A DNA stretch of 64,000 nucleotides from Parcubacteria group bacterium GW2011_GWC2_48_17 (lineage in GTDB: Bacteria > Patescibacteriota > Minisyncoccia > Phycocordibacterales > UBA10002). The translations under genes were made by a program, and so were the position numbers. Under the pieces are notes generated by a model. The model searched no databases and was not told the DNA's origin. It saw only the letters and a program-made list of their open reading frames with translations. This document shows, piece after piece, positions 1 through 64,000 of the stretch (within the stretch, counting starts at the first letter, position 1; each line of letters begins with the position of its first letter). Location of the stretch: positions 1,528 to 65,527 of the forward strand of contig LCPL01000010.1 of assembly GCA_001003605.1 (NCBI GenBank). Reading direction: 5' to 3'.

Positions 1-1
1 C

Positions 2-205
2 ATTCCCGTTCTGACTTCAAACGAATCGTACCGCGGGATACTTCCCGACGATGCAATCGTGCAGGAGACACCGAATGCGTTCGCGAAAAAGATACAGGCG
101 TTTCTCACGAACCCTATACTAGTTTCCTATCGGGAACAAATTCTTCAAGAACATAGCTTGCAGGCGCTTATTCCCAAAATACTTCACTCATATGAACACA
201 GGTAA
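2..205 (+). CDS. 3' end of an upstream gene, GT4/GT1-fold glycosyltransferase C-terminus (partial)
   Basis: Frame ending in TAA at 203-205 translates to ...FAKKIQAFLTNPILVSYREQIL..., typical of a GT4 C-terminal tail; the stop overlaps the next ATG. Confidence 0.35.
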   Translation: MPVLTSNESYRGILPDDAIVQETPNAFAKKIQAFLTNPILVSYREQILQEHSLQALIPKILHSYEHR

Positions 206-887
206 CACCCATTCATTCAATCCTCCGCTCATTCTTGTGCTTCGCGAAGCGGTACGCGGGAAATCTGTCGGCCGGACTATGACCAATCTTTTTTGGCGTA
301 CGCACGTCAAGCTTGAGGGAACAATCCTTGATATCGGCGGAGGAGAGGGAGGAGGAAGTCACTATAGATTTCTGCCCATAAGCAAGACAGCAAATATCTT
401 AACCGCGGACATTGTGGCGCGGCCTCAAACTGATTTCGTTCTCGACATTACAAAAGAGAAAGTTCCACTTCCCGATGGGTCAGTAGATTACATTCTTCTT
501 TTTAATGTTCTTGAACATCTTTCCCGTCATGACGCACCTCTTTCGGAAATAAGACGACTGCTACGGCCAGGAGGAACTCTTATAGGTTCTATTCCGTTCC
601 TACTAAATGTCCATCCCGACCCGCACGATTATGTCCGTTTTACAAGCGATGCTCTCGAATCTCTTTTCAAGAAAAATGGTTTTTCCATACGAAACATCGA
701 GCCGATAGGAAGAGGTCCATTTCTCGCCGCGTATGAGCAACTTGATATGCTTATATGGAGTCCGCTTCACTTTCTTTTTCTGCCGATTGTCTGGTGTCTT
801 GATGGCTTACTTTCAATCTTGCGGCCAAAGCGAGACCTTTGTGCGCAGTTCCCTTTGTTTTACAACTTTATTGTTGAGAAGAGCTAA
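192..887 (+). CDS. class I SAM-dependent methyltransferase
   Basis: LDIGGGEGGGSHY glycine-rich SAM motif and LRPGGTLIGSIP motif, Methyltransf_11-like. Confidence 0.7.
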   Translation: MNTGNTHSFNPPLILVLREAVRGKSVGRTMTNLFWRTHVKLEGTILDIGGGEGGGSHYRFLPISKTANILTADIVARPQTDFVLDITKEKVPLPDGSVDYILLFNVLEHLSRHDAPLSEIRRLLRPGGTLIGSIPFLLNVHPDPHDYVRFTSDALESLFKKNGFSIRNIEPIGRGPFLAAYEQLDMLIWSPLHFLFLPIVWCLDGLLSILRPKRDLCAQFPLFYNFIVEKS

Positions 888-922
888 ACTTACCTCACAC
901 GTTTTTTGCATGGACAACAAAA

Positions 923-987
923 AAGGACCGCCGAAGGCAGTCCTTCCAATTTAGCATTTGCTCAACGGCCGTCGGCAAATGTTAAAC
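923..987. terminator. hairpin AAGGAC-N11-GTCCTT followed by an imperfect palindrome TTTAGCATTTGCTCAACGGCCGTCGGCAAATGTTAAA, between convergent genes
   Basis: Inverted repeats seen directly; the second one is a diverged copy of the perfect palindrome at 10817-10850. Confidence 0.45.
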
Positions 988-999
988 GTACGACGAAGA

Positions 1000-1797
1000 T
1001 TACCTGAAATATTCCTCCACCTTCTTCCGAAGTGCGAGCAGGTCTTCTGCTCCGTAGGGAATGGGGAGTCGTGGCCGAACTTCCGGCACAACGCATCCGC
1101 TCCAACCACTCTTTTGCACGGTATATGCAAAGTCCCTTAACGGGGCGGTTCCGGTTCCAGGCCAGAAATTCCGCTCTCTTGAAAAGTCGTTCCAGTGGAT
1201 TTCGCGCACCTGCGTGGAGAACTCCGTCCAGAACTTTTTCCATTCGTCAAGAATGGTAGCGGCTATTAACGTACTCCGCTCAATGCCGGATTCACCTCGG
1301 AGGTACTCGATGTAGTGCATCGTGTCAAATACAATGTCATGTCTTCCCCTGCGAATCCGCTCTAGAAAATCTGGAAAAGAAAGGCGCGGGGTCGGGTCAT
1401 CGAACATTCGTTGTTCCGCGATAGATTGAAACCACACTCCGCTCCGTCCGGCCAGTTCCGGGATTCGATCTGCGTAGGCGACCAGTGGTATCGCGTTTTT
1501 TGGTGCCCATTCGTCAAAGTTGTATCCTTGGCGAGGAAGGCGACCAAGTGCTGTGAGTGCCTGATTCACTCTTTTTTCTTTCGCCTGCGAACTCTCCGTT
1601 GTCCAGACCTGATGGAAGTGGAGTTCGAGTCCCAATATCGCCGCGCGCCCAATAGCTCGTGATACCTTTTCGGTGTTCCATTTTCCGAGGAGGAAAACTT
1701 CGACAAAGTCGAATCCCGCCCGGCTCGCTTTGCGAAAAACGGTCTGAAGGGGAAGGGGGAAAAGCGACAGGCTCGCAATCCCGAATCTCATTTTCAT
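1000..1797 (-). CDS. sugar phosphate isomerase/epimerase (xylose-isomerase-like TIM barrel)
   Basis: MKMRFGIASLSL...AGFDFVEVFL N-terminus and overall length are typical of AP-endonuclease-2/XylA-like TIM barrels. Confidence 0.5.
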   Translation of the reverse strand: MKMRFGIASLSLFPLPLQTVFRKASRAGFDFVEVFLLGKWNTEKVSRAIGRAAILGLELHFHQVWTTESSQAKEKRVNQALTALGRLPRQGYNFDEWAPKNAIPLVAYADRIPELAGRSGVWFQSIAEQRMFDDPTPRLSFPDFLERIRRGRHDIVFDTMHYIEYLRGESGIERSTLIAATILDEWKKFWTEFSTQVREIHWNDFSRERNFWPGTGTAPLRDFAYTVQKSGWSGCVVPEVRPRLPIPYGAEDLLALRKKVEEYFR

Positions 1798-1913
1798 AAG
1801 GTGCTATCCTTTCTGTCGTTTATTGTTGTTAGGAAGTCAAGAACCACGCTAGCACACATCTCTAGGTGTGTCAACAAGTTAAGAGCCGCTGTTTATCAGT
1901 TACAATAAGACCC

Positions 1914-3743
1914 ATGTGCAGTATCAACGGCTTCTCGTGGCGTGACAAGGCACTCATACAAAAGATGAATGCCGTGACGGCGCATCGCGGTCCCGATGGC
2001 ACCGATTTCTTTGTCGCGCCAAACGTTTCGCTCGGCCATAATCGGCTGGCGATTATTGACCTCTCGCCTTCCGGAGCCCAACCGATGAAAAGTCGCGATG
2101 GGCGATATGTGATTGTATTTAACGGCGAGATATACAATTACCGGGAACTTCGCAACGAACTTTCGGCGTATCCTTTTCAGAGTACGAGCGACACCGAGGT
2201 GATTCTCGCGGCATATGAGGCATGGGGAAAAAAGGCATTTGCACGTTTGAATGGCATGTTCGCGCTCGCGCTTTTTGATGCCAAAGAGCGGAAACTCATT
2301 CTTGCTCGCGACCGAGTAGGTATCAAACCGCTCTATTATCATGCTGATGGCGCGCGACTCATTTTTTCTTCGGAAATCAAAGCGCTCCTCGAACACCAGA
2401 GCCTCTCTCGGCATATCAATCCTCTCGCCTTCGACATCTATATGCGCCTTGGCTATGTTCCGGCGCCTCTAACCATGTTTAAGGGAGTTCAAAAACTCTT
2501 GCCGGGAAACATGCTCACACATACAAACGGGACAAGCACTCTGACCTCCTTTGTGGAGGCAAAAGAGACGGCACTTTTGCAAGCTCCGCGAGCGGAGCTT
2601 GCAAAGCAGCTGTACCAAAAGGTGCATGAACGTGTTCAGTCTCAACTCGTCTCTGACCGGCCGATCGGGCTCTACCTTTCCGGAGGTATTGATTCGAGCG
2701 TCGTTCTTGAATCAATGGCGGCGGCACAGGGACGGGTGGAAACCTTCTCGGTCGGCTTTGAGCTTCGGGTGGGAGAACAGGCGGAGAAGTTCAACGCGGA
2801 CTTTATGCTTGCGCGGCGTACCGCAAAACATTTTGGCGCGAAGCACCATGAGGTACTTGTGCGCCCAGATGAAATCATCCCACTTTTTGAGGAGGCTATC
2901 TATCATCTTGATGAGCCGGTTTCAAACGCGACGATTATCCCAATGCACAAGCTCTCACGATTCGCAAAAACGCACGTCGCAGTGGTACTTGGCGGGGATG
3001 GAGGAGATGAGCTGTTCGGAGGGTACGAGCGCTATCGGCTTTCTCTGCTTTCTTCATATTATCGGCGCGTTCCTCATCTACTTCGTGCAGGGTTGAACAA
3101 AGTGTTTCCGAGGGTGCAAAAGCTTGATACGGAAGAGGGAATCGCGCGGTACGCGCAGTTCCACTTCTTAAAGGAGAGAATTATTCGGCCGCTTCTTTCA
3201 GATGAGGCGTATCACGAACATTCTGCCGAGGATTTCTTCCAAGAACGATTCTTTAAGGAAGTTCGTCTTCCGTTTGAAACGCAATTCATGAAAGTAGATC
3301 GCCAAAGCTGGCTTCCCGATGAATCATTACTGCGTAGTGACAAGCTTTCGATGTCGGGAGGTCTTGAGGCGCGAGTTCCGCTTCTCGACCTCTCCCTCAT
3401 CGAATTTGCCGACACCGTCCCGCTTCGGCATAAAGTCTCACTTCAAGGGACGAAGCTCGTCCTTAAGGAGGCGTTTCGAAGCGTACTTCCCAAAGAACTT
3501 TTGAACCAACCAAAACGAGGCTGGTTCTCACCTGGGGCAAAGTGGCTCCGCTATCCGGATTTTGCGGCATATGCGCGCGAAGTTCTTTCTCCCGATTACG
3601 CGGAGGCAACCCGAACTCTTTTCAATTGGGCTACGGTTCAAGCACGACTCGAATCCCATCTTCGTGGCAACTACCACTTCACCGAGCTCTGGATGATACT
3701 AACACTCCAGGTCTGGGCGAGGCGGTATAAAATATCTTTGTAA
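1914..3743 (+). CDS. asnB: asparagine synthase family glutamine amidotransferase (AsnB-like)
   Basis: MCSINGF N-terminal nucleophile Cys, SGGIDSS PP-loop and LDEPVSN motif; the track ORF starts at 1866 but the canonical start MCS is at about 1914. Confidence 0.85.
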   Translation: MCSINGFSWRDKALIQKMNAVTAHRGPDGTDFFVAPNVSLGHNRLAIIDLSPSGAQPMKSRDGRYVIVFNGEIYNYRELRNELSAYPFQSTSDTEVILAAYEAWGKKAFARLNGMFALALFDAKERKLILARDRVGIKPLYYHADGARLIFSSEIKALLEHQSLSRHINPLAFDIYMRLGYVPAPLTMFKGVQKLLPGNMLTHTNGTSTLTSFVEAKETALLQAPRAELAKQLYQKVHERVQSQLVSDRPIGLYLSGGIDSSVVLESMAAAQGRVETFSVGFELRVGEQAEKFNADFMLARRTAKHFGAKHHEVLVRPDEIIPLFEEAIYHLDEPVSNATIIPMHKLSRFAKTHVAVVLGGDGGDELFGGYERYRLSLLSSYYRRVPHLLRAGLNKVFPRVQKLDTEEGIARYAQFHFLKERIIRPLLSDEAYHEHSAEDFFQERFFKEVRLPFETQFMKVDRQSWLPDESLLRSDKLSMSGGLEARVPLLDLSLIEFADTVPLRHKVSLQGTKLVLKEAFRSVLPKELLNQPKRGWFSPGAKWLRYPDFAAYAREVLSPDYAEATRTLFNWATVQARLESHLRGNYHFTELWMILTLQVWARRYKISL

Positions 3744-3923
3744 TTACTGATAATCACATAACTCGTTAACGGTTTTCATGGCCTTGTTAAGGCATTATTC
3801 GCGTTAAGTAGATTTGTGAAGATCAGTAGGTAATGATGCGAAAGATCGGAACCATTACAGCGAGTTGACAATATGTGTATATCCATTGTAATATCACCTT
3901 CAGCACTTTGAAACTTTTGCGAA

Positions 3924-3974
3924 TTCGCCACAGCAGAAAGCGGCTTAATGTAGGCCATTTTCTGCTGTGGCGAA
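3924..3974. promoter_or_regulatory. 16-bp perfect stem (TTCGCCACAGCAGAAA / TTTCTGCTGTGGCGAA) with a 19-nt loop, intergenic upstream of the DGR target gene
   Basis: Perfect inverted repeat read directly; no ORF in 3744-4070. Confidence 0.6.
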
Positions 3975-4070
3975 CCTTCTAGTGGTGAGCCAATACAGCA
4001 AGACACAAACCACGAAGCCAATCCGGAGCTATGCAAGGGCATATGCGATGGGGCAGGCAGAAAGAATAGT

Positions 4071-4790
4071 TTGAAAAACAACATAGACTGGAAGCAGTTC
4101 GGACAGTTTCTTAAAATGGTGGTAGATTTGTTCAAAATCATCACCACAACCTTCAAAGAGCAGAAAACCGGTCCGGAGATTCTTGAATGGATTACCGGCG
4201 CGGGCCAGAAGGCTTTTGCGGAGAAGTTTTTAGTACCGCTTGGCGAGGCGTACCAAGCTCACCTTCAGAGGGAGCAGAAACGGGAGAAGCCGGAGCCGCT
4301 TCGCATGAAGGCCAACCTCAATGCCGACCCCTCGCTTCCATTTGACGGAGCGAAGTTTGAAGGCAACAAAGGTGAGAAACATCTTCGCCAAGGCGAGGTG
4401 GAACTGGAGTATCGTTCGGATGAAGACGAACTGTATGTGAACAGACGAAATCTCGTTCCGTTCTTATCAGACAAACAGCTCGATGGAAAGACCGTGAAAG
4501 GATTCAAACTTCATCCCGAAGCCGAAGCGAACAGTCCCACGAACGCAACGCTGGCTGATGTTCTGTATGCGCATCAGGAATTCATTCCGAAGAAATATCG
4601 AGACAGAGTATGGTTTTTCTGGGCGACGATTTTCAGCGGCGCGGACGGCAACCTCTTTGTCCGGTCTCTCTACTGGGGTGGCGAGCGGTGGAGTCGGGGC
4701 TACGTTTGGCTCGGCGACGACTGGTATGAGCGCGACCCGTCGGCTTCGCTCGCAAAGCAGAACTTAGACCTTGAGGTTAAGTCCTTTTGA
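4071..4790 (+). CDS. DGR variable target protein, C-type-lectin/FGE-like fold with C-terminal variable region
   Basis: C-terminus ...WFFWATIFSGADGNLFVRSLYWGGERWSRGYVWLGDDWYERDPSAS... overlaps the VR; variable codons correspond to AAC/AAT in the TR. Confidence 0.8.
   Translation: MKNNIDWKQFGQFLKMVVDLFKIITTTFKEQKTGPEILEWITGAGQKAFAEKFLVPLGEAYQAHLQREQKREKPEPLRMKANLNADPSLPFDGAKFEGNKGEKHLRQGEVELEYRSDEDELYVNRRNLVPFLSDKQLDGKTVKGFKLHPEAEANSPTNATLADVLYAHQEFIPKKYRDRVWFFWATIFSGADGNLFVRSLYWGGERWSRGYVWLGDDWYERDPSASLAKQNLDLEVKSF
4631..4755 (+). repeat. DGR variable repeat (VR), 125 bp
   Basis: 108/125 identical to the TR; all 17 mismatches sit opposite TR adenines; the last 21 nt are identical and GC-rich (IMH-like). 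Confidence 0.9.
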
Positions 4791-5121
4791 ACTTGAGACC
4801 TTAGTACTTCCCCGATTTTGTCAGTGATGACAAGGTTGGGGATTTTTGTTATCCTACAGATGATAGTAGGTGAGCATCAGTACGGGTTTACGGATTCGTA
4901 CCACCGAATTCAGTATCCATACATTGAGAGCGTTTAGAATCAGGGTTCTAAGCGGAGGATGTATGCAGACACTTCACAAAAAGATGAAGCTACTTGGTAT
5001 GAAGCACTAAGGCATTAAACCCGGTAAGTGAATCAAAAAATTCGTCTGCTGAATGAGATGCCGAAGACTTTCCAGCCTTTCGAGTACTCGGGAGGCGGTG
5101 GCACAGATGGTGCTTCATATG

Positions 5122-5246
5122 TTTCAGCGACGCGGACGGCAACCTCTATGTCCGGTATCTCTACTGGAATGGCAAGCAGTGGAATCGGAACTACAATTGG
5201 CTCGACAACGACTGGAATGAGCACAACCCGTCGGCTTCGCTCGCAA
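5122..5246 (+). repeat. DGR template repeat (TR), noncoding
   Basis: Invariant copy that keeps the adenines; in the VR reading frame it encodes AAC/AAT-rich ...NGKQWNRNYNWLDNDWNEHN... Confidence 0.9.
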
Positions 5247-5252
5247 CTCTCT

Positions 5253-5675
5253 TCATTTCTCCGCCCCGACTTTTGTCGGGACGGAGTTTTGCTTGATGAG
5301 CTGATTATGCCAACCGCCGAGTTGTTGCCCTGCGCCCGCAAGCGGTTCTGACACGGCAACATACTTCTTGGTATCAATTGATTTGAGTTCCCAGCTTACA
5401 TACAAAAATACTTTTGCTGTATCCAATTTAACGATTGCCTTATGCACAAACGGCCGCTTCTGTTCTTTTGGGAGAAATACTGCTGTGAGAGCGGCCTCAA
5501 TTGTTTCAACAAGGAGAGTGTCGATCTTTTCTCCGAGAGAGTATTTGGTTTCTTTCGGAAAGAGGCGAAGAGTCTCATGCCAGAGCTTGTAAGCGGCAGT
5601 GAGTTTTTCTACCACTGGCAAAATCCGTAGGGGGGGGGTATTCTTTTGTGTATGGGACGGATTCAATTCACGCAT
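5253..5675 (-). CDS. avd: Avd-like accessory variability determinant (four-helix-bundle, TIGR02436-like)
   Basis: ...WHETLRLFPKETKYSLGEKIDTLLVETIEAAL...GQQLGGWHNQL matches the FPKEEKYSLG...GW family pattern; the true start is probably downstream of the C9 tract, for example TTG near 5600. Confidence 0.55.
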   Translation of the reverse strand: MRELNPSHTQKNTPPLRILPVVEKLTAAYKLWHETLRLFPKETKYSLGEKIDTLLVETIEAALTAVFLPKEQKRPFVHKAIVKLDTAKVFLYVSWELKSIDTKKYVAVSEPLAGAGQQLGGWHNQLIKQNSVPTKVGAEK

Positions 5676-6644
5676 ACCTATGAGGAAATTATTTCTGTTG
5701 AAAATCTACTGGAGGCGTGGAAAGAGTTTAAGCGGGGAAAGGCGAAAAAAGAAGAAGTGCAAAGGTTCCAGCTTCGACTCATGGAGCACATCCTAGCGCT
5801 CCATCGAGACTTACGCAATCGAACCTACACACACGGGCCATACAAACATTTCAGAATTACCGACCCGAAACCACGAGACATTCATAAAGCGAATGTGCGC
5901 GACCGCTTACTTCACCATGCGCTCTACCGGAAACTCTATCCGTTCTTCGACCGCACTTTTATTGCCGATTCATTCTCCTGCCGATTGAAAAAGGGAACGC
6001 ATAGTGCGATGAACCGCTTCCGTGCCTTTGCGTACCAAGCGAGCAAGAATCACACGCAGACCTGCTTTGCGCTCAAGTGTGATATACGGAAGTTCTTTGC
6101 CAACATTGACCACGAGATTTTGTTCTCGATTCTTTCCATCTACATTCCCGATACTTCTATACTGATGCTCCTTAAAAATATCGTGGAGAGTTTTACAAGC
6201 GGAAAAACGGAAGCAGGCCTCCCCCTCGGCAACCTTTCGTCACAGCTTTTGGTGAATATCTACCTAAACGAGTTTGACCAATTCGTGAAGCACCGGCTCA
6301 AAGTGAAATACTACATTCGTTACGCTGATGATTTTGTTATTCTTTCCCATGGTAAAAGTCGGTTGGAAAGAATAGTACGATATATCGTACTATTCATGCG
6401 CGAGAGATTGAGACTTGAACTTCATCAAGGCAAAGTCTTCATCCACACCATTGCCTCCGGCGTTGATTTTCTCGGTTGGGTGCATTTTCCCAATCATAGG
6501 GTGCTTCGGACGAGTACAAAAAAGCGAATGTTCCGGCGTTTACAGGAAGCACCAAGCGAAGAAGTGGCCATCTCCTACCTCGGACTGCTTTCGCATGGAA
6601 ATGGGGCTCTACTACAAAAAAGGATACGCGAGAGTTATAGTTAG
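5646..6644 (+). CDS. DGR reverse transcriptase
   Basis: ENLLEAWKEFKRGKAKK N-terminus, IRYADDFVIL RT motif and length near 330 aa; the first ATG is at 5652, while the track start at 5646 is TTG. Confidence 0.9.
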   Translation: MCMGRIQFTHTYEEIISVENLLEAWKEFKRGKAKKEEVQRFQLRLMEHILALHRDLRNRTYTHGPYKHFRITDPKPRDIHKANVRDRLLHHALYRKLYPFFDRTFIADSFSCRLKKGTHSAMNRFRAFAYQASKNHTQTCFALKCDIRKFFANIDHEILFSILSIYIPDTSILMLLKNIVESFTSGKTEAGLPLGNLSSQLLVNIYLNEFDQFVKHRLKVKYYIRYADDFVILSHGKSRLERIVRYIVLFMRERLRLELHQGKVFIHTIASGVDFLGWVHFPNHRVLRTSTKKRMFRRLQEAPSEEVAISYLGLLSHGNGALLQKRIRESYS

Positions 6645-6649
6645 GGCGT

Positions 6650-7735
6650 ATGGTCACGGTTTACATTGAAACAAAAGATGCTCAGGAACTCACTCCCTCG
6701 CTCGTGTTCTGGCCGAATTTCAAGTTTGAGATTTCGCCAAAGCGCCTGTTTTTGCGGGAGATTATGGAGCAGTACAAAAAGCCGTTTTTTGAGATTGTCT
6801 CGGATGTTTCTCTCGCGGACTTTGTTGCGGCGCCATATGAATATTTTGAGATGCTCCGATATGCTCCGGCGTATCTAAAGCGCGTTTACGCGCTTGCACA
6901 GTCAGCAAATAAAAAGGTCTTACTTTTTGATTATTCGGACCACGTCGATAAGAGCATACAAATCCCAGACCACGCGATTTTATTCCGCGTCTCTTGCTAC
7001 AGACATCACAAAAAGCATAACGAAATCATCATGCCGTATTTCGTGGAGGATATGCGTGCGAGCTATGCCATCGAGCCAAAAGGAAAAAGCGAATCGTGCG
7101 TCGTAGGATATTGCGGTCAATCACAATTTCAAAATGCTCGGCGAAAAGCGCGAGCGTCTCTCAAATGGATACTCTTTTGGGTTTTGCTTTGCGCGCGCCG
7201 CGACAAGGAGCCGCTCGTGCATAAACTCGGAACTTTTTTGCGCTCGGAGGCGCTTTCCATCCTTCGCAAGGGAGGTGTTGCAACTTCTTTTATAGAAAGG
7301 CCATTTTATTCTTTGCATCGTTCTACCATGCCGCTTGACCCGCGTGAAGTGCGCCACGAGTATGTGGAGAATCTGCGCGAGTGCGACCTCGCACTCTCTG
7401 TCAGGGGCGGCGCTAATGCCTCACAGCGATTTTACGAAACACTTAGCGCGTCGCGGATTCCGCTTTTTCTCGATACCGACTGCGTCTTGCCGCTTGAAGA
7501 GATTATTCAGTATGATGAGGTACTGCTTCGGGTGCTTTCGCGCGAACTATCTACGCTTTCGGAACGCGCTTCTGCGTGGTTTACAATTCAGTCACCTGAA
7601 TCATTTCTTCTGCGTGAAAAACGCGCGCGGAAACTCTATGATGAATACCTTCGCCTCGACAAGTATTTTGCAATAGTGTTTGACAGCAGAATAAGCCCGT
7701 ACCGAAATCTTTTACTTACTAAGCTGGAAGAGTGA
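6650..7735 (+). CDS. exostosin (GT47-like) family glycosyltransferase
   Basis: C-terminal LALSVRGGANASQRFYETLSASRIPLFLDTDCVLPLEEIIQYDEVLLRV matches the exostosin motif (CLcPrGdgpsSrR...GCIPVii.D..vLPF..v.dW); it begins 6 nt after the RT stop. Confidence 0.45.
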   Translation: MVTVYIETKDAQELTPSLVFWPNFKFEISPKRLFLREIMEQYKKPFFEIVSDVSLADFVAAPYEYFEMLRYAPAYLKRVYALAQSANKKVLLFDYSDHVDKSIQIPDHAILFRVSCYRHHKKHNEIIMPYFVEDMRASYAIEPKGKSESCVVGYCGQSQFQNARRKARASLKWILFWVLLCARRDKEPLVHKLGTFLRSEALSILRKGGVATSFIERPFYSLHRSTMPLDPREVRHEYVENLRECDLALSVRGGANASQRFYETLSASRIPLFLDTDCVLPLEEIIQYDEVLLRVLSRELSTLSERASAWFTIQSPESFLLREKRARKLYDEYLRLDKYFAIVFDSRISPYRNLLLTKLEE

Positions 7736-7790
7736 CCATTTAACAGAGAATAGTTATAGTATACGCAATTAACGATAACAACCTTGCAAA

Positions 7791-9122
7791 ATGGCGATAC
7801 TACCAGAAGAATTCCGTTCTCTTATAAACGCTAGACAATCCATCCGCTTTTTCGACAATGCGCGGACGATTCCCACGGATGTGATTGAAGCGATTATTGA
7901 CGATGCCCAGCAATCTCCGAATGACTGCAATCACCAGAGTTGGAAATTTGTCGTCGTAACCGACCACGCTCTTAAAGAGAGATTAGTGGACGCAGCCGGC
8001 AGCTGCGAACCCGCTAAACGCGCGTCGGTGCTTATTGTGCCACTTATAGAATCAGGGTGGAATCATAACAAGTTCTCAATCATACAGACTCTCGCGGCGG
8101 CGACTCACACGCTCATACTTTCCGCGAAGACGCGCGGAATTGAAAGCGTATGGATGGCCGGTATTGGGAATGTGGAGACGATACGAAAACTCTTACATAT
8201 TCCGCCCGCGTACATAATAGATTGCTTCGTTGGTCTTGGGTATGCAAAAGCAGAGCAGATGCCGTGGCCAAAAGCGCCGCGGCAGCCAGTAAAGAAAATC
8301 TGCTCGTTTAATCGTTTTGCGTTTGACCCGGATACCACCTACCCGCTTAAAAAATCAACCAAGTATGATTTTTGGAAAATCAGCAATCAGCGCAATCCGT
8401 ACGCTCTTTGGCATCCGAGGGATTGGACCATACGGCAAATCGCCTTTTTTCGCGGCAACGCGGTCTGGGCCAATTCTCCTTCGCCGACGCTTCACAAAAG
8501 CAGACGCTTGTCGCCGGAGTTTGACAAGGAAATAGAGTTCGCTTCTGCTCATCTTAAGGTCGGCAAGACACTCATCATGCTTCCGTATTCCGGAGCATAT
8601 TCCGCCGCGCTACTCAAAGAGGTTCCTGATGCGCTCATCACTCACTTTGAGCTTTCAGAGAATCACGAACCGATTATCAGAAAGAGAATGAAAGAAGAAG
8701 GAATCACGAATGAAATTCCATTTATTGCGGATGATGAGCTAAGTATCGCGCTTCCCGACAATTCTTTTGACAATGTACTCATTTTTCAAGGACTTGAAAT
8801 ATTGCCGGAGCCTTCGCGGCTTATCAAAGAAACAGAGCGCCTGCTTAAAATGAACGGACGCCTCTTCATAACCTGCCGCAACAAATGGTCGTGGTTTTTT
8901 CTCAAATTCTTGTGGGTGACCAAAAAGGAAACGGTGTGGAACTTCGGCCCATACTGGCCGCTTTCGCCGACGAAACTTAGAGGTATGCTACGCGATAAAT
9001 TTACAGGTAACTTTCTGGGAATCTCACCCCTCCCGAGACACATCGGAAGGCATGTCAAAAAATGGCCGTTTAATTACTTTTCCCGCCTCATCGTCTTCAT
9101 TGGCGAAAGAACTAAGATATGA
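7791..9122 (+). CDS. fusion of a nitroreductase-family domain with a class I SAM methyltransferase
   Basis: N-terminus SIRFFDNARTIPTDVIEAIIDDAQQSPNDCNHQSWKFVVV (nitroreductase fold); C-terminus DNSFDNVLIFQGLEILPEP...LKMNGRLFIT (MTase). Confidence 0.6.
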   Translation: MAILPEEFRSLINARQSIRFFDNARTIPTDVIEAIIDDAQQSPNDCNHQSWKFVVVTDHALKERLVDAAGSCEPAKRASVLIVPLIESGWNHNKFSIIQTLAAATHTLILSAKTRGIESVWMAGIGNVETIRKLLHIPPAYIIDCFVGLGYAKAEQMPWPKAPRQPVKKICSFNRFAFDPDTTYPLKKSTKYDFWKISNQRNPYALWHPRDWTIRQIAFFRGNAVWANSPSPTLHKSRRLSPEFDKEIEFASAHLKVGKTLIMLPYSGAYSAALLKEVPDALITHFELSENHEPIIRKRMKEEGITNEIPFIADDELSIALPDNSFDNVLIFQGLEILPEPSRLIKETERLLKMNGRLFITCRNKWSWFFLKFLWVTKKETVWNFGPYWPLSPTKLRGMLRDKFTGNFLGISPLPRHIGRHVKKWPFNYFSRLIVFIGERTKI

Positions 9123-10795
9123 GTGACCTAACACAAGTAAAAGCGCTCATTTCAAAAGGCGCGGAGTATCTATACCAAACCCGCGTCTGCGACGAAGACC
9201 ATCTTCCTCATGGGCGGAGGGCTTATGTGTGGCCTCTTCTTAACTGGCTTTACAAGCATGACGGGAATAAAGAGTGGGTGAAGAAGGCAGAAATAGTTGC
9301 CGATGAACTAGATCCTACCGTACGACACAATCCTTCTGGCGAGATGGTAATCTTTCCCGGACTTCATCATCGCCGTAATTATTCAACGAACGCGATAGAT
9401 TGCGGAACCTTCGTTGATTCGTTTTTTGATTTTAAAGAGCTTCAACGCGGTACTCCACACCCGCTTGATGCAAAAGTAAATGAAGTAGCCACTAATTATA
9501 TTCTTAAGAAAATAACTGGCCATAAAGACGTGCACGACCAATACCTTTGGGCGGCAACGGGCCTCGCGCGTTTTCTTGCCGAACTTGAAGAAGATGCAAA
9601 GACAAGCGAATACAAGAAGGCACTCGAGAACACGCTGGACTTTTGGCTGGGACTTAACGAAGAAGACGGATACTCTCCGTATATGCAAAGCGATAAATTC
9701 ATGGGCGGTCTCACCCCATACTATTTTTCAAGACGCATCGCGTTTAGCTGGTACATTCTTGAAAAGGCCAAATTGAGAAGGCCGGATATTGAGGAAAAGC
9801 TCCTGACGTCGGCGCATTTTTTAGCAAGACTTTTGAGGCCGGACGGAGTTAAAGAAATGCGTCTTGAAGCGAAGCGTTATTATTTTTGGGGCGAGTTTGA
9901 AGCTGACAGCCACCCCTTTGACCTGTACGTCTTTTATAAGAGCTATGAGAAGGCAAAAGATGAGTTTTGGCTGGACGCTTCCGCCGCGTCTTTTCGGCAG
10001 CTTTTGAAAGCTCAAATACCAAACGGAGCGATACGAAGCCGTACGTCCACTCAAGGCCTTCAAGATTGGCAGTGCGATACCATGCGGACGGGACACTTAG
10101 CGTGGCTCGCGCGGCTTCCGGATGAATATCTCTCCGAGATTTCAAATCGGAAAGTTCGACCTATTCGCACTCCGTACCGATTCAACAAAGCTTCTCCGAG
10201 TGAACGCGTACTGCTCATCGGGAACGCGGAGCGCTGGGTTCATTTTGTGACAAGGAAAGGGCAGATTGCCGGGTATGCCGGCGAACGCGTCTCCGGCTTG
10301 GCGCTACCATCCGGAAGCAACATCAATAACTTGCGCAGTCCGTGCCTTTTCCACTATCGTTCGCGCGGCAATCCGCTCCTCTTCTTTAGGCATAACCGGC
10401 CCGCGCTCATCGAAACGTTTAAGTACGCCTTATTTCACTCGTGGGACTGCTTTATGCACAAGAGGCATGTTAAGCTTGCATTCGCATTCCTTAAAGACGG
10501 CCTTTTTGGATATCTTTTCATCGGGTTTTTTACGAGAAGCACGGAGTTTCCCACGGAGATTTCAGGCCTTACTGTCGGCGCAAACTTCATCCGTCACGAC
10601 CTCACGCTCTCCGATATGAGCGGAAATCAAAAAGAGATAATCGGCAGGCGTGAAATACTCTGGGATGAAAAGGCGGTTATAAGCATCAAAGATACCCTTA
10701 CTGTTTCGACTCCGCTCAATCTCACGCATCAAGACGGAGTCACTCGCGTCCATGGTCCAAAAGTAATCCAGTTGACTTATTTACTTGGCGGTTAA
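9119..10795 (+). CDS. hypothetical 558-aa protein, function unknown
   Basis: Long uninterrupted ORF with an ATGA overlap onto the upstream gene; no recognisable motif. Confidence 0.5.
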   Translation: MSDLTQVKALISKGAEYLYQTRVCDEDHLPHGRRAYVWPLLNWLYKHDGNKEWVKKAEIVADELDPTVRHNPSGEMVIFPGLHHRRNYSTNAIDCGTFVDSFFDFKELQRGTPHPLDAKVNEVATNYILKKITGHKDVHDQYLWAATGLARFLAELEEDAKTSEYKKALENTLDFWLGLNEEDGYSPYMQSDKFMGGLTPYYFSRRIAFSWYILEKAKLRRPDIEEKLLTSAHFLARLLRPDGVKEMRLEAKRYYFWGEFEADSHPFDLYVFYKSYEKAKDEFWLDASAASFRQLLKAQIPNGAIRSRTSTQGLQDWQCDTMRTGHLAWLARLPDEYLSEISNRKVRPIRTPYRFNKASPSERVLLIGNAERWVHFVTRKGQIAGYAGERVSGLALPSGSNINNLRSPCLFHYRSRGNPLLFFRHNRPALIETFKYALFHSWDCFMHKRHVKLAFAFLKDGLFGYLFIGFFTRSTEFPTEISGLTVGANFIRHDLTLSDMSGNQKEIIGRREILWDEKAVISIKDTLTVSTPLNLTHQDGVTRVHGPKVIQLTYLLGG

Positions 10796-10816
10796 TTTAT
10801 CAAGCATTTTGTACAG

Positions 10817-10850
10817 TTAGCATTTGCTCACGGCCGTGAGCAAATGCTAA
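10817..10850. repeat. 34-bp perfect palindrome TTAGCATTTGCTCACGG|CCGTGAGCAAATGCTAA
   Basis: Read directly; intergenic between 10795 and 10914; related to the imperfect copy at 950-987. Confidence 0.6.
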
Positions 10851-10913
10851 ATTGAAGAAAAAGCCGTTTGATCATTTCTGGAAAAAGCAGGTTTTGTAAT
10901 TCACCGCAACAAT

Positions 10914-12050
10914 ATGGAACAACAGCGAATCTTCTACATAGCCAACATACGTTTTCCAACCGAGCGCGCGCACGGTATTCAGGTCGCGAAGATGTGCGAA
11001 GCATTTGCTCAAAACGGAGCAAAAGTTACACTTCTCGTTCCAAGCAGAAAGACCATTTCTGATGACCCTTTTTCCTATTACGGAATTGAACGCAACTTTG
11101 AAATTGAGAGAGTACCGGTTCCAGATGTCGTGAAATTCGGTATAGTGGGTTTTCTCATCGAATCGTTTTTATTCGCTCGGCGCGCCGCGAAGCGCGCCAA
11201 GAAAGAGACGAACGCGATTGTCTATACGCGTGAAGAGTTGCCGCTCCTATTTCTGCCGCGCCAAAGCGCGTTTTACGAAGCACATCAACTACGGAGAAGT
11301 TTCTTCCTTCGCCTGCTTTTTAAGCGTGCCAAAGGAATGATTTCAATCTCTCAAGGTCTCAAAGACGCGCTCGTCGAGGCTGGATATCCGAAAAGGAAAA
11401 TACTCGTTGCGCATGACGGCTACGATGAAAAGAAATTTTCCGTATCGGCAACCAAAGAAGAAGCTCGTAAGAAACTCTCACTTCCCGAAGATAAGAAAAT
11501 TGCGATGTATATTGGCGGGCTGGAACCATGGAAAGGAGCGGAGACACTGTGCAAGGCGGCAACATATTTGGTAAAAGACGACATTCTCACAGTAATAATC
11601 GGTGGAACAGATGAAGAAGTAAAAAGACTTCAGCCGAAATATCCCTGTGTTCGATTTTTAGGCGCTCGTCCGTATCGTGAGCTTCCGGTGAACCAACAGG
11701 CCGCGGATATCTTGGTAGTACCAAATTCGGCGATGTCAGAGATTGGTAGCAGATTTACCTCTCCATTAAAACTTTTCGCTCACATGGCGTCTGGGGTCGC
11801 TCTCGCCACCGCAAATGTCCCGGCACTCAAAGAAGTTGCTCTGCCAACGCAGGCGTTCATGTTTTTGTCGGACGACCCCCAAAATCTTGCCGATGTCATA
11901 AGGAGAGCTTTGTCGTCAGAATGTGTATCGGAACGGCTGTCAAAAGCCGCGGAAGCCAAGAAACGAGCGAGAGATTTTACATGGGACAGACGAGCTAAAA
12001 ATGTGCTAGCGTATATGAAATCATGTCTAAAACAAAAAGAGTCCTCATAA
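10914..12050 (+). CDS. GT4 family glycosyltransferase
   Basis: YIANIRFPTERAHGIQVAKM N-terminus and typical GT-B organisation. Confidence 0.8.
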   Translation: MEQQRIFYIANIRFPTERAHGIQVAKMCEAFAQNGAKVTLLVPSRKTISDDPFSYYGIERNFEIERVPVPDVVKFGIVGFLIESFLFARRAAKRAKKETNAIVYTREELPLLFLPRQSAFYEAHQLRRSFFLRLLFKRAKGMISISQGLKDALVEAGYPKRKILVAHDGYDEKKFSVSATKEEARKKLSLPEDKKIAMYIGGLEPWKGAETLCKAATYLVKDDILTVIIGGTDEEVKRLQPKYPCVRFLGARPYRELPVNQQAADILVVPNSAMSEIGSRFTSPLKLFAHMASGVALATANVPALKEVALPTQAFMFLSDDPQNLADVIRRALSSECVSERLSKAAEAKKRARDFTWDRRAKNVLAYMKSCLKQKESS

Positions 12051-12886
12051 CCGGCTCGAGCGGCTTTACAGGGAGGCACCTTGTCGCGTTCTTATCACAG
12101 GACGCGTCTTTGGAACTGCACCTTGCCGACCGCACTTCACCAAAATCGCCGCACTCTCGCTTCCACGCATGTGATGTATCAGAGGCTTTACTTGCGGCAC
12201 AGCTCGTCGCAAAAACGAAACCCTACGAAATCTATCACCTCGTCGGGAGCTATACGAACGACTATGACACGGATTACGTTTCAAATGTGGTAACCACGGA
12301 AAACATTCTTGACGCCGTTCGCGCGTCCGGCATGAAAACAAGAATTCTTCTTGTCGGGAGTTCGGCTGAATACGGATTTCCCATTGACCCAAACAAGGCG
12401 ATAGCGGAAGGCCATCCATGCAACCCGGTTTCCATCTACGGACTCGTGAAGCTATTTGCGACCGCGCTCATGGGAACATACGTTCGCTTGTACGGCATGA
12501 ACATTGTCGCGGTGCGGCCGTTCAATCTTTTCGGGAGCGGCATATCGGAGCGGCTTTTCGCGGGGAAAATGGAACAGGATATTACAAGGTATAGGCGCGG
12601 TGAAATAAGGGAAATTATCACTGGCGATTTAAACGTCGAGCGCGACTACATTGATATTGAGGAGGCAATCAAGTACTATTCCGCGGTGATGCAAAAGGGA
12701 AAGACCGGCGAAGTGTATAATATAGGAAGCGGAAAAAGCATCCCGCTCCGCGCCCTTCTTAAACGCATGCTTGCAGAGAATAACCTCTCGTTCAAATGCG
12801 TAAAAGAAGGTACGCATATTGTTCCGGGGAAAATAGTCGTCCCCAAAATATTCGCGGATATAAGCAAACTAAAACAACTAACCTAA
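12023..12886 (+). CDS. NAD-dependent epimerase/dehydratase (SDR)
   Basis: VLITGSSGFTGRHL Rossmann motif; YxxxK region present. Confidence 0.75.
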   Translation: MSKTKRVLITGSSGFTGRHLVAFLSQDASLELHLADRTSPKSPHSRFHACDVSEALLAAQLVAKTKPYEIYHLVGSYTNDYDTDYVSNVVTTENILDAVRASGMKTRILLVGSSAEYGFPIDPNKAIAEGHPCNPVSIYGLVKLFATALMGTYVRLYGMNIVAVRPFNLFGSGISERLFAGKMEQDITRYRRGEIREIITGDLNVERDYIDIEEAIKYYSAVMQKGKTGEVYNIGSGKSIPLRALLKRMLAENNLSFKCVKEGTHIVPGKIVVPKIFADISKLKQLT

Positions 12887-12890
12887 TCCC

Positions 12891-13388
12891 ATGGACAAGT
12901 CAAAGACCAAAGTAGAATTTTGCAAGTTTCCAGACTTTATTGATAAAGAAGGTAGCATTCGTTTAGAGCCGATTGGAAGAGCGAAAAACACGGTTAAGAA
13001 ACCAACACTCACTGGTTGGAAAAATCTTACCACCGAGATTGCGGTTGATAAACGATATACCAAAGGCCTAGATGGCATTGAAGATTACTCACATGTGATT
13101 ATTGTTTATTGGATGGGGGCAGAGACAGAATGTCATCTTAAACATCACCCGCAAGGAAGATCGGATGTGCCATACGGAGGAATTTTTGCTTGTCGTTGCC
13201 CGCAACGGCCAAACCGGATTGCGATTTCTACTGTAAAGTTGCTTTCAAGAAAAAGGAATACTATCAAAGTAAGAGGATTGGATATTCTTGACGGCACTCT
13301 TATCTTGGATATCAAACCATACACTCCTAACTATGATGTGGTAAACAAAGCAAGAGTTCCCGCGTGGGTTGGTCGGTTGGTTTTTTGA
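12891..13388 (+). CDS. TsaA/YaeB (UPF0066) family SAM-dependent methyltransferase-like protein
   Basis: RCPQRPNRIAISTVKLLS and VRGLDILDGTLILDIKPY motifs. Confidence 0.65.
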   Translation: MDKSKTKVEFCKFPDFIDKEGSIRLEPIGRAKNTVKKPTLTGWKNLTTEIAVDKRYTKGLDGIEDYSHVIIVYWMGAETECHLKHHPQGRSDVPYGGIFACRCPQRPNRIAISTVKLLSRKRNTIKVRGLDILDGTLILDIKPYTPNYDVVNKARVPAWVGRLVF

Positions 13389-13419
13389 CTTGTATTAGAT
13401 GAATTAGGTAATTTCTATC

Positions 13420-14352
13420 ATGCGCACGCTTACCGTCATCGCACCGGTCTACAACGAAGAGGAGGTCATCCTCGATTTTTACCGCGAGCTTAAAAAAGAG
13501 CTAGAAGGCCTTTCTGGATACCGGACTACCATACTTTTTTCAGTCGGCCGAGGTACGGATAAGACGCTAAAGATTTTGAAAGAAGTGGCCGAGAAGGATA
13601 GAGCAGTACGCGTACTGTATCTTTCTGCTCGGTGCGGACATCAAATGCAGCTTCTCGCCGGCATTGACCACGCGGATACAGATGCGGTGATTATGATGGA
13701 TTCGGATTTACAGCACCCCCCTTCTCTTATTCAGAAACTCCTCCTTGAGTTCGAGAAAGGAAATGACGTCGTCTATACAGTGAGAGAAGAAACTTTGAAC
13801 CAACCCGTTCTGCGAAAACTTTGTTCCGACATATTTTATTCCGTCTTAAATCGCATTTCCGATGTTCATATAAGCGGCAATGCCGCCGACTTTAGACTCA
13901 TATCGCGCCGCGTTGGAGACGTGCTTAAAAAAGATATAAGAGAGCGTAGTATGTTTCTACGAGGCATAGTGCCGTGGATCGGCTTTAATCAGACCGCGGT
14001 GCCGTTTGTCGCCAGTCCACGCCGCGCCGGAGTGAGCAAATATTCTCTTCCTCGCTTAATTACCTTTGGGCTTTCCGGCGTGGTTTCGTTCAGCAGAAAA
14101 CCACTTCGGATTACCATTCTCGCGGGTCTCCTCTTCGCTCTGTTTGGATTTCTCTATGCCCTGTTTACCATTGTCCAGTATTTGGTTCTCGACTCCCTTC
14201 CTTCCGGCTACGCGACGCTCGTTGTTCTTCTTTCAGTGTTCGGCGGGTTGCAGCTCATCTTCCTCGGCATCATCGGAGAATATGTCGGCGCGATTTTCGA
14301 TGAAGTGAAGAAGCGACCGCACTATATCGTGGACGAAAAGATTAACTTCTAA
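13420..14352 (+). CDS. GT2 polyprenyl-phosphate glycosyltransferase (GtrB/DPM1/ArnC-like) with C-terminal TM helices
   Basis: VIAPVYNEEE N-terminus, DSDLQHPP motif and two C-terminal hydrophobic helices. Confidence 0.8.
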   Translation: MRTLTVIAPVYNEEEVILDFYRELKKELEGLSGYRTTILFSVGRGTDKTLKILKEVAEKDRAVRVLYLSARCGHQMQLLAGIDHADTDAVIMMDSDLQHPPSLIQKLLLEFEKGNDVVYTVREETLNQPVLRKLCSDIFYSVLNRISDVHISGNAADFRLISRRVGDVLKKDIRERSMFLRGIVPWIGFNQTAVPFVASPRRAGVSKYSLPRLITFGLSGVVSFSRKPLRITILAGLLFALFGFLYALFTIVQYLVLDSLPSGYATLVVLLSVFGGLQLIFLGIIGEYVGAIFDEVKKRPHYIVDEKINF

Positions 14353-14365
14353 TTCTCCTGACCTC

Positions 14366-14567
14366 AAACAAAGCCCAAAGCACAGTGTCCAAAAACCCAA
14401 ACAATGAAGACAAACTACCAAAAACACAGTTCATAAAGACCCAAAATGGAAGTCGGCAGGGTCAATGTCGGCACCTGTGGACGGGATGAGTTTGTGTTTT
14501 GAGGATTTGTGCAGTTTGTTTGGACTTTGTGTACTGTGTTTTGTGAAGTTTAATGTAGGTAATTACT
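14366..14567 (+). repeat. bipartite intergenic repeat, copy A (A/C-rich arm, 40-nt spacer, G/T-rich arm)
   Basis: The G/T arm from about 14491 to 14567 is about 95 percent identical to 32454-32526; the A/C arm CACAGTGTCCAAAAACCCAAACAA is shared with 32398-32421. Confidence 0.7.
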
Positions 14568-14571
14568 AAGT

Positions 14572-16872
14572 ATGCACTGCACTATCTGTAACAGCAAGAA
14601 TACTTTGCTTCTTGACACTCCATTTCAGGTGTACGGCTGTAGGGACTGCCGCCATGAATGGAGCGCGTTACCTCCTCCCAAACAGGAAACATATCACCCG
14701 GAATATTTTCGCGAGAAGCACCGCAAATGGTTCGAATATCCGAACATCTCCCTGTTCAAGCGGATTCATGAAGCGACAGAGAGATATACGATAGGAAAGG
14801 ACACCTTTTCTTTTCTCGACATAGGGTGCGGTCAAGGAGACCTTCTCCGCTACTTAAAGGAGAAGGGGAGTCGCGCGAAGCTCTTCGGCATCGACTTGGT
14901 GCAAAATAAAGACGACGGTATCACATACTACCAAGGCGATTTCACGAGATTGCCTTTCACGCAGAAATTCGATGTCGTTTCTGGTCTTATGGTAATCGAG
15001 CATATCGGCGACCCGCACGAATTTATGCGAAAAACCACTTCCGTGCTCAAACCGGGCGGCTTCGTCATCATGAATACGATAAATTCAGGCGGATTTTTGT
15101 ACACGCTCGCCCGTTTTCTTCGGACGGTTGGTTTCCGCGCCCCTTTTGAGCGGCTCTACGACAAGCATCATCTTGAGCATTACAACACCTCGTCACTTCG
15201 CAAGTTGTTTGAACTTGAAGGGTACAGCATTATGAATCATCGCGTGCATAATTTTCCGCTTAACGCGCTTGACGTGCCGGAGGGAAGTAAAATGCTTGCG
15301 TTCTTCTATCGAACCTGCATAGCCTGCGCCTTTCTTCTCACCGCTCGCGTAGGAGGGGTGCACCAGACACTTATCTGCAGAAAAAGTAAAATTGGTTCAT
15401 CTATGCAGGCGAAGCTCAAAGCATTTATTCACACCTATCCGGGAGCGCTTTTCCTTATCGGCGTTTTGCTGTTCGTCAATTTCTACTCTTTCTCCACGCT
15501 CACGACAAAGCCCGCCTATTGGTACGACGAGGCGATGAACGTGGAACTCGCGAGAAATTTCGCTGACTTCGGCAAGCTTGACCTCATTGTCGCTCCGAAC
15601 ACCTTTTCGGGGCAAGGAGCGCTCGTTGGTTCTACCGGATACCCCATCACGGTTTCGCTTGCCGGCTTCTTCAAGATATTCGGATTCGGTCTTCCCCAAG
15701 CGCGCATCTTTATGCTTCTTTGGATTAGCACGCTTCTCGCGGTGTTCTTTTATATCGCGAAAGAGCTCTGGGGAACGCGCGTCGCGTACGCAGGCACGCT
15801 TCTCATCGCGACCTTTGCCCCGTTTTACGGAAACGGACGGAGCGTGATGGGCGAAATCCCCGGATTTCTCTTTTTCCTCTGCGCGTTCTATTTTCTTGAG
15901 CAAAAAAAGTGGTGGCAGTCGGGACTCCTACTTGGCCTTGCGGTAATCTCCAAACCCTCCATCTTTGTTTTTCTTATTCCGGCGTTCGCGCTTATCGTCC
16001 TCTGCAAGAGCGAAACATGGAAGAACAAGCTCATTCAACTCATAAAACTTGGCGGGAGCTCCACACTCGCGCTTTTGCCGTTTTTCGCCATCTACTTTGA
16101 TGAAATCGCGCGCGGAGGGCTCTTCCAAAATATCCTCCTGCACTTCAAGAACCCTTATGAAGAGGCCGGGTTAAGTGCCCTCACGAACATTGTGAACAAT
16201 CTCCCGACGCTCATCACCTCCACGACGTTCTGGTATTTGTGGGTGATGCTTGCCGTTATCATTTTCGCACTTTTTATAGAGCGGACGCTCTTCCGCGAGC
16301 ATTCTCATCTTTTCATCTTGGCGGGCGTCTATCTCCCGCTGTCGCTATTCCAATATCTTAAGAGTCTCGGCTATTTGCGATACTTAATAGCCGCCGAGTT
16401 TTTGATATTCATTTTGTTTCTTATCACACTCCCCGCACTCACAAAGTTCTTTGCCGAAAAATCAAAATTCTCCTGGAAAGCGCCACACATCACCGCGGCC
16501 GTCATTGTGGTTACGGTCATCATGCAGGTAATCCACTTGTTTACCTACGCCAATCTCTACTCGTCCACCAAGGCACAAGAAACAATTTTGCGCGTGTATG
16601 CGTCCTCCCTCCCGAGCACGGTAGGAATCATCAATGTCCCGCAAGTCGCAAGCTTCATTCCGGCGTTTCAGAAATATCAATACCTCTCTACCTACGGACT
16701 TTCCGAATTCGGGACTCGCATGCTCTATCTCGCGCCGGAGAAATTACCAGGCGTAATCATAACCGCGTCAGGGGATAGTGAACTTTCACCAGAAGAACGG
16801 GCTATCCTCGCGAGGAGCTATGACGAAGACATGGCGTTTACGGATGGCTTTTCGATATACAGGAAGAAGTAA
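14572..16872 (+). CDS. fusion of a Zn-ribbon/SAM methyltransferase with a large polytopic membrane domain (GT-C-like?)
   Basis: N-terminus CxxC...CxxC plus LDIGCGQGDLL MTase motif; C-terminal roughly 500 aa has more than 10 predicted TM helices. Confidence 0.6.
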   Translation: MHCTICNSKNTLLLDTPFQVYGCRDCRHEWSALPPPKQETYHPEYFREKHRKWFEYPNISLFKRIHEATERYTIGKDTFSFLDIGCGQGDLLRYLKEKGSRAKLFGIDLVQNKDDGITYYQGDFTRLPFTQKFDVVSGLMVIEHIGDPHEFMRKTTSVLKPGGFVIMNTINSGGFLYTLARFLRTVGFRAPFERLYDKHHLEHYNTSSLRKLFELEGYSIMNHRVHNFPLNALDVPEGSKMLAFFYRTCIACAFLLTARVGGVHQTLICRKSKIGSSMQAKLKAFIHTYPGALFLIGVLLFVNFYSFSTLTTKPAYWYDEAMNVELARNFADFGKLDLIVAPNTFSGQGALVGSTGYPITVSLAGFFKIFGFGLPQARIFMLLWISTLLAVFFYIAKELWGTRVAYAGTLLIATFAPFYGNGRSVMGEIPGFLFFLCAFYFLEQKKWWQSGLLLGLAVISKPSIFVFLIPAFALIVLCKSETWKNKLIQLIKLGGSSTLALLPFFAIYFDEIARGGLFQNILLHFKNPYEEAGLSALTNIVNNLPTLITSTTFWYLWVMLAVIIFALFIERTLFREHSHLFILAGVYLPLSLFQYLKSLGYLRYLIAAEFLIFILFLITLPALTKFFAEKSKFSWKAPHITAAVIVVTVIMQVIHLFTYANLYSSTKAQETILRVYASSLPSTVGIINVPQVASFIPAFQKYQYLSTYGLSEFGTRMLYLAPEKLPGVIITASGDSELSPEERAILARSYDEDMAFTDGFSIYRKK

Positions 16873-16875
16873 TCT

Positions 16876-16907
16876 AGCAATAGTATACGTTCGTATACTA
16901 TTGCTAA
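16876..16907. terminator. 14-bp perfect hairpin TAGCAATAGTATACG..CGTATACTATTGCTA directly after the stop codon
   Basis: Read directly. Confidence 0.5.
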
Positions 16908-17029
16908 AGTGGGGAGTAAGAAATAAGAGAGCGAAAGATAAGAGAAAAACTGTACCGATGACAGTCTCTGTAGGAAGTTATCGTTTCATATCAGTGCATT
17001 TATTATGAATCGTGTTACATTAAATACCC

Positions 17030-18055
17030 ATGGCGCAAGAACTTGAGAACAGGACGATATTGGTGACGGGAGGCGCTGGGTTCATGGGTTCGAATTTCAT
17101 TCATTTTCTTTTTGCCAATGTTCCCGGCGTGAAAGTTGTAAATCTTGACCTTCTCACGTACGCGGGCAATGTTCGAAATCTCGAAGGTATTGAAGGCAAA
17201 CCGTATACTTTCATACATGGAGATATAGCTGATGCCGCTCTTGCGGCAAAACTCTTCCTGAAGGCCGACTATGTCGTAAACTTCGCGGCCGAGACGCATG
17301 TGGACCGTTCTATTCATAAAGGCGCGGCCGACTTTGTCCACACCAACATTGAAGGAGTGCACGCGCTTCTTGAGGCGCTTCGCGCTTCACCGAACGTGAA
17401 AAAAATGGTGCAGGTCTCAACGGATGAAGTGTGGGGCGACCTCCCGCTCGGCTCAAAAAAGAAGTTTAACGAAGAAACGCCCTTCAAACCCAATTCTCCG
17501 TACGCCGCGTCCAAAGCCGGAGGAGACCTGCTTATTCGCTCGTATGTAAAAACATACGGCCTGCCGGTCATTGTGTCTCACTCGGTCAATAATTTCGGGC
17601 CGCGGCAATTCCCTGAAAAACTTATTCCATTCTTCGCGCTTCGCGCCATGAAAGGGGAGTCATTGCCTCTCTATGGCGACGGAAAAAACGTGCGCGATTG
17701 GCTCTATGTTGATGACCACTCCAGTGCCATCGCGACTCTTCTTAAAAAGGGAAAGGCCGGAGATGTTTACGCGATTTCCTGCGGCGAGGAATACGCAAAT
17801 ATCGATATCGCCAAAAAGATACTCGGCATTTTGGGAAAATCTGAGAAACTCATTACCTTTGTGAAGGACCGTCCCGCTCATGACCGCCGGTACTCCGTCG
17901 ATTCTTCAAAAATAAGAGCGCTCGGCTGGAGGCCCCGCATCTCATTTGATGAAAAACTCAAGGAAACTTTACAATGGTATTCCGAAAACAAATCGTGGAT
18001 TAAAGGTGTTATAAAGAACAACACAAATATAAATTCCCACATTAGCCTGAAATGA
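17030..18055 (+). CDS. rfbB: dTDP-glucose 4,6-dehydratase
   Basis: ILVTGGAGFMGSNF, YAASKAG and NFGPRQFPEKLIP motifs. Confidence 0.9.
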   Translation: MAQELENRTILVTGGAGFMGSNFIHFLFANVPGVKVVNLDLLTYAGNVRNLEGIEGKPYTFIHGDIADAALAAKLFLKADYVVNFAAETHVDRSIHKGAADFVHTNIEGVHALLEALRASPNVKKMVQVSTDEVWGDLPLGSKKKFNEETPFKPNSPYAASKAGGDLLIRSYVKTYGLPVIVSHSVNNFGPRQFPEKLIPFFALRAMKGESLPLYGDGKNVRDWLYVDDHSSAIATLLKKGKAGDVYAISCGEEYANIDIAKKILGILGKSEKLITFVKDRPAHDRRYSVDSSKIRALGWRPRISFDEKLKETLQWYSENKSWIKGVIKNNTNINSHISLK

Positions 18056-18082
18056 GCTGTATTTACCTTTAACGTAGCTTTT

Positions 18083-18215
18083 GTGACGGGATGATCCCGT
18101 TAGATGTCGCGGACGCTCGCGAATACATTACCTAGCATGGATAACGTATGTTTACCAATAATTACGGCGGGAGCCGCGGAAGACTTATCGTCCGCGTCCT
18201 ACCTCTAATGGGATG
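18083..18215 (+). promoter_or_regulatory. 5' leader element with terminal inverted repeats GATCCCGTTAGA ... TCTAATGGGATG; the right repeat contains the start codon
   Basis: Inverted repeats read directly; paralogous to 57755-57900. Confidence 0.5.
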
Positions 18216-18947
18216 AAAGGCGTCATATTAGCCGGTGGGGACGCGACACGACTTCGTCCGCTCACCCTCGTTACCAATAAGCACCTTCTGCCGGTATACA
18301 ATAAGCCGCTCATTTATTATGGGATAGAGCGATTGGTGGAGGCGGGTATAGACAGGATTATGGTGGTAACTTCACCGCGTCATGTAGAAAATTTCGTCGG
18401 ACTTCTCGGTTCCGGACAAAATTTCATTTCCCAAAAAGACGGCAAGCAAATACAAATTGTGTACGGCATCCAAAATGGTCCTTCCGGTATCGCCGACGGA
18501 CTTTATATCGCCAAGGATTATATCGGCGCCGATAATTGCGCGCTGTATCTCGGCGACAACATCATAGAAGACGATATCAGCGAACATATCGCGCGTTTCA
18601 AGAAAGGCGCGCTGGTTTTCCTGAAGGAAGTGAAAGACCCGCAGCGGTTCGGCGTGGCAGAGGTCGATGCTTCCGGCAAAGTACTAGGCATCGAGGAAAA
18701 GCCAAAGGAACCGAAATCGAACCTCGCTGTAGTCGGCCTCTATATCTACGATAACTCGGTGTTTAAGAAAATGGTCGGTCAGCCAATGTCGGAACGAGGC
18801 GAGTATGAGATTACGTATCTCAACAATAAATATATTGAAGAAGGAACTCTTCGCTCAGTGCATCTTGAAAAGGAATGGTTTGACGCGGGCACCGCGGACA
18901 GCCTGCTTGAAGCAGGGAATTTTATGGAGAAAAAGGCTCGTGGATAG
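18213..18947 (+). CDS. rfbA: sugar-1-phosphate nucleotidyltransferase (short-form RmlA-like glucose-1-phosphate thymidylyltransferase)
   Basis: MKGVILAGGDATRLRPLT N-terminus; adjacent to rfbB. Confidence 0.8.
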   Translation: MKGVILAGGDATRLRPLTLVTNKHLLPVYNKPLIYYGIERLVEAGIDRIMVVTSPRHVENFVGLLGSGQNFISQKDGKQIQIVYGIQNGPSGIADGLYIAKDYIGADNCALYLGDNIIEDDISEHIARFKKGALVFLKEVKDPQRFGVAEVDASGKVLGIEEKPKEPKSNLAVVGLYIYDNSVFKKMVGQPMSERGEYEITYLNNKYIEEGTLRSVHLEKEWFDAGTADSLLEAGNFMEKKARG

Positions 18948-18954
18948 CGTTATT

Positions 18955-20250
18955 ATGATTTCTGCGCGACAACATTCTGTGTCTATTTTTTTCCCATGCT
19001 ATAACGACAAGGGTACGATTGGCTCGCTCGTGCTTGAAGCGACGCGGGTGGCAAAGACGCTCACGGACGATTTTGAGGTCATCGTCATAGACGACGGCTC
19101 GCAGGACGGGAGCCGTGAACTCCTAATGGACATGAAGCTCAAGAACGAAATTTCGCAGTTCAAGCTTGTTATGCACGAGAAGAATCGCGGGTACGGCGCC
19201 GTACTTCAAACAGGATTCAAGACAGCAAGCAAAGAACTGGTTTTTTATACGGACGGCGACGGGCAATATGATGTACGGGAACTTCCGAGGCTGTGGAAGA
19301 AGATGACGCCAGATATGGATGTTGTGAACGGCTACAAGATAAAGCGGCATGACCCGTTTCACCGTATTATCATTGGGTATATCTATCAATACGCAATGAA
19401 ATTCGCGTTTGGACTCTCCATTAAGGATGTTGACTGCGATTTTAGGTTGATTCGACGGAAGGTATTTGATACGGTGGAACTTACGAGTACGACCGGGACT
19501 GTTACGATTGAACTCGTGAAGCGCGTCCAGCAGGCTGGATTTCGTTTTACCGAGGTCGGCGTTTCGCACCATTTCCGCACATACGGCACGTCGCAATTCT
19601 TCAGTTTTAAGAGAGTATTCAAGACTCTTTGGAAATTGATATTTCTCTGGACCGACCTTATTCTACTTCACGCGCTTGAGAAGCCGGCGGTTTCTATATT
19701 TCTTCGGAAGATTCTTGAGGGGAATTTCATACAGCAAAAGAAGATTATCCGCGAGCGATTTTTAACATCGGCTGGCGGAAAGGTTCTCGACCTCGGCTCT
19801 GGAACCGGAGAATTCTCACCGCTTTTTTCTAATGAAGGCTACTCTGGAATCGATATTGACCCAGCCAACATTGCATTCGCGAAGACGCACTATCCTGGAA
19901 AGGAGTTTAGGCAAGGAGACGCGCGAGAGCTTCCTTCCGCGGATGACGCGTTCGACAAGATTCTGGTCGTTGGAGTGTTGCATCACCTTAGCGACGATGA
20001 TTGCCGGAAGGCGCTTTCAGAAATGACGCGCGTACTGCGGAAACATGGTACGCTTCTTGTCATTGAAGACACGAAGTACCGAAGCATTGTGTCGAAGGTG
20101 CTTCGCGCCATTGACCGGGGAAATCATGTCCGCGGCTTTGAGGAATGGGAAGATATGCTTGGCGCATACTTTACGATACGGGACTCCTGTATGTTTCGAA
20201 CCGGTATTGGCTGTCCGTATTCCGCATTCGTACTTACTCGCAAAGATTAA
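18955..20250 (+). CDS. fusion of a GT2 glycosyltransferase with a class I SAM methyltransferase
   Basis: VSIFFPCYND...EVIVIDDGSQDGS (GT2) then KVLDLGSGTGEF...VVGVLHHLSDDD (MTase); the track ORF starts at 18805 inside the upstream gene, and the realistic ATG is at about 18955. Confidence 0.7.
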   Translation: MISARQHSVSIFFPCYNDKGTIGSLVLEATRVAKTLTDDFEVIVIDDGSQDGSRELLMDMKLKNEISQFKLVMHEKNRGYGAVLQTGFKTASKELVFYTDGDGQYDVRELPRLWKKMTPDMDVVNGYKIKRHDPFHRIIIGYIYQYAMKFAFGLSIKDVDCDFRLIRRKVFDTVELTSTTGTVTIELVKRVQQAGFRFTEVGVSHHFRTYGTSQFFSFKRVFKTLWKLIFLWTDLILLHALEKPAVSIFLRKILEGNFIQQKKIIRERFLTSAGGKVLDLGSGTGEFSPLFSNEGYSGIDIDPANIAFAKTHYPGKEFRQGDARELPSADDAFDKILVVGVLHHLSDDDCRKALSEMTRVLRKHGTLLVIEDTKYRSIVSKVLRAIDRGNHVRGFEEWEDMLGAYFTIRDSCMFRTGIGCPYSAFVLTRKD

Positions 20251-20251
20251 A

Positions 20252-21535
20252 ATGAAAAATCCACGAACAAAGAAACGTCTCATGGTAGAACACGATGTTT
20301 CGCCGGGAAAGCTTTCGCGCTGTCAGATTACCGGTTCAGCCAACCTCTTTGAGATTATAGATTTGGGACATCAGCCACCGTGCGATTCGCTTCTTTCGAA
20401 AGACAAACTTGACGCTCCCGAGACTCACTATCCACTTCGACTATTCCACTGTCCCGATTCGGGGCTTGCACAGCTCGATTATGTCATTGACGGCTCGGTG
20501 ATTTATTATCCTGAGTATCCCTATCGGAGCGGCATCTCAAAACCGCTTGAAGAATACCAGCGCGCGTTTGCGGGAGGCGTGGTGAAAAACCTCGGCATCC
20601 CCCGCGGGTCGCTTTCGGTTGATATCGGCTCGAATGACGGCACGCTCCTTACCGGATTTCGACGCGTGGGAATGAAGACGCTTGGTGTCGAGCCGACCAA
20701 TATCGCGAAGATTGCGAGGAAAGAAAATAACATAGACACCATCCAGAGTTTTTTTACGGAAGTGGTCGCGAAGGATATCGTAAAAGAATACGGACATGCA
20801 AAAGTGGCCACAATGACCAACGTATTCGCGCATATGGCGCCCTTAGGGGAAGTGATGCGCGGACTCGTGGCTCTTCTTTCGCGAGACGGCGTTTTCATCA
20901 CCGAGAGCCAGTACCTTCTCGATGTACTCGAAAAAAATCAGTTTGACGGTATCTATCACGAACATATCCGCACGTATAGTTTGAAGTCGCTCGTAACGCT
21001 CTTTCCCTACTACGGTATGGAAGTTTTTGACGTTGAGCGCGGAGATAGGTACGGCGGGAATATCCGCGCCTACATCGCGAGAAAAGGGGTGAGACCGATT
21101 TCAAAAAGGGTTCGGGAACTCTTGGCTCGCGAAGAGAAAGCAGGCCTCCATCGTCCCGAGACGTGGGCGAAATGGAAGAAACGCGTGGAAGAAAACCGCT
21201 TCCGTTTTATGGACTTCGCCTATGACGCGAAAAAGAAGGGAAAGCATCTTGTCGGCAATTCCTGTCCCGGGCGGGCGACGACGCTACTCAATTATTACGG
21301 CGTTGATACGGCGCTTATGCCCTACGTTGCCGAGCTTCCAAATGGACTGAAGGTGGGGAAGTACCTCCCCGGAAAGCACATTCCAGTCGTTTCGAACAAT
21401 ATTCTTTTCAAAGAGCAGCCCGATTACGTCGTACTTCTCGCGTGGCACTACAGCGATTTTATGATACAGGATTTGCGCGCGCGAGGTCTCAAGTCAAGAT
21501 TCATTATTCCATTACCAGAGTTTAAAGTTGTATGA
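20252..21535 (+). CDS. NDP-hexose C-methyltransferase family (TylCIII-like; Zn-binding N-domain, MTase, C-methyltransferase C-domain)
   Basis: CQITGSANLFEIIDLGHQPPCDSLL...LFHCPDSGLAQLD Zn-finger, VDIGSNDGTLL and C-terminal domain; paralog of 25380-26591. Confidence 0.75.
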   Translation: MKNPRTKKRLMVEHDVSPGKLSRCQITGSANLFEIIDLGHQPPCDSLLSKDKLDAPETHYPLRLFHCPDSGLAQLDYVIDGSVIYYPEYPYRSGISKPLEEYQRAFAGGVVKNLGIPRGSLSVDIGSNDGTLLTGFRRVGMKTLGVEPTNIAKIARKENNIDTIQSFFTEVVAKDIVKEYGHAKVATMTNVFAHMAPLGEVMRGLVALLSRDGVFITESQYLLDVLEKNQFDGIYHEHIRTYSLKSLVTLFPYYGMEVFDVERGDRYGGNIRAYIARKGVRPISKRVRELLAREEKAGLHRPETWAKWKKRVEENRFRFMDFAYDAKKKGKHLVGNSCPGRATTLLNYYGVDTALMPYVAELPNGLKVGKYLPGKHIPVVSNNILFKEQPDYVVLLAWHYSDFMIQDLRARGLKSRFIIPLPEFKVV

Positions 21536-22299
21536 TTGATACTATCAAGCACGTTATCTCCCGCGTGAAAGCGTATAAGAATTGGTACTCAATTGTCTGG
21601 CCGATGACGCGCCTACTTTCCCGGGAGAGGATTTTGGAAACGAGAGCCGGTCCCATGATGTACGTGAGGAATATCTTCGGGCCCGATTTTGTCGTGGTCC
21701 ACGAAATGTTCTTTCGGGACGATTACGGAGTACGAGAGCTTCATTTGAATGTGAGCGAGCCGGTGATTGTTGACGCCGGAGGGAATATCGGAGCATTCTC
21801 GCTCCTCGCGCTGGCGACCTATCCTAACGCCAGGATTCTTTGTTATGAGCCGGAAGCGTCAAATCTCGATATAATACGAAAAAATGTCAGACTTAACGCC
21901 GCTGAAAAGCACATTACCTGCTTCAAAGAGGCGATTGACAACACGACTGGCATGAAGACCTTTTATCTTTCGCAAGCGGAGTATGCCCACAGCCTGGAAA
22001 AATCAGCGGACTCTCGTCATGCCGGAGAGATAAGCGTTGCAACAACCACTATAGAGCGCATTATGCAGGATAACCATATCAAACGATTGGATTTGCTAAA
22101 GCTCGATATAGAGGGCACGGAATATTCAGTTTTGCGTAATTTGCCACTGGAGCTGTATCCTCGCATCAAAAATATCGTCTTGGAGATTCACGACCACCCT
22201 TCGGAGAAGAAAGAAGATTTAGTCAGGTTTCTGGCCGAGCATGGATACGCGGTCGCACAGTCAGGCACCAATCCCCATGTCTTTTTGGCGCAGCACTAA
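21532..22299 (+). CDS. FkbM family methyltransferase
   Basis: [14 protein letters not shown] motif, Methyltransf_21-like. Confidence 0.75.
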
Positions 22300-22310
22300 C
22301 ACGTACCGAC

Positions 22311-23411
22311 ATGATACCCTTCCTCAACCTCAAAAAAAATAACGAGAAGTATCGGGAAGAACTCATCGACGCGTTCACGTGCGTCATCGATTCGGGCAGG
22401 TATATTCTTGGCGAGGAGGTACGTGCGTTTGAATGGGAGTTCGGGACTTACTGCGGCGTGAAGCACGCCATCGGTACGGGTAACGGACTCGACGCTATCA
22501 CGCTCATCATCCGCGCCTATAAAGAGCTAGGTATTTTTAAGGAAGGAGATGAGATTTTGGTCCCCGCCAATACCTATATCGCCACGATTCTCTCCATCAC
22601 CGAAAATCGCTTAAAGCCCGTGCTAGTCGAGCCTGATATTCGCACCTACAATCTCGACGCTACACTTTTGGAGAAGAAGGTCACTTCTAAAACAAAAGCG
22701 ATACTCACTGTGCATCTTTACGGGAAAATCGGATATTCCGACGAAATGGGTGCAATTGCAAAAAAGCACGGACTAATGATTATTGAAGATAGCGCTCAAG
22801 CACACGGAGCGATTTACAAAGGAAGAAAGACCGGCTCACTTGGGGACGCATCTGGATTTAGTTTCTATCCGTCAAAGCCGCTCGGCGCGCTCGGAGATGC
22901 AGGCATCGTCACCACAAATGATTCAAAACTCGCAAAAGTTGTTGCCGCGCTCCGCAATTACGGAAGCCGCGAGAAATACCATAATCTCTCCCAAGGGGTA
23001 AACAGCCGACTTGATGAACTGCAGGCGGCATTGCTTCGTGTAAAGCTTCGGCATCTCGACGACGACAATCAAAAACGAAGAAAAATAGCGCAAAGATACT
23101 TACGAGAGATACGAAACAAAAAATTGATTTTGCCGGAAGAGGGCACACCCGAGAGACACGTGTGGCATCTTTTTGTCGTTCGGACAGAAAAACGCGACGC
23201 ACTGCAAAAACATCTTTCAAAAAATGGGATAGAAACTCTCATTCATTATCCCGTGCCGCCACACAAACAGCCGGCTTTCAAAGATTGGAACAAAAAGAGC
23301 TATCCCATTACCGAAGAAATCCACAACACGGTGCTCTCGTTGCCGCTCTACTCTGCGATGACGAAGGAAGAAATTTCCATCATAATTGAAGCGTGCAACA
23401 GTTTTTCGTAA
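22311..23411 (+). CDS. DegT/DnrJ/EryC1/StrS family PLP-dependent sugar aminotransferase
   Basis: Family-typical N-terminus, the [17 protein letters not shown]-lysine region and the [12 protein letters not shown] motif. Confidence 0.85.
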
Positions 23412-23466
23412 GCGTTGCGTTGTATCGATGCGGTGGAAATGAGTTTAGTTACTATAGGCACTACAT

Positions 23467-25266
23467 ATGCCCACGAAAGACTCCGTTATTTCCTTTCTCA
23501 AACGACACAAGTTCGCTTTCCTTTGCGCTCTGGTTGTCGGAGTTCTGTATGTTGCCCCGAACATTCTTTTCGTCATTTCGCTCGTGGAAGACTATCAAGG
23601 GATTCCCATGATGGAAACGCCGAACGAGGATTTCTATCTCGCGCGAGTGCAAGAGATTCTTGACGGACATCCATCGGTCGGCTCCGCGGCATATTGGGAA
23701 TACAAAGACGAGCCTCCCATTTCTCCTCCGACGGGGGAATTCCTCTACGCGCTTCCAACGCTTATCTTTGGCATCTCGCCAAGCACTACCCTTGTTGGAA
23801 GCAGGTTCGTTCTCCCAGCGCTCTTGTTTCTCCTCGTTTATTTTCTGGCGCGGCGTCTTACAGGCGATGATGATAGTATGGCAGGCAGAATCACGGCTCT
23901 TGCGAGCGCCCTATTTGTGACGCTCGGGTATGACCTCATTGACTATCGGAGTATCCTGCATTTTCTCGCGGGAGACGCTCCGCTCTCCAACGGATTTCTC
24001 ATTTGGGCGCGCCCCGTCAACCCGATTTTGGGGGCGATTTTTCTTTTTTCATTTTTGCTTTGTGTGCATTCGATTGTCGCGAAAAAAGAGCGCGTCGTCC
24101 GCTCTATGCTTGGCGCGTCAGTGTGCATGGCCCTCATGATAGCCAGCTATTTTTTCAGCTGGGGAGTGGCGCTTTCCGTTCTCGCCGTCTTGATTTTATT
24201 TCTTCTCATACGCAAAGAATTTTGTAGCGCTCGTTTACTCGCGCTTAGCGTGCCGCTCGGTCTCTTACTTTCGTTTCCGTACTGGCTTTCCGTATGGGGC
24301 GCGACAAAAAGCCCGTGGTATGCTTCATCGGTTTTGCGCGATGGGCTTTTCTATACTCATTATCCGCTCTTGAATAAGCTTCTTATCGCGACTCTTTTCT
24401 TTTCCTTGCTCTGCATAGTTGTGGACTATTTACGGAAACGAAAGAAGGGTGAGCCCTTTCAGTTTGAGTATTGGCATCTGTTTTGTTTTTCATTTCTGCT
24501 TGGAGGGTTATGGGCGTACAGCCAACAGATTCTCACGGGCCGCACTATCTGGCCGTACCATTTCGTTCAGTACACTATCCCGCTCGCCGGCATCACGGTT
24601 TTCACTGTATTGTTTCATCTGCGCAAGAATCTCTGGTATCTATGGCATATCGGTATCGCTATTGGCATATTTCTTTCCGTCATATATGGGGTGTATGTTC
24701 AAGCAAGCACCTTTTCTAGGTTTTATAGCTACGACAAAGAACGACAATCTGTTGCGCCATTTCTAGAGTGGTTGAACCAACGTGAACCCGATTGCGTCGT
24801 ACTTGTTGTGGAAGAGCCGCTTCGCTTAGGTCTCGAAGGTCTCATCCCAGCCTTTACGCACTGCAATACATACCATTCGCCGTGGGTGTTCTCGCTAATG
24901 CCGGATGACCGCATACTGCACAGCTACATTACGCGTCTCTACTTCAGAGGAATCTCTCCAGAATCGGTGGGAGAATATCTCAAAAAAGCGGATGAAGCGC
25001 ACGGATATCTATTCTCAAACTGGAAGGGGCTATACCGACTTCCGCAATTTCCCGATTTCTCCGACCCCATAGCCCTCGAGCGCGTACAAAAACTTCCGCA
25101 AGCCTACCGCGAATTTGTGTCGGAAGATATGTCAAAAATACTTCGGAAATATCGTCTCAATTATGTAGCTTCGGTTGGAGCTCTTGAACCGAAGATACTC
25201 AACGCGCTCCCTGGCACTACACTTATCACGGTCATTGGAGACGTACATCTCTACGCGTTTCGGTAA
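23467..25266 (+). CDS. large polytopic membrane protein, function unknown (paralog of 45565-47460)
   Basis: More than 12 hydrophobic segments; N-terminal loop EDFYLARVQEILDGH shared with the paralog (EDFYLSRGKEVLEGH). Confidence 0.55.
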   Translation: MPTKDSVISFLKRHKFAFLCALVVGVLYVAPNILFVISLVEDYQGIPMMETPNEDFYLARVQEILDGHPSVGSAAYWEYKDEPPISPPTGEFLYALPTLIFGISPSTTLVGSRFVLPALLFLLVYFLARRLTGDDDSMAGRITALASALFVTLGYDLIDYRSILHFLAGDAPLSNGFLIWARPVNPILGAIFLFSFLLCVHSIVAKKERVVRSMLGASVCMALMIASYFFSWGVALSVLAVLILFLLIRKEFCSARLLALSVPLGLLLSFPYWLSVWGATKSPWYASSVLRDGLFYTHYPLLNKLLIATLFFSLLCIVVDYLRKRKKGEPFQFEYWHLFCFSFLLGGLWAYSQQILTGRTIWPYHFVQYTIPLAGITVFTVLFHLRKNLWYLWHIGIAIGIFLSVIYGVYVQASTFSRFYSYDKERQSVAPFLEWLNQREPDCVVLVVEEPLRLGLEGLIPAFTHCNTYHSPWVFSLMPDDRILHSYITRLYFRGISPESVGEYLKKADEAHGYLFSNWKGLYRLPQFPDFSDPIALERVQKLPQAYREFVSEDMSKILRKYRLNYVASVGALEPKILNALPGTTLITVIGDVHLYAFR

Positions 25267-25379
25267 GAATGCAAGCTCTCGGATCCGCGAAAATCTTTCG
25301 CCAAAGACGGCTTGGAATCGCTGTCTATGCGAGAGGTGGCGTCCGTGGTAACATCCTGAATTATAGACGGTTTCGGCGT

Positions 25380-26591
25380 ATGTATTGTTTCATTTGCAAA
25401 AACAAACACTTGTTCAAGTTTCTTGATTTGGGCGACCAACCGCCGAGCGATGCTTTTTTGCGGAAAGAGGATTTAGAAAGACCGGAAGCGAAGTATCCTT
25501 TATCGCTCTATTTCTGCGAAGAGTGCACATTGGTTCAAATTGGGTTCGTCGTTGACCCGAAGATTTTGTTTCGGGACTATGTCTACACTACGGGGATGAA
25601 CAACAGCTTGCGCGCGAACTTCAAGGCGCTAGTTGAAACGCTCGTGTCTCGCTACGCGCTTACAAAGAGCGATTTCGTCATAGACATCGGCTCAAATGAC
25701 GGAACATTACTCGCCAATTACACGCCCCACGGAGTAAATGTCCTCGGCATCGACCCCTCGAGCGCGAGCACTCTCGCGAAAGATAAAGGCATTCCGACGG
25801 AAGTAGATTTTTTTAACGAGCGCACCGCTCTACGGGTAGAAAGAAAGTATGGCAAGGCAAAGGTGATTACCGCGACCAATGTGTTCGCGCATGTAAATGA
25901 TTTGGATTCATTCATGCGAGGCATTACGGCTGTGCTTCGCGAAGACGGCGTTTTCGTGTCGGAGTCGGGCTACCTTCTCGATATGGTTCTGACCCTCGGA
26001 TATGACGCGATTTACCACGAGCACCTCCGCTACTATTCTCTCCGGCCGCTTAAGGCGCTTTTCGAGCGATTCGGAATGGAGGTCTTTGATGTTGAGCGCA
26101 TACAAAGCCATAGCGGTTCAATCAGAGTATATGCCGCGTTTAATGGAGTGCATCCTACAAAGGCCTCTGTCGGCGAGCTTCTTGCTTTGGAGGAAAAAAA
26201 GGGATTGTATGCCCGTCAAACTTTTGTTGAGTTTGCTCGGCGCGTGTACGCGCACCGCGATGCGCTTACGGTGTTGCTTGCCGATGTAAAGAAATCCGGA
26301 AAGCGAATCGTCGGGATTGGAGCTCCGGCAAAAGGAAACACTCTGCTCAATTTCTGCGGTATCATTCCGGAAACTGTAAATTGCATCCTCGAAAAGAGCG
26401 CTCTTAAGATAGGCCTTTTTACTCCAGGGATGCACATTCCCGTCGTCGGTGAGGAACGTCTTTTTGCCGAACAGCCGGAGTACGCACTCATACTTGCGTG
26501 GAACATTGCTCCCGAACTCATGTCGAAGCTTAGGCAAAAAGGATTTAAAGGAAAGTTTATCATTCCATTTCCTAGAGTTAAGATTGTCTAA
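25380..26591 (+). CDS. NDP-hexose C-methyltransferase family, second paralog
   Basis: CFICKNKHLFKFLDLGDQPPSDAFL...LYFCEECTLVQ, IDIGSNDGTLL and C-terminal domain co-linear with 20252-21535. Confidence 0.75.
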   Translation: MYCFICKNKHLFKFLDLGDQPPSDAFLRKEDLERPEAKYPLSLYFCEECTLVQIGFVVDPKILFRDYVYTTGMNNSLRANFKALVETLVSRYALTKSDFVIDIGSNDGTLLANYTPHGVNVLGIDPSSASTLAKDKGIPTEVDFFNERTALRVERKYGKAKVITATNVFAHVNDLDSFMRGITAVLREDGVFVSESGYLLDMVLTLGYDAIYHEHLRYYSLRPLKALFERFGMEVFDVERIQSHSGSIRVYAAFNGVHPTKASVGELLALEEKKGLYARQTFVEFARRVYAHRDALTVLLADVKKSGKRIVGIGAPAKGNTLLNFCGIIPETVNCILEKSALKIGLFTPGMHIPVVGEERLFAEQPEYALILAWNIAPELMSKLRQKGFKGKFIIPFPRVKIV

Positions 26592-26668
26592 GTTCTTTCC
26601 TACTTGCTACCTTCTACCATCTACCTTCTACTTTCTAATTTCACTCTCTACTAACTACTTACTTCTTT

Positions 26669-27463
26669 ATGCATCTTCCACTTTTAGGCATGGGCACATG
26701 GGGGATGGGTGGAAAGTATGAACGCGATGAGAATAATGTAACAGAATCCATCGAACTTCTTTCGTACGGTTTTGACATGGGGTTCCGCCTTGTTGATGTT
26801 GCCGAAATTTACGGTGAAGGCCTTACTGAAACCATACTCGGGAAAGCGATGAAGGGGAGAAAGCGCGAAGACATCTTCGTTATATCTAAAGTGTGGAAAG
26901 AGCATCTTCGCTACGACGAGGTGCTCCGCGCGGCGGAAGGAAGCTTAAAGCGTCTCAATACGCCGTACATTGACCTCTATCTTGTGCACTGGCCCAATCC
27001 CGAAATCCCTCTTAAAGAAACTATGTCTGCTATGGAGACGCTTATAGAAAAGGGATTTGTAAAAGAAATAGGCGTAAGCAATTTCACGGTTCCGCTTATG
27101 GAGGAAGCATCGTCGTACCTTTCACACGCAAAACTCTTCGCGAACGAGATAGAATATAATCTTGCCGTCCGCGATGCTGAAAGAGAGGTAATTCTATTCT
27201 GCAAAAAACAAGGCATTAATGTGATTGCGTATCGGCCGCTCGCAAAAGGTTCACTTCTCTCCGGACAAAACGCAATTTTGCAATCGCTCTCTTCAAAATA
27301 TAAAAAGACTCCGGCGCAGGTCGCTTTGAATTGGATTATAGGAAAAGGCGCGAGCGCGATACCAAAGGCAGGAAGCCGCGAACATCTCAAAGAAAACATT
27401 GGAGTGCTAGGGTGGCATCTTTCCACCGAAGATGTTTCGCTTCTGGACGCATCACGTTTTTAG
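26669..27463 (+). CDS. aldo/keto reductase
   Basis: LVDVAEIYGEG, DLYLVHWPNP and IGVSNF motifs. Confidence 0.8.
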   Translation: MHLPLLGMGTWGMGGKYERDENNVTESIELLSYGFDMGFRLVDVAEIYGEGLTETILGKAMKGRKREDIFVISKVWKEHLRYDEVLRAAEGSLKRLNTPYIDLYLVHWPNPEIPLKETMSAMETLIEKGFVKEIGVSNFTVPLMEEASSYLSHAKLFANEIEYNLAVRDAEREVILFCKKQGINVIAYRPLAKGSLLSGQNAILQSLSSKYKKTPAQVALNWIIGKGASAIPKAGSREHLKENIGVLGWHLSTEDVSLLDASRF

Positions 27464-27487
27464 CGCGGCAGGGGTTGTATTTGCACT

Positions 27488-28537
27488 ATGGGGAAAAAAG
27501 CGATTATAAGCGGCATCACCGGTCAAGACGGCTCTTATCTCGCGGAGCTTCTTTTGGGGAAAGGATACGAAGTGTATGGCCTCCAGCGCAGGGCTAGTTT
27601 GCCGAATACTGGACGCATTGACCATCTCTATGGAAGAAAAGGTTTCAACATGACCTACGCCGACCTTTCGGACAGTTCTAATCTTCTCCGCGTGATTAAG
27701 AAGATAGGGCCGGATGAATTTTATAATTTGGGCGCCCAGAGCCACGTTGGTGTGAGTTTTGATGTGCCTGAATTTACCGTCAATACCAACGCCCTCGGAC
27801 CGCTTCGCATCCTTGAAACAATTCGCAATTTAGGACTGCCCATCAAATACTATCAAGCGAGTTCGTCGGAAATGTTCGGGAAAGTGCTTGAAACACCACA
27901 GAAGGTGACGACCCCATTCAACCCGCAATCACCCTACGGCCTCTCAAAAGTATTCGCGTATCACATCACCAAGATTTACCGCACCGGATATAGCATCTTC
28001 GCCTCAAACGGCATTCTCTTCAATCATGAATCCCCCCGACGCGGTCAGAACTTCGTTACTCGAAAAGTAACGATGGGGTTATCTCGCATTTCGCTTGGAC
28101 TCCAAAAAACGCTCCGGCTCGGCAATCTCGATGCCAAACGCGACTGGGGATATTCCAAAGATTACGTCGAAGCAATCTGGAAGATACTTCAGCACAAAAA
28201 GCCCGATGATTTTCTCATCGCGACCGGAGAGACTCACTCGGTGCGCGAGTGGGTGGAAGAGGTAGGGAAACATCTTGGCATGAAAATCGAATGGAAAGGG
28301 AAAGGACTCAAGGAAAAAGGCATTGACAAAAAGACGGGAAAAATTGTCATAGAAGTTGACCCCATTCACTTTCGCCCGAATGAAGTTGAATTTCTGCAAG
28401 GAGATTCTTCCAAAGCGCGCAAGCTTTTGAAGTGGAAGCCGCGGACAACCTTCAAAGCTCTCGCCAAACTGATGACCGAAGCAGACCTTATCTATGTGCG
28501 AGAGGAAGTGGCGCAAGGACATCCGGTCACAAAGTAA
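27488..28537 (+). CDS. gmd: GDP-mannose 4,6-dehydratase
   Basis: KKAIISGITGQDGSYLAELLL N-terminus, YQASSSEMFG and SPYGLSK. Confidence 0.9.
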   Translation: MGKKAIISGITGQDGSYLAELLLGKGYEVYGLQRRASLPNTGRIDHLYGRKGFNMTYADLSDSSNLLRVIKKIGPDEFYNLGAQSHVGVSFDVPEFTVNTNALGPLRILETIRNLGLPIKYYQASSSEMFGKVLETPQKVTTPFNPQSPYGLSKVFAYHITKIYRTGYSIFASNGILFNHESPRRGQNFVTRKVTMGLSRISLGLQKTLRLGNLDAKRDWGYSKDYVEAIWKILQHKKPDDFLIATGETHSVREWVEEVGKHLGMKIEWKGKGLKEKGIDKKTGKIVIEVDPIHFRPNEVEFLQGDSSKARKLLKWKPRTTFKALAKLMTEADLIYVREEVAQGHPVTK

Positions 28538-28686
28538 AAACACAAAACACAGTACACAAAGACCAAACAAAGCACAGAGCTTCAAAGCACAAACAAGGGA
28601 CAACAAAGTATTGTTTGAGAAGTTTGGATTTTGTAATTTGTTTGTATTTTTGGATAGTTTGTGTTTTGGAAAGTTTGTTTTTAACC
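28535..28686 (+). repeat. bipartite intergenic repeat, copy C (A/C-rich arm directly abutting the G/T-rich arm)
   Basis: CACAAAACACAGTACACAAAGACCAAACAAAGCACAG is close to the reverse complement of TTTGTGCAGTTTGTTTGGACTTTGTGTACTGTGTTTTGTG from copies A/B, and is followed by a G/T arm. Confidence 0.6.
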
Positions 28687-28689
28687 CTT

Positions 28690-29073
28690 ATGGACAACAT
28701 TTTTTTAGGCAAGAAACTCGTTGCTGTTCATGTGCGCCGTTTTCCAGACGCGAAGACAATGCCGGTAACTTCTCCCAACGAGGCGCTCCAACTCCTCACG
28801 CTAAAACGCATGAAAGGGGATATTATCAAAGCGCACCTGCATGTCCCTAAAAAGCGCGTGACGAAGGGGCTTCAAGAATGCACCATCGTCATTAAGGGAA
28901 AAATACGGTGCGACCTTTTTGATAAAGAAGTTAAATGCTTCAGGAAAGTCTTTGTTAGGGAAGGTGAGGCGATGCTTACATTAGGCGTCGCGCACTCCGT
29001 TCATTTTCTGGAGGATTCTCTAGTGTACGAACTCAAAAACGGGCCGTTCATAGACGATAAGAAATTCATCTAA
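28690..29073 (+). CDS. small cupin-like protein (possible sugar keto-isomerase/epimerase)
   Basis: About 128 aa; GDIIKAHLHVPKK His-containing segment and predicted beta-rich sequence; the track ORF starts at 28432 inside the repeat, and the realistic start MDNIFLG is at 28690. Confidence 0.35.
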   Translation: MDNIFLGKKLVAVHVRRFPDAKTMPVTSPNEALQLLTLKRMKGDIIKAHLHVPKKRVTKGLQECTIVIKGKIRCDLFDKEVKCFRKVFVREGEAMLTLGVAHSVHFLEDSLVYELKNGPFIDDKKFI

Positions 29074-29076
29074 GTC

Positions 29077-30303
29077 ATGCGGATTTTTTTAATCACCTCT
29101 AAATTGAATTTCGAAGAGAACGGCTCTCCAGTTGGCGGTTCTGTCGTTGACCTTCATCTCAAAGCAAAAGGCCTCGCGGAACTTGGCCATGAGGTTTTTG
29201 TGGTTACGGCTTTCTCCGAAGCGAACAGATTATTCGCTCCGCTTCCGTATACAGTCTTTGAACGGCGCATAAATGGGCGCGGCCTCTTTGGCCTTCAGCG
29301 AGGTGTATACGCCATTCTTAAAGAATATGAGAAACAGGCCGACGCATTCTATATTGACGGGCATATGTTCCTTTATGGCGGCGGAGCTTATCGCATGCTT
29401 GGAGGCCGCACTCCTGTCGCGGGTTTTTTCAATATCCGCCTAAACTCATGGGCCGACACTGCGGGCAACGCGGTACGCCCGTCTTTGTATCGGCGCGTGA
29501 AGAAGAAAGTACGATACTTTCTGGAGAAAACACTCGGCGCGTCGGTCGCCAATCACTTGGATGCGTTCATCTTCAACACGCCCCATGTGCAGAAGCTCTA
29601 TCATGATTTTGGCGTTGGAAACGAAAAACCCAACGTCGTGATACAAGATTTTGTAGCGACAAGCGACCTTTCGCATCGCTTTGCCATAACGAGTGAGCGC
29701 GCAATGGAGCATCAGAGAAACGCGAAACCAATCGTACTTTTTGCAACAGGGCGAATGATTCCCGAAAAAGGATTTGAGCTTCTGCTTCGTGCCTTCGCTA
29801 TTCTCCAGAACAAAGAAAATTATAGCCTGGTCCTCTCCGGAGGAGGGCCGGACAAAGAGCGCTTGGAAGCAACCGCGAAAAAACTCGGGATAAGTTCACT
29901 CGTGGAATTTCCCGGTTGGGTTCCGCGGGAAGAACTCTACGGATTCTTCGCGAAGGCGCATATCTTTATTTTCCCCCGCTGGTGGATTGAATATGGCTCG
30001 GCTGTGCTTACCGAGGCGATGGCTTTCGGTCTTCCTTCTGTCATTCCCGGCGGGGGCGCGCTCGAGTGGCTAACCCGCGCGAATCTGCCCGAAACAGATT
30101 CGTTAGGGCAAGCAAGTGGCTCCGCGTTGACGTTCAACAATGACAATACTGACGAACTCGCGCGACAGATTGAAAAACTCGGAGAGGACGCCACCCTTCG
30201 CGTAGGACTTGCCGAAAAAGCTCTCGCTCGCGCCGAAGAACTTGACGCAAAAACGCTCGCCAAGCGACTGGAAGAAACCATCGTCTCTTGTGTTAAAAAG
30301 TAG
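29077..30303 (+). CDS. GT4 family glycosyltransferase
   Basis: GT-B pattern; IPEKGFELLLRAF and EYGSAVLTEAMAFGLPSV motifs. Confidence 0.8.
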   Translation: MRIFLITSKLNFEENGSPVGGSVVDLHLKAKGLAELGHEVFVVTAFSEANRLFAPLPYTVFERRINGRGLFGLQRGVYAILKEYEKQADAFYIDGHMFLYGGGAYRMLGGRTPVAGFFNIRLNSWADTAGNAVRPSLYRRVKKKVRYFLEKTLGASVANHLDAFIFNTPHVQKLYHDFGVGNEKPNVVIQDFVATSDLSHRFAITSERAMEHQRNAKPIVLFATGRMIPEKGFELLLRAFAILQNKENYSLVLSGGGPDKERLEATAKKLGISSLVEFPGWVPREELYGFFAKAHIFIFPRWWIEYGSAVLTEAMAFGLPSVIPGGGALEWLTRANLPETDSLGQASGSALTFNNDNTDELARQIEKLGEDATLRVGLAEKALARAEELDAKTLAKRLEETIVSCVKK

Positions 30304-30310
30304 CGCTTCT

Positions 30311-30344
30311 TCTATTCCAGTGTTCTGCAGAACATTGGAATAGA
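30311..30344. terminator. near-perfect 34-nt palindrome TCTATTCCAGTGTTCTGCAGAACATTGGAATAGA after the GT4 stop
   Basis: Read directly, with one G-T wobble. Confidence 0.5.
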
Positions 30345-30509
30345 GGGTACTCGGCTTTTAATTAGTCCTTCGAAGGAAGAGTGAGATATCACATGGATTG
30401 ACATATACTAGTAAGCATGCCAGGATTGAAGGTCCCCACAAGCTAAAGGGGGTTCTGCCACGAAAAGGTCGCGGTAAGAAAACATTGAAAACTGAAAAGG
30501 AGACAAAGC

Positions 30510-31382
30510 ATGAGCTGGAAGACTTTTGTGTGTATCGCAGTCGTCTATCAGTATGGATTAGTGCAGGTCGCCATCAAGAAGATAGGGGCCGTTCCAGGCT
30601 CGCGCACGAGGAAACTCGTGTGGCAGTACCTCTTTGCGGCTTTCCTTGCATTGACCGCTGGAGCAATTGCCGGGCGGCTCGAATTGACCCCATCGGTCTT
30701 GATCGTCGCAGTTATTGGTGCAGGGAACGCCTTCGCCTGTTATTGTCATTGGCGAGCTTATGACATTTCGATGGCTCGCACGGCGATGCTTAGCACTCTC
30801 GATGATTTTACCGCCATCGGACTAGGCTACCTGCTACTCGGCGAACTTCAGGTACTTACACCGCTACTTACTGCGGGAGTCGTCATATCAGCCGTTAGCG
30901 CGATAATGTTTTCGCGAGTCAAGAACCCAAGTGAGGCAACCTCTCGCTCTCTGATTTTTTGGGTGCTTGGCTACAGCTCAATATGGGGTGTCGCTATGTT
31001 TTCACTCCGCTACTTCTCGCTTCAGGGGCTAAGCATGATTACCTTCGGGGCCGCGTGGTACAGTGGCGCTTTCATCGGCGCTCTTATAACGCGTTTTGTG
31101 ATCATGGGGCGGGACGAGGCCGGTCCGCCACTTTCAAACGGAGAACGAGCGAAGGTGTTTCTACTTGCGGTACTCATATGGACATCACTCATGTTTTGCT
31201 ATCGGTTGCGCGAACTGGTTCCGGTTACCGTTATCCAGCCGATACAGCTCGTGTCAGAAATGAGCATACCGGCGATTATTGGCATGATGTTCTTTGGCGA
31301 AGCAAAAAAGATGTCGCGGAAGGAAATTGCGGTCATCGCGGTCGGTCTCCTCGGAGCCGTACTTATCGCGGTCGCTTACTAA
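30510..31382 (+). CDS. polytopic membrane protein (about 9-10 TM; possible transporter/flippase)
   Basis: Hydrophobic throughout; AAGGAG ribosome-binding site 8 nt upstream. Confidence 0.5.
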   Translation: MSWKTFVCIAVVYQYGLVQVAIKKIGAVPGSRTRKLVWQYLFAAFLALTAGAIAGRLELTPSVLIVAVIGAGNAFACYCHWRAYDISMARTAMLSTLDDFTAIGLGYLLLGELQVLTPLLTAGVVISAVSAIMFSRVKNPSEATSRSLIFWVLGYSSIWGVAMFSLRYFSLQGLSMITFGAAWYSGAFIGALITRFVIMGRDEAGPPLSNGERAKVFLLAVLIWTSLMFCYRLRELVPVTVIQPIQLVSEMSIPAIIGMMFFGEAKKMSRKEIAVIAVGLLGAVLIAVAY

Positions 31383-31488
31383 AGATGGGCGTCGCCGTCT
31401 TTCGTTTCTTCGCGCCTTGCGGGTTCGTTCGTTCCGAATCCGTGAGGCGCTTTTTGTTTGATGCGACGCAAGACGAGTCAGAAAGAAA

Positions 31489-32349
31489 TCACTTCTCCTT
31501 CTTCACACAGTACAGATTAATAAACTCGCTCGCGTGGGAGCCGTCTTTCGGTTTTGGAAGCAGAGCCAAGAAACTCTCGTCTTTAACCGGAGATAGCTTG
31601 ATGAGACCGCTTTGCGTTATAGCGGAAATCTCGAACCCATGCTTTTCAATGCTCTGAAGAAACGCGAGCGGAGTGTTTCCGGATGCCTCTACCCATGCCG
31701 GAGCAAGTTCGGTAACAAGAACGCGCGCACTTTTGAGCGCGCGCGTCATGCCGGAAAGCGCCGCCCCCTCTCCGCCTTCAATGTCCATCTTGATAACATC
31801 AACGCGTAGGATACCGTTTTTCTCCAGCCACGAATCGAGCGTTGTCGCGCCGACTGTGAGTTTTCTCTTTGAAAAGTCGAGCGGGACATTTCCAAGTGTC
31901 GAATGCGCTCCGCTCTTGTCGTCATAGTGGTAGAAATCTATAATACCGACCCTGTCGGTGATTGCGATTTGCGCGGTCCGCACATTCTTGAAGCCCTTCG
32001 TATTTTGAGAAAGGAGAGCAAAGTTCGTCGGGTCGGCTTCAAAGGCGAGTACCTCCCCTCCATATCCTACGAGCTTTGAAAACAGGCGGGTAAAGTATCC
32101 GATATGCGCTCCGATATCAACAACAACCATGCCTTTGGTAATTGTCTTTTTAAAAAGCGCGTACGTTTCCCGTTCGTAGAGTCCGAAGAGCATATTGAGT
32201 TTCCATCTGCGTATGTAATTTTTGGGAAAAGAAAATCGTTTGTATTTTGCAAGAAGGTCCGTCAAGAAATCAAGCGCCGCGTAAATCGCGCGGTCGAGCG
32301 CGGGAGCATGGATGTAGGTGCGGTAGAGTGTGCGAAGACGTGCGATCAT
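31489..32349 (-). CDS. FkbM family methyltransferase
   Basis: VVDIGAHIGYFT...EVLAFEADPTNF...RVDVIKMDIEGGE. Confidence 0.75.
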   Translation of the reverse strand: MIARLRTLYRTYIHAPALDRAIYAALDFLTDLLAKYKRFSFPKNYIRRWKLNMLFGLYERETYALFKKTITKGMVVVDIGAHIGYFTRLFSKLVGYGGEVLAFEADPTNFALLSQNTKGFKNVRTAQIAITDRVGIIDFYHYDDKSGAHSTLGNVPLDFSKRKLTVGATTLDSWLEKNGILRVDVIKMDIEGGEGAALSGMTRALKSARVLVTELAPAWVEASGNTPLAFLQSIEKHGFEISAITQSGLIKLSPVKDESFLALLPKPKDGSHASEFINLYCVKKEK

Positions 32350-32390
32350 AAAGATTGTCTAATTCCTAATCCATCTAATTTAGACGGCAC

Positions 32391-32526
32391 CCAAGGCACA
32401 GTGTCCAAAAACCCAAACAAAACACAATTCGTCAAAAAACCAAACAAGTCCGATTTGTGTTTTGGAGATTTGTGCAGTTTGTTTGGACTTTGTGTACTGT
32501 GTTTTGTGAAGTTTAATAGGTAATTA
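32391..32526 (+). repeat. bipartite intergenic repeat, copy B
   Basis: See copy A; lies between two minus-strand genes. Confidence 0.7.
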
Positions 32527-34062
32527 GGTGAATTTTTGTAGCCCTATTTTCTTCGCGATGAGAGCCGCGAGCGGACGAAGTCCCTCTTTCTGCTTTTCTT
32601 TATCCATCTCCTCTTCCCACAACTGTGGAAAATCAAGATGCGCCGATTCCGGAAGCAGTGCGGCGATGAAATGCACAAGTTCTTCTTCATTGTACGTCGG
32701 GTGTTCCAATTGTTCCTTGATGAGGTATGGAAGTTCTTCGGGGGCGGGGCATTTCTTAATAAATGAAAGCGCGTCGTACCAGATGTTGCCCATGACAATG
32801 ACCGGTTTCTTTAGAAACGTCGCTTCGAGTCCCAGCGTACCGGTAATCGTCACCAAGAGCTTCGCGCGTTCCACGAGTTCGGTGCCTCGTACCGCTGGGT
32901 CAATGAGCGCGACATTGAGATTCTTCTTGATTTCCTTGTAAAAAGCCCGTGGTCGATACTGCACCATAAGCGGATGTTCCTTGACGTACAGACGGTACTC
33001 AATCGGGAGAGACTTGGAAATCTGCCGTATAACCTCCAGTTGATTGGTTTTAAACGGCGCCCAAAGATTCAACGAAGATTCCGGTTCGGTTTGCAGAGGA
33101 AAGAAAACGAATTTTTCCCCTTCAACTATATTATCGTACAAGCCGCGCGCTCCGATGAGATTCCGAATCTTTCTTCGCGCGTGGTCCCGCACATAATTAA
33201 GCGGGGATACCATCGTGTAATCCCTGTGCTTCGAGGTGACGTAATATCTATAAAACATCTTCACGAAAAAGGAGATAGAGTTGGCGAAGTTGACCGGAGA
33301 CAGAAATCGAAGCTGTGTTCCGCGTTTGACGGGCTGTTCCGACGGCGAAAGTTTCGCGTAGTACGGTTCTGGGGTTTTTCTGAAATCCTCAATGATTTTC
33401 TTTGCTTCACTGTAGTACGGTTCCGGCCGTACATTGCTCGCGATATTTTCTCTATATTTCTTTTCCAAGGACGGGAAGCGAATATGATGGTCGCTTAAGA
33501 CAGAGGTATGCTTCATGCCGGTCATGTTGATTGACCAGACCGGAATTCCCATCTTTTTTGCCATGTTGTAGAGAAGAAAGTTTCCTGTGCCCGAGAGCGC
33601 TTGCGATACCACGAGAGCGTCCGGCTTCTCTTTTTTCAAAAAGGCGCTTAGCGCTTTTGCCTTTACCTGCAGTATTTTGAGCGTGTCCTCGTACGAATAC
33701 GGGGGCGTGTTATACGGATATTCTCTCGCCGATTGATTGCATGTGAGTATGCGGTCAATCGCCACATACGCAAAAAGATTCGGGATGCCATAGTCCCGCT
33801 CAAGCCCTTTTAGGTATTCCATATCCACTTTCTCCGACGAAAACTTCTCGTGTAGGTCTTCGTCAAGCAGAAGGCCGGTATACATGATGTCTTTTTGCGA
33901 AGTAAGAAAATCATAGCTCGAACGCAGCTGGACGTAGCCGCAAAATTCCCGCACCCCGTATTCTTCGGAAAGCAACTTCGCGAGATTGTGTCCTATGTGG
34001 GCAAACTGCCGATGGAGAAAAAAACAGATTTTCATAGTAGATACGCTTAACAAATGGCGCAT
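32524..34062 (-). CDS. capsule-polysaccharide-biosynthesis-like protein (KpsS/KpsC or TagF-like putative glycosyl/glycerophospho-transferase)
   Basis: YVKEHPLMVQYRP...LVTITGTLGLEATFLKKPVIVMGNIWY; paralog of 57898-59352. Confidence 0.45.
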   Translation of the reverse strand: MRHLLSVSTMKICFFLHRQFAHIGHNLAKLLSEEYGVREFCGYVQLRSSYDFLTSQKDIMYTGLLLDEDLHEKFSSEKVDMEYLKGLERDYGIPNLFAYVAIDRILTCNQSAREYPYNTPPYSYEDTLKILQVKAKALSAFLKKEKPDALVVSQALSGTGNFLLYNMAKKMGIPVWSINMTGMKHTSVLSDHHIRFPSLEKKYRENIASNVRPEPYYSEAKKIIEDFRKTPEPYYAKLSPSEQPVKRGTQLRFLSPVNFANSISFFVKMFYRYYVTSKHRDYTMVSPLNYVRDHARRKIRNLIGARGLYDNIVEGEKFVFFPLQTEPESSLNLWAPFKTNQLEVIRQISKSLPIEYRLYVKEHPLMVQYRPRAFYKEIKKNLNVALIDPAVRGTELVERAKLLVTITGTLGLEATFLKKPVIVMGNIWYDALSFIKKCPAPEELPYLIKEQLEHPTYNEEELVHFIAALLPESAHLDFPQLWEEEMDKEKQKEGLRPLAALIAKKIGLQKFT

Positions 34063-34177
34063 GCGAATGAGGACACCCTGCGCTCCCGCGCAGGGAAGTC
34101 GGGGCGGCCAGGCAATGGTCTAACGCCCTAAGTCTCTTGATAACTAGCCCGATATCCGTTAAGTTTCCGACAATCCT

Positions 34178-34219
34178 CCAAGGACTATCCTATGTGTATT
34201 CACATAGGATAGTCCTTGG
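34178..34219. promoter_or_regulatory. 19-bp perfect hairpin CCAAGGACTATCCTATGTG-TATT-CACATAGGATAGTCCTTGG in the divergent intergenic region
   Basis: Read directly; a second hairpin CCCTGCGC-TCCC-GCGCAGGG lies at about 34075-34094. Confidence 0.6.
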
Positions 34220-34309
34220 GGTACCACCATTGTATTCTTTTCGCCACAAGGCTAGTTACAGTATTGTATTGCATAACGGTGAGGTAGAATAGTGTAACAT
34301 CATATAGCT

Positions 34310-35035
34310 ATGCGTATGAACATACTAGCCGTCATTCCGGCGCGAGGCGGAAGCAAAGGTATTTTGAACAAGAACATCCGAGTCTTTGGGGGAAAACCTC
34401 TGCTCTCGCATACGATTGACGCCGCAAAAAAGTCCAGATATGTCACGAGAACTGTCGTGTCCACCGAGTCTATGGCGATAGCGAGTGTCGCGAGAAAATA
34501 CGGAGCTGAAGTTCCATTTCTCCGCCCGATTGAACTTGCACAAGATAGGTCGAAGGCGACCGACGCGGTATATCATCTGCTTACGACTATGGAGAAAGAG
34601 TCGGGTTATATGCCGGACTATGTCGTATTGCTCCAGCCGACCTCTCCGCTTCGGACAAGCGCGGATATTGATGGAGCTCTCGACCTTCTCTTCAAACGAA
34701 AGGCCGGCGCGATTGTTTCCGTGTGCCGCACCGAACAGCTCCTCTTCGTCAAGGATAAAAAGGGCGCGCTCCGGCTCGTGAGCGACGAATCATTTCTCAA
34801 ATCGGGCAACAGGCAGGAGCTCCCCGACACCTATAAGCTCGACGGGTCCATGGTCTACGCCATCAAGACATCCGTATTTCTTAAAAAGAAGACTTTTATT
34901 CCGAAAGGAGTACTCGCTTTCGAGATTCCGCGTTGGCGCGCGGTTGACATAGACGAACCGCAAGATTTTATCGTCGGAGAATTGATTTATCGCAATCGTA
35001 AGAAAATCGAACACGCGCTTCAAACATTTCGATAA
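34310..35035 (+). CDS. acylneuraminate cytidylyltransferase family (CMP-nonulosonic acid synthetase-like)
   Basis: ILAVIPARGGSKGILNKN N-terminus and LQPTSPLR motif. Confidence 0.8.
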   Translation: MRMNILAVIPARGGSKGILNKNIRVFGGKPLLSHTIDAAKKSRYVTRTVVSTESMAIASVARKYGAEVPFLRPIELAQDRSKATDAVYHLLTTMEKESGYMPDYVVLLQPTSPLRTSADIDGALDLLFKRKAGAIVSVCRTEQLLFVKDKKGALRLVSDESFLKSGNRQELPDTYKLDGSMVYAIKTSVFLKKKTFIPKGVLAFEIPRWRAVDIDEPQDFIVGELIYRNRKKIEHALQTFR

Positions 35036-35047
35036 AATACTATTCAT

Positions 35048-36382
35048 ATGGAGAAACAGAATCACATCAAAAAAGGAAAAGGCGCGGCTCTGTGGGAAAA
35101 AGCGAAGCGGCTCATACCCGGCGGCAATCAGCTTCTCTCAAAGCGTTCCGAAATGTTTCTCCCTGGTCTGTGGCCCGCCTACTACGCAAAAGCAAAGGGA
35201 ATCGAGGTTACGGACCTTGATGGGCGGACATATCTGGATTTCTCAATCATGGGCATCGGCGCGTGCGCACTTGGTTACGCGAACAAGAAAGTCAACGCGG
35301 TGGTGAAGCGGGCTGTTGATAACGGTTCGCTCACTACGCTCAATGCCCCCGAAGAGGTAGAACTCGCGGAGTTACTCCTAAAGCTTCATCCGTGGGCGAA
35401 GAAGGTACGCTACGCACGTACCGGCGGAGAGGCAATGGCGATTGCCGTGCGAATCGCGCGCGCGCATAGCGGACGGTCTAAAATTGCTTTTTCGGGCTAT
35501 CACGGGTGGAGTGATTGGTATCTCGCGACTAACTTGGAAGACGCGAAGGGTTTGAACGAGCATTTACTTTCCGGTCTTGAACCTGCCGGTGTTCCCTCCG
35601 AACTCCGTGGCACCGTGTTGCCGTTCGCGTACAATCGAATCGAGGAGCTTGAAGCGCTTCTTTCGCGCCATAAAGATATTGGCACGATTGTGGTTGAGAC
35701 GGTGCGTCACCACGAACCCGAAAGAGGCTTTTTGGAGAAGGTTCGCGCGCTCGCGACCAAGGCGGGCGCGGTACTCATCTTTGACGAAATAACTGTCGGT
35801 TGGCGAATAACTCTCGGCGGAGCGCACCTTCACTACGGCGTCTATCCCGACATCGCCGTACTCGGCAAGGCAATCGCGAACGGGTACGCGATGGCGGCCA
35901 TCATCGGAAGAGAGGGCGTGATGGATTCGGTGCAAAAGACCTTCATCAGCAGTACGTTTTGGACGGAACGGATTGGGCCCGTTGCGGCAATCGCGACCAT
36001 CAAAGAGATGAAACGGGTCAATCTGCCCGCGTATCTCAAGCGCGTTGGAACGCTTATCGGCGAGGGCTGGAGGCAAGCGGCAGAAAGACACTGGCTAAAG
36101 ATACGCGTACACGGGCCGGAAGCGCTCGTCGGATTCGCGTTCGATTATGGCGAGAAAAGCCAGGCGATACGGACGCTATTCACCCAAGAGATGCTCCGCA
36201 GGGGATTTCTCGCTTCGGGAAGCGTTTATATGAGCCACGCACACACAGAAAAGAACATAAAGAAATATCTTAGCGCTGTCAATGAAGTCTTCGCCCTGCT
36301 TGCCGAGGCGATAGAAAAAGACACCGTTGCCTCACTGCTTCAAGGGCCGGTGGCGCATAGCGGCTTTCAGAGATTGACATAA
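35048..36382 (+). CDS. class III aminotransferase (glutamate-1-semialdehyde aminomutase-like)
   Basis: YARTGGEAMAIAVRIARAHSGR and FDEITVGWRI...LGKAIANGY (PLP-Lys region). Confidence 0.8.
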   Translation: MEKQNHIKKGKGAALWEKAKRLIPGGNQLLSKRSEMFLPGLWPAYYAKAKGIEVTDLDGRTYLDFSIMGIGACALGYANKKVNAVVKRAVDNGSLTTLNAPEEVELAELLLKLHPWAKKVRYARTGGEAMAIAVRIARAHSGRSKIAFSGYHGWSDWYLATNLEDAKGLNEHLLSGLEPAGVPSELRGTVLPFAYNRIEELEALLSRHKDIGTIVVETVRHHEPERGFLEKVRALATKAGAVLIFDEITVGWRITLGGAHLHYGVYPDIAVLGKAIANGYAMAAIIGREGVMDSVQKTFISSTFWTERIGPVAAIATIKEMKRVNLPAYLKRVGTLIGEGWRQAAERHWLKIRVHGPEALVGFAFDYGEKSQAIRTLFTQEMLRRGFLASGSVYMSHAHTEKNIKKYLSAVNEVFALLAEAIEKDTVASLLQGPVAHSGFQRLT

Positions 36383-36386
36383 TGCT

Positions 36387-37373
36387 ATGCCACACAAAAC
36401 ACTAACATTTTTGCAGATAGGACTCGGCTCAATGGGGAAGCGGCGCATCCGCAATCTCATTTCCGCTGGCGAGAAAAATATCATCGGCTTTGACCTCTCG
36501 CCAGAGAGAAGGAGGGAGGCGGGAAAAACCTATCACATCAAAACCGTTCCCGACATCGCGAAACTCTCTCCAGATATGTTTGACGCGATGATTATTTCCA
36601 CTCCGCCCGATAAACACGGCGACTACATACGATTTGCCATACGGCACCGAAAGCATTTTTATACCGAAGTTAGCACAACCGACGACGGTTACGCGGAGAT
36701 TTTCTCCGCCAAGAAAGGCCTTGTGATGGCGCCTTCAAGCACCTTTCTTCATTTTTCTCCTATAAAGATGATGAAAGAATTTGTTAAGCAGGGAAAAATC
36801 GGCAAGATACTTTTGTTCGATTATCATGTTGGACAGTATCTTCCGACCTTCCATCCATGGGAGGATTATCGCAAGATTTATATTTCGAAAAAGGATACCG
36901 GCTCCTGCAGAACGCTTTTTCTTTTTGAGTGCGTGTGGCTTAACTTCCTCGTCGGCTCAACCATGTCGGATATTTCCGGAATGACAGGAAAAGTGTCAGA
37001 CCTTGAAATGACTGCGGACGATTTTCTATCAGCGAGCGTGCGGTATAAGAATAACGTGCGTGGAACGATACAGATTGAACTTCTCTCTCGAAAGCCCGGC
37101 CGTTCATTGTGGCTTATCGGGTCCGAGGGAATCATTGAATGGGATTGGCTTTCCTCAAAGATTCGCGTCCACGACGCTAATGGAAAGACAAAAACCATTT
37201 CGGTTCCTAAGGGCAATCCTGCCAAGGGGTATTTGGCCGCGGAAGAAATGTATAACGTCGAAATCAAATCGTTCGTTGACGCTATCCGCGGCAAGGCGGA
37301 CTACCCTTTTACTTTTAGGGAAGATTTGGCGAACATGAAGATGCTTGAGAGGCTGGAGGCAAACAATCGCTAA
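36387..37373 (+). CDS. Gfo/Idh/MocA family oxidoreductase
   Basis: LQIGLGSMGKRRIRNL N-terminal Rossmann and AMIISTPPDKH. Confidence 0.8.
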   Translation: MPHKTLTFLQIGLGSMGKRRIRNLISAGEKNIIGFDLSPERRREAGKTYHIKTVPDIAKLSPDMFDAMIISTPPDKHGDYIRFAIRHRKHFYTEVSTTDDGYAEIFSAKKGLVMAPSSTFLHFSPIKMMKEFVKQGKIGKILLFDYHVGQYLPTFHPWEDYRKIYISKKDTGSCRTLFLFECVWLNFLVGSTMSDISGMTGKVSDLEMTADDFLSASVRYKNNVRGTIQIELLSRKPGRSLWLIGSEGIIEWDWLSSKIRVHDANGKTKTISVPKGNPAKGYLAAEEMYNVEIKSFVDAIRGKADYPFTFREDLANMKMLERLEANNR

Positions 37374-37433
37374 AGACGGGCAATCTTTCCACCCAAACGG
37401 TTATAATGCATACTACCTCCTACGCTAAGCTTT

Positions 37434-38918
37434 TTGCGCTGTATGCTTTTTACCTCTACCCAATTTTTCATATTCTTTCCCGTAGTTACGGCTCTCTATT
37501 TTCTCCTGCCGCACCGTTTTCGCTGGCTTCTTCTTCTCACGGCGAGCTCTCTTTTCTACATGGCCTTTATACCGAAATATATCCTAATTTTATTCTTCAC
37601 TATCATTGTTGATTACATCGCAGGAATACAAATTGAGGCCGCGACTGGAAGAAAGCGCAAATTGTATCTCATCCTAAGTCTAATCGCCAACCTGGGCGTT
37701 CTCGCTATCTTCAAATACTACAATTTCTTTCTTGGCAACCTAAACGACTTCGCGCAGCTTATCCACTGGAACTATTCTCTGTCTCTCCTCAACATCATTC
37801 TTCCTCTCGGCCTCTCCTTCCACACCTTTCAAGCAATGAGCTACACGATTGAGGTCTTTCGCGGAAACTACAGAGCCGAGCGTCATTTCGGCATCTACGC
37901 CCTCTACGTCATGTTCTATCCGCAACTCGTGGCGGGTCCCATCGAGCGGCCGCAAAATCTATTGCCCCAATTTCGCGAAGAGCACGCGTTTGTCTACTCG
38001 CGAGTCATAGATGGCCTTAAGCTCATGCTCATGGGTTTTTTCAAGAAACTTGTGATTGCCGACCAAGCCGCTTTCATAGTGGATTCGGTTTATAGTCATC
38101 CGGGCGACTATACCGGCCTCCCGCTCATTATCGCGACAGTTTTTTTCGCTTTTCAGATTTTCTGCGATTTTTCCGGATATACGGACATTGCCCGCGGAGC
38201 GGCTAGAGTGATGGGCTTTCGCCTTCGGGAAAACTTCAACCAGCCGTATTTTGCTACCTCGGTCGCTGACTTCTGGAGAAGGTGGCATATGTCGCTTTCC
38301 ACGTGGTTTCGCGACTACCTCTATTTTTCGCTTGGCGGCAATCGGGTGAGCAAGCTACGATGGTATTTCAACATTTTACTCGTCTTTCTTTTAAGCGGCC
38401 TTTGGCATGGAGCGAACTGGACGTTTGTCATATGGGGAGCGCTTCACGGAACATATATCGTACTGTCAAAAATTACCACATGGTGGCGGGAGAGCGCGGC
38501 GCGGTTTATTCGTCTTGACCGCTTCCCGCGTGTTCGCAAATTGGCTCAAATCTTCATAACGTTTTTTCTCGTTGCGGTCGGCTGGGTATTTTTTCGCTCG
38601 CGCGACCTTAGCGAGGCGCTCTACATACTCAAGCACGCACTCTCCGGCCTATGGAGCCAGCTTAGCTCGCTCGAGTATCTTCGCTATGAGCTTCTTGTCG
38701 AGACAACACTAGGCGTAAGCAAGTCAACGCTACTTGTTCTCATCGCTTCTATCGTACTCATGCTCGGCATTTACTGGAGCCGCGAGCGGCCGTGGTGGAA
38801 GCGCCTGCTCGCGCTAAAGCCCACGGCGCTTCGGTGGTCTCTCTACTACGCATTCATTCTCTGGCTGCTCCTCTTCGGCGTCTTTACAGAGCAAAACTTT
38901 ATTTATTTCCAATTTTAG
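37434..38918 (+). CDS. MBOAT family membrane O-acyltransferase (AlgI/DltB-like)
   Basis: FWRRWHMSLSTWFRDYLYFSLGGNR with the conserved His; polytopic. Confidence 0.85.
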   Translation: MRCMLFTSTQFFIFFPVVTALYFLLPHRFRWLLLLTASSLFYMAFIPKYILILFFTIIVDYIAGIQIEAATGRKRKLYLILSLIANLGVLAIFKYYNFFLGNLNDFAQLIHWNYSLSLLNIILPLGLSFHTFQAMSYTIEVFRGNYRAERHFGIYALYVMFYPQLVAGPIERPQNLLPQFREEHAFVYSRVIDGLKLMLMGFFKKLVIADQAAFIVDSVYSHPGDYTGLPLIIATVFFAFQIFCDFSGYTDIARGAARVMGFRLRENFNQPYFATSVADFWRRWHMSLSTWFRDYLYFSLGGNRVSKLRWYFNILLVFLLSGLWHGANWTFVIWGALHGTYIVLSKITTWWRESAARFIRLDRFPRVRKLAQIFITFFLVAVGWVFFRSRDLSEALYILKHALSGLWSQLSSLEYLRYELLVETTLGVSKSTLLVLIASIVLMLGIYWSRERPWWKRLLALKPTALRWSLYYAFILWLLLFGVFTEQNFIYFQF

Positions 38919-38924
38919 ACGACT

Positions 38925-40091
38925 ATGGTAACTCACAATACATCACAGCGAAACGATGTCATCCTATTCGCCCAGCGAATAGGTCTCTTCATCCTTCCAC
39001 TCGTGCTTCTTCTTGCTTTTCCCGTGTACGTGTTCGTAAAGTCCGGGGAAGGCATGAGCACAAAATCAGTCATCGCCGCCCAGATAAGTGGAAAATCGCC
39101 AATTTTATTCGGCGCAGCTTACGGCAATAGCACATCATATTACAAACTGCGCTATCTCTACGAGTTGAATCCTGACGTCATAGCACTCGGCACTTCCCGC
39201 GCCTTGCAATTTCGTTCAGGCTTTTTTACCCCAGATACGCGGTTTCTAAACGCTGGCGGCAGCATCAGCAGAATCGAGCAGTTTCGAGAGTTCTTGGATA
39301 AAATTCCGAGAGGGAAAGAACCCAGCATCATACTCATCGGCCTTGACCAGAATTTCTTTGACCCCTCCTGGCGCGGTAGGACGCCTGTCGGCATAGATGA
39401 GCTTTCGGTATTTGACTCGCCCGCAAGCGTCTTTTTGAATAGCTGGACCAAGATTTATCGAGACTATTATCGGCGTAAGTTCACCTTTTCCGACCTTGAT
39501 GACGGAAGTAGGGATAGGCGCGCAATAGGACTAAACGCGCGCAGAAACGGTAATGGTTTTCGGAATGACGGCAGTTACCGATATGGGTATTTTCTGGACC
39601 ACTTTGATGCTCGGGAAGCCGTCCTTGCGGAAATTCGTAATTTTGACCGCGCCCAGACGACCGACCCGCACCTGCAGAAAGCACCGGGAGCGCTCGATGA
39701 AGCTTCCATCAAGGAAATCGAATCGTTTCTTCAGTTATCCGCGGAGCGAAACATTCACATAGTCGGTTTTTTACCGCCCTACCCGCCGTCTGTCTATGCT
39801 GGCCTCCTTGAAGATATGGAAGACTATCCGTACATCTTCACCATCTTTGACCGCCTACGGCCGCTCTTTGCCGCTCGCGGTTTCAGTTTCTATGATTTTT
39901 CGGATAGCGCGGCCTTTTGGTCGAATGACGCCGAAATGATAGACCTCATCCACGGTTCGGAAAAGACCTACACAAGATTATTTTTGAAGATGGTGGCGAC
40001 TGATTCGAAGCTCGCCTCGTACGCCGCCGTTTCAGATATTGAAAGGCGCTTAAAAACCGCAACAAGCACCTTCGCGCTTTTTCCCGATTGA
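38925..40091 (+). CDS. MBOAT partner protein (DltD/AlgJ/AlgX-like), N-terminal TM anchor
   Basis: Gene order immediately after the MBOAT gene, single N-terminal TM helix, length about 390 aa; sequence similarity is weak. Confidence 0.45.
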   Translation: MVTHNTSQRNDVILFAQRIGLFILPLVLLLAFPVYVFVKSGEGMSTKSVIAAQISGKSPILFGAAYGNSTSYYKLRYLYELNPDVIALGTSRALQFRSGFFTPDTRFLNAGGSISRIEQFREFLDKIPRGKEPSIILIGLDQNFFDPSWRGRTPVGIDELSVFDSPASVFLNSWTKIYRDYYRRKFTFSDLDDGSRDRRAIGLNARRNGNGFRNDGSYRYGYFLDHFDAREAVLAEIRNFDRAQTTDPHLQKAPGALDEASIKEIESFLQLSAERNIHIVGFLPPYPPSVYAGLLEDMEDYPYIFTIFDRLRPLFAARGFSFYDFSDSAAFWSNDAEMIDLIHGSEKTYTRLFLKMVATDSKLASYAAVSDIERRLKTATSTFALFPD

Positions 40092-40099
40092 TTCCATCT

Positions 40100-40121
40100 C
40101 TTTCCAAGAGTCTGACTCTTA
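40100..40121. repeat. palindromic motif TTCCAAGAGTCTGACTCTTAC, copy 1 (after the stop of 38925-40091)
   Basis: Identical 21-mer at 43329-43349; variant CCAAGAGTCAGACTCTTGG at 43303-43321. Confidence 0.65.
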
Positions 40122-40205
40122 CAGCGTTAGGCAGTATGTGAAGTATTTTCAAGCGTCGTCTTTTGCTGTAGTGTATACGAGTTCTAGCCATCACGTTCAT
40201 CAACC

Positions 40206-40889
40206 ATGAAATGCTCGCTCTCCGTCGTTATTCCGAGCCATAACGAATCCGATAATCTAAAACGCCTTATTCCAGAACTTACGAAGGCGCTCTCTGTTTT
40301 GGGCGATGAGTACGAGGTCATCGTCGTGGACAACGCTTCAACTGATGACACAAAAAGCACACTGGAAGCGCTCACGAAGCAGTTCCCGCGCGTAAAAAGC
40401 GTATATGAGCCTGAAAAAGGTTTTGGCCGAGCACTCCTCCGAGGGCTTCGAGAAGGAAACGGCGAGGTGCTCGGGTATATTCATGCCGATAATCAGATGA
40501 GTCCGACAGAAATCATTCGCATCTATCAAAAGCTCGTTTCGGACAATTTAGACGTGTGCAAAGCAACGCGCGAGAATCGCAGCGACGGCGTTACCCGTTT
40601 TATCATCAGCAAGGTTTACAATGCGTTATTCCGCATCATGTTTCGGGTAACTATGAAAGACATAAACGGCAGTCCGAAACTCTTCACCAAGAAATTTTTT
40701 GATACTGCACGCATTGAATCGCTTGACTGGTTCATTGACCCTGAAATCATTATCAAGGCAAAAAGAATGGACGCGAAGCTGGGAGAGCTTCCGATAGTAA
40801 CCTTCCCTAGAAAAGCAGGAGTGTCTCAAGTCCGCGTGGCGACGGTTTTTGAATTTATAAGGAACATGCTCTATCATTGGAAACGATAA
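40206..40889 (+). CDS. GT2 family glycosyltransferase (DPM1-like, soluble)
   Basis: LSVVIPSHNESDNL...EVIVVDNASTDDT. Confidence 0.75.
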   Translation: MKCSLSVVIPSHNESDNLKRLIPELTKALSVLGDEYEVIVVDNASTDDTKSTLEALTKQFPRVKSVYEPEKGFGRALLRGLREGNGEVLGYIHADNQMSPTEIIRIYQKLVSDNLDVCKATRENRSDGVTRFIISKVYNALFRIMFRVTMKDINGSPKLFTKKFFDTARIESLDWFIDPEIIIKAKRMDAKLGELPIVTFPRKAGVSQVRVATVFEFIRNMLYHWKR

Positions 40890-40893
40890 CACA

Positions 40894-41889
40894 ATGGCAA
40901 AACGCATAAAAACCTTCTGGAAGGGAAGGCGAGCGCTTATTACCGGCGCCAACGGTTTCCTTGCCGGCTGGGTGGTGAAGGACTTACTCGAAAGGGGAGC
41001 CTCGGTCGCGGCGCTTATCTATCAGAAGAATCCGGTGTCTATCTTTGAAACCGAAGGGCTGAATAAATTATGCGAGGTCATTTACAGCGACATTCTGGAT
41101 TTTCAATCAATGAAGCGGATACTTTTAAACCACCGCATAGAAACCGTGTTTCATCTCGGAGCGCAGGCCATCTGCAAAACCGCGCTTGCCGACCCCATCG
41201 GGACGCTTGACGCCAATATTCGCGGAACCGCGAGCATTCTGGAAGCGGTGCGGGTAACCAATCCCAAAATAGAAATTATCGTGGCATCGTCGGACAAGGC
41301 CTACGGCATCCACAAAAAACTTCCGTACCTTGAGACATTTCCGCTTCACGGTGAATTTCCCTATGAAGTGTCCAAGAGTTGCGCCGACCTTATCAGCCAG
41401 ATGTATTTCAAGACCTACGGCATTCCTATCGCGATTGTTCGGTGCGGTAATCTCTATGGCGGAGGAGATTCGCATTTTTCCCGCATCTTTCCAAGAACAA
41501 TTTATCGCGTTTCAAGAGGCTTGCGCCCGGTTATCGTAAGCGGCAGCGTTCGCGATTATTTGTATGTAGAGGACGCGGCCGAAGGGTATCGCCTCATCGC
41601 CGAAAACATGGCGAGACTCAAAGGGGAAGCCTTTAACATCGGATGTGCGAAACCGGTATCTAGCGCCGAGGTTATCAAGCTCATTTTATCCGCGATGCAA
41701 AAATCCCGCGTAAAGCCCATTTATTCAAAAAATAAGTCAGACGAAATACAAAGCCAGTATCTCTCGAGCGCGAAGCTCAAGAGGGCAGTCGGCTGGAAGC
41801 CAAAAGTAAATCTAGCTGAAGGAATAAGACGCACCGTTTCGTGGTATCAAGAATTTCTTAAGAAGAATCGCGTTCGGATTACGGACTAA
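40894..41889 (+). CDS. CDP-glucose 4,6-dehydratase-like SDR (RfbG/DdhB-like)
   Basis: N-terminus FWKGRRALITGANGFLAGWV resembles the FWxGKxVxVTGHTGFKGxW start of CDP-glucose dehydratases. Confidence 0.6.
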   Translation: MAKRIKTFWKGRRALITGANGFLAGWVVKDLLERGASVAALIYQKNPVSIFETEGLNKLCEVIYSDILDFQSMKRILLNHRIETVFHLGAQAICKTALADPIGTLDANIRGTASILEAVRVTNPKIEIIVASSDKAYGIHKKLPYLETFPLHGEFPYEVSKSCADLISQMYFKTYGIPIAIVRCGNLYGGGDSHFSRIFPRTIYRVSRGLRPVIVSGSVRDYLYVEDAAEGYRLIAENMARLKGEAFNIGCAKPVSSAEVIKLILSAMQKSRVKPIYSKNKSDEIQSQYLSSAKLKRAVGWKPKVNLAEGIRRTVSWYQEFLKKNRVRITD

Positions 41890-41920
41890 ATCTGTCAAAC
41901 GTCTTGTATTAAAAAAAGAT

Positions 41921-41948
41921 AGCCTGCTTCCGCGCGCGGAAGCAGGCT
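41921..41948. terminator. 28-nt perfect palindrome AGCCTGCTTCCGCGCGCGGAAGCAGGCT preceded by an A7 run, between convergent genes
   Basis: Read directly; it would be a bidirectional terminator. Confidence 0.6.
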
Positions 41949-41954
41949 ATTGCG

Positions 41955-42401
41955 TCACAGTCTTAGGAGTTCCGCCAGAAACTTCCAGACGACTTTCACC
42001 ATGGTCCGGTGATGACCGATGGTGTTCCTCGGCAGTTCCCCAAAGGGAAAAAATTCTCCGCCAGGAAGGTTCTTACCGTTGGACACGATGATGTGAATGA
42101 GTGCTATCTCATGACCCCGCCTGCATTTGTACTGACTACCGCCTTTGGGGAATTCGCTAATTCCTACGAATTGTAAAAGGCTAAAGTCGCCCCTGCCTCT
42201 GACTTCTTCTCCTACGAGTCGTAGGTACGCGGTCTGAATCCGTTCATTTTGCTGGATAATTGTTCCCGGCATACCCCATTCGTTCGGCCAAAACGGGTCA
42301 TTCTCACCGCGCTGGGTCAGGAAGATTTCCCAGTCCCGGCCACCACTTTCGTTGCGTCGGACAAGAGCGAGCTCAAACGCAACATGTGGCAAGTTTTCCA
42401 C
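41955..42401 (-). CDS. hypothetical protein
   Basis: ORF only; no confident motif. Confidence 0.4.
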   Translation of the reverse strand: MENLPHVAFELALVRRNESGGRDWEIFLTQRGENDPFWPNEWGMPGTIIQQNERIQTAYLRLVGEEVRGRGDFSLLQFVGISEFPKGGSQYKCRRGHEIALIHIIVSNGKNLPGGEFFPFGELPRNTIGHHRTMVKVVWKFLAELLRL

Positions 42402-42624
42402 CCACCCGTCAAATACCGGACGGGGAAGCGGGGAACCTCGCTCTGTTAAGGAGCTCTCCGAGGGTCATAGCCTCGGCCTCTGACAGACCCTTTTTCGGGG
42501 CCTTTTTTCTTTTCATTGTGCTATCCTTTCAATTGATGTTTGAGTTTCGGAAACGGCACATACTGTAGCATGTACATCCTGCAGTGTCAAATTAGACCAC
42601 ATCGAAAAAAGTAAATGCTATACT

Positions 42625-43293
42625 ATGAAAATGGTAAAAACTGGCGGGGAGAATTTCCAAGAATGGCTTGAGGTGGTGGACGCGGTATATTCCGGAAACG
42701 GAGCTTCGCGCGAAGCAATATTCGTACACGGCTGGCCCGACCTTATCAAAGAGACCATGGCATTTGTCGCGAAGCTCTACCTTGAGAGCGACCGTCCAAA
42801 GGTGGTCTTAAACGGACTTGCCACATACGGCGTCGGCGCTCCCGGCGTTTCAAAGTGCCGCGACCTGCTACTAGAGCACGGAGTCGTCGCTTCGGACATA
42901 CACGAAATTCCGGATGCGAAGTACACGCACGCTGAAGCGGATGAGTTTATGAAATTCGCGGCGTCGCGCGCCCTCTCTTCGGCAACCATTGTGAGCGTCC
43001 CGCAACATCTTCTGCGTGCGTTTCTTACCGACTTTGCCGTCATGAAAACGGCTGGACTCACGCTCTCGCTCTATCCACGCATCGTGCCGCGGGAGTCGTT
43101 CGGCTGGCAGGAGATGTACGAGTTCATGCCGCTCCTAAAAAAAGAGCCCGAGCGCGCGACGAGGCTTGCCCGTTTTGCCACCGAGTGCGTCCGCGTTCTT
43201 GAGTACCGAGCGCGCATGGAAGCTGGTGAGAAAGGATATGACATCGCCAGCATTTCCGAGGCGCATAAGTATCTGCATCGGCATAAAAGATAA
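42625..43293 (+). CDS. hypothetical protein
   Basis: ORF only. Confidence 0.4.
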   Translation: MKMVKTGGENFQEWLEVVDAVYSGNGASREAIFVHGWPDLIKETMAFVAKLYLESDRPKVVLNGLATYGVGAPGVSKCRDLLLEHGVVASDIHEIPDAKYTHAEADEFMKFAASRALSSATIVSVPQHLLRAFLTDFAVMKTAGLTLSLYPRIVPRESFGWQEMYEFMPLLKKEPERATRLARFATECVRVLEYRARMEAGEKGYDIASISEAHKYLHRHKR

Positions 43294-43297
43294 TCTA

Positions 43298-43350
43298 TCT
43301 TTCCAAGAGTCAGACTCTTGGGACAGCCTTCCAAGAGTCTGACTCTTACC
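43298..43350. repeat. two tandem copies of the CCAAGAGTCWGACTCTT palindrome just upstream of the 43358 start
   Basis: Read directly. Confidence 0.65.
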
Positions 43351-43357
43351 GACGGCC

Positions 43358-44311
43358 ATGACATTATCTTCAAAACTAGACGGTCCCGTACTTATAACCG
43401 GAGCAAGCGGCTTTGTCGGCTCTCACGTTGTCCGGAAGCTTGTATCCGACGGCGCGCGCGTCCATGCGCTGGTGCGGAAGACCTCCAACCTTTGGAGGAT
43501 TCAAGATATCCTTCATGACATTACATTGGAGTACGCAGACCTCGCGGACTCGGAATCAATTGCACAGGCCATCACCAAGGTCAAACCAAAAGGGATTTTT
43601 CACCTCGGAGTTTCAAATGTCGTGAGCGGCCTTGGCGCGAAAAACGAAACGATTATTCAAACGAATGCCTTGGGCACTGTCGCGCTTCTCGACGCGGCTT
43701 CGGCGGCAAGCTTCGACTTCTTCGTTATGACGGGAAGTTTTCTTGAGTATGGATTCAAAGACCATCCCGTACGGGAAGACGAGCTCTGTGAGCCGGGAGA
43801 GCTCTACGGAGTAAGCAAACTTGCCGGCACGCTCTACGGCGCCGCGCTCGGCCGCTCCCAAAAGAAGCCAATTGTGGCGCTTCGATTATTCACTCCCTAC
43901 GGACCGTTCAACGAACCGCAGCGGCTGACGCACCAGGTGATTGCTTCGGCGCTTCACGTCGCTCCGATTGCCTTGACCTCGCCGACCATCTCGCGGGATT
44001 TTATTTTTGTAGATGACGCAGTCGAGCTTATCTTAGAAGCTTCGCAAAAGGCGGGCGAGTACCGCGGCGAAATCTTTAACGCCGGCTCCGGCGTTCGAAC
44101 GCCAATTGGAGACGCCGTGTCGTACATTCTTGAACAAACTTCTTCAAAAAGCGAAGTGAAATGGGGAAGTTTCCGCTCTGTTTCCTACGACAGCGATACT
44201 TGGCAGGCGGACATGACGAAGACATTTTCGCATTTCTCATGGCGGCCAAAGTATTCGCTTCACGAAGGACTTGATAAAACCATAGAACATTTTAGAAAGT
44301 ATGGTTGTTAG
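43358..44311 (+). CDS. NAD-dependent epimerase/dehydratase (SDR)
   Basis: VLITGASGFVGSHVV and YGVSKLAG. Confidence 0.75.
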   Translation: MTLSSKLDGPVLITGASGFVGSHVVRKLVSDGARVHALVRKTSNLWRIQDILHDITLEYADLADSESIAQAITKVKPKGIFHLGVSNVVSGLGAKNETIIQTNALGTVALLDAASAASFDFFVMTGSFLEYGFKDHPVREDELCEPGELYGVSKLAGTLYGAALGRSQKKPIVALRLFTPYGPFNEPQRLTHQVIASALHVAPIALTSPTISRDFIFVDDAVELILEASQKAGEYRGEIFNAGSGVRTPIGDAVSYILEQTSSKSEVKWGSFRSVSYDSDTWQADMTKTFSHFSWRPKYSLHEGLDKTIEHFRKYGC

Positions 44312-44341
44312 TGGCGCATACGTTTGTTATGCTGAACCCTG

Positions 44342-45568
44342 ATGAAAAATAAGAACATCAGAGTGCCGTACGCGCTCGCGGTCTATGGCGATGAAGAAAT
44401 CGCCGCCGTGAATAGAGTTCTCAAAGACCCCACAAGAATCGTGGCGGGGACGGCCGTGAAGAAGTTTGAAGCGAAAATCGCGGCACTCTTCGGCAAAAAA
44501 TACGGCATTATGGTTAACTCCGGCTCCTCCGCCAATCTCCTTGCGCTTGAACTCCTGAATCTTCCGCGTGGTTCGGAAGTGATAACTCCCGTTCTGACGT
44601 TCAGCACCACGGTGGCGCCGATGGTGCAAAAGGGGTTGGTGCCGGTGTTCGCTGATGTCGTTTTGGGCAGTTACCAAATTGATATCGAACAAATTCCAAA
44701 ACTCATAACGAAAAAGACCAAGGCGCTCATGATTCCTTCGCTCATCGGAAATCTTCCGGATTATAGGAAACTATCCGCCATCGCGAACAAATTCAACTTG
44801 TGGCTGATTGAAGATTCCTGCGACACGCTCGGCGCCACCCTCTTTGGCAAGCCGACTGGGTTTTATTCCGATATTTCTACCACGAGTTTCTACGCCTCGC
44901 ACATCATTACCGCCGGTGGCGGAGGCGCGATGCTCTGTGTGAATGATGCGGCGCTTGCGCGGCGCGCGCTTGTTATGGCGAATTGGGGAAGGGAGTCTAC
45001 TCTTTTTGGTTCATACGGCAAAGGAGAGGTGCTTCAAAAGCGCATGGCCGGCCGCATCAATGGAAAACCGTATGATGCGAAATTCATTTTCAGCGAAATC
45101 GGATACAACTTCCAATCTAATGAGATTGCTGGAGCGTTCGGACTTGAACAATTAAAGCGGCTAAAAACATTCTCCGCCGCGCGCAAACGCAATTTCAAAC
45201 GGTTGCTCGGTTTTTTCAGGAAATATGAAGATTTCTTTATTTTACCGACACAGCACAAGGGGGCAAACACGGCGTGGCTCGCGTTTCCGCTTGTGCTAAA
45301 GGACGGCGCACCCTTCCGCCGCGAAGAGCTTGTCGGCTTCCTGGAGAAGCAAAACATTCAGACACGGCCCATCTTTACCGGCAATATCCTCCGCCAGCCG
45401 GCGTTTCGAAAAATTACGCGCCGCACCCTTCCCGGCGGATATCCCGCGGCGGACCTTATAACGCGGGGCTCTCTCCTCATCGGCGCTCACCACGGACTGA
45501 CCGAAGAAATGATTCGGCACCTGTTTGAGAGTTTTTCCGCGTTTTTGAAGAAACACACTCGTGCATGA
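44342..45568 (+). CDS. rfbH: CDP-6-deoxy-D-xylo-4-hexulose-3-dehydrase-like (RfbH/DdhC E1) of the DegT family
   Basis: KFNLWLIEDSCDTLGATLFG, SFYASHIITAGGGGAM (His at the position of the PLP-Lys, as in E1), GYNFQ..GLEQLKRL and TRPIFTGNILRQPAF are all co-linear with RfbH. Confidence 0.75.
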   Translation: MKNKNIRVPYALAVYGDEEIAAVNRVLKDPTRIVAGTAVKKFEAKIAALFGKKYGIMVNSGSSANLLALELLNLPRGSEVITPVLTFSTTVAPMVQKGLVPVFADVVLGSYQIDIEQIPKLITKKTKALMIPSLIGNLPDYRKLSAIANKFNLWLIEDSCDTLGATLFGKPTGFYSDISTTSFYASHIITAGGGGAMLCVNDAALARRALVMANWGRESTLFGSYGKGEVLQKRMAGRINGKPYDAKFIFSEIGYNFQSNEIAGAFGLEQLKRLKTFSAARKRNFKRLLGFFRKYEDFFILPTQHKGANTAWLAFPLVLKDGAPFRREELVGFLEKQNIQTRPIFTGNILRQPAFRKITRRTLPGGYPAADLITRGSLLIGAHHGLTEEMIRHLFESFSAFLKKHTRA

Positions 45569-47460
45569 CCATGATACAAGCCATATCGGTGACCGAGCAA
45601 AGGGCGGGCGCGAAGGAAGCTGTTTTGCCTCAAGACGATACGGAAGAGGCACCGGCACAGATGCCCGCGCGCCGCGCGCTACTCGAAAGACTGCGAGCGT
45701 TCGCGAAAGAACATCGGCTGATTCTGCTCTTCGCGTTTCTGCTCGCGCTTCTTATAAAATCACCGCTTCTTGCTTTCCCATACGCCGCGAATGATGCGTA
45801 TCGCGGTATTAACCTATACCACTACGGCAATCTTGCGGCTGACGAAGATTTTTATTTGTCGCGCGGCAAAGAAGTACTTGAAGGACACGGGTTAGGAAAT
45901 CCTCTTATACGAGAGGGAAAGGATACATATCCCGACTACTACTTCACTATTAACGAATATGTGCTGGTCGGACCTTTCTATCTCCTCGGCCTTGCCGATA
46001 ACGTTGATATATCCACACTTTACGCCATATATAGTTTTATAGGCGTTTTTGCTTTAATTGTAACCATCTATTTTTTCGCGCTCCATCTTCGGGCCGACAG
46101 ATTTTTTGCAACAGTAGTCGCTATTTCCGTAGTGAGCGGCTATTCCATTATTGAGAACAGTTTTTTTGCTCCGGTGTTCAACATGTATGGGCGGGCTCTT
46201 CATCCCGCCTTAAGCTCGCTTGCCGTCTTCTCATATCTCATTTTGTGCCTGCGGGCGCTCAAAACCCCATCTCTCCCGAGGTTATTAATCGCCGGCGCCA
46301 TGTTCGGTGCGCTTTCGTACATCTATTCGTACGCGTGGACGTTTATCGCGGTTTTTAACGGCTTTTTATTTTTACTTTTTATTTTTAAAAGGGACTGGAT
46401 GTCAGTTAGGCATATTTTTCTGATTTCTTGTCTCGGAGCCCTTATAAGCGCTTACAATGTCATACGAACAATACTTTACATGATTTTTCCGGCTGGACAG
46501 CAGTTTTCTTATTTCTATGGCGCGAAATATGGATATGCTCTCGCGTACAAAAAGATTGGCCCCTTGGTACTGCTCCTATTCGGACTTTTCGCGCATCGGA
46601 AACGCGATTTAAATTGGCCACTCATTTTCGCCCTGCTTCTTTCCGGATGGTTTTGCATCAATCAGCAAGCGCTCACAGGACTTCGCATACAGCCCAATCA
46701 TTATCTTTGGTATTACACCGAGCCTGCTTTTATAATCGCGCTTTCCTACGCGCTTTGGTCATACCTCAAGACGGACCGCGCCAAAGCAATCGCGTGTTTC
46801 CTTGTCGTCGGCATATTCCTGACGAACACCGCCGTCGCGCAATACAAAGCTTTTTCCGGAACGCTTCCGCAAAGACTTTACGAACAGGATTACCGAACAG
46901 CTTTGGACGAATTGAATAAGGACAAAAACTCGGGAGTGGTGCTCGCCTCTCCAACCGAGGACACGGAGTTTCTCGTCACGGTGTACACGCCACATGATTT
47001 GTTTTGGCAGAGGAACCTCGCGCAGTTTAACGACAATCCGATACAGCGGCACAAAGACGCTCTGCTTCTATACCTCTACTTGAACAAAGACGCGAGGAGG
47101 GAGCCCGGCGCGTATCTTAAGAAGATTTTGGAAGATGATGGCGACTCATCAATGTATAAAGCGTTATATCAAGATATTGAAGGGTACGCGTCGGGTTTTA
47201 ACCTGCACGAATACAACCGGCGCGCTGCGGAGAATGGAGAGGAGTTTAGGCTGTATCGGCAGGATTTTCTGAGGAAATTTGTCGTGGATTATGAAAAAAC
47301 GACCAAAGAAAAAGACGGCTTTGAAAAACTCCTTGATGCGTACGGAGTAAACTGGATTCTGTGGGATAGAGCTAAGCAACCGGAGTGGGACCCTGCTGTC
47401 TTTCGAGGCCTTACGCATGTAGCCACTCGGGGAAATATTGTTTTGTTCACCCTGGAATAG
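45565..47460 (+). CDS. large polytopic membrane protein, paralog of 23467-25266
   Basis: See 23467-25266. Confidence 0.55.
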   Translation: MTMIQAISVTEQRAGAKEAVLPQDDTEEAPAQMPARRALLERLRAFAKEHRLILLFAFLLALLIKSPLLAFPYAANDAYRGINLYHYGNLAADEDFYLSRGKEVLEGHGLGNPLIREGKDTYPDYYFTINEYVLVGPFYLLGLADNVDISTLYAIYSFIGVFALIVTIYFFALHLRADRFFATVVAISVVSGYSIIENSFFAPVFNMYGRALHPALSSLAVFSYLILCLRALKTPSLPRLLIAGAMFGALSYIYSYAWTFIAVFNGFLFLLFIFKRDWMSVRHIFLISCLGALISAYNVIRTILYMIFPAGQQFSYFYGAKYGYALAYKKIGPLVLLLFGLFAHRKRDLNWPLIFALLLSGWFCINQQALTGLRIQPNHYLWYYTEPAFIIALSYALWSYLKTDRAKAIACFLVVGIFLTNTAVAQYKAFSGTLPQRLYEQDYRTALDELNKDKNSGVVLASPTEDTEFLVTVYTPHDLFWQRNLAQFNDNPIQRHKDALLLYLYLNKDARREPGAYLKKILEDDGDSSMYKALYQDIEGYASGFNLHEYNRRAAENGEEFRLYRQDFLRKFVVDYEKTTKEKDGFEKLLDAYGVNWILWDRAKQPEWDPAVFRGLTHVATRGNIVLFTLE

Positions 47461-47509
47461 TGCGTTACGGAGCACATTTTGCCCATAACTATAGTTGTAG
47501 TACGGCACT

Positions 47510-48616
47510 ATGACCGGCCAATCCATTGCCATTGGGAAAAAGAAAATCGGTCCGGGGAACCCCGTATTCATCATCGCGGAAGCGGGGGTGAATCATAATG
47601 GGGAGCTTCTGCTTGCCAAAAAGCTTATTGACGCCGCTGCCAAAGCGGGAGCGGATGCGGTGAAGTTCCAAACCTTTAATCCGGACATACTCGTGACCAG
47701 GGATGCCGCGAAGGCCGCCTACCAAGTGCGAAATGAAATGAAAGGGCAAAATCCCTCCCCCTCGCAGACTCGGGTACTCCCTTTAGGAAAGGGAGAATCC
47801 CAGTACGCGATGTTGAAGCGCCTCATGTTGCCGCGAAAGCATCATCGCGCGCTCAAGCGCTACGCGGAGAAAAGAGGACTCATATTTCTTTCCACACCGT
47901 TTTCGTTTGATGACGCGCTGTTTTTGAAAAAGCTTGGCGTTCCGGCACTGAAGATTGCCTCAAGCGACGCGAACAATCTTCCGCTTCTTTTAGAGCTCGC
48001 AAAGTGGAAACTCCCGATTATTCTCTCGACGGGCATGACCGATATGTCCGAGGTGCGCGAGGCGGTAGCGACCGTCAAAAAGGCCGGAAACGCGAAACTG
48101 ATTCTTTTGCATTGCACCTCTAACTACCCGACGCAGTTTTCTGAAGCAAATTTGCGGGCGATTGAAACGCTACGAAAAGAATTTGGTCTGCCAATCGGTT
48201 TTTCCGACCACACCATTGGAAACATTGCTGCAGTCGCGGCCGTTGCTCTAGGCGCTTCGGTCATTGAAAAACATTTCACTCTTGATAGGAATCTTTCTGG
48301 TCCCGACCACAAAGCATCGCTTGAACCCGATGAACTTCGCAATTTCGTGAAGAATATAAGGAATATTGAAACAGCGCTCGGGACGGGAGAAAAAATCCCC
48401 AGCGCCAGCGAGAAAAAGAATGCAAAAGTTTCGCGCAAGAGTATTGTTGCCGCGCGCGACATTAGGAAGGGGGAGAAATTCACCGCGGGCAACCTTACCG
48501 TTAAGCGTCCCGGCACAGGACTTTTGCCAAAAAATCTCGATAAGATTATCGGTGCTCGCGCTATGCGTAACATTGTGGCTGATACGCTCATATCCAACCA
48601 TGATTACAAAACGTAA
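47510..48616 (+). CDS. neuB: N-acylneuraminate/nonulosonate synthase (NeuB/PseI/LegI family) with a C-terminal SAF domain
   Basis: PVFIIAEAGVNHNGEL and FSDHTIGN motifs; contains an unusual insertion, roughly residues 75-105. Confidence 0.85.
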   Translation: MTGQSIAIGKKKIGPGNPVFIIAEAGVNHNGELLLAKKLIDAAAKAGADAVKFQTFNPDILVTRDAAKAAYQVRNEMKGQNPSPSQTRVLPLGKGESQYAMLKRLMLPRKHHRALKRYAEKRGLIFLSTPFSFDDALFLKKLGVPALKIASSDANNLPLLLELAKWKLPIILSTGMTDMSEVREAVATVKKAGNAKLILLHCTSNYPTQFSEANLRAIETLRKEFGLPIGFSDHTIGNIAAVAAVALGASVIEKHFTLDRNLSGPDHKASLEPDELRNFVKNIRNIETALGTGEKIPSASEKKNAKVSRKSIVAARDIRKGEKFTAGNLTVKRPGTGLLPKNLDKIIGARAMRNIVADTLISNHDYKT

Positions 48617-49748
48617 AAAGATAGCCTATATCTCCGGCACGCGCGCCGATTTCGGCCTTATGACGCCGGTTCTAAAAGCGATTGAGCAAAGCGGCAAACT
48701 TTCGTTGCAGCTCTATGTTACCGGCATGCACCTTATGCCTGAATTCGGAGAGACAAAAAAATTGGTACAGAAAGAATTTTCCGGAACAAAAACTATTACA
48801 GCGATTTTCGAGGACGATTCCAGAGCGTCCCTCGCTCGCTTCTGCGCGTCGCTCCTTCCTAAAATCACGCAGTCGTTTGAGAAGGATAGGCCTGATTTCG
48901 TCCTACTCTTTGGCGATAGGCCCGAAATGCTCTGCGTCGCAGTGGCCTGCCTCTATCTCGGCATACCGACAGGACACTTTCAGGGCGGAGAGATAAGCGC
49001 TACGGTTGACGGCATTACGCGGCACGCACTCACCAAATTATCCTCTTTGCATTTTCCAGCCACGAAGAAATCAGCGGCATTCATCGAGAAGATGGGGGAG
49101 GAAAAATGGCGAATCATACGAACCGGCGCTCCTGCGCTTGATGATATATTGGGCGCTGAACTCCCGAGCCGAAAAGAGCTTCTAAACGAGCTTGGTATTA
49201 CTTCACTCTCTACGCCCTTCATTCTTTTTGTACAGCATCCGTATTTTGAGGGAGGGGAGAGAGTAGAGAAACAAATCGCCGAGTCGCTCGCGGCAATCAA
49301 ATTATCCAAGCTCCCAATCGTTGCCATCTACCCGAATGCCGACCCGGGAGGGCGGAAGATAATCAAGATACTTGAACGGGAACGGGACAATCCTAAGTTC
49401 CATGTTTTTCGGAATGTGACGCACGCGCAGTTTCTCGCGCTCGAGCGGGAAGCGGGCGTTATGGTTGGCAATAGCAGTTCAGGGCTTATTGAAGCGATTG
49501 CATGGAGGACTCCCGTCGTTAATGTGGGCAGACGCCAATTTGACCGCGAGCGAGGGAAAAATGTCATAGATGCACCCGTGTCGAGAAAGGAAATCGCGCG
49601 AGCAATAAAAAAAGCACTCTACGACAAAAGATTTCTGGCAAAACTTCGTCGCGCAGAAAACCCATGGGGAAACGGAGGAGTCGGTAAACGCGTCGTTTCC
49701 GTGTTAGAGCATTTGCGGATTGACGAACGACTTCTCATTAAAAAATAG
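48600..49748 (+). CDS. neuC: UDP-N-acetylglucosamine 2-epimerase (hydrolysing), NeuC/LegG-like
   Basis: KIAYISGTRADFGLMTPVL and LLFGDRPEML motifs; the track ORF starts at 48366, and the realistic start MITKRKK is at about 48600. Confidence 0.8.
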   Translation: MITKRKKIAYISGTRADFGLMTPVLKAIEQSGKLSLQLYVTGMHLMPEFGETKKLVQKEFSGTKTITAIFEDDSRASLARFCASLLPKITQSFEKDRPDFVLLFGDRPEMLCVAVACLYLGIPTGHFQGGEISATVDGITRHALTKLSSLHFPATKKSAAFIEKMGEEKWRIIRTGAPALDDILGAELPSRKELLNELGITSLSTPFILFVQHPYFEGGERVEKQIAESLAAIKLSKLPIVAIYPNADPGGRKIIKILERERDNPKFHVFRNVTHAQFLALEREAGVMVGNSSSGLIEAIAWRTPVVNVGRRQFDRERGKNVIDAPVSRKEIARAIKKALYDKRFLAKLRRAENPWGNGGVGKRVVSVLEHLRIDERLLIKK

Positions 49749-49752
49749 CATT

Positions 49753-50694
49753 ATGACAAAAAAGACGCAGAAAGTATTTGTGACTGGCGCGGGCGGATTT
49801 CTTGGTTCGCACCTTTGCGACGCGTTCCTTCTGCAAGGTTACGCGGTTTTCGGAACCACTCATGAAGACGACTCGCGCGTCGCTCATCTTCGTGGCAACA
49901 AAGATTTTAAGGCAATTGAGCTTGATTTTACGAACGAGCGCGAGATGGCATACACTCTCGCCGATATTATGCCGGACGCCGTGGTACACGCGGGCGCCTT
50001 GAATCCCAAAGAGCCGATAGCATCGCCCACTCCCTACTTCGAAGCAAATGAGCGCGGGACACTTACGGTTCTCGAGGCGGCGCGAAAAGCAAAGGTGCGG
50101 AAATTCGTCTATATCTCGTCAATGAGCGTGTATGATAAAAATAAACTCACGCTTCCGGTTTCGGAGGAACACCCAGTTTCTCCAAATGATTTTTACAGCG
50201 CCAGCAAATACGCAGGCGAGATGTGGTCTTTGCTATACGGAGAAACTCTCGGCCTGCAGGTCGCCGTCCTCAGGTGTTCCGGCATCTACGGTCCTCGAAG
50301 ACACTTTGGCGCGGTGAACAATTTCGTCAAAAACGCGCTTGCTCATAAACCCCTCACGATTGATCGCGCTATGGGATGGGATTTGGTGAATGTAAAAGAT
50401 GTGGCAATGGCCGTGGTACAATCGCTTAACGTTCTTGGCCGTCGCACATTCGATGTCTTTAATATAGGGAGCGGGGTTCTGACAAACATAGAAGAACTTG
50501 CGCGGCTTATTATCCGCGAGACTAACTCACGCTCCATTATTGCATTTGGTCCGGACTTTAAGAAAAAAACGCCATTTAATTTCTATTTCAATATCAACAA
50601 GGCGCGCAAACTCCTCCGTTTTGAGCCGTCTACCTTACAAGATGGCATACGAGATTATGTTAAAAGCTTAAAAGTCGAGGCAAACTCTACATGA
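49753..50694 (+). CDS. NAD-dependent epimerase/dehydratase (SDR)
   Basis: VFVTGAGGFLGSHL and YSASKYAGE. Confidence 0.75.
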   Translation: MTKKTQKVFVTGAGGFLGSHLCDAFLLQGYAVFGTTHEDDSRVAHLRGNKDFKAIELDFTNEREMAYTLADIMPDAVVHAGALNPKEPIASPTPYFEANERGTLTVLEAARKAKVRKFVYISSMSVYDKNKLTLPVSEEHPVSPNDFYSASKYAGEMWSLLYGETLGLQVAVLRCSGIYGPRRHFGAVNNFVKNALAHKPLTIDRAMGWDLVNVKDVAMAVVQSLNVLGRRTFDVFNIGSGVLTNIEELARLIIRETNSRSIIAFGPDFKKKTPFNFYFNINKARKLLRFEPSTLQDGIRDYVKSLKVEANST

Positions 50695-51809
50695 AAATAC
50701 CAGGCGCAAAACCATATTGTCCTGATATACCGGGTCTTCTTGCAAAGATGAAGGCGGTACTAGAGAGCGGGCGGCTCATACTTGGGCCTCGGAACGAAGA
50801 ACTGGAAAAAGAATTTGCAAAATATATCGGCGTCAAATACGCCGTTGCCGTGGCGACCTGTTCTGCCGCTCTTGAAATTGTCATGCGCTACGCCAAGGTC
50901 GCGGGCGGGGAAGTCATCGTCCCCGCAAACACCTTTGTCGCGTGCGGCAATACGGTGCTCTACGCCGGCGCGACTCCCATTTTTGCCGAAACGGAAAAAG
51001 AAAGTTGTTGCCTCTCTCTGCAAGGAGTCACGCAAAAAATCACGCCGAAAACCAAAGCCGTTATGGCGGTACATCTTTCGGGTCTCCCAATGCCGGAAAT
51101 AAACGAGCTTCGCGCTCTTTGCCGAGCACAGCAATTATTTTTGATAGAGGACTGCTCTCACGCGCACGGCGCTACGACTCACGGGCAGAAAGTAGGAAGC
51201 ATTGGAGACGCGGGGTGTTTCAGTCTATTTGCCACAAAAATCATCACCTCCGGCGTTGGCGGCATTATTACCACGAACGACCCCGAACTTTTGCGTTTCG
51301 CGCGAAGTGTGCGGCATCAGGGAGAAGAGGGAGGGATCGAGAACATCGTCAATCTCGGCAACGATTGGCTGATGGACGAGATGCGCGCGACCTTCGCTCT
51401 CCATGAGCTAAACTTTCTTGAGGAAATTATCAAAGAAAGAAACAGCATAGCGGAGAAATATCGAGCGCGCATAGCGCGTATGCCGCACATCCTGTCAAAC
51501 GCCGTTCCAAGTAACATTAGGCACAGTTACTATAAGTTCTTGGCGACGCTTGACGAAACAGTGGATAAAGACAAACTCGTGCAGAGCATGAAAAAAGCGG
51601 GAATTGAGATGAACACGCTATACTCGAAGACCATTTATAATCATCAGGCGTATCAACAGATGGGCTTTTCCAGGAATCAATGTCCTGTTACGGAAGAAAT
51701 CATGAAGCACCAGATTGCCCTACCCATCTACTTTGGAATGACCGACGAGGAAATCACATACCTTATGGATACGCTCGAGGCGGGCATTTTGGAGCATACC
51801 AACGCATGA
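50691..51809 (+). CDS. DegT family sugar aminotransferase
   Basis: SLFATKIITSG (PLP-Lys) and NDWLMDEMRA. Confidence 0.85.
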   Translation: MKIPGAKPYCPDIPGLLAKMKAVLESGRLILGPRNEELEKEFAKYIGVKYAVAVATCSAALEIVMRYAKVAGGEVIVPANTFVACGNTVLYAGATPIFAETEKESCCLSLQGVTQKITPKTKAVMAVHLSGLPMPEINELRALCRAQQLFLIEDCSHAHGATTHGQKVGSIGDAGCFSLFATKIITSGVGGIITTNDPELLRFARSVRHQGEEGGIENIVNLGNDWLMDEMRATFALHELNFLEEIIKERNSIAEKYRARIARMPHILSNAVPSNIRHSYYKFLATLDETVDKDKLVQSMKKAGIEMNTLYSKTIYNHQAYQQMGFSRNQCPVTEEIMKHQIALPIYFGMTDEEITYLMDTLEAGILEHTNA

Positions 51810-52495
51810 GAGTGACTATACATCAGCCCGAATACCTTCCATACCTCGGTTTTTTTGACCGGCTTCTTCATGCCGACACTTTTGTACTTTTGGACACGGC
51901 GCAATTCCAGAGAGGCGGGTTCATCAATCGGAACAGAATCAAAACTCCGAAAGGCTCCCAATGGCTTACGGTCCCGATTGTAGGGAGAAAGAAGGATGTG
52001 AAGAAAAGCATACAGTCGGTTCGCATAGATAGCGAGAAGCCATGGCAGGAGGAGCACATACGGGCGATTGAATTAAACTATAAAAAAGCGCCCCACTTTC
52101 AAGAATTCTTTCCAGATTTGCGTGAGCTCCTTTTACGAAAGTGGGAGGGAATATCGGAGCTCGACAGCACTCTTATCGAATGGGTCGTTACTTTATTTGG
52201 ACTCAGCATACACATGGTACAGTCTTCTGCACTATCGATTACCGGCTCCGCAACAGACCAACTCGTGAGCATCTGCGCTGAACTTGGCGCCGATACCTAC
52301 GTCTCCGGGCCGGGGGGCAGAAACTATTTAGAGATGGATAAATTTTCAAGGGCCGGCATCAAGGTAGACTTCCACAATTTCGAGCATCCAATATATGAAC
52401 AGCGGTTCGGTGGAACATTTGAGCCCAACCTATCGGTTATAGACTATATCTTTAACTGTGGTCCGCGTTTACCCGCTAAAACAAAGAGTTCATGA
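51806..52495 (+). CDS. WbqC-like family protein
   Basis: MRVTIHQPEYLPYLGFFDRL...DTAQFQRGGFINRNRI matches the N-terminal pattern of the WbqC family; the realistic start is at 51806. Confidence 0.6.
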   Translation: MRVTIHQPEYLPYLGFFDRLLHADTFVLLDTAQFQRGGFINRNRIKTPKGSQWLTVPIVGRKKDVKKSIQSVRIDSEKPWQEEHIRAIELNYKKAPHFQEFFPDLRELLLRKWEGISELDSTLIEWVVTLFGLSIHMVQSSALSITGSATDQLVSICAELGADTYVSGPGGRNYLEMDKFSRAGIKVDFHNFEHPIYEQRFGGTFEPNLSVIDYIFNCGPRLPAKTKSS

Positions 52496-53151
52496 ATATT
52501 CTTGTTATTGCTCCGCATGGAGATGATGAAGTGCTCGGTGTGGGGGGCACTTTGGCAAAGCATGCGAGAGCGGGGGACACGCTCTTCCGCTCCATCATAA
52601 CCAAAACCTATCCGCCGGATTGGCCGGAGTCTTTTCAGAAAGAACGCGAAAAAGAAATCGCTCGCTCCGGAAAGATTCTTCATATTAAGAAGACTTTTTC
52701 ACTCGGCTTTCCAACCGTGAAGCTCGACACTATTCCGCAAAAGGAACTCAATGACCGTCTGTCCGAGATAGTAAAAGAAGTGAAGCCAGACATTGTATAC
52801 ACGCCGAGCGGAAAAGACTTGAACCGCGACCACCGTCTCGTTTTTGAAGCAACACTCGTCGCTACTCGTCCGGTTCCTGGAAGTTCGGTGCAAAAGCTCC
52901 TCTGCTACGAAGTCGTTTCGGAAACCGAGTGGGGGAGAAGTTTCGGCGTGTTTAGTCCCACCTATTATGTGCCGCTTACAAAGGATGACATTCGTTTGAA
53001 ATTAGACGCCATGAAGATGTATCAAAGCGAACTGCGGCAGTTTCCGCATCCGCGGTCTCTTGAGGTTCTTGAAATGCACGCGAAACTTCGCGGCTCTGAA
53101 ATTGGCTGTCAATTTGCGGAGGCGTTTGAGCTTATCCGCTTGATTGCGTAG
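52492..53151 (+). CDS. PIG-L/LmbE family deacetylase
   Basis: VIAPHGDDEVLGVGGT motif. Confidence 0.8.
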   Translation: MNILVIAPHGDDEVLGVGGTLAKHARAGDTLFRSIITKTYPPDWPESFQKEREKEIARSGKILHIKKTFSLGFPTVKLDTIPQKELNDRLSEIVKEVKPDIVYTPSGKDLNRDHRLVFEATLVATRPVPGSSVQKLLCYEVVSETEWGRSFGVFSPTYYVPLTKDDIRLKLDAMKMYQSELRQFPHPRSLEVLEMHAKLRGSEIGCQFAEAFELIRLIA

Positions 53152-53254
53152 CGGTGCCTTGATGCACTCCCAGACAAGGAAAGAGACCTCCTGTCTTGTT
53201 TTGTCGTTTAGCAAACAAATCAGCCATTACTGTAGTTATCTATATGGCTATACC

Positions 53255-53662
53255 ATGGCTCATAAACGCTTTAACAAGTGGGAAATGCCGCACATAGAGC
53301 ACGGTAAACCGACCAAATGGAATTGGTTGGTTTTGTATCCCGATGGCCTTACGCTTGGGAGTCATACCGATATCGGAGCGTACACTTTGCTCGTGGCAAA
53401 GCACGGTATAGAGATCGAGGATGAGGTGCAGATCGGTTCGCACTGCGCTATCTATTCGTACTCCACAATCGACGGTAAAGCGGGGAAGGTCGTATTAAAG
53501 AAAAATTGTCGCGTCGGGACGCACAGTTCAGTTATGCCCGGCGTGACAATCGGGGAGAATTCTATCGTAGGCGCTCACAGTTTCGTCATTAAGGACGTTC
53601 CACCAAACACTACAGTGGTGGGGGTGCCAGCGAAACCCATAAAGAAACTGAATAACTTATGA
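53255..53662 (+). CDS. hexapeptide-repeat (left-handed beta-helix) acetyltransferase
   Basis: Repeated [LIV]G..x.I hexapeptides and GAHSFVIKDV; the realistic start is at 53255. Confidence 0.7.
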   Translation: MAHKRFNKWEMPHIEHGKPTKWNWLVLYPDGLTLGSHTDIGAYTLLVAKHGIEIEDEVQIGSHCAIYSYSTIDGKAGKVVLKKNCRVGTHSSVMPGVTIGENSIVGAHSFVIKDVPPNTTVVGVPAKPIKKLNNL

Positions 53663-53726
53663 CGCATAACTGAATAACAGAGAAGTCTTTCAAGTTATTC
53701 AGTTATAGGTTATTCAGTGATACGTT

Positions 53727-54860
53727 ATGGTCATTATACATTACCCGCTCGCAAAACCGCACATCGGAAAAGAAGAGGAACGAGCGGTACTTAAAACGCT
53801 TCGCTCCGGCGTTCTTAGCATGGGTCCCGCCATAACGGAGTTTGAGAAGCGTTTTGCCAGATTTGTTGGAACAAAATACGCCGTGGCTGTTTCAAGCGGA
53901 ACGGCGGGCTTGCACCTTGCACTTATCGGCGCGGGCATCAAAGAGGGAGATGAGGTTATCACCTCGCCGTTTTCGTTTGTCGCCTCTGCGAACGCGATTT
54001 TGTATGTCGGAGCGACACCGGTATTTACAGATGTTGACCCGAATACCTTCAACATTGACCCTATGGGTATCGAAAAGAAAATCACTCCGCGAACGAAGGC
54101 TATCCTAGTCGTGCATATCTTCGGGCAATCGGCAGACATGAACCAAATTCTCGCGTTGGCAAGGAAGCACAAACTCAAAATCATTGAAGACGCGTGCGAA
54201 AGTTTAGGCGCGACTTATAAGGGCGGGGAAAACGGCATAGCGCGGATGGTGGGTACGTTTGGCGAGTCAGGAGTCTTCGCGTTTTATCCTAATAAACAAA
54301 TGACCACAGGAGAAGGCGGGATGATAGTGACGAATAGCAAGAAACTCTGTGCTCTCCTTCGGAGTCTCCGCAATCAAGGACGCGGAAAGAATATGCAATG
54401 GCTTTCACACGAGCGGCTGGGGTACAATTACCGGATGGATGAGATGAGCGCGGCGCTCGGTCTAGTCCAGCTCCGGAAAATCCGATTTCTTATACGCGAG
54501 CGTCAAAAAATAGCCGTCTGGTATCACCGTTTTCTATCGAAGCAGGCCTGCGGCATACAGCCGCTTAAGGTGGCAATTGGCAATACAAATACCTGGTTTG
54601 TCTATCCTGTACTCCTTCCTAGCGGCGTCAATAGAAATAGCGTAGTAGAGCGCATGGAAAAGCGCGGGATAAACACCAAGCCGTATCTTCCCTCCATCCA
54701 TCTATTCGGCTTTTATAAAAAGCGATTCGGTTTCAAGAAAGGGGATTTCCCGATATCCGAAGAAGTGAGCGAGCGCGTACTCGCGCTTCCGTTTTATATA
54801 GGACTTACTAAGAATGACATAGGACTTATCGTAGACGCGTTAACAGAGTCATTAGCCTAG
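53727..54860 (+). CDS. DegT family aminotransferase (PseC/PglE-like)
   Basis: AFYPNKQMTTGEGG (PLP-Lys) and GYNYRMDEMSAALG. Confidence 0.85.
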   Translation: MVIIHYPLAKPHIGKEEERAVLKTLRSGVLSMGPAITEFEKRFARFVGTKYAVAVSSGTAGLHLALIGAGIKEGDEVITSPFSFVASANAILYVGATPVFTDVDPNTFNIDPMGIEKKITPRTKAILVVHIFGQSADMNQILALARKHKLKIIEDACESLGATYKGGENGIARMVGTFGESGVFAFYPNKQMTTGEGGMIVTNSKKLCALLRSLRNQGRGKNMQWLSHERLGYNYRMDEMSAALGLVQLRKIRFLIRERQKIAVWYHRFLSKQACGIQPLKVAIGNTNTWFVYPVLLPSGVNRNSVVERMEKRGINTKPYLPSIHLFGFYKKRFGFKKGDFPISEEVSERVLALPFYIGLTKNDIGLIVDALTESLA

Positions 54861-54865
54861 TTTGT

Positions 54866-55900
54866 ATGCGGAATATATTTAAAGGGAAAACCATTTTAGT
54901 CACCGGCGGCACCGGTTCCATCGGTTCGGAAATAGTGCGTCAGCTACTTAGAATGAAGCCAAAATCCATTCGCGTCTTTGCGCGGCACGAAGACCGTCAT
55001 CACCAGCTGATGCAGGAACTCGCGAAGCATGCGGACACGGTACGCTTTGTTGTCGGCGACATACGAGACAAAGAACGGCTTATGCTTGCGATGGAGGGAG
55101 TGGATATCGTGTTCCACGCCGCGGCGCTAAAGCACGTGCCACTTTGCGAATACAATCCGTTTGAAGCGGTAAAGACCAACATAGTCGGCACGCAAAATGT
55201 GATTGAGGCGGCTCGCGCCGAGGGCGTCTCGCACGTCATCGGTATTTCCACCGATAAAGCCACTGAACCAGAGGGCGTACTCGGCGTTTCCAAACTCATG
55301 GCGGAGAAGTTGTTTCTATCAACCTATTTTTACAAAGGCAATACAAAAACAAAATTCACCTGCGTTCGTTTTGGCAATGTCTTGGGGAGCAGGGGGAGCA
55401 TCCTCTCTCTCATTAAGCGGCAAATCGCGCAGAATCAAAAAGTAACGGTCACCGACCCTAAAATGACACGCTTCCTTATGACGATTCCGCAAGCGGTATC
55501 GCTCCTCCTTGACACGGCCGCAAAAGGGAAAGGCCAGGAAATCTTTGTGTTAAAAATGCCATCCGTGCGTTTGGGCGATTTAATAGAAGAGGCCATCGGT
55601 TATTTCGCTCCGCTTTACGGAAAAAAGGCGTCGGAGGTCCGGACGGCTATCGTCGGTAAGCGAGACGGAGAGAAACTGCACGAGAAACTCCTCGCCGAAC
55701 ACGAAAGAGGGCTCGCGCTTGAAACCAAAGATTTGTACATTCTTACGCCACACAGAAGAGTGTCCGCGCTGTACAGGAAAATCTACAAGGCCAATCCTCT
55801 TCGTGCGGGCGACAAGAGCTTTTCTTCGGAGTACGCGCCGAAACTATCGCGAAAGGCATTACGCGCCCTTGTTTCAAGGGCCGCCAAGAGTTACTTGTAG
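54866..55900 (+). CDS. UDP-GlcNAc 4,6-dehydratase, polysaccharide biosynthesis protein CapD/PseB/PglF-like
   Basis: KTILVTGGTGSIGSEIVRQLL and FHAAALKHVPLCEYNP. Confidence 0.85.
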   Translation: MRNIFKGKTILVTGGTGSIGSEIVRQLLRMKPKSIRVFARHEDRHHQLMQELAKHADTVRFVVGDIRDKERLMLAMEGVDIVFHAAALKHVPLCEYNPFEAVKTNIVGTQNVIEAARAEGVSHVIGISTDKATEPEGVLGVSKLMAEKLFLSTYFYKGNTKTKFTCVRFGNVLGSRGSILSLIKRQIAQNQKVTVTDPKMTRFLMTIPQAVSLLLDTAAKGKGQEIFVLKMPSVRLGDLIEEAIGYFAPLYGKKASEVRTAIVGKRDGEKLHEKLLAEHERGLALETKDLYILTPHRRVSALYRKIYKANPLRAGDKSFSSEYAPKLSRKALRALVSRAAKSYL

Positions 55901-55952
55901 CGAAGATGGGGACTGCCGCCCGCTATTCGGGTGGGGAAAACGCGTAACCAAT

Positions 55953-57740
55953 ATGAGTTTTAACATCCTACGAAAAATCGGCAACCTGCTTTCCCTTTTT
56001 TACCGCACCTTTGGGGGGTACAAGTGGCACATCATGCTCATGGCGTTTTTGAGCTTTATTAGCGGCCTCTTAGAAGGCATCGGCGTCACGGCAATCATCC
56101 CTCTTTTTTCCGTCATCGGTGGCGGCGGAGGAGGACCCGAAGACAGCATCTCGCTTGCCATAGCGGCATTTTTTCGTTACCTCCATTTGCCGTTCACTCC
56201 CAAATTCCTCCTTTTCTTCATGGTCGCGCTTTTCTTTGCTAAGGCGCTCTTTTTGCTTCTTTCACAGCAGATTACTTCAAGGATTATGGCTGATTTCGAG
56301 AAGCGGATGAGAAGCAAACTGCTTTCTCTCACTTTTAACGCCAACTGGCCGTTTCTCTCTTCGCAAAGAGTCGGACACCTCGGACAGATGGTTATCACGG
56401 AGGTCTCCAACAGTTCCGCGATACTGTACTACTTAAGCAGCGCGATGCTCGTCTTGGCCAATCTGGTAATTTATACAGGATTGGTTTTTAATCTATCCGG
56501 AGTTGTGGCCGCGCTCGCGTTTCTTTCGGGGCTCGTCATCTTTTTCAGCTTTTTGCCCCTGCTTCGCACGACCAAAATCATCGCGGCCTCAATGGTTCGT
56601 CAGAACAAAAGAATCGCGCACTTCGCCGGCGAACATATTATCGGCGCCAAAACCCTAAAGTCCATGGCTCTTGAAGCGCCTGTGCTAAAAAGGGGAGACG
56701 GTCTGCTATCGACAATGAAGGCCCTTTATCTCCGGTCGTGCCTTTTAAAGAACATTACCGACGCTCTCCTACAACTCGTGGGAGTATTCTTTGTTGTCGG
56801 CCTATTCGCCTTTTTGTACAAGACGTCCGCGTTTGAATTCGCATCTTTCGCGGTGATGGTGTACGCACTCAACAAAATCATTACGAATGTCCAGTACACG
56901 CAGAATCACGCTCACGTTATCAGCGCTTCGATCCCGTATCTTGCGAGCATCGCGCGCTATGAAGATGAGGCAACGCAAAATCGGGAGGAAGACAGCGGCA
57001 TCGCTCCGTTTCGTCTTGAAAAGGAAATTGTTTTTAGGGACGTGGGTTTCGAGTATCGCTCCGATAAGCCATCCATTTCCCGCGTAAACCTATCAATCAA
57101 AAAAGGCGAGATGGTGGGACTCATCGGCCCATCAGGCGCCGGTAAGACGACGGTTGTTGACTTACTCCTGCGGCTTATCAAACCAAATACCGGAGCAATT
57201 ACTGTAGACGGCGTAGATATTTCCAGTGTGAATCTCGATGAATGGCGCTCTCAAATCGGATATATGTCGCAAGATGTCTTTCTGCTGAACGATACGATAG
57301 AAAATAACATCAGATTTTATTCCGCGGAAATAAGCGAGCAGGATATGATTCGCGCCGCGAAACTTGCGAATATCTATGATTTTGTGGTTAGCCAGCCGAA
57401 TGGATTTTCTACAGATGTGGGAGAAAGGGGGTTGTCGCTTTCGGTCGGACAACGCCAGAGAATCGCGCTCGCAAGAGTACTCGCGCGAAAGCCGCGCGTG
57501 CTTATTTTAGACGAAGCGACGAGCGCGCTTGATAATGAATCCGAAGCCCTTATACGAAAGTCCATGGAGGAACTGCGCAAGAAAATGACCATCATTGTAA
57601 TTGCCCACAAACTCTCGATCGTTTTGGGCGCCGACAGGCTCTTTATTCTTGATGGTGGTACTGTCGTCGAAGAAGGAAAACCGAGCGAACTGCTCAAAAA
57701 AGCAGATTCCCGCTTTTCCACGCTGCATGCTCGAAGTTAG
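55953..57740 (+). CDS. ABC exporter, fused permease plus ATPase (MsbA-like)
   Basis: 6-TM N-domain; Walker A GPSGAGKTT, ABC signature LSVGQRQRIA and Walker B ILDEATSALD. Confidence 0.85.
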   Translation: MSFNILRKIGNLLSLFYRTFGGYKWHIMLMAFLSFISGLLEGIGVTAIIPLFSVIGGGGGGPEDSISLAIAAFFRYLHLPFTPKFLLFFMVALFFAKALFLLLSQQITSRIMADFEKRMRSKLLSLTFNANWPFLSSQRVGHLGQMVITEVSNSSAILYYLSSAMLVLANLVIYTGLVFNLSGVVAALAFLSGLVIFFSFLPLLRTTKIIAASMVRQNKRIAHFAGEHIIGAKTLKSMALEAPVLKRGDGLLSTMKALYLRSCLLKNITDALLQLVGVFFVVGLFAFLYKTSAFEFASFAVMVYALNKIITNVQYTQNHAHVISASIPYLASIARYEDEATQNREEDSGIAPFRLEKEIVFRDVGFEYRSDKPSISRVNLSIKKGEMVGLIGPSGAGKTTVVDLLLRLIKPNTGAITVDGVDISSVNLDEWRSQIGYMSQDVFLLNDTIENNIRFYSAEISEQDMIRAAKLANIYDFVVSQPNGFSTDVGERGLSLSVGQRQRIALARVLARKPRVLILDEATSALDNESEALIRKSMEELRKKMTIIVIAHKLSIVLGADRLFILDGGTVVEEGKPSELLKKADSRFSTLHARS

Positions 57741-57754
57741 TAAAGCACAACCAC

Positions 57755-57900
57755 GATCCCGTTAGAGACCGCTTCGCAGTCTACGACTACTTCGCCACGG
57801 AAACGCACGATGAATAACCTTATGCACGCAGTATTAACAACTAGCATGTACAGAGAATCCTTCGCAAATAGGCGGAGCGTTTCCTGTCTCTAACGGGATG
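57755..57900 (+). promoter_or_regulatory. 5' leader element with 14-bp terminal inverted repeats ATCCCGTTAGAGAC / GTCTCTAACGGGAT, with the ATG embedded in the right arm
   Basis: Read directly; paralogous to 18083-18215. Confidence 0.55.
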
Positions 57901-59352
57901 AAATTATTTTTTATAGGCTGGTCCGGGAAGGAACTTGGAATGCTCGACGCAATTGCGCTTCTTAAGAAGCATCATGACATTGTGTATGTCGTCGGCGTCA
58001 AGGCGGAGTTTGAGGCGTGTAGAAATGAATTTCCTGGAACTATCTTCCACGACTACATTGACGCTCTTCACGGCGTGCCGCCGGCAGAATTTCAAGCGAA
58101 CATTCAACCCGCTGACGCCGACCTCTTGAAACAACTGTACGAAACCGAATCAATCGTGCTAACGATGATGAACAAGCACTTTGAGCGTAAAACAGTTACC
58201 GAACGGAGATTTCTTTATTATAATTACGTTTCCTATTGGGACGCGACTATCAAAAAATACGCGCCGGATGCCGTTATCTTTCCGACTATTCCGCACACCG
58301 TCTATGACTTCGTGATTTATTCACTCGCGAAACTCTACGGCATAAGGACCATCATGATGGAGCCGACGTGGATTTCCGACCGCGTGGTCATCATGCGCGA
58401 TTATATAAAGGGTCCGGACTTTCTTTATAAAAAGATAGTGCCACCCGCGGATATTTCTTTGGCGAAACTTTCTCCCGATATGCGTAAAGAATATGAACTC
58501 CAAACACGCGGTAACTCCGACGCGACCCCGGTTTTCGTAAAGAACATTAAACATAAGTATTCAGGAATGCGCCTTTTTCGGATTAAACTTCGTTCTCTCT
58601 TTACCACCATCACTGTGCACAAAGACATTCTAGTCGTGTGGAAAGTCTTCACGCGTTTCTTCCGAAGGTTCAGGCCACACCTGCGGAAAGAATACGAGCA
58701 TTTTGCCGTGGCGCCTGATTTCACTACGCCATACGTGTATTTCCCGCTGCATTACCAACCCGAGCGGAATTCTTCGCCGCAAGGCGACATATTCGTTGAC
58801 CAATTGTATTTGGCGAAAGTGCTTGCCTCGTCACTCCCAGCGGGTTGGAGGGTGTATGTAAAAGAGCATCCGACGCAGTGGCTCTATCGCGGCCTTGATT
58901 TTTTCAGTTATCGATTTCGCGGGTACTACGAAGCGCTCGGCAGGATTCCGAATGTGAAAATCGTGCCAATTGATACCGACACCTATACACTGACGGCACG
59001 CTCGCGCGCGGTCGCGACAATTACCGGCACAGCCGGTTTTGAGGCAGTGGTGCGCGGAAAACCTGTTTTGGTGTTCGGATATCCTTGGTATCGCGGGGCG
59101 CCTGGGGTATTTGAGGTAAACAGTCTTGCGTCTTGCCGCAAGGCGCTTCAAGAAATACATGATGGGTTCACGTTCGGCAAAGACGACGTACTCCGCTACC
59201 TTCACCTCTTGGACGCCAATTCATTTCATGGATACATCGACAGGGACGGACAGATTATATCTTCGCTTTCTCCACGCGAAAATGCCGAGAATCTCGCATT
59301 TCATATTTCATCTCTTTTGCAAAATGTCTGGGAACCCTCAAAAACCATATGA
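57898..59352 (+). CDS. capsule-polysaccharide-biosynthesis-like protein, paralog of 32524-34062
   Basis: YVKEHPTQWLYRG...ATITGTAGFEAVVRGKPVLVFGYPWY. Confidence 0.45.
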   Translation: MKLFFIGWSGKELGMLDAIALLKKHHDIVYVVGVKAEFEACRNEFPGTIFHDYIDALHGVPPAEFQANIQPADADLLKQLYETESIVLTMMNKHFERKTVTERRFLYYNYVSYWDATIKKYAPDAVIFPTIPHTVYDFVIYSLAKLYGIRTIMMEPTWISDRVVIMRDYIKGPDFLYKKIVPPADISLAKLSPDMRKEYELQTRGNSDATPVFVKNIKHKYSGMRLFRIKLRSLFTTITVHKDILVVWKVFTRFFRRFRPHLRKEYEHFAVAPDFTTPYVYFPLHYQPERNSSPQGDIFVDQLYLAKVLASSLPAGWRVYVKEHPTQWLYRGLDFFSYRFRGYYEALGRIPNVKIVPIDTDTYTLTARSRAVATITGTAGFEAVVRGKPVLVFGYPWYRGAPGVFEVNSLASCRKALQEIHDGFTFGKDDVLRYLHLLDANSFHGYIDRDGQIISSLSPRENAENLAFHISSLLQNVWEPSKTI

Positions 59353-60056
59353 AAACAATAATTATTCAAGCGCGCATGAATTCTAAGCGCCTTCCAGGGA
59401 AAGTCCTGAAGGACCTTTGCGGCAAGCCGCTCTTGTGGCATGTCGCTGTGCGCGCGAAGAAATCCAAGCTTGCCGACAAAGTGATTGTTGCGACGAGTGC
59501 GGAAAAAAGCGACGACCCCATCGTGGCGCTTTGCGAGAGCGAGGGTGTCAAATGCTATCGCGGCTCTTTGGATAATGTACTCCTGCGATATGTTGGCGCC
59601 GCGCGAGAATCCAAAGCAACGACCATTGTGCGCGTAACGGCCGATTGCCCCCTTATTGACCCGGACATCATTGACAGGTGCATTACGTCATTTGAAACCT
59701 CCGGCGCGGACTATGTAAGCAACGTACACCCCGAACCGAATACATTTCCGCGCGGGTTTGATGTGGAGGTATTTTCTTTGGGAGCATTGGAAAAGGCGGA
59801 AATGGGAGCAAAAGAGACGTACGATAAAGAGCATGTCACCCCATTTATCTTGAAAAACAAAGGAGGGGAGTTTGTGATCGGACCTACGGTAACCGCGTCT
59901 CCAGAATACGCCCGTTCCTACCGGCTGTGCGTGGATTATGAGGAAGATTACGCGCTGATGGAGAGAATATATAAGCAGTTTTATAAAGAAGGGGAGCACA
60001 TCAATGTCCCCGCGCTTTTGACATTTCTGGATGCGCATCCGGAATGGCTCGCGTGA
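59349..60056 (+). CDS. acylneuraminate cytidylyltransferase family (PseF/SpsF-like)
   Basis: IIIQARMNSKRLPGKVL and RVTADCPLIDP. Confidence 0.75.
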   Translation: MKTIIIQARMNSKRLPGKVLKDLCGKPLLWHVAVRAKKSKLADKVIVATSAEKSDDPIVALCESEGVKCYRGSLDNVLLRYVGAARESKATTIVRVTADCPLIDPDIIDRCITSFETSGADYVSNVHPEPNTFPRGFDVEVFSLGALEKAEMGAKETYDKEHVTPFILKNKGGEFVIGPTVTASPEYARSYRLCVDYEEDYALMERIYKQFYKEGEHINVPALLTFLDAHPEWLA

Positions 60057-60063
60057 AGCGGTA

Positions 60064-60687
60064 ATGGTAAGAAACATGATTGTCGTTATTGATTATGGCA
60101 TGGGCAACGTCGGGTCGGTGAAAAACGCGCTTGATTTTTTAGGCGTGGACTCCACACTCTCAAGGAAAGAAGAAGACCTGCGAAGGGCCAGCCATATTAT
60201 TCTGCCTGGCGTCGGGGCGTTCAACGACGGAATGAATAATTTGAAGAATTTTGGCCTCATTCCCGTTTTGAAGGAGGAGGTCCTCAAAAAAAAGAAGCCC
60301 ATGCTCGGCATATGTCTCGGTCTCCAGCTCCTCGCCGAGAAAGGGGAGGAAGGGGGAGACCACGAAGGGCTAGGGATTATCAAAGGCACAGTTCGTCGTT
60401 TTCGCGTGGATTCAAAGAGATTCCGGATTCCTCACATCGGTTGGAACGATGTGTCGCCCGTGGGCGACAACATTCTCTTTAATGGCATTTCGTCAACGAT
60501 TTTTTACTTCGTTCACAGTTTTTTTCTGGAACCGACAAATAAAGACGTGATTGCGGCTACCTGTTCCTATGGCGAGGAGTTTACCGCGGCAATCAGGGAA
60601 AAGAATATATTCGGGACGCAGTTCCATCCGGAGAAGAGCCAGAAGAGCGGTCTAGCGTTATTAAAGAACTTCATAAATTATGCTTAA
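60064..60687 (+). CDS. hisH: HisH-like glutamine amidotransferase (WbuY-type)
   Basis: IVVIDYGMGNVGSV, GICLGLQLL (catalytic Cys) and QFHPEKS. Confidence 0.8.
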   Translation: MVRNMIVVIDYGMGNVGSVKNALDFLGVDSTLSRKEEDLRRASHIILPGVGAFNDGMNNLKNFGLIPVLKEEVLKKKKPMLGICLGLQLLAEKGEEGGDHEGLGIIKGTVRRFRVDSKRFRIPHIGWNDVSPVGDNILFNGISSTIFYFVHSFFLEPTNKDVIAATCSYGEEFTAAIREKNIFGTQFHPEKSQKSGLALLKNFINYA

Positions 60688-61429
60688 AACCCGGGTCATA
60701 CCTTGTCTTACAATCAAGGACCTTCGACTTGTTAAGAGCATAAGATTTTCCGAGCATAGAAATATCGGAAGCTACATCGCGGCCGCCCGTGTATTTAACG
60801 CGCGCGATGTTGACGAAATGCTCGTGCTTGACCTTGATGCAGAGCGCGAGGGGCTTCATCCCAAGCTTATTCAGGACATCGCCAAGGAATGTTTTATGCC
60901 TCTTACCGTTGGCGGAGGAGTAAAAACGCTTGAGGATATTTCTTTGCTGCTTCGGCTCGGAGCCGATAAAGTTTCTATAAATAGCGCCGCGGTTTTGGAC
61001 CCAGAGCTTATTAAAGCGGCCTCGTCTCAATTTGGAAGCCAGTGCGTAGTCGTGTCCATAGACGCGCGCCTTAGGAGCGGCGGCTACGAAGTCTTTACGC
61101 ACGGAGGAAGCAGAAATACAGGCCTATCTCCAGCTTTGTGGGCAAAGGAAGCGGAAATAAGAGGCGCGGGAGAAATTTTCCTCACCTCGATTGACCACGA
61201 CGGTTGCATGGACGGGTACGACCTTTCTTTGGTGAAGAGTGTCGTCGAGGCGGTTTCGCTTCCCGTCATTGCTTCCGGAGGAGCGGGTAACGAAGCGCAC
61301 TGCACGCGCGTTGTAAAGGAAGGCGGAGCATCGGCCGTTTCCGCCGCAAGCATCTTCCAATACACAGAGATTACCCCTAACATGATAAAAGAGGAGCTGG
61401 CAAAATCAGGCGTGGAAGTGAGACTATAA
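60680..61429 (+). CDS. hisF: HisF-like cyclase (WbuZ-type)
   Basis: RVIPCLTIKD...VDEMLVLDLDA...LTVGGGVKT...VIASGGAG. Confidence 0.8.
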   Translation: MLKTRVIPCLTIKDLRLVKSIRFSEHRNIGSYIAAARVFNARDVDEMLVLDLDAEREGLHPKLIQDIAKECFMPLTVGGGVKTLEDISLLLRLGADKVSINSAAVLDPELIKAASSQFGSQCVVVSIDARLRSGGYEVFTHGGSRNTGLSPALWAKEAEIRGAGEIFLTSIDHDGCMDGYDLSLVKSVVEAVSLPVIASGGAGNEAHCTRVVKEGGASAVSAASIFQYTEITPNMIKEELAKSGVEVRL

Positions 61430-61440
61430 TAGAATAGGCT

Positions 61441-62610
61441 ATGCCTAAAACATTCGAGTATTGCAAAAAATGCGTTATGCCAAATACGAAGCCAGACCTT
61501 TTCTTCGACGAAAAGGGCGTGTGTGACGCGTGCCTTTCCGCGAAACTTAAGGAAGCGATTGATTGGGATGGGCGCAAGCGCGAATTTGAAAAGGATATTG
61601 TCGCGGAGTACAAAGGCAAAACGCCTGGGAATTATGACTGCATCATTCCTGTTTCGGGGGGCAAAGACAGCCACTACCAGGTGTACCTCATGAAAGAAGT
61701 GTACAAAATGAATCCGCTTCTTATCTCCTTCGAGTCAAGCTACCGCACGCCGCTTGGACGGAAGAATCTAGACAATATCAGAAAAGCTTTCGGCGTAGAC
61801 CTTATCGTCTTTGAGAAAAACTTTGATGTGTACCGGAAGATGTCAATTGAATCATTCAAGCGGGTAGGAGATGAGTTTTGGCCAAACCATGTAGGCATTT
61901 TTACCGTGCCAGTCAGGTTCGCGGTGCAGATGAAGATACCGCTCATTGTGTGGGGGGAAAATTCCCAGCTTGAATATGGAGGTCCGAAAGCGGCGCGCAT
62001 GGCGAATACTCTTGACCGGCGCTGGCTCGAAGAATTCGGAGGCCTTCTCGGACTTCGCGTTGAAGACATGGTTGGCGTGGAAGGCATCACGCGAAATGAG
62101 CTCCTCCCTTACTTTTATCCTTCTGCGGAGGAACTGCGCGCAGCGGGAATCAAAGGAATCTTCCTCGGGTATTATTTCAAGTGGGACGCTCGCGCGGAGG
62201 TGAAGCTCGTGACGCAGTATGGTTTTTCAGTTAAGAAAGACGGTCCGGTTGAGGGCACATTTACCAATTACGAGAACCTTGATGAAGCATTCCAGTCCGT
62301 TCACGATTATTTGAAATTTGTGAAGTTTGGATTCGGCCGCGCCACCGACCACGCCTCGCTTGATATTAGAAACGGACGTTTGACGCGACAGGAGGGCGTG
62401 GCGCTGGTAAAAAAGTTCGACGGCAAATATCCACAAAAAGGAGCCAAAGCATTTTTGCGTTATTCCGGAATGAGCAAAAAAGAATTCGACAAAATTATTG
62501 ATTCGTTTACCGACAAAGCCCTTTTTATGCTCGGAAGAGACGGAAAACTCTTGCGAGATTCGGGCGGCAACTTGATGAAAAAATATCAAGATTACGGACC
62601 GTGCATCTAA
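61441..62610 (+). CDS. N-acetyl-sugar amidotransferase, PP-loop family (WbuX-type)
   Basis: Zn-ribbon CKKCVMPNTKP...CDAC followed by the PP-loop PVSGGKDS. Confidence 0.7.
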   Translation: MPKTFEYCKKCVMPNTKPDLFFDEKGVCDACLSAKLKEAIDWDGRKREFEKDIVAEYKGKTPGNYDCIIPVSGGKDSHYQVYLMKEVYKMNPLLISFESSYRTPLGRKNLDNIRKAFGVDLIVFEKNFDVYRKMSIESFKRVGDEFWPNHVGIFTVPVRFAVQMKIPLIVWGENSQLEYGGPKAARMANTLDRRWLEEFGGLLGLRVEDMVGVEGITRNELLPYFYPSAEELRAAGIKGIFLGYYFKWDARAEVKLVTQYGFSVKKDGPVEGTFTNYENLDEAFQSVHDYLKFVKFGFGRATDHASLDIRNGRLTRQEGVALVKKFDGKYPQKGAKAFLRYSGMSKKEFDKIIDSFTDKALFMLGRDGKLLRDSGGNLMKKYQDYGPCI

Positions 62611-62625
62611 CGGTTTTAGAAACTT

Positions 62626-63096
62626 ATGAACCTTACGTTACGCAAGGCGAATAAAAGCGATTCGCGGTTTCTGTTTGAGCTTCGAAACGAGGAGGAGGTG
62701 CGGTGCGTTTCAAGGAACACCGCACCGATTGCTTTTTCCGACCATAAGAAATGGTTTGAAAAGAAGCTTGCAAGTTCCGTCAGTCTTATCCTTATCGCCG
62801 AGGAAAATGGGACGCCTATCGCCCAAACAAGATTCGACGCAAAAGGGCAATATGCCGAAGTCAGCGTCGCGGTAGTTTCCGCCTTCCGAGGAAAGGGTTA
62901 CGGAACTAAAATCATCGCTGATGCAACCAAGCTCTTCTTTAAGAAATACACAAAAGTATTCGCCGTACGCGCTTACGCGAATCTAGGAAATGCCGCTTCG
63001 GTTAAGAGTTTCTCCAGAGCCGGTTACCGCCATCTCGGGGAGGTTGACGACGAAGGCACGACTAGGCATCTCCTCGTATTCGAACGATTAAACTGA
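62626..63096 (+). CDS. GNAT family N-acetyltransferase
   Basis: VSAFRGKGYGTKII acetyl-CoA binding motif. Confidence 0.7.
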   Translation: MNLTLRKANKSDSRFLFELRNEEEVRCVSRNTAPIAFSDHKKWFEKKLASSVSLILIAEENGTPIAQTRFDAKGQYAEVSVAVVSAFRGKGYGTKIIADATKLFFKKYTKVFAVRAYANLGNAASVKSFSRAGYRHLGEVDDEGTTRHLLVFERLN

Positions 63097-63756
63097 CTCC
63101 TTGATGAGATAGGCTGGGGGCGTATTTGCAAACGCAAGGGAGCGAAGATGTATGCTTTTCCCCTTGAAGTATTCATGCACGGCATCAGATTCGCCGTGCC
63201 CGCGCACGCCGTATTCGTCAAAGACCACGATACCGCCGGGGGAGACGAGCGGATATAGATTTTTGAGAATAGCGAGCGTTCCTTCGTAATTGTCAACATC
63301 AAGATAGAGGAGCGCGATTCGAAATCCCAGATTTTTTTCAGCGTACGCTTTGGTGGTTTTCGCGACATCGCCCGCGACAAGTTCAACATTCTCAATACCC
63401 ATCGCGCGCAGGTTCGCAAGAATACTTTCCTTGTCGGCCAGCTTTTTGTCGTGCATGTCGAGTACTTTCTTGTCTTCTCTTCGTTTGAACGAAATGTCCC
63501 GCGCCGCGTCAAAGAAATCAAACCCCACGATTTTTCGCCCCGTGTGCGGTGTGAGGAGCCGGGAAATTTTCCCAAACGTATAGATTCCGCTTCCTTTGAA
63601 CACTCCGCACTCCACGATATCTCCTGGGACGGTACCCACCATCTTCAAGAGTTCATATCTTGCGAGGATTTTTTGCAAACGATCCACTCCGGTCTTCGCG
63701 AGAAATTCGTCGTAGAGAGCAAGATTTTTATTGACACTCGATTTGTCTTTGGACAT
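63088..63756 (-). CDS. TylF/MycF-like sugar O-methyltransferase (class I SAM MTase)
   Basis: GDIVECGVFKGSG...LLYLDVDNYEGTLAIL...IVVFDEYG. Confidence 0.65.
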   Translation of the reverse strand: MSKDKSSVNKNLALYDEFLAKTGVDRLQKILARYELLKMVGTVPGDIVECGVFKGSGIYTFGKISRLLTPHTGRKIVGFDFFDAARDISFKRREDKKVLDMHDKKLADKESILANLRAMGIENVELVAGDVAKTTKAYAEKNLGFRIALLYLDVDNYEGTLAILKNLYPLVSPGGIVVFDEYGVRGHGESDAVHEYFKGKSIHLRSLAFANTPPAYLIKESV

Positions 63757-63850
63757 GAAAGTATCGTATTATATTTCACGCTTCTTTACAAGAATCAGTC
63801 TCCAAACAAACGTTACTTTTACGGCTGTTTCTAGGTTGTAATATCGCTAT

Positions 63851-64000
63851 ATGGCAAAACCTAAAATACTTATATTGGGAGGAGCAGGATACGTCGGCGG
63901 GCATATGACCGACCTATTTATCGCAAAAGGATACGCTGTGACTGTCTATGATTCTCTTCTTTATGAGTCAAGATTCTTGAAGGACGTCCCATTCATCCGG
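63851..64000 (+). CDS. NAD-dependent epimerase/dehydratase, N-terminal fragment (runs off the window)
   Basis: KILILGGAGYVGGHM Rossmann motif. Confidence 0.5.
   Translation, partial: MAKPKILILGGAGYVGGHMTDLFIAKGYAVTVYDSLLYESRFLKDVPFIR

Follow-up and report, generated by a model that had tools for sequence, protein, structure and literature searches.

A complete B3-type diversity-generating retroelement in a groundwater Parcubacterium, with a conserved structured RNA next to its template repeat

The locus described here occupies positions 4071–6644 of the window, which is the whole 64,000-nucleotide stretch of DNA analysed, from Parcubacteria group bacterium GW2011_GWC2_48_17. It comprises a target gene that ends in a variable repeat (VR), a template repeat (TR) preceded by a structured RNA domain, an Avd-like gene on the opposite strand and a reverse transcriptase (RT) gene:

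4071–4790, + strand: target (variable protein) gene, 239 aa from TTG 4071 in the ORF list, with the VR at its 3' end
4631–4755, + strand: VR, encoding target residues ~187–228
4735–4755, + strand: IMH-like segment of 21 nt, G+C-rich, equal to the TR 3' end at 5226–5246 (ACCCGTCGGCTTCGCTCGCAA)
4809–4848, + strand: terminator-like hairpin (15-pair stem) and T-run after the target gene
4827–4855, + strand: promoter-like site, ATGACA-17 nt-TATCCT with TG (consensus match only)
4862–5121, + strand: conserved structured RNA domain of ~260 nt directly 5' of the TR, from covariation
4862–4911 and 4918–4965, + strand: RNA helices P1 and P2 (RNAalifold)
4982–4990 and 4991–4997, + strand: RNA box 1 and the invariant UACUUGG
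4997–5008 with 5109–5120, + strand: RNA helix P3, adjoining the TR
5011–5015 with 5058–5062, + strand: RNA helix P4, with a 38-nt loop insertion in the window's strain
5075–5079 with 5092–5096, + strand: RNA helix P5
5122–5246, + strand: TR, from ungapped comparison with the VR at offset 491
5247–5258, + strand: post-TR linker, CUCUCUUCAUUU
5259–5286 and 5287–5294, + strand: post-TR G+C-rich hairpin, then U-tract
5253–5615, − strand: Avd-like accessory gene, 120 aa from GTG 5615
5630–5638, + strand: poly-G tract (G9) separating the divergent starts of avd and RT
5639–5644, + strand: −10-like hexamer TATTCT, immediately after the G tract and 7 nt 5' of the RT ATG
5652–6644, + strand: diversity-generating retroelement (DGR) RT, 330 aa (RVT_1, E 3.8e-23)

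Exact ungapped comparison of the two repeats gave 108 identical positions of 125, the same figures as reported in an earlier reading made from the sequence only. All 17 mismatches fall on an A of the TR and none on C, G or T, as that reading had also stated, although its count of A>G changes must be raised from 12 to 13, the others being three A>T and one A>C. With 32 A among the 125 bases of the TR, the hypergeometric probability of such a distribution is 1.4e-12. In the target frame the TR translates as FSDADGNLYVRYLYWNGKQWNRNYNWLDNDWNEHNPSASLA, with 31 of its 32 adenines at codon position 1 or 2 and nine AAC/AAT codons, which bears out the earlier description of these codons, and the 17 changes are spread over 14 codons, every one non-synonymous. 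The homology ends abruptly at both sides. No mismatch is found 3' of 4734, and the last 21 nt are identical in VR and TR, GC-rich and IMH-like, as previously noted; their role as an IMH is suggested by analogy with the Bordetella phage DGR. The lack of any non-adenine difference between VR and TR argues for recent homing. A scan of both strands of the window, using only the non-A positions of the TR, found no second VR-like copy.

The target is annotated in GenBank from ATG 4116 as a hypothetical protein of 224 aa (UY03_C0016G0010), and the N-terminus KIDWKQFGQFLKMV, which lies 5' of this start, is common to 17 close homologues. The protein had no match in Pfam or NCBIfam, and a profile search at E<=1e-3 recovered 2271 cluster representatives. 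In a family alignment of the target, variation is found exactly at the TR-adenine codons. The hairpin at 4809–4842 was considered as a BPP-1-like IMH cruciform and rejected; with its T-run and a distance of 53 nt from the VR, it is more simply the terminator of the target gene.

The RT had previously been described as a protein of about 330 aa with IRYADDFVIL and a DGR-type N-terminus, and this agrees with the ORF of 330 aa that starts most likely at ATG 5652 and holds both IRYADDFVIL and ENLLEAWKEFKRGKAKK; the GenBank call is a truncated form of 287 aa. Its best match among PDB sequences is the 328-aa RT of 8ub7–8ube (E 1.1e-41; group II intron RTs reach 2e-21), placing it closest to the Bordetella phage DGR RT. 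The [I/L]GxxxSQ motif (LGNLSSQ) and YxDD catalytic site (YADD) of the DGR clade are both present, aligning with IGSLTSQ and YMDD of the 8ub7–8ube chain, and equivalents of K29, F66, R74, I76, G182 and Q187 are kept. The residue numbering agrees with bRT I181/G182/Q187 (Handa et al., bioRxiv 10.1101/2023.10.23.563531). At E<=1e-20 the RT has more than 8000 homologues in the Candidate Phyla Radiation (CPR).

The Avd-like ORF does contain the FPKETKYSLG...GGW segment noted earlier, but it lies on the minus strand, which is a correction to that account, and with the G9 tract it is open up to ATG 5675 (140 aa). Its sole matches, both below cut-off, are Pfam bAvd (E 4.6e-7; 30.7 bits where the cut-off is 40) and DivGenRetAVD of NCBIfam (E 2.7e-14; 53 bits for a cut-off of 80), with alignments that begin at about residue 19–23 of the 140-aa ORF, and a search against PDB sequences returned nothing at E<=1. 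In relatives bAvd is called at the same position on the same strand, and these are also the position and strand of the B3 avd in the available text of Wu et al. 2018 (PMC5758913). Poly-C as avd coding sequence was rejected, since the tract varies in length between loci without a 3n periodicity and lies ahead of the start of the Avd profile.

The locus is thus read as a complete chromosomal DGR of the kind found in CPR/Patescibacteria, arranged as in architecture B3 (target - TR - (avd, opposite strand) - RT), at a probability of roughly 0.93. The earlier claim of a complete DGR with adenine-specific TR to VR mutagenesis is supported by the TR/VR tabulation, the RT and the Avd-like ORF, and about 60 related CPR loci carry the same cassette, with A-only mismatches and a TR that ends ~400 nt before the RT. 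It could be argued that the repeats are an ordinary duplicated gene fragment under normal mutation, beside an RT from a group II intron or retron, and the top-scoring NCBIfam RT model is indeed a group II intron RT/maturase, at 144.6 bits for a cut-off of 300 (retron RT model, 54.5 bits, cut-off 235). This explanation is refuted, however, by the TR/VR tabulation, in which 17 of 17 differences lie on the A of one copy and nearly all at codon positions 1 or 2, by conservation of the arrangement in ~60 loci, and by the PDB comparison, where a DGR RT is the best structural relative by 20 orders of magnitude in E-value. The Rfam searches of the window revealed no intron or retron RNA family, there is no maturase/X-domain context, and the probability left to a duplicated fragment is negligible.

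As a DGR the locus is ordinary, since its layout is the standard one known for ultra-small groundwater (CPR) bacteria; the available text of Wu et al. 2018 (NAR 46:11, PMC5758913) gives the B3 target-TR-(avd)-RT layout as the CPR norm, with 90% of CPR DGRs. According to the same portions of that source, the B3 DGRs have target, TR, inverted avd and RT arranged and oriented as in the window's locus. They also share with it one VR at the C-terminus, TR codons rich in AAC/AAT and a host among groundwater Parcubacteria, and do not differ from it in gene content, whilst a target without a recognisable domain resembles their 'UVR' or ungrouped CPR targets. The DGR itself adds little, given that CPR genomes are known to be rich in exactly such cassettes and that this genome comes from the same groundwater data set in which they were surveyed. 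It can serve as a clean and fully assembled reference, and its small target family (>2000 clusters) is uncharacterised.

The structured RNA domain 5' of the TR has 55 pairs, 41 of them with compensatory changes (RNAalifold, 21 loci); 95.7% of cells are paired, and covariation scores 0.629, whereas slid controls do not exceed 0.174. A covariance model of the modelled 3' half of the RNA matched 79 of the 84 sequences searched, with 22 of 24 pairs covarying across the 79. On the other side of the TR, a hairpin with a T-run was found within 70 nt in 55 of 62 loci, as opposed to 5 of 42 downstream of the VR and 3 of 186 windows chosen at random, and all 55 stems are distinct, with inner pairs that covary. 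Handa et al. (bioRxiv 10.1101/2023.10.23.563531) describe an 'Avd-binding stem-loop just downstream of TR', to which this hairpin corresponds. The linker at 5250–5258 is complementary to box 1 (4982–4990), a pairing that gives 360 paired cells in cognate loci and 340.9 +/- 2.9 in shuffled ones. Upstream, the promoter-like site at 4827–4855 would be placed to start the TR RNA near 4862, and a TAnAnT box is kept at the same place in 22 related loci.

Rfam 15 gave no family for the whole window at the gathering threshold and only noise for 4780–5700 at E<=10. This absence from Rfam would suit an independent small RNA, or a leader regulating a neighbouring gene, outside the retroelement RNA, but such an origin is improbable, as the modelled half occurs once per DGR locus in the 79 matching sequences, always on the RT strand and ending exactly at the TR start. 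P3 abuts the TR, compensatory changes accompany the pairing of box 1 with the post-TR linker, and the domain travels with the DGR cassette into different genomic contexts, which all speak for its being part of the retroelement RNA. Comparable elements are the RT-associated RNA motifs RT-1 to RT-19, of which RT-10 is located in the spacer between TR and RT of BPP-1 (Weinberg et al. 2017, PMC5737381); these are likewise structured RNAs beside bacterial RT genes, at least one within a DGR, but the window's 4780–5700 segment has no Rfam 15 match.

The DGR of Bordetella phage BPP-1 consists of mtd-VR, avd, TR, Sp and brt, and a bRT-Avd-RNA structure has been described (bioRxiv 10.1101/2023.10.23.563531; NAR 2018, PMC6182149). 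Both systems show adenine-specific TR to VR transfer, homologous RTs (E 1.1e-41) with conserved template/dNTP-contacting residues, a partner that is of the Avd family or, here, Avd-like, a stem-loop immediately 3' of the TR (in BPP-1 the Avd-binding element), and a TR predicted to loop out between two duplexes. They differ in that avd precedes the TR in BPP-1, both sharing a strand, but is inverted and downstream here, and the target is a phage tail fibre in BPP-1 and a 239-aa protein in the window. Further differences from BPP-1 are the U-tract behind the post-TR hairpin, the position of the large conserved structure 5' of the TR, and the duplex at the TR 5' end, P3, which uses upstream rather than downstream sequence.

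In front of the RT, 59 of 62 loci have a tract of G6–G14 in this position, and a count over 83 loci gave 77 runs of at least seven G on the RT strand, spread over 74 of them, against three C runs. The tract is G8 or G9 among assemblies of the window's lineage and G9, G10 or G11 in a sibling lineage; contig breaks occur at it, and these length differences could be sequencing or assembly artefacts. Directly after the G tract a TAnnnT is found in 30 of the 77 cases, against a background of 1.5%; the −10-like hexamer may act as a promoter and give a leaderless RT mRNA. Phase variation by homopolymers in promoter spacers occurs, for example, in the poly-G/C tracts of Neisseria porA/opc and the C-stretch of Bordetella fim. 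As in those systems, −35-like and −10-like hexamers are separated by a long G:C homopolymer, the length of which varies among the assemblies of one strain, although a clean TAnnnT stands beside only 30 of 77 tracts.

Four things are observed directly, and a mechanism can be built on them: the anatomy of the locus, the restriction of its TR/VR differences to adenines, the cassette's conservation and the turnover of the VR in the sibling lineage. A stand-alone non-coding RNA would be transcribed from ~4862, with the ~260-nt structured 5' domain followed by the 125-nt TR, the 12-nt linker and the hairpin, which probably binds Avd and, with the U-tract, would end the transcript near 5290. The RT and the Avd-like protein would copy the TR into cDNA, misincorporating opposite adenines, and this cDNA would replace the VR at the 3' end of the target gene, with the identical 21-nt IMH-like end as the 3' boundary of replacement. 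Up to ~20 residues could be recoded in this way; they would share a face of a small C-terminal domain with a possible, distant likeness to C-type lectins. For priming chemistry, transcript ends and promoter roles, the model follows Bordetella phage biochemistry.

The RNA structure and the G tract exist and are conserved; what we propose for their roles is a tentative joint reading, somewhat more likely to fail than to hold, in which CPR B3 DGRs use a 'permuted' DGR RNA and, separately, RT expression is gated by a slippage-prone poly-G promoter spacer. In the permuted RNA, the ~260-nt domain 5' of the TR would supply the priming nucleotide, stop duplex and RT-binding structure, which lie 3' of the TR in Bordetella phage. 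The TR would be clamped as a loop between P3 and the box-1:linker helix, and the transcript end may be a dual-purpose Avd-binding hairpin and terminator. The poly-G spacer, in front of a putatively leaderless RT mRNA, would gate RT expression and therefore hypermutation itself, which, if true, would make the mutator phase-variable. The structured RNA 5' of the TR, the terminator-like hairpin after it and the poly-G/−10-like box before the RT appear to be undescribed so far. The available text of Wu et al. 2018 (PMC5758913) makes no mention of a structured 5' RNA domain, post-hairpin U-tract or poly-G tract, and a literature search on DGR-associated homopolymers gave no DGR paper among its top matches. 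The RNA domain, the terminator-like Avd hairpin and the poly-G tract matter more than the DGR, as testable handles on two open questions, namely how cDNA is primed in the most abundant class of environmental DGRs and how their activity is switched.

VR heterogeneity at TR-A positions over an invariant TR, to be expected from the sequence-only reading, was found in the sibling lineage but not in the window's own. In the former, from the same aquifer (L013–L019), the TR is identical in seven contigs and there are three VR alleles, all of whose differences, whether from the TR or among themselves, lie at TR-A positions; the DGR family is therefore active. All assemblies of the window's lineage, which come from several samples, carry one and the same VR allele at the level of consensus contigs. 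An exact A-to-N pattern scan of JGI metagenome contigs for VR variants of this strain returned one contig, with identical VR and TR, and the 90% protein cluster of the target held start-site variants only.

The single allele, set against the three of a sibling lineage that co-occurs in the same samples, may indicate a structurally intact but silent or fossil DGR, formerly active and with its VR now fixed, e.g. with RT or Avd expression off; the G-tract length, G8 or G9 between assemblies, could set expression. We regard this as unlikely, though a serious contender, because the RT, Avd-like gene and TR are intact, and drift would erode both the absence of non-adenine differences over 125 nt and the identity of the IMH, whilst low-frequency variants would be invisible in consensus contigs. 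The TR of the window's strain is itself identical in all assemblies except for a C>A change at 5229 in one of them (L009).

The element is a diversity-generating retroelement (DGR) that works as such systems do, and within DGRs it is of the B3 type common in the Candidate Phyla Radiation (CPR). The variable repeat (VR, 4631–4755) and template repeat (TR, 5122–5246) form a 125-nt direct repeat at an offset of 491 on direct comparison, and the same pair is the top family in repeat-finder output for the window. The sequence-only reading had placed all differences at TR adenines, and this was borne out by ungapped comparison, with A in the TR at 17/17 mismatches (32 A among the 125 TR bases; hypergeometric p = 1.4e-12); its counts of A>T (3) and A>C (1) were also correct, whilst A>G changes number 13 rather than 12. 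Nearly all TR adenines (31/32) sit at codon positions 1 or 2 in the frame of the target gene, CDS 4071–4790, and the 17 VR changes fall in 14 codons and are non-synonymous throughout. The final 21 nt of both repeats are identical, as had been noticed previously, and homology breaks off abruptly at both ends. No further VR-like copy was found in the 64 kb, on either strand, by a scan scoring non-A TR positions only. In contig L009, from the same strain, there is a C>A change within the TR at the equivalent of window position 5229, in the IMH*-like part, where the VR retains C; either the TR is polymorphic here or the assembly is in error.

Two further protein-coding features accompany the target gene:

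TTG 5646 / ATG 5652 to 6644, plus strand: reverse transcriptase (RT) ORF, RVT_1 match (E 3.8e-23)
5253–5675, minus strand: Avd-like ORF, with Avd models as its sole matches (Pfam bAvd, E 4.6e-7; NCBIfam DivGenRetAVD, E 2.7e-14)

The best solved-structure relative of the RT is the 328-aa 'Reverse transcriptase' of 8ub7–8ube (E 1.1e-41; group II intron RTs reach 2e-21). In alignment with the window RT this chain has IGSLTSQ at 181–187, and it was taken as the Bordetella phage DGR RT (bRT) because this fits the numbering of bRT residues I181, G182 and Q187 in the bRT-Avd-RNA preprint (Handa et al., bioRxiv 10.1101/2023.10.23.563531). The window RT keeps the equivalents of bRT K29, F66, R74, I76, G182 and Q187, with I181 replaced by L. 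For the Avd-like ORF proposed near the RT, both model matches are under the curated cut-offs and start ~20 residues into the ORF; its opposite strand had been left unstated, and it has no sequence match in the PDB. The target protein has no match in Pfam or NCBIfam, and a profile of 17 close homologues retrieved 2271 cluster representatives (E ≤ 1e-3), most of them 200–250 aa long, with all of those bearing any name being 'hypothetical'. In some long target relatives (P0147, P0148, P0166, P0174 and P0203; 341–804 aa) the C-terminal domain that bears the VR is matched 3–4 times in tandem, and these may be multi-domain or multi-VR targets. GenBank holds the exact target ('hypothetical protein') and RT ('RNA-directed DNA polymerase') under Parcubacteria group bacterium GW2011_GWA2_47_64, with N-terminally shortened starts (target 224 aa vs 239, 4071–4116; RT 287 aa vs 330, 5646–5785), and this public annotation does not label the locus as a DGR.

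RT homologues number >8000 at E ≤ 1e-20, and all named ones are from Patescibacteria. Among 80 related loci fetched from GTDB species genomes, 59 have a VR-TR pair with ≥80% of mismatches at adenines in the downstream copy; most of the remaining 21 have too little upstream flank. In these relatives the VR lies ~450–500 nt upstream of the TR, the TR ends ~400 nt ahead of the RT, and an avd homologue is found between TR and RT on the opposite strand. This layout is architecture B3, TR-(avd)-RT, which in Wu et al. (2018; PMC5758913) makes up 90% of the CPR collection and hardly ever occurs elsewhere, so the window element is a standard CPR DGR. The DGR finding is correct but ordinary, and the added anatomy described below lifts its value modestly. 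At L002:4301–5700 (Candidatus Taylorbacteria SIBZ01000032.1), a 173-aa target homologue (P0017) occurs with a stretch that weakly matches the model of the RNA upstream of the TR (5011–5115, E 3.4e-6), with no RT or avd called nearby and no clear TR/VR repeat, and this looks like a decayed cassette.

The closest sibling cluster, with a target 75% identical, contains 8 protein variants differing almost only within the VR. Seven contigs of the sibling lineage, which occurs in samples that also contain the window's strain, share an identical TR and carry 3 VR alleles, which differ from the TR (at 12, 13 and 15 sites) and from each other at TR adenines only. These alleles give direct evidence that DGRs of this family undergo turnover. 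The window's strain has one VR in every assembly found (at least 22 contigs with identical protein), its 90% protein cluster holds two variants only, both start-site, and a scan for the A-to-N pattern matched one JGI contig with the same VR. The lack of any non-adenine difference between VR and TR argues for recent homing in this strain, in which the DGR may or may not still be active.

Several non-coding features surround the TR and the RT start:

4862–5121 (~260 nt), plus strand: conserved structured 5' domain, between the target terminator (4809–4848) and the TR
4982–4990, plus strand: box 1, conserved AAAUGAAGA (window AGAUGAAGC), directly 5' of an invariant UACUUGG
4997–5008 with 5109–5120, plus strand: P3, a long-range 12-bp helix abutting the 5' end of the TR
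5259–5286, plus strand: G+C-rich post-TR hairpin, 12 nt after the TR, followed by UUUUGCUU
5630–5638, plus strand: poly-G tract (G9), flanked by the avd start (GTG 5615, minus strand) and the RT start codon (ATG 5652)

The 5' domain starts right after a promoter-like site (ATGACA-17-TATCCT, 4827–4855). RNAalifold predicted 55 pairs across 21 loci, 41 with compensatory double changes; 95.7% of cells were paired, compared with 80.6% in shuffled controls, and the covariation score of 0.629 was reached by 0/500 shuffles and compares with ≤0.174 for slid partners. A covariance model of the domain's 3' half (109 positions) matched 79 of 84 sequences searched, with a single hit per sequence that lies on the RT strand and stops where the TR starts, and 22/24 pairs covary in these 79, in an alignment that was fitted to the model and so is biased towards the structure. 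No Rfam 15 family matches, the motifs RT-1 to RT-19 of Weinberg et al. (PMC5737381) among them. In Bordetella phage DGR RNA the elements for priming and RT binding sit 3' of the TR; here the domain may provide them.

A hairpin with a T-run was found within 70 nt after the TR in 55/62 loci, after the VR in 5/42 and in 3/186 random windows. It starts most often 13 nt past the TR, and the 55 stems are all distinct, with inner pairs that covary. The hairpin itself is already known, since Handa et al. describe the Avd-binding element as a stem-loop immediately 3' of the TR and predict it in 207/278 DGRs, those of CPR included. What differs is the U-tract that follows it in 55/62 CPR loci; with this tract the hairpin (within 5247–5294) resembles an intrinsic terminator of the TR RNA, suggesting that it would also end the TR transcript ahead of an antisense run into avd. 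On the minus strand, the DNA of 5247–5294 codes for the C-terminal end of the Avd-like ORF together with its stop codon.

Box 1 and the post-TR linker UCUUCAUUU (5250–5258) are complementary. Cognate loci gave 360 paired cells, compared with 340.9 ± 2.9 when shuffled (the observed value reached by 0/1000 shuffles), and compensatory changes occur in several loci, such as AAAUAAAGU:ACUUUAUUU and AAACGAAGA:UCUUCGUU. This pairing is a candidate long-range interaction, not proven, in which the TR would form a loop clamped between P3 and the box 1:linker helix. The TR of phage DGR RNA is likewise proposed as a loop between two helices (Handa et al.), but the CPR element has its partner strands upstream of the TR.

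At the site equivalent to the poly-G tract, G6–G14 is present in 59/62 loci with poorly conserved flanks, and among 83 loci there are 77 runs of G≥7 on the RT strand vs 3 C runs. TAnnnT immediately follows the tract in 30/77 cases (background 1.5%), and in the window G9 abuts a −10-like TATTCT (tract and hexamer 5630–5644), 7 nt ahead of the RT ATG, with 7 nt past the hexamer also being the modal position of the RT start codon across loci. A −35-like (C)TGGCA(A) lies 17–18 nt upstream. This arrangement fits TAnnnT as a −10 box, a leaderless RT mRNA and the G tract within the promoter spacer. Tract length differs across assemblies of one strain (G8/G9 in the window's lineage, with scaffold gaps or contig ends falling at the tract; G9/G10/G11 in the sibling) and affects the avd and RT ORFs that gene callers predict, the called Avd switching among 120, 140 and 82 aa (5615–5675). 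These differences may reflect a slippage-controlled promoter spacer, or may be a homopolymer sequencing artefact.

No description was found of the 5' domain, the U-tract that follows the Avd hairpin, the pairing of box 1 with the linker or the G tract in the part of Wu et al. (2018) consulted, Handa et al., Weinberg et al. or Rfam; the analysis of Handa et al. covers no more than 40 nt upstream of the TR and 100 nt downstream. Priority for these four features is uncertain.

The description of the surroundings as a 'glycan-biosynthesis island' is right in a descriptive sense, with asparagine synthase, GT1, GT2 and GT47-like glycosyltransferases, sugar epimerases/dehydratases and methyltransferases encoded around the cassette (window 1–22000). 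Sibling cassettes (L001, L013–L019) adjoin either a tRNA synthetase gene and genes for ribosomal proteins or toxin-antitoxin genes; the glycan setting is thus not conserved, and the cassette with its four parts evidently moves as a whole. Beyond the IMH, the identical G+C-rich 3' end of the repeats, target 3' tails (window 4756–4805; L021–L100) carry periodic CTTnG-type repeats as imperfect hairpins (window 4772–4803, −7.4 kcal/mol). Nothing of the kind follows the TR, and these repeats may be the counterpart of the phage target-recognition hairpin.

Follow-up and report, generated by a model that had tools for sequence, protein, structure and literature searches.

Two kinds of described system bear upon the locus considered here: genes whose promoters contain simple-sequence repeats and the DGRs themselves. 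Among the former, the poly-G tract of porA in Neisseria meningitidis reportedly lies between the -35 and -10 boxes, and in Haemophilus influenzae a (TA)n repeat is said to occupy the divergent promoter of hifA/hifB. The meningococcal genes porA, fetA and nadA have been described as 'transcriptional SSRs', with promoter poly-G or poly-C tracts that give low, intermediate or high expression by repeat number and more than 1e-5 mutations per division (PMC6735796). Among the latter, the prototype is the DGR of the Bordetella phage BPP-1 (mtd-avd-TR-brt), with an avd gene that is co-directional and placed upstream of TR. We know of no homopolymer tract in that cassette. The DGRs of the CPR bacteria follow, in 90% of cases, the cassette architecture B3, denoted TR-(avd)-RT with the parentheses marking the reverse strand (Wu et al. 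2018, NAR 46:11; PMC5758913). Full-text searches, outside Paul et al. 2017, the main CPR DGR paper, found no paper joining a DGR to poly-G, a homopolymer, an SSR or phase variation at the RT/avd junction. Both this architecture and promoter SSRs are thus known quantities, and what appears to be new, as far as sequence comparison goes, is a conserved SSR that would control the enzymes of a DGR.

The locus in question occupies positions 4071-6644 of a 64 kb stretch of DNA, the whole of which was analysed and is called the window below. The window agrees throughout with contig DOPE01000015.1 of GCA_003514705.1, a groundwater Parcubacteria-group (CPR) genome, and many Rifle aquifer assemblies contain the locus. 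It is a bona fide and complete DGR, as it unites an A-specific TR/VR pair, an RT adjoining TR and an Avd protein. Its target gene (4071-4790, plus strand) is taken from the ORF list as a 239-aa ORF starting at a TTG, which finds no family match in Pfam or NCBIfam and bears VR (4631-4755, plus strand) at its 3' end. VR is a 125-nt direct repeat, 86% identical to TR (5122-5246, plus strand, 125 nt), the copy that lies 491 nt downstream of it and ends 7 nt before the opposite-strand stop codon of avd. The 17 differences between the two all fall at TR adenines (17/17; 13 A>G, 3 A>T and 1 A>C) and are confined to codon positions 1 and 2. Directly past VR and the target stop, a GC-rich hairpin of 15 pairs followed by a T run (4809-4842, plus strand) forms a terminator-like site, whose position is that of a DGR target-recognition inverted repeat or of a terminator; an equivalent hairpin is absent from TR at the matching offset. 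The avd gene (5253-5621, minus strand) is delimited by Pfam bAvd and NCBIfam DivGenRetAVD alignments and by homologues in 146 loci. The minus-strand ORF of 140 aa at 5253-5675 matches bAvd with an E value of 4.6e-7 and the 120-aa form of the protein matches DivGenRetAVD at 1.5e-13, both matches lying below the curated cut-offs yet covering the full length; the Avd query found no match among PDB sequences. The reverse transcriptase (5652-6644, plus strand, 330 aa; RVT_1 E 3.8e-23) contains LGNLSSQ, which we take to be an instance of the (I/L)GxxxSQ motif typical of DGR RTs. Its homologues in CPR number in the thousands, the count of RT homologues being roughly 8,000, and its relatives align from residues 1-3 onward. 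Rfam gave no match in the window, with no known RNA family at the avd/RT junction.

The order of a forward TR, a reversed avd and a forward RT places the cassette in B3, and no architectural difference separates it from the B3 DGRs of CPR: order and orientation (target/VR, TR, reversed avd, RT) are the same, the host likewise belongs to the CPR/Parcubacteria of Rifle groundwater, and the A-specific TR/VR differences match. With BPP-1 the window shares the (I/L)GxxxSQ RT, an Avd protein of the four-helix-bundle family and a TR/VR pair that shows adenine mutagenesis and has a GC-rich end; it departs from BPP-1 in that the RNA following TR is antisense to avd. For comparison, 80 related loci were drawn from species-representative genomes (set 1, RT 61-75% identical) and 80 from metagenomes (set 2, RT 60-78% identical), both being fetched with the RT. 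The first-pass annotation of this DNA had put avd on the minus strand, divergent from RT and antiparallel to TR and the target, and the coordinates agree with this. It had further taken the inversion for a departure from the usual DGRs, a view that has to be given up since this is the published B3 architecture. Among loci with upstream DNA and an Avd match, avd lies on the minus strand directly upstream of RT in 77/77 and 69/69, i.e., in 146/146 scorable relatives. The reversed avd is, in short, a correct observation already known for this clade. The same annotation had located a run of nine G residues at 5630-5638, 13 nt before the RT ATG at 5652, which is exact to the base; the run is followed by TATTCTTTTGTGT and then by that ATG. 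Of the two placements it had proposed for the run relative to avd, within the ORF as Pro-Pro codons or in the leader, the latter stands and the former fails, with the Avd profiles and the 146 homologues beginning downstream of the C run.

The bAvd match starts at residue 23 of the 140-aa ORF, corresponding to profile position 5, while DivGenRetAVD aligns residues 2-103 of the 120-aa form with its positions 4-103. Across the 127 relatives that carry a run at the junction the homologous Avd N-terminus reads (I/L)-L-P-V-(L/V)-E-K, which agrees with the LPV(V/L)EK motif where the profiles and the 146 homologues begin. Its Leu is encoded by TTG in roughly half the cases, the window (5621-5619) being one of them. 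The most likely start of Avd, judged by these alignments, is TTG 5621 (122 aa), and gene callers use GTG 5615 (120 aa). The 140-aa ORF, which extends up to ATG 5675 and would overlap RT by 24 nt, is probably not a real Avd product. The avd frame continues across the C run as far as an upstream start in 50/127 loci and as far as an ATG in 38/127, and this latter rate of 30% is about the one-in-three expectation of chance; moreover, ATG 5675 arises as the reverse complement of a His codon that relatives conserve close to the N-terminus of RT. Taken together, the profile starts, the N-termini of the homologues, the chance-level open frame and the complementarity of ATG 5675 to the RT His codon argue that the tract is non-coding and lies in the avd leader, outside the avd coding sequence. 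On the other strand, a TAG stop in the RT frame (5628-5630) sits at the 5' edge of the run, so that the run of the window is untranslated within RT. The public gene calls differ with tract length, with a 140-aa Avd and an RT often truncated to 287 aa at G9, and a 120-aa Avd together with a 330-aa RT at G8 or G10. The 140-aa Avd and 287-aa RT models in public records can accordingly be regarded as artefacts of the tract being in frame. Within the P0050 lineage avd was called at 110 aa, at 67 aa or not at all on identical DNA, and this variation was likewise set aside as caller noise.

The G9 is the sole run of G or C of at least 7 nt in the 64 kb, the next longest being G6 (5 runs) and C6 (2 runs). 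Its position is conserved in related DGRs. In the junction of 40-60 nt, 69 of the 78 loci scored from genomes, including the window, have a G run of at least 7 nt and 3 have a (GT)n repeat (L039, L047, L070); among the 69 scored from metagenomes the corresponding counts are 58 and 4 (L143, L158, L161, L187). The combined figures are 127 runs (~86%) and 7 (GT)n repeats in 147 loci, which are not all independent, as L076 and L176 are probably one contig and L039 with L143, as well as L047 with L158, are near-identical. The roughly 600 kb of flanks in set 1 contain just 7 G or C runs of at least 7 nt outside the junction, none of them beside avd or RT. The run at the junction is thus far beyond chance. 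Its length is distributed over the 127 loci as G7 (4), G8 (20), G9 (31), G10 (50), G11 (14), G12 (6), G13 (1) and G14 (1), with the mode at G10 and about 90% of run-carrying loci within 8-11 nt. Several metagenome contigs (L120, L123, L149) terminate exactly at the run. The starts of avd and RT abut each other in L071, L173, L181 and L192. The more distant B3-type DGRs of viral contigs (L223-L226, RT 47-58% identical), in which avd is likewise reversed, show no run, and neither do two canonical co-directional DGRs. Since more distant B3-type DGRs do without it, the tract is best seen as an add-on of this CPR subclade, rather than as part of the core mechanism or a requirement of the architecture. 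An exact-pattern scan of a metagenome-contig collection for the junction with a variable gap gave no match, the collection evidently being without this lineage.

The first-pass annotation had also held that a homopolymer of this kind would be prone to slipped-strand changes in length. Such change is borne out at the level of assembly consensus sequences, some of which are re-assemblies of the same runs, by G8, G9 and G10 in the window's own population and by G9/G10 and G10/G8 pairs elsewhere. The population is represented in the alignments by 19 contigs, 99.5-100% identical to the window over 59 kb aligned in total, with G8 in 5 distinct contigs, G10 in 2 and G9 in the rest, the flanks of the tract being identical. 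When all contigs on record are counted by the gene models that they carry, the figures are about 22 with G9 against 7 without, retrieval by the 140-aa Avd or the 287-aa RT being biased towards G9. The only indels in the 59 kb are those of the tract, one scaffolding N-gap and one insertion of about 150 nt at 3917-3920. The A6/T6 runs in the same alignments show no variation in 80 contig-instances; no longer run exists for a stricter comparison. The G8 state occurs on at least two haplotype backgrounds, with the SNP 3922A>G and the insertion in L002 and L016 and without both in L015. By Rifle sample, the consensus is G8 in SRR1658462, SRR2090153 and SAMN03842431, G10 in SRR1658468 and JGI 3300009285, and G9 in SRR3989344 and SRR1658344.

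Further pairs of this kind came to light when every fetched locus was grouped by flanking sequence, with a threshold of 96% identity across 200 nt. L150 and L152 have no mismatch over 2,211 nt aligned and differ as G9 against G10, and L168 and L170 have none over 5,765 nt and differ as G10 against G8; among the (GT)n loci, L047 and L158 (19 mismatches in 3,435 nt) differ by one GT unit, and L039 and L143 (26 mismatches in 3,676 nt) by 10 nt of repeat. Consensus-level variation in length is not universal across lineages, as G10 is invariant in P0050 (10 contigs), P0099 (6) and P0067 (7), all three retrieved by an RT whose ORF begins after the tract; P0050 and P0067 co-occur with the window's population in the Rifle samples. 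For P0054, P0084 and P0102 the called RT ORFs cross the tract, and exact-protein retrieval thus fixes its length. As for the outcome of mutagenesis, the VR consensus is the same in 10 contigs, one assembly having N at two TR-A sites, and TR is unvarying across the contigs of this population save for single SNPs in L005 and L017. The G8 and G9 contigs share one VR consensus, so that tract length shows no visible association with diversification.

A further regularity emerges when the flanks of the run are compared, and it points to a putative promoter of RT. In the window the run is followed by TATTCT-TTTGTGT-ATG, i.e., a -10-like hexamer (TATTCT, 5639-5644, plus strand) that adjoins the tract and ends 7 nt before the RT ATG, in a geometry of the leaderless type. 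The succession of run, TAnnnT, N7 and a start codon is seen in 33/127 loci, including the window and its closest relatives; the gap measures exactly 7 nt in 32, and the codon is ATG in 29 and GTG in 4. Shuffling of the 40 nt downstream of the run gave a mean of 0.67 matches and a maximum of 5. Such an arrangement would be that expected of a -10 box serving a leaderless or 1-nt-leader mRNA. These 33 loci, termed class A, have either CTGGCA or a free-standing TTGCGA/TTGCAA upstream of the TAnnnT box, at a distance of 15-19 nt. The CTGGCA of the window (5615-5620, plus strand), picked out by comparison as the -35-like hexamer of the predicted RT promoter, coincides with the opening codons of avd, read on the opposite strand. 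Where avd begins 15 nt further off, as it does in about 20 loci, the hexamer is free of coding constraint and takes the better-matching form TTGCGA/TTGCAA, 16-19 nt upstream of the box and still 7-9 nt from the run. The match in the window itself, CTGGCA-18-TATTCT, is weak at 8/12 (4/6 + 4/6) and was not called by a consensus scan, and we infer the assignment to RT from the comparison of relatives. The part of the predicted spacer other than G is nearly constant at 7-10 nt, so that it is the length of the run that sets the total, which in the window's population would be 17 bp at G8, 18 bp at G9 and 19 bp at G10. For avd, inspection of the minus strand by eye revealed no conserved -10/-35 pair.

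This geometry is confined to a part of the family. Around three-quarters of the relatives are without TAnnnT-N7-ATG, their run being followed by other sequences such as TTAAAAG or CGTAGAAGG; 33/127 relatives lack any ATG, GTG or TTG from the run up to the conserved N-terminus of RT, and in these gene callers extend RT through the run as poly-Gly. The closely related class C loci, which have no canonical RT start, carry G8, G10 and G11, and a simple in-frame reading is unconserved among them. A promoter spacer is consequently not the whole story for the family, given the share of relatives without the geometry and the 33 without an RT start. Two other roles for the run were considered and rejected. 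For a Shine-Dalgarno site of RT, the run lies 13 nt from the ATG, in a genome where SD-like sequence precedes only 9/60 long ORFs of the window by a loose criterion; for pairing of the run with a conserved C run in the TR read-through RNA, a C run of at least 5 nt lies within 700 nt upstream in only 14/113 loci.

The tract shares with the contingency-locus repeats of bacteria several properties: it is over-represented, conserved in position and not in length, replaced by another type of repeat in some lineages, and the fastest-changing site when near-identical genomes are compared. In view of these it may be compared to such loci, two of whose usual features, an over-represented repeat at the avd-RT intergenic site and a polymorphism in repeat number between near-identical genomes, were found directly. 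The reading that we favor, and to which we would give a probability of about one half, is that the run is the slippage-prone spacer of a sigma-70-type RT promoter that tunes the expression of RT and possibly of avd. Under this reading the G9 of the window would be one allele of a conserved, slippage-prone repeat in a control region of about 30 bp between the divergent avd and RT genes of B3 DGRs in CPR. In the window's subclade the tract would form the 3' half of the spacer, which would consist of AAATCCGTA and Gn. The elements would follow one another as CTGGCA, the spacer, TATTCT, 7 nt and ATG, and the mRNA would be leaderless or nearly so, its 5' end being predicted at A5652 or 1 nt before it and that of avd in the C run or upstream of it. 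Replication slippage that adds or removes a single G would shift the spacer among 17, 18 and 19 bp, with an optimum for RT predicted near 17 bp (G8), and such a shift would raise or lower RT transcription in a heritable and reversible manner; the effect of tract length on expression and its reversibility are what we would expect of such a promoter. Expression of avd could shift too, since on the avd strand the tract is C-rich and lies 8 nt before the start of that gene, and avd may also be affected by an RNA polymerase at the RT promoter, which would cover that start. The outcome would be a stochastic dial on mutagenic retrohoming. The wider proposition, that throughout a large CPR clade a poly-G or (GT)n contingency locus stochastically gates the expression of RT and Avd, is put forward tentatively, at somewhat less than even odds. 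If true, each population would be a heritable mix of cells with high, low or zero retrohoming, and the locus would amount to a second-order evolvability switch, of a kind for which the full-text searches gave no precedent in any DGR.

Against this stands the view that the run is a fixed functional element, e.g., a stiff GC-rich spacer or insulator between divergent promoters, a regulator binding site or a binding site for Avd-RT, and that its changes in length are tolerated noise rather than a switch. We regard this as unlikely, though deserving of serious attention, for the spread in length is narrow (about 90% of loci have 8-11 nt, with a mode of 10), G10 is unvarying over 23 contigs in three lineages, and the run keeps to a narrow range of distances from the Avd N-terminus (11-18 nt in most cases). 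A fixed element accords poorly, however, with the (GT)n of 7 loci, which preserves the repetitiveness of the run and not its sequence, with the tract being the fastest-changing site in four lineages, in two pairs of which there are zero substitutions, and with the related B3 DGRs that work without a run. The other strand invites a different explanation, in which the C run or (AC)n would be an unstructured C-rich leader that promotes initiation of avd translation without a Shine-Dalgarno sequence. CA repeats enhance translation in E. coli, the genome is one without SD usage, and C runs and AC repeats, having no G, would be unstructured; in most loci, furthermore, the run ends 7-9 nt before the TTG/Leu-Pro region where avd starts. 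Nevertheless, no other gene in the 64 kb has a C run of at least 7 nt, and about 20 loci have the run at 26-29 nt from the start of avd, though on the RT side it still adjoins the TAnnnT box. As this explanation would also leave the length polymorphism unaccounted for, it seems to us rather improbable.

A switch acting through translation has been given still less credence. It would have avd begin at ATG 5675, with C9 read as Pro-Pro-Pro and with G8 and G10 out of frame, and RT read through poly-Gly in some relatives. The 140-aa ORF is indeed open at G9 and used by gene callers, and in the 33/127 relatives without ATG, GTG or TTG after the run the callers extend RT through it (P0054, P0084, P0102). 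An upstream ATG in open frame is, however, found in 30% of loci, about as often as by chance, and the Avd profiles start after the run; ATG 5675 is accounted for as the complement of the conserved RT His codon. The RT of the window, for its part, has the in-frame TAG at the 5' border of the run, which is followed by a conserved ATG, and the G8, G10 and G11 of the class C loci are not multiples of three apart. All this makes a frameshift switch very improbable. There is finally the prospect that the differences in length are errors of sequencing or assembly at a homopolymer, to which poly-G is prone on Illumina, and it gains some color from the several contigs that break at the run and from the assemblies that re-use the same runs. 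It is nonetheless scarcely credible. The invariance of G10 in three lineages, where three assemblers and many samples gave it unchanged in 23 contigs, argues strongly against an artefact; G8 is linked to a strain-specific SNP and insertion, one pair differs by 2 nt (G10 against G8), and among the (GT)n loci the differences amount to whole repeat units.

Unrestrained mutagenic retrohoming should be costly, and a slippage-prone control tract would offer a simple genetic answer to that cost. If the promoter-spacer reading is true, a reversible mutation in length would set the expression of a mutator, and lineages could switch between diversifying and stabilising the target protein. The comparison also suggests a leaderless-type RT transcript in this clade, with a conserved promoter architecture for uncultivated CPR bacteria. 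Seen in this light, the window parallels the promoter SSRs of N. meningitidis in that a predicted promoter spacer contains a run of some 8-11 G residues and the repeat number varies between near-identical strains, and the graded output of the meningococcal promoters would by analogy be expected here as well. With the hif genes of H. influenzae it shares the placement of the tract between divergent genes. Whereas the repeats of the meningococcal and hif loci control surface antigens, that of the window would, through a predicted promoter, bear upon the enzymes of a hypermutation system in an uncultivated CPR bacterium.

In a quarter of the related loci (33/127), no ATG, GTG or TTG codon is found between the G run at the avd-RT junction and the conserved RT N-terminus (IQF.H.YE). 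These include L024, L031, L038, L043, L049, L050, L056, L063, L093 and, among others, L122-L172; the same is seen for the related RT proteins P0054, P0084 and P0102, whose called ORFs run through the tract. In the public gene calls of such start-less relatives, the RT is prolonged across the run as poly-Gly. Some of them (L056, L063 and L098) retain the TAnnnT-N7 geometry, i.e., the -10-like box abutting the run followed by 7 nt, with ATT in place of the ATG. Across the whole window, a Shine-Dalgarno-like sequence lies upstream of only 9 of the 60 long ORFs (at least 150 aa), and this CPR genome seems to be largely SD-independent.

Variation within the window's own population takes several forms. 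Dense clusters of SNPs appear at 6389-6450 (9 in 60 nt, in L015), inside the RT gene, and at 8399-8867 (about 45 in 470 nt, in L002/L014); the contigs bearing them are otherwise identical. These clusters suggest short tracts of recombination between strains. The VR consensus does not differ among any of the contigs; one assembly (L006, JGI 3300002502) carries N at VR positions 4732 and 4734, both matching TR adenines, which hints at polymorphism of the VR within that sample. A strain variant (L002 and L016) has an insertion of ~150 nt at 3917-3920 (in L002, 4116-4269), linked with the SNP 3922A>G and the G8 allele of the tract; immediately downstream of it, the DGR target gene's leader contains an inverted repeat with 24-nt arms (3924-3974).

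A 22-nt direct repeat (TAAGGCATTA...GTAAGT), whose copies are 82% identical, occurs ~280 nt ahead of the start of the target gene (3788-3809) and again ~110 nt upstream of the TR (5008-5029), within the 330 nt of non-coding sequence that separate the target from the TR. The two copies may represent a common regulatory or RNA element, or their likeness could be due to chance. On the other side of the TR, 20 nt past its end, is a small hairpin, CCCGAC-TTTT-GTCGGG (5266-5281), which falls within the 3' end of the oppositely oriented avd. The RNA "spacer" that follows the TR would be expected to begin here, so the stretch may be used doubly, as Avd coding sequence and as structure in the DGR RNA.

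Among the relatives, one lineage has a ~550-nt segment in two copies of ~92% identity (L168 72-619 vs L170 2239-2785), lying upstream of the DGR region and overlapping it, which may be a second copy of the target/VR or a duplicated part of the cassette. A few further long G runs are seen in the flanks of related CPR loci, distant from any avd or RT (G9 at L030:265, G10 at L091:1294 and G8 at L045:657), and these may be additional, putative simple-sequence tracts. A small subgroup among the related DGRs (L071, L173, L181 and L192) has the avd start directly adjoining the RT ATG, with neither an intergenic region nor a repeat tract, the abutting junctions reading ...GGCAAAGATG / ...GATAAAGATG / ...GATGTAGATG; these four loci are natural "tract-less" comparators.

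Follow-up and report, generated by a model that had tools for sequence, protein, structure and literature searches.

The window (the whole 64-kb stretch of DNA that was analysed), which belongs to Candidatus Taylorbacteria, carries a glycan-synthesis island in whose intercistronic spacers three repeated elements, A, B and C, are located (Table 1). A sliding scan of (G+T)-(A+C) over all 64 kb finds an A/C-rich run directly followed by a G/T-rich run at exactly three places, those at which a first-pass annotation of this DNA had described bipartite segments, and a 27-mer of the G/T arm occurs three times in the window at ≤1 mismatch, with 0 occurrences expected from 100 dinucleotide shuffles. 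Elements A and C are 93-97% alike: 14374-14404 and 32390-32420, in their A/C arms, are 97% identical, as are their G/T arms over 64 nt (14491-14554 vs 32454-32517). The near-identity of two G/T arms reported earlier is real, but the pair consists of the copies at 14366 and 32391, the letters then used not following coordinate order. After the same relabelling, the start codons said to lie downstream of two copies are found (ATG at 14572 and 28690), and the copy between two minus-strand genes exists as that at 32391. The copies had also been assigned the same plus orientation, which does not hold: the A/C-to-G/T order reads identically on both strands and is uninformative in this respect, and element B, at 28535, is inverted relative to A and C, its A/C arm (28541-28571) being 97% identical to the reverse complement of their G/T-arm core. 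The hairpins run slightly beyond the borders first given to them, in A and C to TAATT pentamers. Besides the inversion of the middle copy, the first reading had missed the links to PF05635 gene cassettes and to 23S rRNA intervening sequences (IVSs).

ORFs over the three elements are low-complexity read-through only, as had been reported, and elements of this family are a source of such spurious ORFs in annotation. They also reach into host genes: the dehydratase ORF terminates in the window at a TAA within element B, because it lacks, at 28527, 30 nt that all public copies have, and the last two codons and stop of the capsule-synthesis gene (..F T *) lie inside the end of element C. A host gene can thus receive its stop codon and C-terminal residues from an element.

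Table 1. Elements A, B and C and the genes that flank them (positions in the window).
Feature	Position	Strand	Remarks
Places found by the (G+T)-(A+C) sliding scan of 64 kb	14360-14556, 28519-28684, 32384-32517		
GT2 glycosyltransferase gene	13420-14352		stop codon is left flank of element A
Element A, whole hairpin, TAATT to TAATT	14350-14564	+	fills spacer between genes
Element A, TAATT borders	14350-14354 and 14560-14564		
Element A, A/C-rich arm	14366-14445	+	three ~26-nt sub-units
Element A, central piece	14446-14490	+	
Element A, G/T-rich arm	14491-14556	+	conserved 31-mer TTTGTTTGGACTTTGTGTACTGTGTTTTGTG at 14515-14545
Methyltransferase-GT39 gene	14572-16872		start codon is right flank of element A
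GDP-mannose dehydratase	27488-28537		flanks element B
Element B, whole hairpin	28531-28689	-	inverted relative to A and C
Element B, conserved 31-mer core	28541-28571	-	one mismatch to A and C
127-aa ORF	28690-29073		flanks element B
FkbM-type methyltransferase	31489-32349	-	start at 32349; flanks element C
Element C, whole hairpin	32372-32530	+	between two minus-strand genes
Element C, TAATT borders	32376-32380 and 32521-32525		
Element C, A/C-rich arm	32390-32446	+	two sub-units
Element C, G/T-rich arm	32454-32517	+	conserved 31-mer at 32478-32508
Capsule-synthesis protein	32524-34062	-	stop 32524-32526; flanks element C

The first-pass annotation had proposed that each element folds into a hairpin and had suggested fold and covariance analysis. 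Folding bears this out: A, B and C each form a single long imperfect hairpin, with MFEs of -64, -39.3 and -39.4 kcal/mol, z-scores of -3.3, -2.1 and -2.6 against full shuffles, and z-scores of -2.7, -4.25 and -3.3 when the arms are shuffled separately, which preserves the A/C versus G/T composition. The arms in the window pair better than composition-matched arms. Covariation, on the other hand, was not found, because the outer stem is almost invariant; 96.7% of cells are paired, and shuffles are equally good. An arm is likewise no more complementary to its own partner than to the arms of other copies; selection for pairing accounts for this less well than does a constraint at the sequence level or a recent common origin. 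A search of the window with Rfam 15 gave no match at the gathering threshold, and the elements themselves drew no match even when E values as high as 10 were allowed. The most conserved part of the family is internal (CAAAACACAG..CCAAAC), and the outermost tips vary by subfamily (TAATT in A and C, TTTAA in B); the outer inverted repeat of element C reads CATCTAATT / AATTAGGTG. Elements A and C and two copies from elsewhere (L021c and L040) are each bordered by TAATT in direct orientation, a pentamer that is the same in all four, is nearly palindromic and may be element sequence. An empty site (L066, see below) has only TAA in common with this border, and no unambiguous target-site duplication was found at the borders examined (A, C, L021c, L040 and the L066 empty site).

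Outside the window, the exact 20-mer TTTGTGTACTGTGTTTTGTG was searched for in 185,579 species-representative genomes, where six of seven matches are true bipartite elements, spread over five genomes with one or two exact 20-mers each (MAGs labelled Patescibacteria or Saccharibacteria, two labelled Bdellovibrionales and one unclassified bacterium). In metagenomes, ~18 of 32 loci with the 20-mer are true elements. Members of the family occur widely in MAGs of Patescibacteria (CPR) and in metagenomes. The search for further copies suggested by the first-pass annotation thus returned a large family, and the copies are not remnants of duplicated flanking genes, one outcome it had named as refuting, but a repeated inverted-repeat element present in other genomes. 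Matched loci hold further, diverged copies (three in 4.9 kb in L021, three in 8 kb in L036), densities that are biased because the loci were sampled for containing an element. As a non-circular test of homology, a profile was built from the six window arms only; it matches both arms around PF05635 genes in L022 (E of 1.7e-6 and about 1e-3), L007, L042 and L047, as well as an rRNA-borne copy in L025 (E of 2.7e-12).

In related Patescibacteria, which are ultra-small groundwater bacteria, the arms enclose a PF05635 gene: so in L007, L022, L027 and L042, and also in L047, L048 and L050, three homologues picked from 2716 matches. Read in mRNA sense, all seven cassettes have the A/C arm upstream, a PF05635 gene of ~120 aa whose first codons lie within the arm, and the G/T arm downstream, and the gene is co-oriented with the upstream host gene wherever flanking genes were called. 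Cassette proteins match PF05635 with E of 9e-16 and 3.8e-18, and the closest solved structure is 2RLD. PF05635 stands for the protein of 23S rRNA intervening sequences, a four-helix bundle that is related to Avd, an accessory protein of DGRs; to our knowledge, no PF05635 protein is a transposase. Copy A aligns with the L022 cassette over the A/C arm of three units, where the alignment takes in AATGAAGACAAAC, and over the sequence around the start codon, after which the alignment skips the gene and resumes at the gene 3' end and the G/T arm. In the central piece of A, an ATG at 14446-14448 stands where the cassette gene has its start codon, and the last ~12 nt resemble the 3' end of that gene (a short and modest similarity), suggesting that this piece may be the remnant of an internal deletion. 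On this alignment, copy A is colinear with a gene-bearing cassette apart from the internal deletion. One subfamily-specific arm is common to a gene-bearing cassette and a gene-less element of L027 (31/31 nt). No gene-bearing copy was found within the 64 kb of the source organism. Many contigs with a PF05635 gene are <3 kb, so the elements probably break assemblies.

Copies are present or absent at orthologous sites. One relative (L066) has the same GT2-MT-GT39-epimerase gene order at 76-80% nucleotide identity without element A: its junction reads TAA-CGCGT-ATG where the window has TAA, 219 nt and ATG, and the alignment of the two breaks exactly at 14353-14569. By this comparison the L066 junction is an empty site, and the alignment shows that the insertion lies precisely where one gene's stop codon meets the next gene's start codon. 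In L040, the homologue of window gene 53144-53662 is followed by an element that the window lacks there, and strain L064 has an unrelated hairpin in place of element B. Insertion polymorphism among related genomes, as expected of a MITE, is therefore observed, and the mobile look ascribed to the elements by the first-pass annotation is upheld by the empty L066 and filled L040 sites.

Intervening sequences in rRNA have been known since 1990; they are stem-bounded, can hold an S23p/PF05635 ORF in the loop and are excised by RNase III, and their origin, their spread and the role of the ORF are still unexplained (PMC4990558). Their mobility was proposed in 1993 (Ralph and McClelland, as cited in PMC4990558), and rRNA genes of CPR bacteria contain both 23S_rRNA_IVP ORFs and short insertions without an ORF (PMC11270868). 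The 23S rRNA gene of L025 (5144-8691; Rfam 1231.9 bits) has two elements inside it. One, a gene-less member of the family that has the exact 20-mer, lies within an insertion of 252 nt, which takes the place of 24 model positions near 988-1011, a helix tip; the other is an A/C-G/T hairpin of another subfamily, within a 159-nt insertion replacing a 6-nt loop near 283-288. The rRNA-borne copy is shown to belong to the same family as the window copies. Thus, rRNA "intervening sequences" are tied to a repeat family that looks mobile. The complementary long-stem termini of IVSs are present in window copies and gene-bearing copies alike, and the optional S23p/PF05635 loop ORF occurs in the family, the window copies being its ORF-less form. 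Copies A, B and C lie between protein-coding genes and not in 23S helix tips, and no rRNA was found in the 64-kb window.

We consider it probable that A, B and C are gene-less, MITE-like derivatives of a family of IVS-type hairpin cassettes. In the full cassette, the PF05635 gene would sit in the loop of a long stem formed by the arms, and the window copies would have retained the arms and lost the gene, as a MITE keeps its parent's ends. The elements would have no promoter of their own and be transcribed within the host operon, and in RNA the arms would pair into an imperfect duplex of roughly 50-65 bp that could keep the insert structurally self-contained and make it tolerated in spacers between cistrons as well as in rRNA helix tips. 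As with rRNA IVSs, this duplex may be an RNase III substrate whose processing would cut the polycistronic RNA at the spacer. Gene-less copies may have spread through the functions of gene-bearing copies or decayed in place.

The first-pass annotation called the elements MITE-like, a fair description of their anatomy, since A, B and C are short, non-coding and multi-copy and have long terminal inverted repeats. Together with presence or absence at orthologous sites, and with arm sequence conserved without covariation, as expected of protein-recognised ends, this anatomy would suit an ordinary MITE, whose arms a conventional transposase (DDE or other), encoded at another place in the genome, would bind and in which the PF05635 gene would be only a frequent passenger. 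We nevertheless regard this as unlikely: conservation peaks internally while the tips differ between subfamilies, the examined borders have no clear target-site duplication, neither transposase nor integrase is found among the genes of the 64-kb window or beside any fetched copy, and a gene fixed in position and orientation, with its first codons in the arm in 7/7 cassettes, is unlike a random passenger. No autonomous, transposase-encoding parent was found, the longer relatives encoding the PF05635 protein and no transposase being present in the window or the fetched loci. Alternatively, the host could select the elements as intercistronic RNA hairpins (bidirectional terminator or attenuator, processing site or mRNA stabiliser, as proposed for REP/BIME), the repeat family being one way of supplying hairpins wanted in operon spacers. 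Their A-rich left and T-rich right sides have the polarity of a bidirectional terminator, unique long perfect hairpins occupy other spacers (10796-10913, 16873-17029, 30304-30509, 34063-34309 and 53663-53726), and L064 has a different hairpin instead of element B rather than nothing. However, a consensus scan calls no terminator in the elements, yet finds a canonical GC-rich one with a T-run at 31412-31450, where two genes converge; operon ends show no enrichment of elements (19 co-directional, 2 convergent and 1 divergent flanking pairs, against 122, 22 and 18 in the background); L066 and L067 manage with spacers of 5-19 nt at the element A junction; and the enclosed gene and the rRNA location are left unexplained. 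Host selection is thus improbable as the main explanation, and is compatible with gene-less cassette derivatives as a secondary effect. An intrinsic (bidirectional) terminator with a short GC-rich stem, small loop and T-run was rejected, as no copy contains a terminator-like call.

The G/T arm had also been taken for a portable module carrying the promoter and 5' leader of the downstream gene. In A and C, TTGTGT, 16 nt and TTTAAT are readable as weak -35 and -10 boxes, and in the gene-bearing form the PF05635 gene has the A/C arm as its 5' leader, but a scan finds no promoter-like (sigma-70-type) site in any copy and the TTTAAT box is missing from most family members. Moreover, the conserved G/T core faces the downstream start codon in one of the three window copies, whereas in the remaining two it lies against the upstream gene's 3' end, into which the putative promoter would point in antisense; orientation relative to genes is mixed, and in other genomes either arm may face either kind of gene end. 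These observations make a promoter module very unlikely. Least probable, to the point of being far-fetched, is a DNA-level signal, i.e., binding sites for nucleoid or uptake proteins (like DUS/USS pairs) or integron attC sites, although short motifs are strongly conserved across distant genomes and the spacer-filling location between co-directional genes resembles that of attC. Uptake sequences would not be as rare as 3 per 64 kb, or as six true exact 20-mers in five of 185,579 species representatives. Integron attC sites were rejected, given that the ends read TAATT.../...AATTA or TTTAA.../...TTAA and not R boxes (RYYYAAC / GTTRRRY), that the intervening segments are 4-14 kb of operon and not cassettes, and that no integrase is present in the 64-kb window. 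REP/REPIN was rejected as well, the units being A/C-rich and not self-complementary and no IS200/IS605-type gene being present in the 64-kb window.

Taking A, B and C as gene-less derivatives of the cassette family, one lineage shows the same architecture in three states: with the gene, without it and inside 23S rRNA. Subfamily arms common to gene-bearing and gene-less copies, together with empty and filled sites, are the classical signature of an autonomous/non-autonomous pair, and the idea, put forward in 1993, that the IVS ORF acts in mobility becomes directly testable. The tightly packed operons of Patescibacteria are split by elements and, if the stems are RNase III sites, this would constitute a lineage-wide layer of operon processing. 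In a bolder and decidedly speculative extension, to which we give little credence at present, the PF05635 (S23p/Avd-like) protein would be the trans-acting mobility or maintenance factor of an unrecognised class of hairpin-bounded mobile cassettes, with rRNA IVSs as its rRNA-landed copies and gene-less copies as non-autonomous parasites. Such a class could spread into RNA-helix tips and intercistronic spacers, perhaps via an RNA or folded single-strand intermediate. A DGR reverse transcriptase is encoded 8 kb upstream in the window; because Avd partners with reverse transcriptase in DGRs, the cassette might use such an enzyme.

Among known systems, Correia elements of Neisseria and ERIC/IRU elements of enterobacteria are MITEs that are often located within operons and co-transcribed, forming RNA hairpins that undergo processing by RNase III or RNase E and change how stable the flanking mRNA is. 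They are, like the present family, short non-coding multi-copy inverted repeats in intergenic spacers; in contrast, there is no sequence similarity, no TA-type target duplication is demonstrated here, and the full-length relative carries a PF05635 gene instead of a transposase. Integron attC sites, which act as folded single strands, are also imperfect inverted repeats (60-140 nt) filling gaps between co-directional genes, whereas the elements described here have no R-box consensus and no integrase, flank long operon segments and hold the enclosed gene inside the repeat, not beside it. REPs are high-copy, palindromic, GC-rich sequences of 20-40 nt with a GTAG or CGTC head, and the associated RAYT is of IS200/IS605 type (PMC3116915, PMC2817692). 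REP/REPIN systems with RAYT resemble the family in having extragenic repeats in inverted pairs and one proposed trans-acting gene, but the unit here is non-palindromic, A/C-rich and without the GTAG/CGTC tetranucleotide, and no RAYT gene was seen in the window. The 23S IVSs of Leptospira and Coxiella burnetii (PMC4990558) differ in location, the window copies and most copies found lying in protein-gene spacers, and in design, since the family has arms of 55-85 nt, ~26-nt sub-repeats, a strict A/C-rich then G/T-rich order and many copies per locus; RNase III excises IVSs and, by analogy, might excise members of this family. In common with the family, these IVSs have complementary ends that pair into a long stem, a loop that may hold an ORF for a PF05635 four-helix bundle, ORF-bearing and ORF-less forms and a sporadic distribution suggesting horizontal spread, and a member of the family, that of L025, itself occupies a 23S rRNA helix tip.

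An A/C-rich run followed directly by a G/T-rich run occurs at exactly three places in the 64 kb, as found by a sliding (G+T)-(A+C) scan, and these are called elements A, B and C in coordinate order (see the table). Both arms of A and C stand in the same orientation and are 97% identical (31 nt on the left, 64 nt on the right), and over the whole alignable element the two copies are 93% identical, with ~65 additional central bases in A. B is inverted relative to A and C, its left arm (28541-28571) being the reverse complement, at 30/31 nt, of the right-arm core TTTGTTTGGACTTTGTGTACTGTGTTTTGTG; a 27-mer of this core has three occurrences at <=1 mismatch and none in 100 shuffles. The arms are composed of ~26-nt sub-units, two or three in each, that follow the pattern AAARCACAGTnnnCAAAAAnCCAAAC, and the window copies belong to one hairpin family with the arm sequence CAAAACACAGT...CCAAAC.

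Coordinates of the elements, their flanks and other features (window positions unless a locus from another genome or metagenome, L plus number, is named)
Feature	Position	Strand	Details
Element A	14360-14556		scan extent; fills the spacer from the GT2 gene stop (14350-14352) to the methyltransferase-GT39 gene start (14572)
Element B	28519-28684		scan extent; flanked by GDP-mannose dehydratase and, starting at 28690, a 127-aa ORF
Element C	32384-32517		scan extent; between two minus-strand genes
DGR target gene	4071-4790		variable repeat 4631-4755
DGR template repeat	5122-5246
DGR bAvd-like gene	5253-5675	minus	PF22296
DGR reverse transcriptase	5646-6644		RVT_1
157-nt spacer	18056-18212		followed by NTP transferase (ATG 18213)
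157-nt spacer	57741-57897		followed by capsule-synthesis protein (ATG 57898)
Unique palindromic hairpins	10796-10913, 16873-17029, 30304-30509, 34063-34309, 53663-53726		13-20 bp
Nested stem-loop, L014	7125-7200
Nested stem-loop, L020/L025	near 6700
Nested stem-loop, L040			inside A/C arm
Cassette, L022			between livH and livM
Cassette, L050			between map and ruvX

All three elements lie between co-directional genes, given the flanks listed in the table, their placement between stop and start codons is exact, and their presence is polymorphic between relatives. In L066, which shares 76-80% nucleotide identity and the same order of GT2, methyltransferase, GT39 and epimerase genes, the alignment breaks exactly at 14353-14569: the L066 sequence here is AAT TTT TAA CGCGT ATG CAC TGC and the window sequence AAC TTC TAA, then 219 nt, then ATG CAC TGC, and both reading frames are intact at this junction. 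In L040, an element follows the homologue of the window gene 53144-53662; the corresponding spacer of the window lacks an element, is only 64 nt long and contains a 13-bp hairpin of its own. The element end TTCACCTAATT takes the place of the native C-terminus in L040 and gives "..FT-stop", as the inverted element end likewise does for the window gene 32524-34062. L064 carries an identical 408-aa neighbour gene and an identical element C, but a divergent dehydratase allele, and in the position of B it has an unrelated 117-nt A-rich/T-rich hairpin (189-304, MFE -42.8 kcal/mol) of which no other copy was found in the sequences examined. A, B and C are unchanged in other contigs of the same species. 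When the borders of A, B, C, L021c, L040 and the empty site of L066 were inspected by eye, only TAATT or TAA recurred; direct TAATT stands at both ends of A, C, L021c and L040 and may represent a specific target site, a duplication or part of the element itself, and the borders of B in the public record read TTTAA/TTAA.

The locus corresponds to contig DOPE01000015.1 of GCA_003514705.1 (Candidatus Taylorbacteria, Parcubacteria group) and is also present in GCA_000999035.1. Two stretches of DOPE01000015.1 are absent from the window: 30 nt (CGTAACGCAGAGGAGACTTGAGGTTTAAAG) at 28527, where the dehydratase gene meets element B, and, in a comparison with this contig only, 27 nt at 34128 in a divergent spacer. 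The 30 nt are present in 8/8 other assemblies of the B locus, with a dehydratase of 355 aa ending in VVTQRRLEV; in the window, this ORF enters element B and stops at an internal TAA after 349 aa. The Pfam-matched ORFs across the 64 kb are those of glycan and nonulosonic-acid biosynthesis, export and other metabolism, several further ORFs having no match, and they are accompanied by a complete diversity-generating retroelement (DGR, 4071-6644) in which 17/17 differences between the repeats fall at adenines of the template. The ORF following A (14572-16872) encodes 766 aa, with a methyltransferase domain fused to a GT39 (PMT_2) domain; its counterpart in L066 is two genes of 272 and 489 aa, 19 nt apart, and other homologues, of ~489 aa, match only its C-terminal 62-64%.

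A, B and C each fold as a single long imperfect hairpin (-64, -39.3 and -39.4 kcal/mol; z of -3.3, -2.1 and -2.6 against dinucleotide shuffles), and the opposite strand of C folds too. Because an A/C-only arm and a G/U-only arm pair fairly well from composition alone, the arms were also shuffled separately, and the real arms pair better (z of -2.7, -4.25 and -3.3 for A, B and C, and down to -6.8 among relatives). The outer stem is nearly invariant across genomes, with CAAAACACAG paired to CTGTGTTTTG, CAAAAA to TTTTTG and CCAAAC to GTTTGG. Among 20 family members, RNAalifold and pair counting gave 17 pairs, nearly all invariant and one with a double change, and shuffles equalled the real data; since the stem hardly varies, covariation is uninformative here, not negative. 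Co-evolution of the arms within an element was not seen: an arm complements those of other copies at least as well as its own partner, and the own partner is never the best match, which is partly due to copies lying in both orientations and to an internal-loop segment occurring in two variants (GTGTCC / GTACAC). The arm-pairing result favours a constraint on the sequence itself, or a recent common origin, over selection for pairing. In some family members, a nested 35-45-nt GC-rich stem-loop (CCCCG...CGGGGCAGRCAAA) lies between sub-units of the A/C arm, and it may be a smaller element inside the larger one.

The family extends beyond this organism. The exact 20-mer TTTGTGTACTGTGTTTTGTG has seven matches in 185,579 species-representative genomes, and 6/7 show the bipartite architecture, in MAGs labelled Patescibacteria/Saccharibacteria, with two labelled Bdellovibrionales and one an unclassified bacterium. 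In metagenomes it occurs at 32 loci, ~18 of them true members. The matches discarded from the two 20-mer scans (L012, L015/L038, L017/L029, L023/L032, L024/L045, L026/L039, L028/L034/L043 and L030/L037) were due to chance or to unrelated tandem repeats. The 20-mer loci also hold further diverged A/C-G/T hairpins without the 20-mer (three in 4.9 kb of L021 and three in 8 kb of L036), and at least two other sequence subfamilies occur among the loci examined. Family elements typically span the spacer, from no more than a few bases away from the stop codon to 0-60 bases before the next start, and the 22 with both flanking genes called lie between 19 co-directional, 2 convergent and 1 divergent pairs (background 122, 22 and 18). 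A phage origin was rejected, the exact 20-mer being absent from 2.9 million viral contigs. Literature searches turned up no account of such elements outside rRNA in CPR genomes, nor of this family in the spacers of protein-coding operons.

In L007, L022, L027 and L042, the A/C and G/T arms stand 350-400 nt apart and enclose a gene for a ~120-aa PF05635 protein, the 23S rRNA intervening-sequence (IVS) protein (S23p, an Avd-like four-helix bundle). Among solved structures the nearest is 2RLD, an uncharacterised protein whose entry has five chains, and a homology search returned 2716 relatives, called "four helix bundle protein" where the source names them and coming mostly from Parcubacteria, Portnoybacteria, Liptonbacteria, Moranbacteria and Microgenomates. 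Three of these relatives, picked on long contigs (L047, L048 and L050), are likewise closely preceded by an A/C arm of the family type and closely followed by a G/T arm, and 7/7 cassettes run A/C arm, gene, G/T arm when read in mRNA sense. The gene is co-oriented with the upstream host gene wherever flanking genes were called, and its start and first codons (M-x-x-N-S-T-N-R) lie within the innermost arm unit. A profile built solely from the six window arms matched both cassette arms (L022, E 1.7e-6 and ~1e-3; L007, L042 and L047, ~2e-4). In alignment, A is colinear with the L022 cassette through the three-unit A/C arm, including the distinctive AATGAAGACAAAC and the start-codon context (CAAAATGG vs CACAATGG); A then lacks the gene and resumes with ~12 nt resembling the gene 3' end (GTGGACGGGATGAG vs GTGTCGGGGTAG) and the whole G/T arm. 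The related element L021b shows a cleaner deletion than A, and L027 holds both a gene-bearing cassette (4718-5208) and a gene-less element of another subfamily (6227-6338), with a common arm segment of 31/31 nt. Judged from these alignments, the window copies look like deletion derivatives of a gene-bearing cassette. Many contigs with PF05635 cassette genes in the homology-search table are only 0.5-3 kb long, which suggests that cassettes and repeats break metagenome assemblies.

The IVSs of rRNA genes have complementary ends that form a stem, can carry an S23p ORF in the loop and are excised by RNase III, and their being mobile elements with an ORF serving mobility is an old, untested idea (PMC4990558). 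A survey of CPR rRNA genes reported 23S_rRNA_IVP ORFs, together with numerous short insertions lacking an ORF (PMC11270868). In L025, Rfam identifies a CPR 23S rRNA gene (5144-8691) that carries a group I intron (RF00028, 55.7 bits; region 4763-8691), and the 23S rRNA gene, spanning 3548 nt vs a 2925-position model, contains two A/C-G/T hairpin insertions. One of them (6605-6790), which carries the exact 20-mer, lies in a 252-nt insertion in place of 24 model positions near 988-1011 and belongs to the family, the window-only arm profile matching it with E 2.7e-12. The other (8124-8265), of another subfamily, lies in a 159-nt insertion in place of a 6-nt loop near model position 285.

Other spacers of the window are also structured. 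Five hold unique, long, near-perfect palindromic hairpins without a subsequent T-run (see the table), and this organism seems generally to have hairpins in its intercistronic spacers, not just those of the A/C-G/T family. Two 157-nt spacers have another common architecture, starting near (GAT)CCCGTTAGA(G) and ending in CTCTAAYGGG directly before the start codon; neither has an Rfam match, the ends are paired in the fold of the 57741 spacer and unpaired in the MFE of the 18056 spacer, and the pair may be copies of another repeated element, a leader or a hairpin. Between two plus-strand genes lies a C/T-rich low-complexity spacer of 77 nt (26592-26668, CTACC/TTCTAC-type repeats), which has no relation to the A/C-G/T family.

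Of the readings considered, the one with the best support takes A, B and C to be gene-less members of a family of IVS-type hairpin cassettes, inserted into or decayed within the intercistronic spacers of a glycan island. Such an element would be co-transcribed with the host operon, its arms would fold together in the RNA, RNase III would cut the stem by analogy with rRNA IVSs, and the gene-less copies would depend on gene-bearing ones. Each of the other readings, namely a promoter/leader, a MITE driven by a conventional transposase, attC sites or uptake sequences, is less well supported than the IVS-type cassette. The first-pass annotation had proposed a promoter/leader module, and what it said of adjacent start codons and minus-strand genes is correct once its letters B and C are swapped to coordinate order. 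A consensus scan found no promoter-like or terminator-like site in any copy; the same scan placed a canonical terminator at 31412-31450, between convergent genes. Its argument from one copy's "same plus orientation" carries no information, because an A/C-then-G/T inverted repeat reads identically on both strands, and the copy at 28535 is actually inverted. The MITE-like label agrees with the behaviour of the elements, and no transposase or integrase was found among the genes of the 64-kb window.

The attC, REP/RAYT and DNA-uptake-sequence readings were rejected, their defining features being missing, and Rfam gave nothing at gathering score in the whole window and, with E values up to 10 allowed, no match over the elements. 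The sequence GCACAGTGTCCAAAAACC contains the heptamer CACAGTG and 8/9 bases of the nonamer of V(D)J recombination signals, a likeness judged coincidental because the spacer is 2-3 nt, not 12 or 23, and the heptamer is internal and varies among copies (CACAGTA, CACAATG). A host-level role of the hairpins in processing, stability or attenuation is compatible with the IVS-type cassette reading as a secondary effect, and hints of it are the unique hairpins carried by other spacers and the replacement of B by another hairpin in one strain.

The feature is real and combines an IVS-like architecture with MITE-like behaviour. It opens a concrete and testable way into the origin of rRNA intervening sequences and into what the very large PF05635 protein family does; the mechanism proposed above is an inference. 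The window elements resemble rRNA IVSs in architecture but differ from them in location, and they resemble MITEs in behaviour but differ from them in parentage: the gene-bearing cassette and the gene-less element of L027 stand in the same relationship as a MITE and its parent, except that the parent gene is not a known transposase.
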